Assembly (NCBI GenBank): GCA_046758705.1
Contig: JBHIAT010000031.1
Span: forward strand, 1-26,980
Direction of reading: 5' to 3'
Length of the DNA stretch: 26,980 nucleotides
Source: Candidatus Bipolaricaulia bacterium
Lineage (GTDB): Bacteria; Bipolaricaulota; Bipolaricaulia; JBHIAT01
This document shows positions 1 through 26,980 of this stretch, piece after piece. How positions within the stretch are numbered: the first letter of the stretch is position 1; each line of letters begins with the position of its first letter. The notes under the pieces are model-generated. The model made no database searches and had not been told where the DNA came from. It saw nothing but the letters and a program-made list of their open reading frames with translations. Both the position numbers and the translations under genes were made by a program.

Positions 1-594
1 GGCACAGTTAAACAAAATGACCGTCCAAGTCATATTTAAAGTCGGAAAGGCACGGCTGGCGAGGAAGCTTTCCCCCAGCCCTTCAAGATCGGCAAGTTCA
101 GCATCTGTAAAACCAACGAGCGCCCCACCCGATGCCGTTGTGTCATCTCTCAACGAATCGCCCAAATCCCCGATGACCTGGACATCGAACGTATCCAGAT
201 CCACCTGAATGCTGTTGTTGTTGGCAAACCTGACCGTTGATTTACCCGCGGGGATTTGGAGGCACCCGACTTTCAGGCCTTCGAATCCTCCGTCAACGCC
301 GAGACTTGGGAGTTCAATGTCGATATCAAACCCCAGGCCGAACAGCTCTCCTGAGTCGCCGCTGATGATGATCTCAAAGAGCTTCTCCTCGAGCAAATCG
401 TCAAACCCTATAGTGGCTGTCAATGAGCCGAACAGATCGTTCAGAGCGGATGGCGCTCCTGGGGCACGCCGAACCCGCAGTCTCGGTTGGCCGGCGAACG
501 CCGTGCTGCTCACCATCGCGACCACAAGAAGCGTGATGAACAGGACGACCCCTATATGCCATCCCGTTCTAGCTCTACCTCCCAACCTGTTCAT
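1..594 (-). CDS. Secreted/exported hypothetical protein, partial (runs off the left edge)
   Basis: Absent from the ORF track. I read ATG at 594 with SD AGGAGGAG (601-608) and an open frame to position 1: MNRLGGRARTGWHIGVVLFITLLVVAMVSSTAFA-GQPRL... It has a basic n-region, hydrophobic h-region and AFA cleavage motif; the mature part is acidic and Gly-rich. Confidence 0.8.
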   Translation of the reverse strand, partial: MNRLGGRARTGWHIGVVLFITLLVVAMVSSTAFAGQPRLRVRRAPGAPSALNDLFGSLTATIGFDDLLEEKLFEIIISGDSGELFGLGFDIDIELPSLGVDGGFEGLKVGCLQIPAGKSTVRFANNNSIQVDLDTFDVQVIGDLGDSLRDDTTASGGALVGFTDAELADLEGLGESFLASRAFPTLNMTWTVILFNCA

Positions 595-703
595 AGAAAA
601 CTCCTCCTCTAAATAATCTCCCACGTATCTTGGGGAGAGGATAAGAACTCCATATATTGTTGTACCCTAAAAACCTAGCTTTTATACTTGAGCAGAGATT
701 GAG

Positions 704-1327
704 ATGAGACTTCGATCGGATTGTGCGGCCCCATTGCTCCTCCTCACCCTGATCTTGGTGGTGGGCCCATCGGCATCGGCGATCGCCGAGGAACAGATGT
801 TAAGCCCCGAACAGCAACGCCGACTCGATCAGGGGGAGGTGTTGGTGTTGAAGGCGGATCTCGTCGCTGGGTTAAGCGAGGGGCTCGCCCAGGTGATCAT
901 CGACCGGCCCTGGGAGGAGGTATGGTTAGCAATCGTTCCGATCGAGAACCAGACCTATCTTCCCCGAGTCCGGGAGATCCGGGTGTTGGAGCAGAGCGGA
1001 TCTGCATACAGAGCCCGGCTCGTGTTGGGGTTCCTGTGGTGGCGGATCGGCTACACCCTCCACCTCCAGGCCGATCGGGACGGCCGTCGGCTGACCTGGG
1101 AGATCGATCCCGACGCCGACAACGATCTCAACTACACGTCCGGCTACTGGGAGCTGGTGCCGCTCGCCACCGATCGCACCCTGGTCACTTACTATGTAGC
1201 TCTGGATATCGGATACACGATCCCAGGATTCATCGAGGATTACCTGGTGCGCCGGGACCTGCCCGATGTCCTGCATCGGCTGCGTGAGCGGGTCATGTCG
1301 AGGGATGGGAGCGAGGATGAGAGGTAG
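704..1327 (+). CDS. SRPBCC/START-fold (polyketide cyclase/CoQ10-like) protein with signal peptide
   Basis: The signal peptide ends ASA-IA. The pattern 'IDRPWEEVW...YLPRV...GYWELVP...TLVTY...IPGFI..LVRRDLPDVLHRLR' is typical of the helix-grip fold. Confidence 0.7.
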   Translation: MRLRSDCAAPLLLLTLILVVGPSASAIAEEQMLSPEQQRRLDQGEVLVLKADLVAGLSEGLAQVIIDRPWEEVWLAIVPIENQTYLPRVREIRVLEQSGSAYRARLVLGFLWWRIGYTLHLQADRDGRRLTWEIDPDADNDLNYTSGYWELVPLATDRTLVTYYVALDIGYTIPGFIEDYLVRRDLPDVLHRLRERVMSRDGSEDER

Positions 1328-1940
1328 CGGTGTGGTCATTATCATCGTGGTCGGAATGGCGTTGATGATGGCTGCTGGCTCGTCCGTCTCCGCCGGTCCG
1401 TATCACGCGTTTCTGGACCTGCCCAACGCTTATACCTTGGGAGAGCTGCGCTATGTGAAACTCTCTACGACAAACGCGGGGACGCAGCAGGTGCTGCTGG
1501 CTGGCCCGGTGCTAGGACAACGGCTCAACCTGTTCGGGCAGGTCGGGTTCGAATCCGGAGCCGTCGTTAGCTTTATCGGAGGAGGGCGGTTGAGCCTGAT
1601 GGACGAGACGGATGATCCGTTCTCCTTGGCGCTCCAGATCGAGGTCGGCAGTGTGCCATTGGTTTCGCTGTTCGCCAGCATGACCTTTCCGGCCGGCATG
1701 GCCTGGATTCACCTTGGCCCGACCTTCGATCTCCAACAGGGATTGCCGGGATTGACCGGCTACACGTTCCTGACCGACGTCTCGTTAGGCTCCACGGTGG
1801 CGTTCCAGCTCGGCAGCGTGTTGCGCCCGAACGCGCCCGCTGAGCCGCTCGCCGGGATGAGGCTTTTCTATCGGTACGCGGCGTTCTCATGGGGGATCCG
1901 GGGCGACGGATGGGAGGGGAACCTTGGCCTACTATTCTAA
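1317..1940 (+). CDS. Exported hypothetical protein, possible small outer-membrane beta-barrel
   Basis: Start moved from 1266 to ATG 1317 (SD GGGAG). Signal peptide MRGSGVVIIIVVGMALMMAAGSSVSA, alternating polar/hydrophobic strands, C-terminus WEGNLGLLF with terminal Phe. Confidence 0.55.
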   Translation: MRGSGVVIIIVVGMALMMAAGSSVSAGPYHAFLDLPNAYTLGELRYVKLSTTNAGTQQVLLAGPVLGQRLNLFGQVGFESGAVVSFIGGGRLSLMDETDDPFSLALQIEVGSVPLVSLFASMTFPAGMAWIHLGPTFDLQQGLPGLTGYTFLTDVSLGSTVAFQLGSVLRPNAPAEPLAGMRLFYRYAAFSWGIRGDGWEGNLGLLF

Positions 1941-2904
1941 GAAGGCAGGCAAGTTCTGGGTGATGATTCTGCTGGCACTGTCCGCGCTCTCAGTCAATGC
2001 CTACGCTGTAGAACTCGTCTTTCTTCACACCAACGATCTGCACCTGTCGTTCGGACCCCGGTCCGAGGATGGAATAGGCGGGACGATGGTGTTGGAGCAG
2101 CTGATCCAGGAGATCCGTGCTCAACATGAACATGTGCTGCTCGTCGACTCCGGGGACACGTGGCAGGACTTCTTCTCGCCGCGGTGGTCTCTGCTGAAGG
2201 GCGAGCCGATGGTCACGTGGATGAACCGGGTCGGCTACGATGCGATGGCGCTCGGCAACCACGAGTTCCTCTACGGCGGGCTGGATCGTATCAGGAAGAA
2301 CGTCAACCAAGCGGCGTTTCCGGTGCTGAGCGCCAACCTGCGCTCGTTCGACCCCCGCCGATTTCCGGTTCCGGTTGCACCCTACATCGTTCGTGAGCTC
2401 GGCGGACTTAACGTGCTGATCATCGGGCTGACCACCCAGGAGTTCGTGGTAGCTCAGATCATGCACCCCTACCGGCTTAACGATCCATCGTGGGCGGTCC
2501 GGGAGGTGCTTGATCAGGTGGACGAGGCGATCGATCTGGTGGTCGTCGTCGCCCACATCCGCGAGACGAAAGCGGCCCAGATCATCGCCGAGAATCCGGA
2601 GATCGATCTGTTCTTCTCCGGCCATACGCATCTGGCGCTCGAAGATCCGATCCAGGTGGGGACGGCTTACGTCTTTCAATCGGGGTGGTGGGCCAGGTTT
2701 TTGGGGATGGTCCGGGTGACCGTCGACCCGATCACCAAGGCGATCGTGAACGTCGAGAACACCTTGATTCCGGCGGTCAACGATCCGGAGACGCTTGAGG
2801 CGAGCCAGAGGTTCAGCGATCAGTTCCAAGGGGAGATCGACCGCCGGGGGCTCAAGGCCGCTATCACCCTCGGGGTATTGCTTTTACCGCTGCTGTGGTT
2901 TTAA
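1924..2904 (+). CDS. Calcineurin-like metallophosphoesterase (5'-nucleotidase/UshA N-terminal-type domain) with signal peptide and C-terminal hydrophobic tail
   Basis: Motifs HTNDLH, DSGD, LGNHEF, SGHTH. TTG start after SD GGGAGGGG. Too short to include the C-terminal 5'-nucleotidase substrate domain. Confidence 0.85.
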   Translation: MAYYSKKAGKFWVMILLALSALSVNAYAVELVFLHTNDLHLSFGPRSEDGIGGTMVLEQLIQEIRAQHEHVLLVDSGDTWQDFFSPRWSLLKGEPMVTWMNRVGYDAMALGNHEFLYGGLDRIRKNVNQAAFPVLSANLRSFDPRRFPVPVAPYIVRELGGLNVLIIGLTTQEFVVAQIMHPYRLNDPSWAVREVLDQVDEAIDLVVVVAHIRETKAAQIIAENPEIDLFFSGHTHLALEDPIQVGTAYVFQSGWWARFLGMVRVTVDPITKAIVNVENTLIPAVNDPETLEASQRFSDQFQGEIDRRGLKAAITLGVLLLPLLWF

Positions 2905-2907
2905 TCG

Positions 2908-3657
2908 TTAGCCGACCGTCTCAAAGATCTCATCGGGGATATCGAAGTTGGCGAACACCTGCTGGACATCCTCGTGATCATCGAGCCGGTTCATCAACTT
3001 TAATATCCGCTCCGCCTCGCTCCCCTCCAGGTGCACGTTGGTGGTGGGGATCATCGTACTCTCCGCCCGACCGATCCTTGCCCCCATCGCCTCCAGTGCT
3101 TCTCGGATCTTCTGGATCAGCTTGGGGGAGCAGTAGATCTCGATCCCGTCCTCAATCTCCTGGATGTCCTCAGCGCCCAACTCGATGGCGCGCATCATCA
3201 GCTCATCGTGATCCGCTTCCGTAGCGTCTCCATCGACCACGATGACCCCCTGGCGCTCGAACAACCAGGCGACGCTTCCCTCCTCCCCCATGTGACCTCC
3301 AAACTCTTTGAAGATGCGGCGAATCCCGGAGGCGCTTCGGTTGCGATTGTCAGTGACGACTCGAACCAGCATCGCTACGCCGCCGGGCCCGTACCCTTCG
3401 TAGCTGATCTCCTCGTACTGGACTCCCTCCAGATCGCCGGTGGCTCGCTTGATCGCCCGTTCGATGTTTTCCTTGGGCATATTCACCGCCTTGGCGCGCT
3501 CGATGGCGTTGGCCAGGGACGGGTTGTTGTCGGGATCGGGGTCGTGTCGGGCGAGCAAGGTGATCTCCTTGATCAGCTTGGAGAACAGTTGTCCCCGCTT
3601 CTTATCCTGGCTCCCCTTGCGATACTTGATGTTCGCCCATTTCGAATGACCGGAAAT
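2908..3657 (-). CDS. yebC: YebC/PmpR family protein, probable ATT start
   Basis: The canonical N-terminus (M)SGHSKWANIKYRKGSQDKKRGQLFSKL follows ATT at 3657-3655, 33 codons upstream of the track start. Also YEGYGPGG, TDNRNR and DDHEDVQQVFANF. Confidence 0.93.
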   Translation of the reverse strand: MSGHSKWANIKYRKGSQDKKRGQLFSKLIKEITLLARHDPDPDNNPSLANAIERAKAVNMPKENIERAIKRATGDLEGVQYEEISYEGYGPGGVAMLVRVVTDNRNRSASGIRRIFKEFGGHMGEEGSVAWLFERQGVIVVDGDATEADHDELMMRAIELGAEDIQEIEDGIEIYCSPKLIQKIREALEAMGARIGRAESTMIPTTNVHLEGSEAERILKLMNRLDDHEDVQQVFANFDIPDEIFETVG

Positions 3658-4099
3658 GGTTATCCCCCCCTGTGAATGGAATAATCTCGATCGATCGATC
3701 GTTCGGACCGGTGATCCGGAGCCGGACGGTGATCCCCGGGGGCAGGAGCCCCACTAGCTTCTCCCCCCACTCGATCGCGGTGATCCCGGTCTCCTCCAGC
3801 AGGTAATCTCCTATCCCGATCTCGATCAGTTCCGCCGGGTCGGAGATCCGATAGGCATCGACGTGAAACAGCGGAACCTGACCGTCCCGATGCTCCCGGA
3901 TCAACAGGTAGCTGGGACTGGTGATCCGATCGGAGATTCCCAAGCCTTGAGCAATCCCCTGCACCAACGCCGTCTTGCCAGCGCCCACCTCCCCCACCAC
4001 CGAGATCAGGTCGCCTGGTTCCAGCTCACCGGCCAGTTTTCTACCGAGCGCCATCGTCTCCTCGGGGCTGTGACTGTAGACGGTCAGCGACTCCATCAC
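3602..4099 (-). CDS. tsaE: tRNA threonylcarbamoyladenosine biosynthesis ATPase TsaE
   Basis: Walker A GEVGAGKT, ITSPSY, HVDAYRI, IEWGE. The C-terminal tail overlaps yebC by 56 nt. Confidence 0.93.
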   Translation of the reverse strand: MMESLTVYSHSPEETMALGRKLAGELEPGDLISVVGEVGAGKTALVQGIAQGLGISDRITSPSYLLIREHRDGQVPLFHVDAYRISDPAELIEIGIGDYLLEETGITAIEWGEKLVGLLPPGITVRLRITGPNDRSIEIIPFTGGDNHFRSFEMGEHQVSQGEPG

Positions 4100-5352
4100 T
4101 CGATCTCGATCCTCACCCTCACGATCTCCTTGTCGGTCGCCTCCTCGACGATGAATCGCGTGCTATCGATCGTGAACGTCTCATCCTCCCTGGGCAGATC
4201 CTGCAGACGATTCAGGATCAAGCCGCTGATCGTCACCCCCTCGTCGATGGGCAGTTCGAGATCCAGGGCGTCGTTGATCTCGTCGATCTCGGCGTCTCCA
4301 TCGACCAGGAAGACTTTATCCGAGATCCGCTTGATGAGCTGTTCTGGATGATCGTACTCGTCCTCGATCTCACCGACGATCTCCTCCAGGATGTCCTCGA
4401 GCGTGATCAGGCCGGCCACCCCACCGTATTCGTTGACGACAATGGCCATGTGAACCCGCTTCGTTTGAAAGTCGCGGAGCAGCACGTTGATCGGCTTGGT
4501 CGTCGGGGTGTAGATGACGGGGTGGAGGATCTCCTGCAGCGTCACCTGGTCATCCGGATCGTATTTGAGCAGGTCCTTGGTGTACAGGATACCGACCATG
4601 TTGTCGATCGTGTCCTCGTAGACGGGACACCGAGAATGTTCAGCGGTGCTCACGATCTGTCGCACCTCATCGAGCGTCGTATTGACCTCCAGCGCGTCCA
4701 TCTCGGTGCGTGGGACCATGATCTGGCGCGCCACCAGGTTGTCATAGGAGAAGATCCGCTCGATCATCTCCCCCTCTTCCTCGGCGATCACCCCCTTCTC
4801 CTCACCGACCTCGACCAGCATCTTGATCTCCTCCTCGCTCACCTCGATCGGTTCCTGTGAGGCGATTTCCTCCCCGAACAGCCGGATAATGGATGAGGAG
4901 ATCCACTGGAACATGGTGACGGCCGGCCCGAGCAACACCGCGAACAGGTAGATGGTGTTGATCACCCCGAGCGTCACCCGTTCCGGGTGATTCTTGGCGA
5001 GGCTTTTGGGGGTGATCTCCCCAAGGATGAGCAACGAGGTGGTCATCACGACGGTGGCGATGATCGCGGCCTGATAGTCGGGTAAACTCTCGGGGAGAAG
5101 GTTGAGAAACAGCAGCGTCGCCAGCGACGCGGCGGCGACGTTGACGAGGTTATTCATAATTAGCAGCAGGGTGATCAACCGATTGGGGGACTGGATCAGG
5201 GCGTCGAGTGCCCGGGCTTTGCGCTTGTGTTGGGTCATCAGGTAGCGAAGCCGAATCTGTCCCATCGCGGTGATCGCCGTCTCGGCACTCGAGAAGTAGG
5301 CCGATGCAGCGAGTAATAGAACGAGGATGGAAAGTAGTGGTCCTGTAGGCAC
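4096..5352 (-). CDS. CNNM/CorB-CorC (hemolysin-like) Mg2+/Co2+ transporter: DUF21 + CBS pair + CorC_HlyC
   Basis: SAYFSSAETA, LLIMNNLVN, GEITPKSLA, IMVPR, HSRCPVY, VNEYGGVAGLITLEDILEEIVGEIEDEYD. Confidence 0.92.
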   Translation of the reverse strand: MPTGPLLSILVLLLAASAYFSSAETAITAMGQIRLRYLMTQHKRKARALDALIQSPNRLITLLLIMNNLVNVAAASLATLLFLNLLPESLPDYQAAIIATVVMTTSLLILGEITPKSLAKNHPERVTLGVINTIYLFAVLLGPAVTMFQWISSSIIRLFGEEIASQEPIEVSEEEIKMLVEVGEEKGVIAEEEGEMIERIFSYDNLVARQIMVPRTEMDALEVNTTLDEVRQIVSTAEHSRCPVYEDTIDNMVGILYTKDLLKYDPDDQVTLQEILHPVIYTPTTKPINVLLRDFQTKRVHMAIVVNEYGGVAGLITLEDILEEIVGEIEDEYDHPEQLIKRISDKVFLVDGDAEIDEINDALDLELPIDEGVTISGLILNRLQDLPREDETFTIDSTRFIVEEATDKEIVRVRIEIE

Positions 5353-5371
5353 CTCTCAGTTCACCGGTTCC

Positions 5372-5400
5372 ATTATATCGAGAATCTCGGTCAACCTCAA
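5372..5400 (-). promoter_or_regulatory. Putative sigma70 promoter for CNNM-tsaE-yebC
   Basis: Minus strand TTGAGG-17 nt-TATAAT, about 20 nt upstream of the GTG start, in an AT-rich divergent intergenic region. Confidence 0.5.
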
Positions 5401-5480
5401 GCTTCACCCCTTACACATATATATTATACCTCAATTTTCAGTTTTGAACTCAACCTTGCTTAATTTTACGGCCTCGTGTA

Positions 5481-5489
5481 TGCTATGAT
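5481..5489 (+). promoter_or_regulatory. Putative extended -10 promoter for accBC
   Basis: TGcTATGAT upstream of SD AAGGAGG and GTG 5519. Confidence 0.45.
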
Positions 5490-5518
5490 CGTGGGTGGTG
5501 GGACAAGGAGGATAGGCT

Positions 5519-5944
5519 GTGGAACTTGAGGAACTTCGCACGCTGATAGAGCTTTTTGATCACTCCTCCCTTACGGAAATGACGATCAAGGAGGGGGATC
5601 AGGAGCTGATCCTCAAGCGAAAATCGGCCAGACCGGTCAAGCCGATCGAAGTCCAGGCGGCCAGTGAGCGGATCGAGGAGACGTCCGCGCGCCGAGACGG
5701 CTACGTCTCGATCCGCTCACCGATAGTGGGGACCTTCTATCGGCGCCCTTCCCCGGATGAGGACCCCTACGTTGAGGTTGGTGATCGGGTCGAAGACGGA
5801 GACACCGTCTGCATCATCGAGGCGATGAAGGTCATGAACGAGATTGAAGCCGACTGCACTGGGATTATCGCGAACATCCTGGTGGAGGATGCGCAGCCGG
5901 TGGAGTACGGGCAGGAGTTATTTCTGCTCGAGCCGATCGGATAG
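5519..5944 (+). CDS. accB: Biotin carboxyl carrier protein
   Basis: [13 protein letters not shown], biotinylation motif [17 protein letters not shown]. Confidence 0.95.
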
Positions 5945-5965
5945 TCCGGAGCGACGAACGCCGAG

Positions 5966-7354
5966 ATGAGCAGAAAGGTCAAGCGGTTCAAGAGGATCCT
6001 GATCGCCAATCGTGGGGAGATCGCCCTGCGGGTGGTGGAAGCCTGTCGGGAGCTTGGTATCCAGTCGGTGGCTGTCTTCTCCGAGCCCGATCGTTCCCTG
6101 CCCCATGTTCAGCTGGCCGATGTGGCCTTCTGTATCGGTCCGGCGAGCGCCGGCGAGAGCTATCTCGACATCCCGGTACTCATGAGTGTGGCCGAGTTGT
6201 CGGGCACCGACGCCGTCCATCCCGGCTATGGATTTCTAGCCGAAGATCCTCACTTCGTCGAGATCTGCGAGGAGAGCGGCCTCGTGTTCATCGGCCCGAG
6301 CCATAGGACGATGGTGGAAGCCGGTGACAAGCTGATTGCCAAACGGAAAGTGGCCAAGGCGGAGGTCCCGGTGATTCCGGGCTCGGAGGGCGTGGTCCGG
6401 ACCGAGGACGAGTTGCTCGAAGTCACGAACGAACTGGGTTATCCACTGATCATCAAGGCGACCGCCAGCGGCGGCGGCCGGGGGATGCGCGTCGTGCAAC
6501 AGGAGGACCAGATCCGCCTGTTTCAAGCATTCCACGCCGTCCGGCGTGAGGCCGAAGCCGGGTTCGGCACCTCTGATGTCTATGTGGAACGGTATATCCC
6601 GAACCCTAAGCACATCGAGGTCCAGATTCTGGCCGATCGCGCCGGCAACGTCATCCATTGGGGAGAGCGTGACTGCTCGATCCAGCGACGCCATCAGAAG
6701 CTGATTGAGGAAGCACCGGCGCCGGGACTCAACGCGGCGACCCGGAACCGGATCCATCAGGCGGCCATCCAGGCGGCCAAGGCACTAGACTACCAAAACG
6801 TTGGGACCGTTGAGTTCATCGTCGCGGGCGATGTGCTCTACTTCCTGGAAATCAACGCGCGCATTCAGGTCGAGCACCCCATCTCCGAGATGATCACTGA
6901 CAGGGACCTGATTAAGGAGCAGATTCGGCTAGCCGAGGGAGAGAAGCTCGGCTACAGTCAACAGGAGGTCCAATTCCGTGGCCACGCCATCGAGTGCCGT
7001 ATCAACGCCGAGGATCCCTACGACGGTTTCCGTCCCTCGAGCGGCAGGATCCGGTTGAAGCAGCTTCCCGGAGGATCCGGCGTTCGAATCGACACCCATC
7101 TGTTCGACGGTCTGGAGATAACCCCCCACTATGATTCGATGCTCGCCAAGCTGATCGTATATGGACAGGACAGAACAGAGGCACGGATCAAGATGATCGG
7201 AGCCCTGGAGCGGTTTGACGTCGACGGGGTTAAGACGACCCGCGACCTATGCCGAGAGACGATCACTCATCCAACGTTCGTCGCCGGAAAGGCCGATACC
7301 GGGTTCTTGACCTCCGAGATCTTGGAGGTCCATCCTTCCCGGCAGACGACTTAG
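5966..7354 (+). CDS. accC: Biotin carboxylase
   Basis: ILIANRGEIA, HPGYGFLAE, GGGRGMR, ERDCSIQRRHQK, EINARIQVEHP, RINAED, YDSMLAKLI. Confidence 0.96.
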   Translation: MSRKVKRFKRILIANRGEIALRVVEACRELGIQSVAVFSEPDRSLPHVQLADVAFCIGPASAGESYLDIPVLMSVAELSGTDAVHPGYGFLAEDPHFVEICEESGLVFIGPSHRTMVEAGDKLIAKRKVAKAEVPVIPGSEGVVRTEDELLEVTNELGYPLIIKATASGGGRGMRVVQQEDQIRLFQAFHAVRREAEAGFGTSDVYVERYIPNPKHIEVQILADRAGNVIHWGERDCSIQRRHQKLIEEAPAPGLNAATRNRIHQAAIQAAKALDYQNVGTVEFIVAGDVLYFLEINARIQVEHPISEMITDRDLIKEQIRLAEGEKLGYSQQEVQFRGHAIECRINAEDPYDGFRPSSGRIRLKQLPGGSGVRIDTHLFDGLEITPHYDSMLAKLIVYGQDRTEARIKMIGALERFDVDGVKTTRDLCRETITHPTFVAGKADTGFLTSEILEVHPSRQTT

Positions 7355-7384
7355 GACGGGACGCCGCCGTCCCCGGCTGGCCGG

Positions 7385-7413
7385 TTGACGCCAGAACGGA
7401 ATGTTGTTAAAAT
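7385..7413 (+). promoter_or_regulatory. Putative sigma70 promoter upstream of ffh
   Basis: TTGACG-17 nt-TAAAAT with extended TG. Confidence 0.65.
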
Positions 7414-7421
7414 AATTCTGA

Positions 7422-7533
7422 TCCAACCACAGAGCTCATAGAAACTCAAACCGAAGCACCAGGGGGGCAACCAGACCCACCCTGGTCGAGGGTGTCCGAC
7501 CTCTCGGACTCGCCCGCTATACCTAAGGTTGGA
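7422..7533 (+). ncRNA. Candidate structured RNA / ffh 5' leader, family not identified
   Basis: Begins at the predicted TSS. An outer stem TCCAACC/GGTTGGA encloses two hairpins: ACCAGGGGGG/CCCACCCTGGT and GGGTGTCCGA-CCTC-TCGGACTCGCCC. Confidence 0.35.
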
Positions 7534-7559
7534 GGAGCAAGGGAGTAAGGTCATTCACG

Positions 7560-8861
7560 ATGCTTGAGCAGCTGAGCGAGAAGCTGACTTCAGTCTTGAC
7601 CCGACTGCGGCGTCAGGGAATGCTCTCTGAGGCCGATCTGGACGAGGGGTTGAAGCAGGTTCGGCTGGTGCTGTTGGAAGCCGACGTCCATTATCGGGTT
7701 GTCAAGCGCTTCGTAGACCGGGTGCGCGAGGTTGCCGTCGGCGAACGGGTCATGGACAGTCTGACGCCGGGCCAACAGGTGATCAAGATCGTTCGAGATC
7801 AGTTAGCAGCGATCATGGGCGGGGAGCGGGTCAACCTGGATCTGTCAGGACAACCGACGATCCTGATGTTGGTCGGACTCCAGGGTTCGGGGAAGACGAC
7901 CACCGCCGGGAAGCTGGCACGGCTCCTGAAACACGAAGGCAAAGCGCCCGCCCTCGTCGCCACCGATGTCTACCGACCAGCCGCCATCGAGCAGCTGAAG
8001 CAGCTCGGAGATGATCTCGGGCTGCCCACGTTCGCCGAGGGAGAGACGGCGGTCGAGATCGCGGTCAGAGCACTGACCTGGGCCAAACAAAACGCCAGGG
8101 ACGTGATCATTCTCGATACCGCAGGACGGTTGCAGATCGACCAGGAGATGATGGCGGAACTGGAGGAGACCGACCGGGTGATCCAGCCCACGGAGGTGCT
8201 GTTTGTCGCCGACGCCATGACCGGTCAGGAGGCGGTCAACGTCGCTACAGCGTTCCACGAGCGCCTCGAACTGGACGGGGTGATCCTGACCAAGCTCGAC
8301 GGCGATGCCCGGGGTGGGGCGGCGCTCTCGATCCGTGAGGTCATCGGCGTCCCGATCAAGTTCGTGGGCACCGGGGAGAAGCTCGACGCCCTCGAGCCGT
8401 TCCATCCCGATCGCATGGCCGAGTGGATCCTGGGGATGGGCGATGTGCTCACGCTCATCGAGAAGGCCGAGTCGGCGTTCGACGCTGAGCAGACCAGGAA
8501 GCTGGAGGAGAAGATCCGTAAGGATCGGTTCACCCTGCAGGACTTCCTCGAGCAACTCCACCAGGTGCGGGACATGGGGCCGCTGAGCGAGATCATCGGC
8601 AAACTGCCGGGGATGAATCGTCGGATCGAGGTCGATGAGCGTGAACTCGATCGGATCGCGGCGATCATCAATTCGATGACAGTCGCGGAGCGGGAGAACT
8701 CAGCGATCCTCAACAGCAGTCGCAAGAAACGGATTGCACGGGGATCGGGAACCCAGGTCAGCGACGTTAACCGATTGTTGAAACGGTTCGATGAGGCCAG
8801 GCGACTCATGAAACAGATGGAGGGGAGATGGGGCAGGTCCTCGGGACGGCTTCCTTTTTGA
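7560..8861 (+). CDS. ffh: Signal recognition particle protein
   Basis: LLEADV, GLQGSGKTTT, DTAGR, TKLDGDARGGAALS, M-domain IINSMT...SRKKRIARGSG. Confidence 0.97.
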   Translation: MLEQLSEKLTSVLTRLRRQGMLSEADLDEGLKQVRLVLLEADVHYRVVKRFVDRVREVAVGERVMDSLTPGQQVIKIVRDQLAAIMGGERVNLDLSGQPTILMLVGLQGSGKTTTAGKLARLLKHEGKAPALVATDVYRPAAIEQLKQLGDDLGLPTFAEGETAVEIAVRALTWAKQNARDVIILDTAGRLQIDQEMMAELEETDRVIQPTEVLFVADAMTGQEAVNVATAFHERLELDGVILTKLDGDARGGAALSIREVIGVPIKFVGTGEKLDALEPFHPDRMAEWILGMGDVLTLIEKAESAFDAEQTRKLEEKIRKDRFTLQDFLEQLHQVRDMGPLSEIIGKLPGMNRRIEVDERELDRIAAIINSMTVAERENSAILNSSRKKRIARGSGTQVSDVNRLLKRFDEARRLMKQMEGRWGRSSGRLPF

Positions 8862-8953
8862 GCTGTGCGCCCGGCTCCGAGGGATAGATATTGAGACGTG
8901 ATGGAAGCGCGCCGCGTTAAGGTATGAAGCATAAAGTATAGAGTAAGGGAGAG

Positions 8954-9229
8954 ATGATGGCAGTGAAGATCAGACTTCAGCGGGTTGGTAGGAAGAACCA
9001 GCCTGCTTACCGGGTCGTGGTCGTCGATGAGCGGAAGCCGAGGGACACCCGGGTGATCGATCGCCTCGGGCACTACAACCCTCTGCCCGACCCCCCGGAG
9101 ATCGAGATCGATACGGGGAGAACTGTGGAGTGGCTAATCAATGGGGCTCAACCGACCGAAGCGGCCCGAGCGCTGCTAAAGAAGTTCGGGGTGATGGCCG
9201 AGTTGCATCGATTGCGGCACGGAGGGTAG
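8954..9229 (+). CDS. rpsP: 30S ribosomal protein S16
   Basis: MAVKIRLQRVGRKNQPAYRVVVVDERKPRD...LGHYNP...WLINGAQPTE. Confidence 0.96.
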   Translation: MMAVKIRLQRVGRKNQPAYRVVVVDERKPRDTRVIDRLGHYNPLPDPPEIEIDTGRTVEWLINGAQPTEAARALLKKFGVMAELHRLRHGG

Positions 9230-9263
9230 CCCGCCAAACGGCCCTCCAAGATCGGGGTCGGGA

Positions 9264-9497
9264 ATGCTACTGAGACTGTTGGAGTACTTGGTCTCATTTC
9301 TGGCGGATGATCCCGAGGGGATCCAGATCGATCGTATCGAGACTCCGAAGGTCGATCTGTTCTTTCTGAGGGTTCAGGAAAGCGATCGAGGTCGGATCCT
9401 CGGCAGAAACGGACGGACCGCGGAAGCGATCCGCGATCTGATGCAGACTGCCGCCGCCCGGCTCGGGAAGGAAGCCATCATCGATATCATCGAGTAA
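9264..9497 (+). CDS. khpA: KH-domain RNA-binding protein (KhpA/YlqC)
   Basis: DRGRILGRNGRTAEAIR (GxxG motif), 77 aa, canonical position after rpsP. Confidence 0.88.
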   Translation: MLLRLLEYLVSFLADDPEGIQIDRIETPKVDLFFLRVQESDRGRILGRNGRTAEAIRDLMQTAAARLGKEAIIDIIE

Positions 9498-9502
9498 GAG
9501 GG

Positions 9503-10225
9503 ATGAATATGGTCGAACCGACGGACCGATCGATCCGAACCGTGAGGTTAAGAATCGATATCCTGACCCTGTTCCCGGAGATGCTGATCGGTTTCTTCAG
9601 CATGGGCGGACTGGCCCGAGCTCAGCAGTGTGGCCTGATCGAAATCCATCTCCACCACCTCAGGGAGTTCGCGACCGGCAAGCACAGACAGGTCGACGAT
9701 CGACCCTACGGCGGAGGCCCGGGGATGGTCCTGAAAGCCGAGCCGTTCTTCCGGGGGGTGGAGCATATCAAAGATCAGGTTCCGGGGACACCTCGGGTGA
9801 TTCTGTTCACGTCTCGGGGGAGGCGCTTCAATCAAACGCTCGCTAAGGAGTTGGCCCAAGAAGGCCACCTGATCCTACTCTGTGGCCGGTATCAAGGGGT
9901 CGATGAGCGGGTGACCCAGATCGTCACCGATGAAATCTCCATCGGTGACTTCGTACTCAGCGGGGGGGAGGCCGCCACCGCGGCCGTGGTCGAGGCGACC
10001 GCTCGGCTGATTCCCGGTGTTGTCGGAAACTGTGAGTCGGTGACGCGCGATTCCTTCTACGCGGAGTCCATGCTCGGCCCGCCTCAATACACCCGACCCC
10101 AACACTTCAGAGACTATGAGGTGCCTGAGGTGTTGCTTTCCGGAGATCACGCACGGATCGAGGCGTTTCGTCGGGAAAAAGCACGGGAAAAGACCCGACG
10201 GAATCGACCCGATCTGTTGGAGTAA
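9503..10225 (+). CDS. trmD: tRNA (guanine37-N1)-methyltransferase
   Basis: TLFPEM, VDDRPYGGGPGMV, CGRYQGVDER, SIGDFVLSGGE, PQYTRP, VPEVLLSGDH. Confidence 0.95.
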   Translation: MNMVEPTDRSIRTVRLRIDILTLFPEMLIGFFSMGGLARAQQCGLIEIHLHHLREFATGKHRQVDDRPYGGGPGMVLKAEPFFRGVEHIKDQVPGTPRVILFTSRGRRFNQTLAKELAQEGHLILLCGRYQGVDERVTQIVTDEISIGDFVLSGGEAATAAVVEATARLIPGVVGNCESVTRDSFYAESMLGPPQYTRPQHFRDYEVPEVLLSGDHARIEAFRREKAREKTRRNRPDLLE

Positions 10226-10262
10226 GAGCGGGAGCCTGTTCATATGTCCGTATACGATTACG

Positions 10263-10892
10263 ATGATGGCAAACCTCTATATCGGGCTGCTTCACCATCC
10301 GATACAGAACAGGCGGAGTGAGATCGTGACGACGGCGATCACCACCATCGACGTCCACGACATCGCCCGGACCGCCAGGACCTACGGGGTTGTGGGCTAT
10401 CACATTGTGACCCCGCTCGTCTCTCAGCAGCAGATCGCATCCCGGATCGTCGATTACTGGACGAAGGGAGGCGAGTCTGAAGACCTGACCCATCGTGGGG
10501 AGGCGTTGGCGTTGATCGAGATCGTTGATCGGTTTGAGATCAGTATGGCACAGATTGAGGCGGCCGAGGGCGCCGTTCCGCTCACCGTTGGGACATCGGC
10601 CCGAGATCTCTCGGATCTGGGAGTGCCGACGGTTGAATATCAGGAACTCAAGCGTATAATGGAAGGCGAACGACGGCCGATCTATCTGCTCTTTGGAACC
10701 GGTTGGGGGATCGCTGATGAGCTGTTGGAGAGATTTGATTGTTTGCTGCCACCGATCCGTGGGTACCCGTGTGAGGATGGGGATTCGTATAACCATCTCT
10801 CCGTCCGTGCGGCAGTGGCGATCATCCTGGATAGGTTGCGAGGTGGACCGAGTCTGTCGCGGGACGATCGAGGTGGAGAAAGGTCGGCATAG
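10263..10892 (+). CDS. SPOUT RNA methyltransferase of the Tm1570-like family (Methyltrn_RNA_4)
   Basis: [55 protein letters not shown]. This family typically lies next to trmD. Start trimmed from 10116 to avoid overlap with trmD. Confidence 0.85.
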
Positions 10893-10921
10893 GTATTAGG
10901 TATCTAGGTATCAAGGGAGCG

Positions 10922-11245
10922 GTGGTTCGTATGGATCATCTGATCAAATCGATCGAAGCTGAGTTTGTCCGGGATGGCGTTCCGAGCTTCTCGCCCGGGG
11001 ATACGATTCGCGTCTACGAACGGATCTCCGAAGGCTCAAAGGATCGGGTTCAGGTCTTTGAAGGCGTGGTGCTCAAACGGGCTCACGGAGGGACTCGGGA
11101 GACATTCACCGTCCGCAAGATCTCCGGGGGGGTCGGGGTGGAGAAGACCTATCCCCTCCATTCCCCGAAGATCGATCGGATCGATCTGGTCACCCGAGGA
11201 AATGTCCGTCAGGCGCGTCCCTATTATCTGAGACGGAGGAGTTGA
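10922..11245 (+). CDS. rplS: 50S ribosomal protein L19
   Basis: [50 protein letters not shown]. The start may be ATG 10931. Confidence 0.96.
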
Positions 11246-11251
11246 TCGCGG

Positions 11252-11926
11252 GTGCCCGAATCCGAAGTGAAGCGGTCCGACGAAAAGCCCAAGAAACCCT
11301 ATTCAGCCCGGATTCTGAACCGGCTAGGGTTGAGGACAAGCCAGCGACTCGATTCGATTCTCGGATGGGCCGATGTCCTCATCGTCGCCGGGACGCTGGC
11401 CGTGTTGGTGATGACGTTCGTTACGGTGCGGATGGAGGTGCCGACCGGATCGATGGAGCCGTCCATCCGGGCAGGGAGCAGCTTCTTTGTCGACAAGATC
11501 TCCTACCGATTCCGGGGGCCGGCACCGGGTGACATCATCGTCTTCTGGCATGAGGAGAACGGAAGGCCGGTGCGCTACGTCAAACGGTTGATTGCCACCG
11601 AGGGCCAGCAGGTCCGGATCCAGAACGGCGATGTCTACGTGAACGGTGACGAGCTGATCGGAGTGGCGTTCGATCGCCCCTACTGCAATGACGGGATCAT
11701 GGGAAACTCCGAGTGGATCGTTCCCCCGAACTCCTACTTCGTCCTCGGGGATAACAGCGTCAACAGTCTGGACAGTCGGTTCTGGGGGTTCGTCTCCAAG
11801 GGCGATCTCATCGGCGAACCGTTCCTCAGAGTCTGGCCGTTGGATCAGATCGGCTTCATGAACGGTTACTTGGGTTCTGCTCAAGCGGAGGCGGAGACCG
11901 GGGGAAGCAACCCATGTCGGCGGTAG
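11252..11926 (+). CDS. lepB: Signal peptidase I
   Basis: One TM helix, VPTGSMEPS (catalytic Ser), YVKRLI (catalytic Lys), GDNSVNSLDSRFWG. Confidence 0.94.
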   Translation: MPESEVKRSDEKPKKPYSARILNRLGLRTSQRLDSILGWADVLIVAGTLAVLVMTFVTVRMEVPTGSMEPSIRAGSSFFVDKISYRFRGPAPGDIIVFWHEENGRPVRYVKRLIATEGQQVRIQNGDVYVNGDELIGVAFDRPYCNDGIMGNSEWIVPPNSYFVLGDNSVNSLDSRFWGFVSKGDLIGEPFLRVWPLDQIGFMNGYLGSAQAEAETGGSNPCRR

Positions 11927-12555
11927 TTTCCCCCGAGCGGGTTCGATTCGATCGGGAGATCCGTGCCAAGCAGGGGATCAGGCGACTTGCCGGGTTGGAT
12001 GAAGTGGGTCGGGGCGCACTCGCCGGGCCGGTGATCGTCGGGTGTGTGATGTTCCGGAACCTGGAAGCGGTGGGGGTTGAAAACCAGGATCTGCTGCTTG
12101 AGATCGACGATTCGAAGCGGTTGAGGCCGAGACATCGAGAAAGACTCGCTCGGGCGATTCGCGCGCATGCCGATTGCGGGATCGGCCGGGCAGGCTCCGA
12201 GGAGATCGATGCAATCGGCATTGTAGCCGCGACCCGACTTGCAGCCCGCCGAGCGGTGCGTGTACTCCTTATCCGTCCCGAACTGCTCCTGACCGACAGA
12301 GGACTGAAGGTGGACCTCGGGATTGAGGAACGGGAGTTGGTCGGGGGCGATTATCGCTCCCTGTCGGTCGCCGCCGCCTCGATCCTGGCCAAGGTCGATC
12401 GTGATGGGTGGATGAGGTGGATCGGTCGTCGATATCGGAGTTACGGATTCGCCCGCAACAAGGGCTATGGAACCGCCGAACACCGAGCGGCGATCACCGT
12501 CTACGGTCTCTCCCCCCTCCATCGCCGCAGTTTCTGTCGTGTGAACGTGGCTTGA
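11914..12555 (+). CDS. rnhB: Ribonuclease HII
   Basis: GLDEVGRGALAGPV, DDSKRL, GGD, SVAAASILAKVDRD, NKGYGT, HRRSF. Confidence 0.95.
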   Translation: MSAVVSPERVRFDREIRAKQGIRRLAGLDEVGRGALAGPVIVGCVMFRNLEAVGVENQDLLLEIDDSKRLRPRHRERLARAIRAHADCGIGRAGSEEIDAIGIVAATRLAARRAVRVLLIRPELLLTDRGLKVDLGIEERELVGGDYRSLSVAAASILAKVDRDGWMRWIGRRYRSYGFARNKGYGTAEHRAAITVYGLSPLHRRSFCRVNVA

Positions 12556-12580
12556 CAGAGGGATAGGATTGCCCTATAAT
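12552..12580 (+). promoter_or_regulatory. Perfect-consensus sigma70 promoter for the envelope operon
   Basis: TTGACA (12552-12557, overlapping the rnhB stop), 17 nt, TATAAT (12575-12580). Confidence 0.85.
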
Positions 12581-12766
12581 GAGGAAAACGTGCCAAATAT
12601 ATTGAGAAAATGAAGAGATACCTTGGTACAAGGCGGACAGATAAGGGGGTGAGTCATAGCGGATCGCAGGTCGAGGTAGCGAACTGAAGGCCCTTCCCGA
12701 TGCAGGCGGTCCAACGGGAGTTCGATCTTTGTCTTTTTGGGATCTTTAAATAACAAGGAGGTCACA

Positions 12767-13807
12767 TTGAGAATAACGAGGAGGTTAAAAGGAGGAAGGG
12801 CGGTAATGCTGACGTTGGCCCTGCTGTTGGCCATCCTATGGTATCCGCACTCAGCCTTCTCTCAGGAGGCGCTGTTCGTTGATGTCCCAATCAATCACTG
12901 GGCAGCCGACGCCCTACAGTTTCTGGCGGATCGGGGGATCATCACCGGGATGCCCGACGGCACGTTTCAGGGAGATCGCTCCCTCAGCCGATATGAGGCA
13001 TCGGTCCTCGTCTTTCGAGCAGTTCAGTTCGGCCTCGATGAGTTGATTGTCACCGCCCAGGATTTGGAGACCCTCGAAAACCTCACCGTCCGACTCGCCG
13101 ACCGTCTCCGAGACATGGGCCAGGATGTCGGGGCGATGCAGCAAGTGTTGGATGAAGCGCGTGCTACCATCGAAAGCAACTTCGACGATCTGCTCTCGGT
13201 CAAGGATCTATCGGTGGAGGCGTTTCGAAAAGCACTTGATGTGGAACGCCGGGTCGCCGGGGTGACAGCGTCTGAGGCGATCCTCGACGATGTCAACGTC
13301 CTGATCGGCCCGCTGGAGCGGAACGTATCGGATCTGATCGATCTCAGCGGGCAGTTGCTCGAGGATACCGCTGATAACGAAAGAAAAATCGCTATCTTGG
13401 AGTCCGATCTCGAACCGCTGAACGAACGGGTAGACACGCTGGAGTCCGACCTGACGCTCGCCACACAGAGTCTCCGGACAAACACCTCACGGGCCATCGT
13501 GACGAACCGCCAAGACATCATAGCCAACCAACAGGACGTCGCAACGCTCCAGACCACGGTCTCGGATCTGGAGTCCCGGGTGTCCAACAACCAGACCGAT
13601 CTCGCCGCCACCCGAGACCTGCTCGATTCGGTCGCCGGGAGGGCCGGGGAGGCGCTGCGGACCGCCACGGAACTGAGCGACCAAGTGGCCGCCCTAGGCG
13701 ACCAAGTGGCCGCCCTGGACGTCGCTGCGGTCAGCAGTCGGGTCAACACGAACCGGACTTTCGCGATCATCGCGTTGCTCGCTGGCATAGCTGGGATCTT
13801 CACGTAA
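12767..13807 (+). CDS. SLH domain + long coiled-coil + C-terminal hydrophobic tail protein (Omp-alpha-like envelope tether)
   Basis: TTG start after SD AAGGAGGT (alternative ATG 12806). Signal peptide ending AFS-Q; SLH motif FVDVPINHWA...GIITGMPDGTFQGDRSLSRYEA; heptad-patterned middle region; ends FAIIALLAGIAGIFT. Confidence 0.85.
   Translation: MRITRRLKGGRAVMLTLALLLAILWYPHSAFSQEALFVDVPINHWAADALQFLADRGIITGMPDGTFQGDRSLSRYEASVLVFRAVQFGLDELIVTAQDLETLENLTVRLADRLRDMGQDVGAMQQVLDEARATIESNFDDLLSVKDLSVEAFRKALDVERRVAGVTASEAILDDVNVLIGPLERNVSDLIDLSGQLLEDTADNERKIAILESDLEPLNERVDTLESDLTLATQSLRTNTSRAIVTNRQDIIANQQDVATLQTTVSDLESRVSNNQTDLAATRDLLDSVAGRAGEALRTATELSDQVAALGDQVAALDVAAVSSRVNTNRTFAIIALLAGIAGIFT
13677..13718 (+). 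repeat. 21-nt tandem duplication (one coiled-coil heptad)
   Basis: GCGACCAAGTGGCCGCCCTAG followed by GCGACCAAGTGGCCGCCCTGG, encoding DQVAALG-DQVAALD. Confidence 0.85.
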
Positions 13808-13919
13808 TTAGTGAAATTGCCTAATCTAAAGGGGAGGTGATAGTAGGTACGAGTAGCAAGTCGGGTGAACGCTCACATCACCAGTGTAAAATATTCACAC
13901 ATTAAGGAGGTAACCTCAC

Positions 13920-14888
13920 ATGCGAGGTAAGTTTTTGGTTGTCCTCTTCGTCGGATTGCTGGTCGCTTCTACGCCAGCGTGGGCTGTAGAGTTTGATGCA
14001 TCGGGGGATTTCACGTCCACTTTAAATGTCACTCAAAGCCCAGCAGCACCAATGGCTTTTGGAACGACCGGGAGTGCTGAGTTCTCTGCAAGTGCTTCAG
14101 TTGGAGAAGACGCTCGGTTTGTCGTCGATGTAAGCCTTGAATTCGATTTTGATGCTTCCGTGGGTCAAACCACTGAATCACCGTTAGAATTTGATTTCAG
14201 TGAGGCCTACGTCATCCTGTTTGAGAACTCCCGGTTTGGACTGTCGAGCTTCGACACTGATGGGACCCCGGCAGAAATCTTCGAAAGTCTCGGGGAAGGA
14301 AGCTCGGACTTCGATGGATTTGGGTATTCGCTAGCCATGGATCCGTTTAGTATTGACTTGTCGGTCGATCTCGCCCAGACAGCAGAAGCCGCTCCTGCGG
14401 CAGATCCTATTGGTCCTCAGGTCGACGTCCTTGTCGGAGGCGGGTTCGGTCCGGTCGCGGTGACCCTTAATGCGATCGACCTAACGAGTGTTCAACCAGC
14501 GGGTCTAACAGTGAATGCGACAGCTTCGGTCGAAATGCCCATGGGACCGGCTAACGTCTATGCGGGAGTCAACGCGACGCTGACCCCCGCCCCGGCGGCC
14601 TTTTTCGCTCTCGTCGGTGCGACCATAGATATCGGTTCCTCGGTCACTGTGGAGTTCACCACCGACGACGAAGGTGACGGGACCGGTGTAACTGACCTAG
14701 GCGTCTCGGCGGACTTCAGCTTCGGAGCCATCGATCTCAGCGCTGAGGCGACCGGGTTAGCAGGCCCCAATGCCCCCCTCTCGTGGGAAGTCACCGTGTC
14801 TACGGCCTTGAGTGACGTGACCACCCTCTCGTTAGCCGTGTCGGATGAGGGTGGAGCTGTCGACGTCGAGGTTGAGACGAGTTTCTGA
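13920..14888 (+). CDS. Putative major outer-membrane beta-barrel/porin-like protein, paralog 1
   Basis: SD TAAGGAGGT. Signal peptide ending AWA-VEF; porin-like start VEFDASGDF; amphipathic strands throughout; very acidic; ends VEVETSF with terminal Phe. Confidence 0.7.
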   Translation: MRGKFLVVLFVGLLVASTPAWAVEFDASGDFTSTLNVTQSPAAPMAFGTTGSAEFSASASVGEDARFVVDVSLEFDFDASVGQTTESPLEFDFSEAYVILFENSRFGLSSFDTDGTPAEIFESLGEGSSDFDGFGYSLAMDPFSIDLSVDLAQTAEAAPAADPIGPQVDVLVGGGFGPVAVTLNAIDLTSVQPAGLTVNATASVEMPMGPANVYAGVNATLTPAPAAFFALVGATIDIGSSVTVEFTTDDEGDGTGVTDLGVSADFSFGAIDLSAEATGLAGPNAPLSWEVTVSTALSDVTTLSLAVSDEGGAVDVEVETSF

Positions 14889-14922
14889 TGATGTAGGACT
14901 AGGCAACTAGGACAGGATAGAG

Positions 14923-14954
14923 AACCCCGAGCTCTCACAGCTCGGGGTTTTTTT
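14923..14954 (+). terminator. Rho-independent terminator after paralog 1
   Basis: AACCCCGAGCT-CTCAC-AGCTCGGGGTT followed by a T-run. Confidence 0.92.
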
Positions 14955-15031
14955 ATTAACCGCCCTCACGACATGCTAAACCCGTAGCTCTCCGGGAAGG
15001 ATAGCTGATGGGGTAGAAGGAGGTTATCTCC

Positions 15032-16180
15032 ATACAAAGTAAGTTTCTGGCTGTCCTGTTCGCTGGGTTGTGGATCACTTCTGTCACTTCTTTAACACCG
15101 GCGTTGGCCGTAGAGCTTGATGTATCGGGATATCTCACGGCCACATTCGAAATGGAAGTTGGAGCGCAAACTTTCTCCACGGCCAGTGAAGTTGGGTTCA
15201 CTTTAGATGCTCCACTCGGGGAAGACGTTCGGTTGTTCGCCAGTATAAACGGTTCTGCTGATACTGACCCTACTTCACAGACACCCGGAACGCTAGCGTT
15301 CGAATTCGATGAGGCCTACCTCATCCTGTTTGAAAACTTTCGTTTGGGTCGGTCGAGCTTCTTCAATGACGGGACCCCGGCAGAAATCTTCAGCAGCCTT
15401 GGGGAAGTAGACTCGGACTTTGATGGATTTGGGTATTCGCTGGCCATGGGCCCGGTGAATGCTGACCTATCGGCCGATTTCGCAAACGGCGTGCAACCCC
15501 CTGAGATCGACGTCCTTGCCTCAGGTGAGTTCGGTCCGGTCACGGTGACCGTTAACGGTGTCGATCTCTTGTCATCGACTCAAACGGCTCCATCAGTAAA
15601 TGCGACCGCCTTCCTCGAAATGCCCATAGGACCGGCCACGGTCTATGCAGGGGTCAACGCGCAACTGACCGACCCCGACCCCAGCAACTCTCCTAACGAG
15701 ACTCACGTTGATCCAGGCACATTCTTTACCGTTGGTGCGACTCTAGATTTAGAGTTCGCTGCCTCCATCACCGTGGAACTCTCAACCGACGCCTTCGGTG
15801 ATGGTGTAGCCCTGGACGATACAGGAGCCTTGGTCCCTGACACTGACCTAGGCGTCTTGTTGGATTTCAGCTTCGGAGCCATCGATCTCAGTGCTGAGGT
15901 GATCGGGATATTGGTTCCACCTATCCTATGGGAGGTCACCGCATTTACAGGCTTGAGCGATATCATCAGCCTCTCGGTAACCCTGGATGATCTCGGACTG
16001 ATCGCAGTGGATTTCAGCTTTGGGGCCATCGATCTCAGCGCTGAAGTGGACGGGATATTGTTTGATCTTCCCTTGTGGGAAGTCACCGCGTCTATAGACT
16101 TGACCGATAGCACCAGCCTCTCGGTAACCCTGGATGATCTCGGACTGATCGAAGTAGCGATTGAGGCGAGTTTCGGATGA
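15032..16180 (+). CDS. Putative outer-membrane beta-barrel protein, paralog 2 (ATA start, internal duplication)
   Basis: SD AAGGAGGT (15017-15024), 7 nt, then ATA. IQSKFLAVLFAGL aligns with MRGKFLVVLFVGL of paralog 1. Shared blocks EAYxILFEN, DGTPAEIF, SDFDGFGYSLAM, DFSFGAIDLSAE. Confidence 0.7.
   Translation: MQSKFLAVLFAGLWITSVTSLTPALAVELDVSGYLTATFEMEVGAQTFSTASEVGFTLDAPLGEDVRLFASINGSADTDPTSQTPGTLAFEFDEAYLILFENFRLGRSSFFNDGTPAEIFSSLGEVDSDFDGFGYSLAMGPVNADLSADFANGVQPPEIDVLASGEFGPVTVTVNGVDLLSSTQTAPSVNATAFLEMPIGPATVYAGVNAQLTDPDPSNSPNETHVDPGTFFTVGATLDLEFAASITVELSTDAFGDGVALDDTGALVPDTDLGVLLDFSFGAIDLSAEVIGILVPPILWEVTAFTGLSDIISLSVTLDDLGLIAVDFSFGAIDLSAEVDGILFDLPLWEVTASIDLTDSTSLSVTLDDLGLIEVAIEASFG
15861..16154 (+). 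repeat. 147-nt (49-aa) tandem duplication within paralog 2
   Basis: Copies begin TGGATTTCAGCTT at 15861 and 16008. An identical block CAGCCTCTCGGTAACCCTGGATGATCTCGGACTGATCG occurs at 15967 and 16114. Confidence 0.9.
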
Positions 16181-16275
16181 TGTGAGCGGATTCAGGGGTT
16201 TGGGGAGTGGCCGTACCCGTTGACGGGTTCCCTGACCCTGTGCTATCTTTAAGGTATAAAGGTATAATCATCATC

Positions 16276-18687
16276 ATGAACGCCACCAAGATGCTCAGTC
16301 TCCCGGCTCTCAAACGGGCGCTGACCACCCTGTTTATCTTCACCCTGCCGCCGTTGATCTACTTCGGGAACACCTCCTACGGGTATACCAAGGCGATCTT
16401 CGCCCTGGTCGGTATCTCGATCCTGTTGGTGGTCTGGGGGATCGAGATGGTGATGGTGAACGGAAGAGGGAAGAGGAAAGGGAAGGGGAGAAGCAACGGA
16501 TATCGGTTCAACAAGACGGAGCTGTTTCTGCCCGCGCTGCTGCTGATCCTGGCGCTGACGGTCTCGGCGGTGGTCAATGCGAGCTTCGGCAATGCCAACC
16601 TCGGCTTGGGTCTTGAGAGTCTGGGTCTGATCGTCTACTACCTGCTGCTCTACCTGGTGGTGGCGAACCTGGTGACCCGTCGCAGCGATCTGCTGCTCAT
16701 CCTCGGCAGCCTGTTCGCGTCGGCCGTGCTCGTCTCCAGCTACGGGCTGCTCCAGTACTACGGCTTCGAGATCTTCCCCTATCCCTTCCGGCGCATCTCC
16801 GGGGGGCCGAGTGCGATGATCTCGACGTTGGGCAACCGGAACTTTCTCGCCGGCTTTCTCGCGTACCTGGTGATCCCGTCGTTGATTCTGCTGTTCAGCG
16901 TCAGACGGAGGATCTCGAAGGCATTGGTGCTGCTCGGCGTCACTGTGATCTACACGACGTTGTTCGCCACCCACGCACGCGGGCCGTTGATGGGGTTGAT
17001 CGCTGGGGGGATCTTCTTCATCGGCGGGCTGGCCTTCTTGAAGGTTCGGAAACCGTTGCGGGTCAATTGGAGGTGGACGACCGCGCTCATCGTCTTGCTG
17101 ATCGGGGCCACCGCCCTGTTCTGGAGCCCAAACTCGCTGAACCGAAGCCGCAGGTCGGCCACTCAGGAGATCACTACCGCCTTCGACGCCGGTTCGGCCG
17201 ATACGAGAACCCGATTCTACGACTGGTGGGTCACCTGGGAGATGATCAAGGACGAGCCGATCATCGGGATCGGCCTCGGCAACTACAAGCGCGATTTTCT
17301 CTATTACAAAGCTCAGTTCATCGATACGGAGCGTGGAGCGCCCTATGCTGACTACTTCATCCACAAGGCCAATCAGGCACACAACGAATACGTGCAGGTG
17401 TGGGCAGAGACGGGGACGTTGGGTCTGCTAGCCACCGCCGCCGTCGTACTGCTGTTGTTTCGCACCAAGATCCGCGATGCGATCAAAGCGAAGTCCGAGC
17501 AGGATCGACTGGTCCTCTGGGGGTTGCTCTCCGGGGTCGTTGCCCTATTCGCTCACGCGACGGTCAGCTTTCCGTTGCACCTGCCCGCCTCCTCGCTCGC
17601 CTTGGTGGTCATCCTCGGGCTGCTTCACTCCAGATACTTCATCGGTGAGCGGTATTCGGTCGAACTGAGCCGCCGTGGGGCCGGAGTGATCGCCGTCTTG
17701 CTCTTGTTCATAGCGGTCTCGGTGAGTTGGTTCGCCGCCCAGGACTTTATCAGTAATACCTACTTCAAGCGGGGGCGCGACCATTTCCTCGCGGGCGATC
17801 TGGCGGCAGCACAGCGTGACTACGAGGAGGCGCTCGACCTCGAATTTCAGCCGTCGGATCTGCTGTTTGCATTGGGTGTGATCGAGAGACGCAAGAATAA
17901 TCTTGAGGCAAGTGAGTTTTACTTCAACAGCTCTCTGGACGCGTTCACCGATGTTAACACATTCCTCAACCTCGGTCTGATCCAGCGAAAACGGGGCGAC
18001 CTCCAGGATGACCAGGCTCTGGCCCGAGAATACTATCTGGAGGCGATCCCCTACTTCGAACAGGCGATTGTCCTCGACCCCACTCACCTCGACGCGCGTT
18101 ATCTGAAGGCTCAGATGTTGCTGAAAGCTGGAGAGTTCGAGGCCGGGGCCGCGACATTGCAGGAACTCCTGGCCCGCGACCCTAGTTACGCCCGGGCCTA
18201 TATCGAGCTCGGCAACCTCTACCGGTTTCAGGCCAACCGTCACACCGAAGCCGGGAATCTCCAGGTCGCTGATGCCCTCCTGAAGGAGGCCACCGTCAGT
18301 TACCGCGAAGCGCTGAAGGTGATCGAAAGAAAGGTTCAGGATCTCCGTGAGCGATTCCAGGGAAGAACTCTAGCGCCCAGTGCATACAACCAGGTGATGG
18401 GGGAGATCGACTCGCTGGGGAGGATGTACGTGGACGGCCAGATCAGATTAGGGGACCTCTACGTCCGTCGGGCCGAGGTCACGGCCGATGCCGAAACCGC
18501 CACCGCCCGCCAGGATCGGGCGATCGCCAGCTACCGTGCCGCCCTGACGGCCGTCGAAGGCCAACTCCGGGACTTTCTCAGGCGTTACGAAGCAGGACGG
18601 TTGCGGCGCGAGGAATATCAAGCGGCTCAGGCAGACCTTGAGAAGACACGGGAGCGCATCCTGGAGCGGCTGGAAAGGTTAAAGTAA
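16276..18687 (+). CDS. O-antigen ligase / O-oligosaccharyltransferase-like (Wzy_C) membrane protein with C-terminal TPR repeats
   Basis: Many TM helices; YGLLQYYG, STLGNRNFLAG, ARG, WEMIKDEPIIGIGLGNY, QAHNEYVQVWAETGTLG; TPR-like helices after about aa 500. ATG 16276 preferred over GTG 16207. Confidence 0.85.
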   Translation: MNATKMLSLPALKRALTTLFIFTLPPLIYFGNTSYGYTKAIFALVGISILLVVWGIEMVMVNGRGKRKGKGRSNGYRFNKTELFLPALLLILALTVSAVVNASFGNANLGLGLESLGLIVYYLLLYLVVANLVTRRSDLLLILGSLFASAVLVSSYGLLQYYGFEIFPYPFRRISGGPSAMISTLGNRNFLAGFLAYLVIPSLILLFSVRRRISKALVLLGVTVIYTTLFATHARGPLMGLIAGGIFFIGGLAFLKVRKPLRVNWRWTTALIVLLIGATALFWSPNSLNRSRRSATQEITTAFDAGSADTRTRFYDWWVTWEMIKDEPIIGIGLGNYKRDFLYYKAQFIDTERGAPYADYFIHKANQAHNEYVQVWAETGTLGLLATAAVVLLLFRTKIRDAIKAKSEQDRLVLWGLLSGVVALFAHATVSFPLHLPASSLALVVILGLLHSRYFIGERYSVELSRRGAGVIAVLLLFIAVSVSWFAAQDFISNTYFKRGRDHFLAGDLAAAQRDYEEALDLEFQPSDLLFALGVIERRKNNLEASEFYFNSSLDAFTDVNTFLNLGLIQRKRGDLQDDQALAREYYLEAIPYFEQAIVLDPTHLDARYLKAQMLLKAGEFEAGAATLQELLARDPSYARAYIELGNLYRFQANRHTEAGNLQVADALLKEATVSYREALKVIERKVQDLRERFQGRTLAPSAYNQVMGEIDSLGRMYVDGQIRLGDLYVRRAEVTADAETATARQDRAIASYRAALTAVEGQLRDFLRRYEAGRLRREEYQAAQADLEKTRERILERLERLK

Positions 18688-18712
18688 GTAGTCAGCTATC
18701 AGCTCTTATAAA

Positions 18713-19339
18713 TCAAGAAGCCGTTTTTACCGGCACCCGCGCCTCGATGACCCGATCGATGAGCCCGTACTCGTTTGCCTCCTGAGGTGACATGAAGTAG
18801 TCTCGATCGGTGTCCTGCTGCACCTGCTCCAGATCTTGCCCGGTGTGTCTGGTCAGGATCTCGTTGATCACCTGCTTGTAGCGCAATACCTCTCGGGCCT
18901 GGATGTCGATGTCGCTGGGCGCACCTCCCAGGCCATAGGCACTTCCCTGATGGATCATGATTCTCGAATGGGGCAGCGCTTGGCGTTTGCCTGGGGTGCC
19001 CGCGGCCAACAGCACCGCCCCCATCGACGCCGCCTGGCCGATGCAGATCGTGGTGACGTCGCACTGGACGTACTGCATGGTGTCATAGATCGCCAAGCCT
19101 GAGGTGACCGACCCGCCGGGGGTGTTGATGTAAAGCTTGATATCTTTCTCCGGGTCTTTGGCTTCCAGGTAGAGCATCTGGGCGATGATCAGGTTGGCAA
19201 CGGTGTCTTCGACCACATATCCCAGGAAGACGATGCGATCCTCCAACAGCCGGGAGTAGATGTCGTAAGCCCGGTCGTAGCGGCCGGTGTTGTCGATCAC
19301 CGTCGGGATCGGTATCTGGACCGGTCTTTGGAATTTCAT
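18713..19339 (-). CDS. clpP: ATP-dependent Clp protease proteolytic subunit
   Basis: [31 protein letters not shown] (catalytic Ser), IMIHQ (catalytic His), DRDYFMS. Confidence 0.96.
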
Positions 19340-20661
19340 TCTTCCGTAGTTCCCTCCTTCTGCTCCTGTTCCGCCTCCGGCACCGGGGCCGGGACGATCT
19401 TCGCCTGTTCGTAGAGGAAGTCCAGGATGCGCTCGGTCTCCTTGCGCCTTTGGAAGCGCTCGAGTTCCTCGGGCTTCGCCCGCATCTCATTCTTGAACTT
19501 GATCGGGTTCTGGTCGAGACGCACCGCCTCCTTCTCGATCAGGTCGTCGAGGGCCGGGCCGGAGAGCTCCAATCCTTCGGCCTTCTTGATCGTCTCTAAC
19601 ACGAGCTCCCGCTTGATCTGAAGTTCTGCCTGTTCCCGGTAGTCGCCCGCGACCGTCTCCTCGGTTGTCTCCTCCTGCTCTAAGAACTCCTCGAACGAGG
19701 AGTAGGCGGTCGCGGAGTAGCCGATCATCTGTTTCAGATCCTCAAGGTCCTGCTTGGCCATCCCATCCCGCAACCGCTCGGGGACATTGATCTCAGTCAT
19801 CTCGACGATCTTGTCCAAGAGCTTGAGCTGCATCTCCGCCCGCTGCCGCTCCCGGGTGCTCACTTCAAGGTCGTCCCGGATCGCCCGCGTGAGCGCTTCC
19901 AGGTGCTCATAGCCGTGATCCACGGCGAACGCATTATCCAGTTCAGGCAGCTCGACCCGCTTGAGCGAGACAAGTTTCACCCGGCTGCGGTAAGTCTCTT
20001 CTCCGAGTTGGAGCTCGATCTCCCGCTCGTCGCCAACCCGCATCCCCATCAGTTGCTTGCCGAACCGGCTGTCTTCCGAGACCACCAGTTCACGCTCCTC
20101 GGTCTTCCCCGGTTCGTCATCGAGAACCATCTGTTCTTGGATGAGCATGACGTCGCCGTCTTCGACAACCTCCCCCACCGCTTTGGGGACGGTCCAGCCG
20201 TGGGCGCGTCGCAGCCGCTCCAGGGCGGCCTCGAGCTCCGATTCCTCGATCGGCTGGAGGGGAATCTCCTCGATCTCCACTCCCTGGTAGTCCGCGACTT
20301 GGATCTCCGGGAGGATCTCAACCGTCACCTCGAACCGGAACGGCTTCCCTTCCTCAAACTCGATGACCTCGAACTCGGGCTCGGCGACCGGTTCCAGCTC
20401 CAACTCCTCGAGCACCTGGGGCAGATGCTCGTTGACCAGTCGGGCTTGAGCATCCTCATAGAAGAAATCCTTGCCGAATCTCGCCTCCAGGAAGCTCCGT
20501 GGGATCCTTCCCCGGCGGAAGCCGGGGATCTCCATCTCCCGGACCGCCTCCCGGTAGATGGTCTCGATCATCTTGTCCACGAACTCCGCCGGCAATTCGA
20601 CCTTGATCAGGCACTCACTGGCGCTCTGCTGTTCGACCTCGGTCTTCGCTCTTGTCGCTAT
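19336..20661 (-). CDS. tig: Trigger factor, probable ATA start
   Basis: Ribosome-binding motif [31 protein letters not shown]. Similarity begins at [11 protein letters not shown], whose ATA (20661) follows SD GGGGGGAGGG just after the hflC stop. Confidence 0.9.
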
Positions 20662-20680
20662 AGGCTTTCCCTCCCCCCGT

Positions 20681-21574
20681 CTACTCCCTTGCCGCTTCAG
20701 TCGGCTCCAACGGCACCAGTTGATTGCTATCGAAGAACCGCAGGTAGTCGGCGTCGGTCGAGATGACCACGGTCGTCCCGTCGGCGAACGACCGCTTATA
20801 GGACTCCAGGCTCCGCCAGAATTGATAGAACTCGGGGTTCTGGCTGTAGGCGTTTGCGTAAGTGACCAGCGCTTGGGCGTCGGCCTCGCCGCGACGCTCC
20901 TCGGCCCGACGGTTGGCTTCGGCCAGGATCTTGGCCCGGTCGGCATCGGCCTTAGAACGGATCTGCAGCCCCTGCTCATCCCCCTCAGCCCGGAGTTGCG
21001 CGGCCGCCTGCTCCCGTTCGGAGCGCATCCGGGCATAGACGTCCTGCTCAACCTCGCGGGGCAGGTCGGCCCGCTTCACCTGAACGTCGATGACCGCCAT
21101 GCCGAAGTCATGGACCTGATTGTCGGTCAGGTCGGTCACCAGGGCCAGAAATTCCAGCCGCTGCACCGAGATGATGTCGGCAAGCGTATGCCTCGCCAGG
21201 ACGTCCCGGATGTTCGAAAAGACGACGTCGTCAAGTCGGGACTGCGCGAGGCGGAGATCTCCTCGCAACTTCTCGACAAACAGCTTCGGGTCTTCAATCC
21301 GCCACAGGGCGTAGTTGTCGATCCGTAGCCGGCGCTGGTCGGCGGTGATGATCTCCTTAGGCTGGATGTCGTAGTTGAGCAGCCGATCCTCCAGAAAGAT
21401 GATCTGATCGACGAACGGCAGCCTGAAGTTCAGCCCCGGCTCGGTGGTGACACGTACCACCTCGCCAAACCGCTTGACGACCGCCGTCTGGGTCTCGTCG
21501 ACGGCGAACGTGAACAGGTTATAGAGGATCACCAGCACGATGATCCCGATCCCGAAGATCAGAGCGTTTCTCAT
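20681..21574 (-). CDS. hflC: FtsH modulator HflC (SPFH domain)
   Basis: N-terminal TM, VDETQTAVVKRFG, IDNYALWRI, DVQVKRADLP, RMRSERE, GEADA, PEFYQFWRSLESY. Confidence 0.95.
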   Translation of the reverse strand: MRNALIFGIGIIVLVILYNLFTFAVDETQTAVVKRFGEVVRVTTEPGLNFRLPFVDQIIFLEDRLLNYDIQPKEIITADQRRLRIDNYALWRIEDPKLFVEKLRGDLRLAQSRLDDVVFSNIRDVLARHTLADIISVQRLEFLALVTDLTDNQVHDFGMAVIDVQVKRADLPREVEQDVYARMRSEREQAAAQLRAEGDEQGLQIRSKADADRAKILAEANRRAEERRGEADAQALVTYANAYSQNPEFYQFWRSLESYKRSFADGTTVVISTDADYLRFFDSNQLVPLEPTEAARE

Positions 21575-22698
21575 CGCTCACCACCGCCCTCGACAAACCG
21601 ATCCAGATCGAGGAACTGCAACAGGCCGCCCCCCTGGGACCCTTGGGTGAGGATCAGCTTGCGCATCCCGGGGAGGATCTCCTCCAGCGCCTCGATGTAC
21701 AGGCGCGCCTCGGTCACCCGCCGGCTGCCCAACTCGTACTGGGCCAACACCTGCTCGAACCGGGCCACGTCCCCCTTAGCCCGGTTGATCCGCTCCTGGA
21801 AGTAGCCCTCCGCTTGGTTCAGAATCTGCTGGGCCTGTCCCCGGGCCTTGGGGAGGATGTCGTTCTGGTAGCGGTTCGCCTCGTTGATCTTTCGATCCCT
21901 GTCCTGTCGGGCGCTGTTGACGTCGTCGAACGCCGCCGCCACCGGTGACGGCGGTTTGACGTCCTGGAGCTTGACGTTGACAACCCGGATGCCGATTTCG
22001 TAGCTGTCAAGCAGTTCCTGAAGGACATCTTGGGTCTCGGCAGCGATCGCATCCCGCTCGGTGGTCAACGCCTCGTCCAGGTTCCGGATGGCCACCTGCC
22101 CGCGGAGCACCGACTCCGCCGCCTGCTTGACCACCTGATCGGCCACCCCGATCCCCTCCACGGGCTGCTGGCTCAGGTTGTCGATCATGTTAAATGCGAA
22201 CGCCTCGGGCTCAAGCACTTCATACTGGATGACGACCTCGGTGTGGACGATGTTGTTGTCGCCGGTGAGCATCAACGCCTCCTCGGGGATCTCCCGGTAG
22301 CGGGGATTCGGGGGAGGGACGATCGTCCGGAACCCGACCTCCTCCTTTCGCACCGACAGCTTATCTACGGTAACGACCGTCTCAAACGGCCATGGTAAGC
22401 GATAGTGAAGCCCCGGACCGGTCTCCTTCACAAGCTGGCCGAACCGTTTGACCAACCCAATCTCAGACGGATCGACGGTGTAGATCCCTCTGATCAGCCA
22501 GATCAAAACGACGATGCCGATAATCAGCCAGCCGGTCCAGTTTCCCAGCTCATCTAGCCGTCTGCGCCACTGGTCCCCACTGCTGTCACCGCTGTCACCG
22601 CTGTCACCGCTGTCACCGCTGTCACCGCCGCCGCGGCCCAGCTCCCGGTCCCGCTCTCGCTCCGCTCGTTCCAGTTGTTCGAAGAAATCTTTGGCCAT
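21571..22698 (-). CDS. hflK: FtsH modulator HflK (SPFH domain)
   Basis: ATG 22698 after SD GAGGAGGG. PGLHYRLPWPFE, MLTGDNNIV, AAFDDVNSARQD, PKARGQA, RLYIEALEEIL. Confidence 0.95.
   Translation of the reverse strand: MAKDFFEQLERAERERDRELGRGGGDSGDSGDSGDSGDSSGDQWRRRLDELGNWTGWLIIGIVVLIWLIRGIYTVDPSEIGLVKRFGQLVKETGPGLHYRLPWPFETVVTVDKLSVRKEEVGFRTIVPPPNPRYREIPEEALMLTGDNNIVHTEVVIQYEVLEPEAFAFNMIDNLSQQPVEGIGVADQVVKQAAESVLRGQVAIRNLDEALTTERDAIAAETQDVLQELLDSYEIGIRVVNVKLQDVKPPSPVAAAFDDVNSARQDRDRKINEANRYQNDILPKARGQAQQILNQAEGYFQERINRAKGDVARFEQVLAQYELGSRRVTEARLYIEALEEILPGMRKLILTQGSQGGGLLQFLDLDRFVEGGGER
22582..22626 (-). repeat. 9-nt tandem repeat, 5 copies, in hflK, encoding (GDS)5
   Basis: GCTGTCACC occurs five times in perfect tandem on the + strand. 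Confidence 0.95.
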
Positions 22699-22730
22699 TA
22701 GATCCCCCTCCTCTAATTCAACACATGTTG

Positions 22731-22760
22731 ATTGTATCAAAAACCGGGTCCGGGATTCAA
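22731..22760 (-). promoter_or_regulatory. Putative promoter for hflK-hflC-tig-clpP
   Basis: Minus strand TTGAAT-18 nt-TACAAT with extended TG. Confidence 0.5.
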
Positions 22761-22775
22761 TGCAACGGGGTCATC

Positions 22776-22805
22776 TTGACATCGGACGTTCGGCTCTGAT
22801 AGGAT
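22776..22805 (+). promoter_or_regulatory. Putative promoter for the guaA operon
   Basis: TTGACA-18 nt-TAGGAT with extended TG, just upstream of ATG 22817. Confidence 0.45.
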
Positions 22806-22816
22806 GGGAGCATCTT

Positions 22817-24349
22817 ATGGATACGGTTTGGATCGTCGACTTTGGCTCTCAATACACGAGGCTCATTCTCAAAACGGTCCGGGAACTGGGGGTGTACGCC
22901 CGGATCATCGAGCCCGATCGGTTTGCCGATCAGGGCGTAAGGGAGCGGGAGCGGCCGATTGGGCTTATCCTGTCCGGCGGACCGGGAAGCGTCCGGGAGG
23001 CGGATGCGCCGCGACTCGATCCTGAGCTTTACCGGCTTGGGATCCCGATCCTCGGCATCTGTTACGGGATGCAGTTGATGGCGGACGAGTTCGGTGGCCG
23101 CGTCGTCTCAGGGGAGACCGGAGAGTTCGGCACGAGCGAGATCGAGGTGATCGATCCCAACGGGCTCCTCGACGGGCTGGAGCAGCAGGAGACGGTCTGG
23201 ATGAGTCACGGGGACGCCGTCTCCCAGCTCCCCCCGGGGGTTGTCTCGTTAGCCCGGTCCCGAGGCATGCCCGCGGCGATGGCCGACCCACGGCGGCGGA
23301 TCTACGGACTTCAGTTCCATCCGGAGGTGGCCCATACCCCTCGAGGCAAGCGGATACTGAAAAATTTTCTGTTCGGGATCTGCGGTGCCCGTGGCGACTG
23401 GACCCCGGAACACGATCTCGAGAGGCGGATCGCGTCCCTACGGGAGGCGATCACGGGCCGGCGGGCGATCATCGGACTCTCTGGAGGCGTGGACTCGACG
23501 ACGGCCGCCACGCTGGTCGGCCGGGCGATCGGGGATCGATTGGTTCCAATCTTCGTTGATACCGGGTTGCTGAGGCTCGGAGACCGAGAGCGGATCGCGC
23601 AGCTGTCGACGACCTTGAAGCTGAGGACGCGGTTCGTCGACGCCCAGCCCCGGTTCCTCAAAGCGCTCCACGGCGTCTACGACCCGGAGGAGAAGCGCAA
23701 GATCATCGGAGAGCTGTTCATCCGGATCTTCGAGGCAGAGGCGCGCCAAGAACAGGCCGATCTGCTCGTCCAGGGCACGATCTACTCCGACGTGATCGAA
23801 AGCGCCGGGGCCCAGGGGGCCGCCCGAATCAAGAGTCATCACAATGTGGGCGGTCTGCCGGAACGGATCGATCTTGCGATCGTCGAACCGCTGCGCGATC
23901 TGTTTAAGGATGAGGTCCGTCAGCTCGCCAAGGCCTTGGGTATCCCTGATGCGATCATCCGGGAGCCACCGTTCCCCGGTCCGGGCCTAGCGGTCCGAGT
24001 GCTCGGCGAGGTGACCGCGGAGCAATTGGGGGTGTTGCGACAGGTCGACCGGATCGTGCGGGCGGAGGTGGAGGCCGATGACGAAGATGTGGCCGAGGAT
24101 CTGTGGCAGTATTTCCCGGTGCTCCTCCCGATCCGGAGCACCGGAGTAGTCGGCGATGCGCCGGAGTACGGGCATGTGATCGCCCTGCGGGCGGTCACCA
24201 GTCGGGAGGGGATGACAGCCGATTGGGCCCGGTTGTCCTATGACCTCCTGGAGCGAATCTCTTCGCGAATCACAAACGAGGTCCGGTCGGTCACCCGCAT
24301 CGTCTACGACATCACCTCGAAACCCCCGGGGACGATCGAATGGGAATAA
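22817..24349 (+). CDS. guaA: GMP synthase (glutamine-hydrolysing)
   Basis: DFGSQYT, LGICYGMQ, WMSHGD, QFHPEV, SGGVDS, IKSHHNVGGLP, PFPGPGL, KPPGTIEWE. Start trimmed to ATG 22817 (SD GGGAG). Confidence 0.97.
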   Translation: MDTVWIVDFGSQYTRLILKTVRELGVYARIIEPDRFADQGVRERERPIGLILSGGPGSVREADAPRLDPELYRLGIPILGICYGMQLMADEFGGRVVSGETGEFGTSEIEVIDPNGLLDGLEQQETVWMSHGDAVSQLPPGVVSLARSRGMPAAMADPRRRIYGLQFHPEVAHTPRGKRILKNFLFGICGARGDWTPEHDLERRIASLREAITGRRAIIGLSGGVDSTTAATLVGRAIGDRLVPIFVDTGLLRLGDRERIAQLSTTLKLRTRFVDAQPRFLKALHGVYDPEEKRKIIGELFIRIFEAEARQEQADLLVQGTIYSDVIESAGAQGAARIKSHHNVGGLPERIDLAIVEPLRDLFKDEVRQLAKALGIPDAIIREPPFPGPGLAVRVLGEVTAEQLGVLRQVDRIVRAEVEADDEDVAEDLWQYFPVLLPIRSTGVVGDAPEYGHVIALRAVTSREGMTADWARLSYDLLERISSRITNEVRSVTRIVYDITSKPPGTIEWE

Positions 24350-25380
24350 ACCTAAACCCAGCAAAATGGCGAAGAGGTTATACCTTTGTGCTATCGGTCC
24401 TGGTCGGCGTGGCCATCGTCCTGATCATCTTACAATACGTCGGCTGGGGGAACGTGGTCCGCGAGTTCACCGCGCTCGGCTGGTTGGGGTTCCTCGCCTT
24501 CACCGTCGACATCACCCTGACCATCCTGCTCTGGACGCTGAGCTGGCGGATCATTCTGAACGCCTACGGCATCCGGCGTCCCTGGAGCCGCGTCTTTCAG
24601 GCGCGGTTGAGTGGATTTGCAATCACCTACCTCACCCCGTCGCTCTACCTCGGCGGGGAGCCGGTGCGCGCCTATCTGCTCGCCGACGAACGAAGCTCCC
24701 CGGCCCGGTTACTTGCGACGGTGATCGTCGAGCGGTTCCTGGCCGGGCTCAGCCTGATCTGCTTCATCTACCTGGGGATCTTCCACTTGATCGCCTCAGA
24801 AACACTTCCATTCAGCCAGAAGTCGCTGATTCTTCTCGCTGTGTTCAGTTTTAGTCTGATAAACCTATTGATATTCCTAAACTTCTCTCAAAAACGTCTA
24901 TGGTTTACCCGGCTCATGGCCGGGTTGCGCAAGTACCTTCCCGGGAAGCGGTTCCTGGAGCGAGCCGAGGAGGTCGCCCGTCAGATTGAAAACGATATCC
25001 ACAAGGCTTTCAAGCACCACGCCCGACAGACCCTGGTCGCATTCATCGTTCATCTGATCGCCACGTTCTTTATGTATCTGCGACCGCAGATCTTCTTCTA
25101 CTTCACCAAGGGGATCACGCTGTCGCTGGCCGAGCTGTCGCTCGTCTATCTGCTCAACTTCTTCCTGTCGGCGCTGTTGTGGATCACGCCGGGAGGGATC
25201 GGAGTCGCTGAGGGAGGGCAGATCGGGATCCTGAAGCTGGTGGGGATCGAGGAAGGCGGGGCGGTGGCGTTCGCATTCATGACCAAGGCCGTGGAGCTGT
25301 CGTTCGTGGGTCTGGGCATCCTATACATGGTCCGGATCGGCATGTTACACCGGTTCTTTAAGGAGAGGAGGTCATCATGA
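24340..25380 (+). CDS. Lysylphosphatidylglycerol synthase TM-region family (flippase-like) membrane protein
   Basis: Multi-TM; SWRIIL, YLTPSLYLGGEPVRAYLL, TVIVER, ITPGGIGVAEG. Confidence 0.82.
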   Translation: MGINLNPAKWRRGYTFVLSVLVGVAIVLIILQYVGWGNVVREFTALGWLGFLAFTVDITLTILLWTLSWRIILNAYGIRRPWSRVFQARLSGFAITYLTPSLYLGGEPVRAYLLADERSSPARLLATVIVERFLAGLSLICFIYLGIFHLIASETLPFSQKSLILLAVFSFSLINLLIFLNFSQKRLWFTRLMAGLRKYLPGKRFLERAEEVARQIENDIHKAFKHHARQTLVAFIVHLIATFFMYLRPQIFFYFTKGITLSLAELSLVYLLNFFLSALLWITPGGIGVAEGGQIGILKLVGIEEGGAVAFAFMTKAVELSFVGLGILYMVRIGMLHRFFKERRSS

Positions 25381-26123
25381 TGTTGCAAGATCGGGTGGCG
25401 GTCGTTACCGGAGCCGGACGCGGGATCGGCCGGGCGATCGTGCTGACGCTCGCCGAGCAAGGGGCCGATCAGGTGATCATCGACATCGATCTCGAGAACG
25501 CCCGCAAGGTGGCTCAGGAGGTCGAATCGGTGGGCCGAAAGGCACTGGTGATCGAGGCCGACGTCACCCAACTCGATCAGGTAGAGGCGATGACGGCACA
25601 GACGTTGGAGGAGTTCGACAGAATCGACATCTTGGTCAACAACGCCGGGGTTTACGAACACGCGCTCGTCGCCGAGATGCCAGACGCAGAATGGGACAGG
25701 ACACTGGATATCAACTTGAAGGGCGCGTTTCTCTGCACCAGAGCTGCACTCAAACCGATGATGACACAGCAGTCGGGGAGGATCATCTCGATCTCGTCGA
25801 TCGCGGCATACCGGGGCAGCATCACCCACGCCCATTACTCTGCAGCGAAGGCCGGGGTGGTCGGATTCACCAAGGCGCTTGCCCTGGAACTCGGTCCCTA
25901 CGGGATCACCGTCAACGCGATCGCCCCCGGCGTCATCGAGGGGACGTTCGTCGGTGAGTCGGCGAAGCAGCACCTCGGCGAGGGGTACGCGCAAACGATC
26001 CCGATGCGCCGCTACGGGCGGCCCGAGGATGTCGCCCATGGGGTGGCGTTTCTCGCCTCAGATGGTGCCGATTATATCACCGGGCAGGTCCTCCACATCA
26101 ACGGAGGCCTGCTGATGCCATAG
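25377..26123 (+). CDS. Short-chain dehydrogenase/reductase, FabG-like
   Basis: TGAGRGIG, NNAG, YSAAK, VNAIAPG, YITGQVLHINGG. The acidic residue after beta-2 (IDID) suggests NAD(H) preference, so fabG orthology is uncertain. Confidence 0.85.
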   Translation: MMLQDRVAVVTGAGRGIGRAIVLTLAEQGADQVIIDIDLENARKVAQEVESVGRKALVIEADVTQLDQVEAMTAQTLEEFDRIDILVNNAGVYEHALVAEMPDAEWDRTLDINLKGAFLCTRAALKPMMTQQSGRIISISSIAAYRGSITHAHYSAAKAGVVGFTKALALELGPYGITVNAIAPGVIEGTFVGESAKQHLGEGYAQTIPMRRYGRPEDVAHGVAFLASDGADYITGQVLHINGGLLMP

Positions 26124-26137
26124 ACATAACGAAAAAA

Positions 26138-26869
26138 ATGGGCATAAACAAGACGGTCGGATTCGTCATCCGCTCGTTGGACTACCGGGAGAGCGATCGT
26201 ATCGTCACCATCTTCAGTCGTGACTTCGGGAAGTTCTCCGGCATCGCAAAAGGGTCCCGCAAGACGGACAGCCGGTTCGGAAGCTCCCTGGACCTCCTGA
26301 ACCTGGATGAGTTCGTCTTCTACGAGAGCGAGACCCTGAAGTTCCTCAGCGAAGCCGATACCCTCAACTTCTTCCCCGAACTGAAGCGGAGTTACGCCAA
26401 GGTCGAGAGGGCATTTCAGGCGGCGAAACTCCTGGACCGTGCGACCGAGGAGAACCATCGAGAGCCAGAGCTGTTCTTCCTGTTCAATGCCTACTTGGGG
26501 GCACTCGAACGGGCTGCGGATCAGCTGCGATCGATCGATCTGAGTTTCAAGCTGAGGCTGCTGAAGGGAGTAGGCCTCGGTCCCAGACTGGATCGCTGCG
26601 CCGTCTGCGGCCGGGTGCTGGAGGACGAGGTTCGTTTCTCGGTGGAGCGGGGCGGTCTGCTGGGTCAGACCTGCTATCGAGGGGAGGGCGTTGCGGTCGA
26701 GCCCGGGGTGTGGAGGAGTTTGAGCCAATTGGCGGAGCTCCCGATAGACCGAGCCGAACGTATCTCTCTAGGAGAAGCAAGATCGACCTGTGAGACGTTG
26801 ATCGATCGATTCATCGCCTATCACATCGGTTGGAAGGGAGGGAGCCGGGCAGATGCTCAAAAACGATGA
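26138..26869 (+). CDS. recO: DNA repair protein RecO
   Basis: [47 protein letters not shown]. Confidence 0.92.
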
Positions 26870-26980
26870 ATGGATCCGGAAGATGGTGGTCGAGCACCGC
26901 ATGATCACTCCGTTCGTCGATCGGCTGGTGAGCGACGGAGTGATCTCTTACGGCCTGTCTTCATACGGGTATGACTTTCG
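26853..26980 (+). CDS. dcd: dCTP deaminase, partial (runs off the right edge)
   Basis: Absent from the ORF track. [42 protein letters not shown], containing the [11 protein letters not shown] signature. Confidence 0.92.

Follow-up and report, generated by a model that had tools for sequence, protein, structure and literature searches.

The stretch of DNA analyzed here (26,980 nucleotides; hereafter the window) comes from an uncultured hydrothermal-vent bacterium. Its genome was assembled from metagenomic data into a draft of 319 contigs, and the estimated contamination is 4.7%. Three genes in the window, namely yebC, the second of two neighboring barrel paralogs, and tig, have probable start codons of the ATT/ATA type behind Shine-Dalgarno (SD) sequences. 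For comparison, we used 30 relatives, none of which is closer than class level to this genome (G000). All three SD-to-start spacings fall within the range of 4–11 nt measured on 1199 confident ATG starts.

The yebC/TACO1-family gene lies on the reverse strand (2908–3657) and matches PF20772 (E 1.9e-31) and PF01709 (E 1.1e-55) in Pfam; it is 62–63% identical to its best relatives. Its probable start codon, ATT at 3655–3657, is found in a region that reads A-GGGGGGG-AT AACC ATT TCC GGT CAT TCG AAA TGG, i.e., (I/M)SGHSKW. The preliminary description had assigned this ATT to the Met of the conserved MSGHSKW, and the assignment is exact: the orthologs have Met, encoded by ATG, at this position in 27/27 class relatives (ATT, ATA, or ATC, hereafter ATH or AUH, in 0/27), while 80 other bacteria have ATG (73), GTG (5), or TTG (2). 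Numbered from the ATT, residues 5–74 correspond to positions 1–72 of Pfam TACO1_YebC_N. An SD-like sequence, AGGGGGGGAT (3662–3671, reverse strand), is located 4 nt upstream of the ATT. In a manual alignment to the 16S tail, GGATCACCTCCTTT, 9/10 positions pair with one G-U pair allowed; the sequence is G-rich with one mismatch, it went uncounted by the SD scorer, which required exact matches, and the posterior of the ATT in the start model is only 0.035. The 3′ end of tsaE (3602–4099, reverse strand, by ORF coordinates; Pfam TsaE E 5.9e-34, residues 10–131) shares 56 nt with the beginning of yebC, in a different reading frame. The first in-frame ATG/GTG/TTG of yebC is TTG at 3558, 33 codons downstream of the ATT.

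The barrel paralogs are encoded on the forward strand. Paralog 1 (13920–14888) starts with ATG, 8 nt downstream of AAGGAGGT (13904–13911). Paralog 2 (15032–16180) has a signal-peptide-like N-terminus and matches no Pfam family. Its probable start codon is ATA at 15032–15034, preceded by an in-frame TAG stop at 15014–15016 and then by AAGGAGGT (15017–15024). This SD lies 7 nt before the ATA, and all of its 8 nt are complementary to the 16S tail. In a BLASTP comparison the paralogs are 47% identical (E 2e-82) and the ATA falls on the ATG of paralog 1, which confirms the alignment proposed earlier. Initiation at TTG 15068, the next canonical codon, would leave an incomplete signal peptide.

The trigger factor gene, tig, is located at 19336–20661 on the reverse strand (Pfam Trigger_N E 2.2e-34; Trigger_C E 5.2e-17), and clpP follows it (18713–19339; CLP_protease E 1.1e-79). 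From the SD to the conserved KTEVEQ, which is identical in G001, the sole ATH codon is the probable start, ATA at 20659–20661. The SD, GGGGGGAGG (20670–20678, reverse strand), is separated from the ATA by 8 nt (GAAAGCCT) and lies in a 19-nt gap after the stop codon of a Band_7 gene (20681–20683). The original reading of this site, with GGAGG 8 nt before the ATA and no canonical start that preserves the N-terminus, holds: no in-frame ATG, GTG, or TTG occurs between codon −95 and codon +22 (TTG at 20595). Trigger_N model position 2 corresponds to tig residue 6, and the tig products of the closest relatives begin with MKTEVEQ or MKTKVEE, their Met lying 4 codons inside the ATA. tig is present in 29/30 relatives, with an ATH start in 0/29.

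ATA at 10242 (forward strand), which had been listed as a weaker fourth candidate, is not needed as a start. The segment 10242–10268 leads from this ATA to the likely ATG start of a SPOUT-type RNA methyltransferase gene: ATG ATG at 10263–10268 lies 2–3 residues before position 1 of Pfam Methyltrn_RNA_4 (residue 11 numbered from the ATA), and the Met aligns with that of the G008 ortholog. It is an ordinary ATG gene that probably starts at 10263 or 10266.

The letters at the start sites were examined in Logan contigs. Three runs (X1, X2, and X3; approximately 10x each, from one study and possibly the source samples) cover the start sites of yebC, paralog 2, and tig with no alternative letter, which makes an assembly error very unlikely. 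A contig of run X4, which spans 3537–4019, carries 4 differences, none at 3655–3657; this 99%-identical strain retains the yebC ATT, which thus reads identically in all 4 runs.

Codon identity, reading frames, SD geometry, N-terminal homology, and base calls at these sites, as well as the genome-wide rarity described below, were observed directly. Given that no canonical codon keeps the conserved N-terminus, yebC, paralog 2, and tig appear to initiate at ATT or ATA; in yebC and tig, the stretch between this codon and the next canonical codon is conserved as protein. We consider it probable (approximately 0.7), judging from sequence, that three intact genes initiate at weak ATT/ATA codons behind SD sequences, as SD-assisted near-cognate starts of the infC/pcnB/ccpN type. 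The start codons would have drifted in this lineage from ATG, GTG, or TTG to near-cognate AUU or AUA. The strong SD helix would position the 30S subunit, and the ordinary fMet-tRNA (anticodon CAU) may pair with codon bases 1 and 2, with the third-base mismatch tolerated, so that the first residue of the protein would stay Met. Initiation at these codons is expected to be inefficient and dependent on IF3, with an output that is probably only part of what an AUG would give and that varies with the IF3 level. Trigger factor is normally abundant, and a 1–10% start codon on tig is therefore unexpected.

Alternatively, at least one of these genes may be untranslated, as start-loss pseudogenes or silenced copies that lost their ATG recently, an explanation most plausible for paralog 2 and yebC. 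The ATH state of yebC and tig is unique to this genome, paralog 2 neighbors an intact ATG-started twin, and yebC was not found in 3/30 relatives, which indicates that it is dispensable in some lineages. We regard this explanation as unlikely overall, since no internal stops occur in the frames of yebC, paralog 2, and tig (249, 382, and 441 codons, respectively), domain matches are full-length, and strong SDs are kept at the correct spacing. The N-terminal 33 residues of YebC are conserved at least as well as the remainder (22/33, or 67%, identical to G008, compared with 55% for the whole protein), the ATT is common to a second strain with 4 other differences nearby, and tig is retained by 29/30 relatives.

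Initiation at the first canonical in-frame codons after the ATH codons, i.e., TTG at 3558 (yebC), 15068 (paralog 2), and 20595 (tig), would yield shortened proteins. In yebC, this TTG has AAGGAG 5 nt upstream; the same motif encodes the conserved K-E of YebC. The shortened YebC would lack 33 of the 72 N-domain positions, the shortened paralog 2 half of its signal peptide, and the shortened trigger factor the first 22 residues of Trigger_N, although all three regions are conserved at the protein level, and the TTG codons at 15068 and 20595 have no SD match. We therefore find downstream initiation quite improbable.

The preliminary description extrapolated from about 3 in 30 genes to a lineage-wide relaxation of start selection. 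Under such relaxation, weakened IF3 or P-site proofreading would allow AUH codons behind SD sites to start approximately 10% of genes. The presence of 3 such genes among about 27 in one window is in favor of this view, as is the number of supported ATH starts in the genome (about a dozen or more), which is above the approximately 0.05% annotated in model genomes (bioRxiv 10.1101/063800). Genome-wide tests of SD enrichment in leaders found ATG, GTG, and TTG far over background, whereas ATA (5.5%), ATT (3.0%), and ATC (4.8%) were not enriched against a background of 5.6%, and ATA/ATT/ATC codons with an SD of at least 7 nt numbered 59 against about 62 expected, although these tests are too blunt to detect a dozen genes. 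ATA behind an SD of at least 8 nt was slightly enriched (5 observed vs 1.8 expected), a point for relaxation. In a hand-curated ortholog test, 9/1194 conserved genes had no canonical start here vs 5/694 in G008, a class-level relative and the only one with which this rate was compared. The rate of genes that lack a canonical start is thus not raised over that in G008, and the extrapolation is largely refuted by this result together with the SD background. Start-codon usage in the start model is ordinary (2314 ATG, 286 GTG, and 162 TTG of 2865). The other suggestion made at the outset, SD-dominated initiation, does not stand either: an SD match of at least 4 nt was found at only 642/1199 confident ATG starts, and initiation is thus not SD-dominated overall. 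The window is an outlier, with a probability of about 0.002 for at least 3 of 27 genes at a 1% rate.

The initiation apparatus, which had been named as a place to look for relaxation, gives a mixed picture. infC starts with ATC in this genome, and its start is ATC, ATT, or ATA, 5–9 nt after an SD, in 30/30 class loci; the self-regulating ATC is an arrangement that would be workable only if IF3 discriminates against this codon. The anti-SD 16S tail is canonical, and so is one initiator tRNA with three G-C pairs. A second initiator-like tRNA is unusual, with the anticodon stem au/GC/cg and the essential G30-C40 kept; among 24 genomes with a match, only this one has it, which could be counted in favor of relaxation. 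Taken together, relaxed start selection is very unlikely. AUH starts are rare in this genome and occur gene by gene, in about a dozen supported genes or under approximately 1% of the genome, and do not appear to reflect a change in the rules of start selection.

Finally, a sequencing or assembly error, or reassignment of ATA to Met, can be practically dismissed: the assembly is a draft metagenome with some contamination, but contigs of 3 runs and a variant strain carry the same letters, ATA codons within genes align with V, I, or L in 67% of cases and with M in only 8%, as ATT and ATC do, and a tRNA with anticodon CAU on C88 resembles tRNA-Ile(GAU) by eye, so that ATA is evidently still read as Ile by these alignments.

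SD-assisted initiation at near-cognate codons would not be confined to the window. In this genome, the same pattern was found with Pfam or ortholog support in rpsT, infC, yggS, an ABC permease gene, an MGMT-EndoV fusion gene, mraY, rng, and AIM24; the SDs of rpsT and AIM24 are GAGGTGAT and AGGAGGTGA, respectively. rpsT starts with ATT, ATA, or ATC in 29/29 class genomes, in 14 of which no canonical codon precedes it, and rng has an ATH start in 16/30 genomes of the class. The AUH state is therefore conserved in the class for infC and rpsT, unlike that of yebC and tig. The products of infC, rpsT, rng, tig, and yebC all act on ribosomes or rRNA: they are, respectively, an initiation factor, a 30S protein, an enzyme of the RNase E/G family (16S rRNA maturation in E. 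coli), the ribosome-bound chaperone, and a ribosome-rescue or translation factor. One might speculate, at rather long odds, that AUH starts behind strong SDs constitute an IF3-sensed regulon (infC, rpsT, often rng, and here tig and yebC), the joint output of which would track the amount of free IF3 relative to ribosomes, with the second initiator-like tRNA perhaps serving as a dedicated or more permissive initiator for these codons.

The sections of earlier studies used here provide precedents. In model genomes, ATG, GTG, and TTG account for 99.95% of annotated starts; in E. coli, AUA, AUC, AUU, and CUG reach 1–2% of the AUG level, and infC and pcnB (both AUU) are the only confirmed cases given there (bioRxiv 10.1101/063800; see also Binns and Masters 2002, as cited in PMC13009471). 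The genes described here resemble E. coli infC and pcnB in having a near-cognate AUH codon behind an SD and, probably, an ordinary initiator tRNA, an arrangement that there gives limited, IF3-sensitive expression. They differ in that the AUH codons of yebC, tig, and paralog 2 are specific to this genome and not conserved. In S. aureus, infC (AUA), cvfC1 (AUU), ccpN (AUA), and citZ (AUA) start behind extended SDs at approximately 10–30% of the AUG level, as mapped by retapamulin Ribo-seq and reporters, and the citZ AUA is limited to one lineage of strains (PMC13009471). A long SD helix near the start would likewise be formed by AAGGAGGT, GAGGTGAT, and AGGAGGTGA, and the AUH codons of yebC and tig are lineage-limited like that of citZ; conservation among related species, as for infC, ccpN, and cvfC1, is thus not obligatory. 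Unlike the S. aureus sites, those reported here belong to another phylum, include housekeeping genes, and are predicted from sequence. The S20 gene rpsT of E. coli also has an unusually weak start codon, UUG, which is thought to serve autoregulation; the passages on proteobacterial groups name UUG, GUG, and AUG for rpsT and no AUH codon (PMC10931766), whereas the codon in the present class is AUU, AUA, or AUC in 29/29 genomes, behind GAGGTGAT.

The expectation that gene callers would mis-annotate such genes was borne out. ORF calling restricted to ATG/GTG/TTG starts yebC at 3558 and paralog 2 at 15068, both truncated, and over-extends tig to TTG at 21051; in this genome and the class, such callers would misplace the starts of yebC, tig, paralog 2, rpsT, infC, rng, mraY, yggS, and other genes, which would result in proteins that lack an N-terminal domain or signal peptide or are falsely extended. 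The window also provides a worked negative: three such genes close together did not signify relaxed selection, and the tests described here tell these two interpretations apart. Trigger factor, YebC, S20, and an RNase E/G-family enzyme would join the few genes listed as starting naturally with AUH, and for rpsT, already noted for its weak UUG in E. coli, the AUH start is class-wide.

The preliminary description placed non-canonical starts at yebC (ATT), barrel paralog 2 (ATA) and tig (ATA), and the sequence confirms all three as described. On the minus strand, the yebC start region reads AGGGGGGGAT-AACC-ATT TCC GGT CAT TCG AAA TGG, and the Pfam match to the N-terminal domain begins at residue 5. 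The position aligned with this ATT is occupied by ATG in 27/27 class relatives and, among 80 more distant bacteria, by ATG in 73, GTG in 5 and TTG in 2. The yebC Shine–Dalgarno (SD) site and ATT are embedded in the coding region of the tsaE C-terminal tail; tsaE continues for 53 nt past the yebC start codon, and the 56-nt overlap (3602–3657) is read in different frames. The leader of barrel paralog 2 runs from an in-frame TAG (15014) through AAGGAGGT and a 7-nt spacer to the ATA (15032), which is followed by a typical signal peptide and aligns with the ATG of the neighboring paralog 1, where an identical SD lies 8 nt upstream. Initiation at downstream TTG codons instead of the ATT/ATA codons retains some weight. 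The earliest in-frame canonical codon (ATG, GTG or TTG) of yebC is a TTG at 3558, 33 codons downstream of the ATT; the next one in paralog 2, a TTG at 15068, would halve the signal peptide.

In tig, GGGGGGAGG and an 8-nt spacer precede the ATA (20661–20659), both SD and ATA being placed in the short spacer behind the upstream Band_7 gene, and no in-frame ATG, GTG or TTG is found between codon −95 and codon +22. The closest relatives begin with MKTEVEQ or MKTKVEE, whereas the protein of the genome under study (G000) has (I) plus 10 residues; GCG now occupies the former Met position, with the ATA four codons 5' of it. Recent start loss en route to gene decay likewise retains some weight, for tig as for the other two genes. 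In 29 relatives read by eye (L030–L058), tig starts with ATG in 7, TTG in 7 and GTG in 15; it is thus non-ATG in most of the class, far from the ~80% ATG of the average gene, and the ATA of G000 is one further step along this line of weak codons.

Logan contigs from three runs, each at ~10x, span the three sites with zero differences; these runs are possibly the source samples, so that this is an assembly check, not independent biology. A variant strain in a fourth run (X4) has 4 differences within 3537–4019 and leaves the ATT untouched. We exclude a reassignment of ATA to Met: where ATA occurs within genes, the aligned residues are mainly V, I and L, the pattern also seen for ATT and ATC, and M stands opposite in only 8% of cases.

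The G000 MAG comprises 319 contigs and 3.70 Mb (57% G+C, 93.9% complete, 4.7% contamination), with the window as contig C31; the runs containing the window are hydrothermal-vent metagenomes from a single study, and none of those listed is an RNA run. The nearest comparison genomes are class-level kin only and small (1.2–2.3 Mb), and the top yebC matches in named records are uncultured Thermotogae, Ca. Fraserbacteria and Ca. Bipolaricaulota at no more than 61% identity. The window carries ordinary housekeeping genes: tsaE-yebC, a CNNM transporter gene, accB-accC, ffh-rpsP-KH-trmD, a SPOUT methyltransferase gene, rplS, lepB, rnhB, genes for an SLH protein, two paralogous secreted proteins without a Pfam family and an O-antigen-ligase/TPR protein, clpP-tig, two Band_7 genes, guaA and recO. 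In the X4 strain, 8 bases are missing at 16251, close to the 5' end of the O-antigen-ligase/TPR gene (16207–18687), which would shift its frame. Elsewhere in G000, ribosomal protein L27 (contig C29, around 11612) has the N-terminal extension MWRARFDLQLF|AHKTSGGS, whereas L27 of G008, a class-level relative, begins directly with MAHKTSGGS; we take the extension to resemble the Prp-cleaved propeptide of Firmicutes L27.

The preliminary description extrapolated from the window to lineage-wide relaxed start selection, a reading that the genome does not support. We built a simple set of 3301 ORFs for G000 and used 1199 confident ATG starts to calibrate an SD motif of the GGAGG type with 4–11 nt spacing. 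Among in-frame codons located 5' of the first canonical one, such an SD precedes 35% of ATG, 17% of GTG and 16% of TTG codons, compared with 5.5% of ATA, 3.0% of ATT and 4.8% of ATC (collectively ATH) against a background of 5.6%. With SDs of at least 7 nt in the first 120 codons, 59 ATH codons were observed versus ~62 expected, and at 8 nt or more only ATA was slightly elevated (5 versus 1.8). In these enrichment tests 10% ATH usage would be plain, while a dozen genes lie below resolution.

An orthologue test, in which tiles of the complete G008 genome were compared with stop-to-stop translations of 3157 G000 ORFs, yielded 1194 G000 ORFs with a match at an E value of 1e-10 or better, onto 694 distinct G008 ORFs. 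Homology starting 5' of every canonical codon flagged 141 G000 and 112 G008 ORFs. Most of these were artefacts: BLAST alignments that ran on into the 3' end of a conserved upstream gene in another frame, other alignment over-extension, shadow ORFs and paralogue matches. Curation by eye with coding potential and alignments left 9/1194 G000 cases without a canonical start (0.75%), namely yebC (ATT), tig (ATA), rpsT (ATT), infC (ATC), yggS (ATC), an ABC permease gene (ATC; GTG in G008), an MGMT-EndoV fusion gene (ATC), mraY (ATC) and rng (ATT), and 5/694 in G008 (0.7%): rpsT (ATT), infC (ATT), rng, a PCMT gene and an ABC permease gene (CTG). The two rates are alike, both being detection-limited and dependent on manual curation. 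Pfam domains begin upstream of the first canonical codon in rpsT, infC, the permease, yggS and MGMT genes, and in an AIM24 gene (ATA). Including SD-supported candidates with signal-peptide-like N-termini, roughly 12–16 ATH starts occur per ~3300 ORFs; the ~0.05% seen in existing annotations certainly understates the baseline frequency. At a 1% rate, at least three in a 27-gene window have a probability of ~0.002, and ~0.3 such windows are expected in the genome cut into 137; the window is therefore an outlier singled out by its reader rather than a representative piece of the genome.

Several candidates and procedures were set aside. An EM model of start priors over all 61 codons was biased first to codons common in coding sequence and later to A/T-rich ones (AAA 144, AAG 109, ATA 93), and served only as a source of candidates; under a uniform prior it gave ATA 5–6 and ATT 2–6, not above TTA, CTA or GTA, at a poor sensitivity (0.035 for the yebC ATT, 0.27 for the tig ATA). 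A test of expected start position (68/543 vs. 29/374 flagged) was dropped as too noisy. The Pfam match of an ATT candidate on C221 (short-chain dehydrogenase) runs from model position 23, so that its start lies further upstream or the gene is truncated, and at dnaE on C38, as at several further ATA calls, a GTG in the same frame directly precedes the ATA. The weaker ATA proposed at 10242 in the window proved unnecessary: ATG ATG at 10263–10268 matches the Pfam start of the SPOUT methyltransferase and agrees with the Met of its G008 orthologue. In this leader (10230–10320), an out-of-frame ATG (10244) lies 9 nt beyond GGGAG; it would open an ORF of ~25 codons overlapping the true methyltransferase start and may represent a uORF.

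Two further genes carry ATH starts in the class, rpsT in all genomes with a match and rng at about half of the loci. For rpsT (ribosomal protein S20; C15:9496–9789, locus L215:151–447; relatives L236–L263), the start is ATT in 24, ATA in 4 and ATC in 1 of the 29 class genomes with a match (31 searched, 2 without a match, one weak second match dropped), 5–6 nt downstream of GAGGTGAT. In 14/29 the stretch from the upstream stop to the ATH codon is free of canonical codons, and in 13/29 an in-frame GTG falls within the SD itself. The non-canonical start of rpsT is thus conserved class-wide; E. coli rpsT has a weak UUG start (PMC10931766), a different weak codon on the same gene. For rng (RNase E/G family; C20:6811–8052, locus L217; relatives L292–L320), SD geometry read by eye at 30 loci gave ATT or ATC in 16, ATG or TTG in 10 and CTG in 1; the remaining 3, from the genus including G008, had no recognizable start at the aligned position, where the codon is CTC.

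The 16S rRNA of G000 ends in GGATCACCTCCTTT, and its infC starts with ATC, 9 nt past AAGGAGG and six residues ahead of position 1 of IF3_N. Across the class, an ATH codon lies 5–9 nt past the SD at 30/30 infC loci read (at 4 of them an ATG or GTG is close by as well); this layout corresponds to the classical start through which IF3 regulates its own synthesis, and it implies that IF3 discrimination against AUH codons is still in force. The initiator tRNA on C194 is canonical (C1xA72, A11:U24, three G-C pairs), and an elongator tRNA-Met and a CAU tRNA resembling tRNA-Ile2 are also present. A second initiator-like tRNA(CAU) (C109:10792–10866, locus L265:1501–1575) lies in an ordinary chromosomal context beside acetyl-CoA synthetase and bifunctional-nuclease genes. 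Its acceptor stem, C1xA72 included, is identical to that of the canonical initiator; it differs in U11:A24 and in the anticodon stem, where A29:U41, G30:C40 and C31:G39 replace the three G-C pairs. A search of 30 relatives did not recover this tRNA, and its anticodon stem is absent from all initiator tRNAs recovered from 23 of them, which have GGG/CCC. The natural variants published are au/GC/GC, GC/GC/gu and au/GC/gu; E. coli depends on the middle pair, G30:C40, and grows with cg/GC/cg (PMC5389676). By this analogy, the G000 variant could be functional.

The mechanism at the three genes is most likely that of infC and pcnB, in which ordinary fMet-tRNA would initiate at a codon near-cognate in the third position, with a strong SD helix keeping that codon in the P site. 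Near-cognate codons of this type yield 1–2% of AUG in E. coli (bioRxiv 10.1101/063800), and those behind extended SDs about 10–30% in S. aureus (PMC13009471). Start loss, downstream TTG initiation and relaxed selection keep some weight because we infer translation at the ATH codons from sequence. Given that the ATH state of yebC, tig and paralog 2 is specific to G000, it may reflect nearly neutral drift cushioned by the SD or, alternatively, may be a means of lowering expression. On the infC/pcnB reading, yebC, tig and paralog 2 would be additional members of the already known class of SD-assisted near-cognate starts.

Follow-up and report, generated by a model that had tools for sequence, protein, structure and literature searches.

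Among the closest described systems are the outer-membrane tethers OmpM of Veillonella parvula (PDB 8bym, 8bys and 8bz2; PMC10628300), reported to be a porin of 16 strands that forms trimers and has a triple coiled coil, and SlpA of Deinococcus radiodurans (PDB 7zgx; PMC9388160). A split system, with Omp-alpha and Omp-beta as its parts, has been reported for the Thermotogae, the Bipolaricaulota and the Fraserbacteria (Witwinowski et al., bioRxiv 10.1101/2021.05.31.446380). For Omp-alpha and Omp-beta, both this preprint and PMC10160955 cite Engel et al. 1992 and Petrus et al. 2012. According to the preprint, CsaB adjoins the SLH operon in the Bipolaricaulota. Omp-beta is reported to be poorly conserved in the Thermotogae, as is the operon itself, and homologues of the Thermotoga Omp-alpha are reported to rank with the proteins of highest abundance in the isolated toga. 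By the preprint's account the split tether has already been published for the Bipolaricaulota, and the locus described here is probably a further case.

The window analysed is a 26,980-nt stretch of DNA from a Candidatus Bipolaricaulia bacterium (GCA_046758705.1, JBHIAT010000031.1:1-26980). An earlier note had read its positions 12552 to 16180 as an operon for a two-part tether of the Thermotoga type. This reading gains support from the pairing of the genes, from the presence of BamA in the genome and from the barrel-like character of the second and third genes: the locus is probably an operon that encodes an outer-membrane tether in two parts (split OmpM-like, Omp-alpha/Omp-beta type), in a divergent member of the Bipolaricaulia class. 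Its features are the following.

12552..12580, + strand: sigma-70 consensus promoter, TTGACA-17 nt-TATAAT, matching at 12 of 12 positions
12587..12766, + strand: putative 5′ leader of ~180 nt, counted from a presumed transcription start, with AAGGAGG at 12755-12761
12767..13807, + strand: g1, probable Omp-alpha-like tether of 346 aa (signal peptide, SLH, rod, tail)
g1 aa 1-32: signal peptide, MRITRRLKGGRAVMLTLALLLAILWYPHSAFS, then cleavage before QE
12875-13000, + strand: g1 aa 37-78, SLH domain (Pfam)
13031-13744, + strand: g1 aa 89-326, heptad rod (periodicity)
g1 aa 327-346: hydrophobic tail, TFAIIALLAGIAGIFT
13920..14888, + strand: g2, probable small outer-membrane beta-barrel of 322 aa (mature 300 aa), exported and beta-amphipathic
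14925..14954, + strand: intrinsic terminator (9-bp G+C stem, 5-nt loop, U7) directly 3′ of g2
15032..16180, + strand: g3, paralogue of g2 (54% identity), 382 aa from ATA 15032
15861..16154, + strand: tandem duplication of 147 nt (49 aa) in the C-terminal part of g3, copies 15861-16007 and 16008-16154

Promoter, leader, g1, g2 and terminator form one compact unit. The perfect consensus promoter announced in the earlier note is in place. Genome-wide, 44 perfect TTGACA/TATAAT pairs (spacers of 16-18, both strands, 3,698,413 bp) were counted against 0.38 expected from base composition, which indicates that the organism uses the sigma-70 consensus and that the g1 promoter is one of few. Judging by this promoter, g1 and g2 may be dominant envelope proteins. 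The leader folds no better than its shuffles (z +0.55) and gave nothing at E<=1 in an Rfam search; the sole Rfam match between 12400 and 16400, NsiR1 (E 0.45), lies over the terminator hairpin and was read as chance. Translation of g1 starts at a TTG placed 5 nt 3′ of AAGGAGG and that of g2 at an ATG placed 9 nt 3′ of GGAGG and 112 nt 3′ of g1, the gap between both genes holding no significant hairpin (z -0.65). As to the strong terminator, its existence was confirmed, but its position is after g2 and not at the end of the claimed range, 3′ of which no significant hairpin was detected (z -0.58). The hairpin at 14925-14954 (-24.1 kcal/mol, z -7.08) was equalled by none of 200 shuffles; it is absent from the output of a simple scan and was seen in the sequence and upon folding. 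The second half of the claimed range turned out to hold a third gene, g3.

The signal peptide of g3 is encoded only when translation starts at ATA 15032 or at ATC 15026, the first canonical start (TTG 15068) cutting into it. The strong terminator stands 78 nt upstream of the ATA, the promoter scan has no entry from 14954 to 15032, and the protein ends in ASFG, with a Gly after the Phe rather than a terminal Phe. All this would fit a decaying or silent duplicate, g1 and g2 alone being functional, a reading that deserves consideration and that we nevertheless find somewhat unlikely. The 382 codons are open, the signal peptide is intact and GGAGG (15019-15023) lies 8 nt 5′ of the ATA. Among 7 sequencing runs listed, none proved to be of RNA. 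When DNA contigs from four runs of one study were compared, three runs had the ATA unaltered in their contigs, and so did a diverged strain in a single contig of low depth, for which the listing has no indels; the differences listed to that strain comprise 9 synonymous and 6 non-synonymous changes, the latter mostly conservative, a small sample next to which 17 further differences stand. Placed behind the terminator and with a non-ATG start, g3 would rather be a weakly or conditionally made variant of g2 with one extra 49-residue unit. Both copies of this unit are 84% identical in the repeat search and are also evident in the protein alignment. Contigs of the sequencing runs break at the duplication.

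The gene for a signal peptide, an SLH domain, a coiled coil and a hydrophobic tail that had been claimed is g1, in which all four parts were recognised. The SLH domain was detected by Pfam (E 1.4e-8, 35 bits against a cut-off of 20.8) and scored 38.9 bits in the genome search, in which no other SLH gene was found; g1 is the sole SLH gene of the genome, and a single-chain OmpM is absent. Over its 238 residues, 2 of them Pro, the rod displays an in-phase hydrophobic periodicity of 3.5 residues (z 8.3, reached by 0 of 2000 shuffles), and coiled-coil families matched it in Pfam below threshold. The chain ends in NTNRTFAIIALLAGIAGIFT and includes no barrel, a C-terminal hydrophobic helix taking its place. 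In this g1 differs from OmpM and SlpA, in which a single chain has the barrel as its C-terminal part; at the present locus, a short helix closes the g1 chain and a separate gene encodes the barrel candidate. The SLH domain and the start of the coiled-coil stalk are nevertheless homologous and the proposed job, linking wall and outer membrane, is the same: a profile of the g1 family matched SlpA (7zgx, E 2.6e-29, profile positions 20-160) and Veillonella OmpM (8bym, E 7e-16, positions 34-140).

In the split Omp-alpha/Omp-beta system, too, an SLH-coiled coil-hydrophobic tail protein lacks its own barrel and the next gene encodes an exported beta-protein. The Pseudothermotoga Omp-alpha-like protein of locus L131 (403 aa) has the same four-part build and a similar length, with 31% identity over residues 37-317. 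At L131 no barrel gene seems to follow, the next same-strand ORF lacking a signal peptide, whereas g1 has g2 next; this is in keeping with reports that the operon is poorly conserved in the Thermotogae.

We then compared the locus with those of the same class. The suggestion that the organism possibly belongs to the Bipolaricaulota fits, since proteins of the same-class relatives share 57-94% identity with records under the names Bipolaricaulota, Bipolaricaulia or Acetothermia; the best named matches of Ffh are Bacillota (51-59% identity), in a pattern-limited scan that is uninformative for taxonomy. The SLH-neck of g1 has a match in 34 of 40 same-class genomes. Ten class relatives of the same build, all with a C-terminal hydrophobic helix, could be aligned with g1, the rod of which is ~150 residues longer than theirs; their tails span ~20-22 residues, compared with a hydrophobic stretch of 15-16 residues in g1. 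The pairing of the genes is conserved: at 15 of 19 relatives' loci, the SLH-rod-tail gene is directly followed on its strand by an ORF with a signal peptide (2 loci had none and 2 were too short). In the extended loci, the downstream proteins measure 441-563 aa and end in Phe in genomes G039, G003 and G027 (three each), G033 and G002. That of G003 (526 aa, 45-row alignment) was modelled with 24 long strands (pLDDT 82.2, pTM 0.78), and all matches listed by Foldseek against the PDB are outer-membrane barrels (E about 1e-7).

The genome resembles those with the Bipolaricaulota split system in that it has both SLH and CsaB, belongs to the same taxonomic group and encodes in g1 a detectable orthologue of the Omp-alpha-like proteins of the class. 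It departs from them in the longer rod, in carrying lpx genes and in the location of the CsaB-type pyruvyl transferase gene (146.5 bits), which lies on contig C85 and not adjacent to the g1-g2 operon. BamA, the absence of which would have spoken against a membrane barrel, was found (POTRA and Omp85, 111.8 bits) with Skp adjoining.

As had been claimed, a strand-rich, Phe-terminated exported protein comes directly after g1. The signal peptide of g2 ends in AWA, followed by VEF, and the C-terminus is ETSF. The hydrophobic moment of beta type (170 degree, dyad) reaches z 7.0 in g2 and 6.5 in g3, compared with -1.3 to +1.1 in 12 other proteins of the window and 2.5-4.9 in 7 barrels of relatives. 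Strictly alternating segments number 11 in g2 (5.9 in shuffles) and 17 in g3 (7.8 in shuffles). The ESM Atlas model of g2 (pTM 0.50, pLDDT 0.59) matched porin-type barrels with TM 0.66-0.77 by query, its nearest structural neighbours being clusters of DUF1302, Alginate_exp, Porin_4 and Campylo_MOMP, and for g3 the closest feature clusters with an assigned family (0.94-0.96) are all outer-membrane barrel families. The claim that the downstream proteins are barrels and not soluble folds is supported by these results but not by AlphaFold2, which for mature g2 with a 2-row alignment (g2 and g3) produced an unusable model (pLDDT 33.6, pTM 0.29). From the Atlas-model matches, the dyad pattern and the position, which are indirect evidence, g2 is most likely an outer-membrane barrel and a candidate for a closed transmembrane one.

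The composition of both proteins is unusual, and on this point another reading must be weighed, namely that g2 and g3 are secreted acidic beta-proteins (S-layer-like, beta-sandwich or beta-solenoid) which coat the surface or fill the periplasm, g1 fixing this layer to the wall. Extreme acidity is typical of S-layer proteins, and D+E amount to 47 in mature g2 (pI 4.05, no Cys) and 59 in mature g3 (356 aa), against K+R of 2 and 3, respectively. Few aromatic residues would be available for a girdle (Trp 1 and Tyr 3 in mature g2; Trp 2 and Tyr 4 in mature g3), no fold was returned by AlphaFold2 for g2, and the only Pfam trace of g2 is Beta-prism_lec (E 0.058), with no porin family. We consider a secreted layer improbable: the neighbours of the Atlas model are porin-type barrels without exception, the feature clusters of g3 point the same way, the dyad pattern exceeds that of relatives' confidently modelled barrels, the C-terminal Phe signature is accompanied by BamA in the genome, and a class relative (G003) has a barrel in the same gene slot. 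A salt-in halophile as the cause of the acidity was ruled out, the other proteins of the window having pI 4.6-10.6 and 8-18% K+R. Scarce Trp and Tyr together with the near-absence of basic residues are unusual for porins.

Compared with the barrels that adjoin the SLH gene in relatives, g2 and g3 are smaller (300 and 356 aa mature, compared with precursors of 441-563 aa), free of Cys (3-12 in the directly adjacent proteins of relatives) and almost free of Lys and Arg. They are also unrelated to these Bipolaricaulia barrels in sequence: among 14 downstream proteins of relatives, hhalign gave a probability of 1.2%, with the low power of a 2-row query profile, and phmmer matched none of the relatives' barrels. 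No Pfam porin family reaches its cut-off with either protein (g3 and Porin_4: E 0.0065, 16.8 bits, cut-off 27), and their charge make-up is very different. A word-indexed search of 5.77e9 clusters retrieved only each protein itself and its paralogue, and exhaustive phmmer against 1.84e9 representatives gave no credible match beyond these; its third match, P0003, is a 753-aa Cys-bearing tandem-repeat protein matched over residues 206-274 only and was judged spurious from its sequence. Neither the 40 same-class genomes, nor metagenome and genome contigs scanned with two peptide patterns per scan, nor the PDB yielded a sequence relative. Against 183 other class genomes, a profile of both proteins gave no credible match, the lowest per-genome E being 0.0067; five weak matches that were inspected proved to be ORFs without a signal peptide. 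The earlier statement that the barrel matches no recognised family is in line with the Pfam, sequence and PDB searches. To judge by sequence, this small and hyper-acidic pair without detectable homologues is new here. As g2 and g3 lack homology to the relatives' barrels, calling them Omp-beta-like is a statement on position and predicted fold, not on descent.

With respect to the tail of g1, proteins held in the inner membrane by a C-tail anchor (Sec stop-transfer) classically combine a cleaved signal peptide with a hydrophobic helix at the C-terminus. That g1, having this topology, is anchored in the cytoplasmic membrane and spaces the wall from it, g2 and g3 being independent porins that share the operon, is nonetheless hardly likely, even though the tails of relatives (~20-22 residues) are long enough and the gene stands without an adjoining barrel gene in G011 and G023, for the g1 tail is short for a stop-transfer anchor, the SLH-neck of g1 is homologous to that of outer-membrane tethers, no second SLH gene and no single-chain OmpM occur in this genome, which has an outer membrane, the pairing with a downstream gene is kept at 15 of 19 loci, and Omp-alpha homologues are reportedly abundant in the isolated Thermotoga toga. 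A complex prediction in which mature g2 was paired with the tail of g1 (residues 280-346, alignment of 11 rows) returned no answer (score 0.00) and counts neither way.

In the two-part tether that we favour, chains of g1 would assemble in parallel as a coiled coil, which is expected to be a trimer, as in OmpM and as AlphaFold2-multimer predicts for the Thermotoga Omp-alpha. Its SLH end would bind a pyruvylated wall polymer or peptidoglycan, the rod would bridge a periplasm as wide as about 35 nm (0.148 nm for each of its 238 residues), and the tail would sit in or at the outer membrane. BamA would insert g2 as a small barrel of roughly 12-16 strands. This barrel may serve as the major channel or major structural protein, and possibly also as the site at which the g1 tail docks.

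Split tethers bear on how deep-branching bacteria have held, lost and rebuilt their outer membranes. The genome has lpxA, lpxB, lpxC and lpxD, partly in a bamA-skp-fabZ-lpxD-lpxA cluster, and LpxC occurs in 1 of 184 class genomes, this one; its uniqueness among class genomes and the long rod are new here. LptD had no Pfam match in the genome, an uninformative result, as the control finds LptD in only 2 of 14 known genomes. Provided that the lpx contigs are truly part of the genome, it represents a Bipolaricaulia-class member with lipid A genes, useful for ordering the OmpM split and the loss of LPS. One may speculate, although we think it rather doubtful, that the lineage keeps an ancestral state of the clade of Thermotogae and Bipolaricaulota, with an LPS-type outer membrane and an already split OmpM, that the large barrel of roughly 24 strands known from other Bipolaricaulia was exchanged for the small hyper-acidic family, and that the short tail of the 35-nm rod may dock into the barrel, rebuilding OmpM non-covalently. 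Were this so, the split of the tether would have preceded the loss of LPS.

With this locus comes a further lineage that has kept the rod protein but in which the partner barrel was either exchanged or altered so far that its relationship can no longer be recognised. Such divergence of the partner matches what is reported for the Thermotogae, and searches by barrel homology will miss partners of this kind. The public gene calls of g2 and g3 both lack the signal peptide, so that annotation-based screens would miss these two proteins as well.

The earlier note had described 12552–16180 as a two-gene operon closed by a strong terminator. The region contains three genes, all on the + strand: g1, which encodes an SLH-rod-tail protein, and g2 and g3, which encode exported beta-rich paralogues. 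The terminator exists, but as it sits directly 3′ of g2, with g3 beyond, its position is in the middle of the range and not at its end.

Features of the locus (window coordinates)
12552–12580, + strand: sigma-70 consensus promoter, TTGACA-17 nt-TATAAT, 12/12 matches
Between promoter and g1, + strand: putative 5′ leader of ~180 nt, read from the sequence
12767–13807, + strand: g1, TTG start, 5 nt past AAGGAGG
13920–14888, + strand: g2, ATG start, 9 nt past GGAGG
14925–14954, + strand: intrinsic terminator, -24.1 kcal/mol, z -7.08, followed by U7
15861–16007 and 16008–16154, + strand: tandem duplication inside g3, 147 nt (49 aa), 84% identity
16180, + strand: end of g3, final residues ASFG

None of 200 shuffled sequences folds as well as the terminator. 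Significant hairpins were found neither in the 112-nt g1–g2 spacer (z -0.65) nor 3′ of g3 (z -0.58), and the leader of g1 has no match in Rfam and does not fold beyond its shuffles. Perfect TTGACA-N16-18-TATAAT pairs number 44 genome-wide, against 0.38 expected from base composition; hence, the organism employs the sigma-70 consensus, and 12552–12580 is among its few ideal sites. Many of the 44 pairs precede GGAGG-led genes and provide a candidate list of highly expressed genes.

The g1 product (346 residues) comprises a signal peptide (positively charged n-region, cleavage-type site AFS↓QE), a single SLH domain (window 12875–13000; Pfam E 1.4e-8, 35 bits vs. a cut-off of 20.8), a rod of 238 residues with only 2 Pro, and the tail TFAIIALLAGIAGIFT. 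Hydrophobic residues of the rod follow an in-phase 3.5-residue period along its full length (z 8.3; 0/2000 shuffles), and the rod would be ~35 nm long if it formed one continuous coiled coil. g1 is the only SLH gene detected in the genome (one match at E<=0.01). A family profile built from g1 and 10 class relatives matched the SLH-plus-neck part of both SlpA of D. radiodurans (7zgx, profile positions 20–160, E 2.6e-29) and OmpM of V. parvula (8bym, profile positions 34–140, E 7e-16). A 403-aa Pseudothermotoga protein (locus L131) has the same four-part build as g1 and is 31% identical to it over residues 37–317.

The products of g2 and g3 are 54% identical; in mature form they are strongly acidic and show alternation of the kind seen in beta-strands.

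Sequence properties of the g2 and g3 products
Mature length: g2, 300 aa; g3, 356 aa
Asp+Glu (mature): g2, 47; g3, 59
Lys+Arg (mature): g2, 2; g3, 3
Cys (mature): g2, 0; g3, 0
pI (mature): g2, 4.05; g3, 4.05
Beta-type hydrophobic moment, z vs. shuffles: g2, 7.0; g3, 6.5
Strict alternating segments (shuffle mean): g2, 11 (5.9); g3, 17 (7.8)

As the remaining window proteins have pI values of 4.6–10.6 and 8–18% K+R, this acidity is not proteome-wide. The moment z ranges from -1.3 to +1.1 in 12 other window proteins and from 2.5 to 4.9 in seven barrel candidates of relatives. Both public gene calls start inside the genes, P0001 (14052–14888) at residue 45 of g2 and P0002 (15233–16180) at residue 68 of g3 (numbered from ATA 15032). 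With the signal peptides thus missing from both calls, a screen for exported proteins would overlook g2 and g3.

Neither protein reaches the cut-off of any Pfam family, the match of g3 to Porin_4 (E 0.0065, 16.8 bits) being under the cut-off of 27. A word-indexed search of 5.77e9 clusters returned only the two genes themselves, and exhaustive phmmer against 1.84e9 representatives gave no credible homologue besides both; a third match, to a repeat protein, was judged spurious. No homologues were found in 40 same-class relatives, in pattern scans of metagenome and genome contigs or among PDB sequences. When a g2/g3 profile was run over the 184 class genomes, the other 183 reached E 0.0067 at best (per genome); five weak matches were inspected and are ORFs without signal peptides.

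AlphaFold2, run on the sole possible g2 alignment, gave no usable fold (pLDDT 33.6). The ESM Atlas holds a model of g2 from residue 45 (pTM 0.50, pLDDT 0.59), the nearest structures of which are porin-type barrels of the DUF1302, Alginate_exp, Porin_4 and Campylo_MOMP clusters (TM 0.66–0.77 by query, ~260 residues). For g3, language-model features place the nearest clusters at 0.94–0.96, and those with a family assignment belong to outer-membrane barrel families, Porin_2, Opacity, OmpA_membrane and MOSP/Autotransporter among them. These two independent leads point to a predicted barrel fold for g2 and g3.

For g3 to carry its signal peptide, IQSKFLAVLFAGLWITSVTSLTPALA↓VE, translation has to start at ATA 15032 or ATC 15026, 8 nt past GGAGG; TTG 15068, the first canonical start, would drop the n- and h-regions. 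The non-canonical start (in the region 15019–15070) lines up with the ATG of g2. DNA contigs from three runs carry the stretch; all three belong to a single study with the label 'hydrothermal vent metagenome' and may be where this DNA comes from. ATA 15032 is the same in these contigs and in a diverged strain, parts of which are present in a fourth run (X4; here a single low-depth contig). The differences listed to that strain comprise 5 synonymous and 6 non-synonymous changes in g1, 5 and 3 in g2, and 9 and 6 in g3, with no indels among them; 17 further differences lie beyond those listed. This pattern is slight evidence that g3 is a living gene. The duplication (15861–16154) sits in the C-terminal part of g3, where the contigs of the runs break, and would add beta-strands to the candidate barrel. 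In the diverged strain (one contig, depth ~4), 226 unlike letters replace the g2 3′ end and spacer (window 14696–14900), and the C-terminal part of g2 may thus be hypervariable.

We compared the locus with those of the 40 relatives, all of which are related at the level of class only; the window's family stands alone among the 184 class genomes. A g1 match is present in 34 of the 40, and the encoded proteins have the same build but are shorter (168–245 aa), the rod of g1 being ~150 residues longer; the corresponding periplasm would be about 30–35 nm wide in this lineage, vs. a rough 10–15 nm estimated for other Bipolaricaulia from their shorter rods. Of the 19 best relatives' loci, 15 continue with a signal-peptide ORF in the same orientation, no more than 600 nt away; two lack it and two are too short to tell. 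Downstream of the SLH gene, extended loci carry one to three Phe-ending tandem paralogues of 441–563 aa: three each in the genomes G039, G003 and G027, and one each in G033 and G002. G019 encodes, further downstream, two proteins of 418 and 421 aa ending in FSA, and the extended loci of G011 and G023 have no such downstream gene. Each of the three tandem paralogues of G039, G003 and G027 (loci L109, L110 and L113) carries 6–9 Cys.

The model of a G003 paralogue (526 aa, 45-row alignment) has pLDDT 82.2, pTM 0.78 and 24 long strands. In a Foldseek search of the PDB, all structures among the matches listed are outer-membrane barrels (ushers, LptD, porins and Occ channels; E about 1e-7), with low TM scores of 0.23–0.39. 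The family of this G003 protein comprises 237 proteins in public sources at E<=1e-5, all 'hypothetical' and none with a Pfam domain. The downstream proteins of the class form at least three groups unlinked by phmmer, none of which can be joined to g2 or g3; when g2/g3 were compared with these proteins by hhalign, the probability was 1.2%, with a weak 2-row query.

The relatives' SLH proteins share 57–94% identity with records that bear the names Candidatus Bipolaricaulota, Bipolaricaulia, Acetothermia or 'uncultured Thermotogae', and these names recur in the G003 family. The earlier suggestion that the organism belongs to Bipolaricaulota fits these record names. Neighbours common to the window and relatives are trmD, a PF09936 methyltransferase gene, rplS, lepB and rnhB. 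The PF09936 SAM-dependent RNA methyltransferase gene lies between trmD and rplS in the window (10116–10892) and at loci L112, L115, L116 and L120, the relatives' copies being assigned by sequence likeness; this gene order, predicted to be conserved, links the window's contig with the class.

We read the slot 3′ of the Omp-alpha-like gene as holding barrels throughout the class, with sequences that turn over fast. The same picture is described in Thermotogae, in which both Omp-beta and its operon show poor conservation (PMC10160955). As g2 and g3 are in that slot and bear every sequence sign of small barrels, we interpret the locus as a predicted split OmpM-like tether. In OmpM itself, a trimeric porin of 16 strands is joined to a triple coiled-coil stalk (PMC10628300). 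The split arrangement is already known, the Omp-alpha/Omp-beta system of Thermotogae having been described also in Bipolaricaulota and Fraserbacteria (Witwinowski et al., bioRxiv 10.1101/2021.05.31.446380), and the window locus is a further member. It is distinguished by barrel candidates that are orphan, small, hyper-acidic and free of Cys, by the length of its rod, by a CsaB gene that is not adjacent and, provisionally, by LpxC. In Bipolaricaulota, CsaB is described as adjoining the Omp-alpha/Omp-beta genes (Witwinowski et al., bioRxiv 10.1101/2021.05.31.446380), whereas in this genome the CsaB-type pyruvyl transferase is encoded on a contig other than the window's.

The genome contains a bamA-skp-fabZ-lpxD-oxidoreductase-lpxA cluster on contig C11 (L217:4903–11274), and its BamA product carries POTRA domains. 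LpxC (270.7 bits; C7:7324–8109, L216) and LpxB (267.8 bits; C234:103–1143, L214) are also encoded. LpxC was absent from the search results in the other 183 class genomes (1/184), and passages from the literature on the Bipolaricaulota outer membrane and LPS made no mention of lipid A genes for the phylum. Contigs C7, C11 and C31 (the window's) are similar in G+C (0.586–0.593) and fall together to one side of the bin in tetranucleotide composition; since bin contamination is 4.69%, bin membership of the lpx contigs is provisional.

The next gene downstream of the locus lies at 16207–18687. Its product, a membrane protein of 826 aa, has a Wzy_C domain (O-antigen ligase-like; E 1.8e-21) and TPR repeats at the C-terminus, and may ligate or polymerise the glycan of a wall or outer-membrane polymer.
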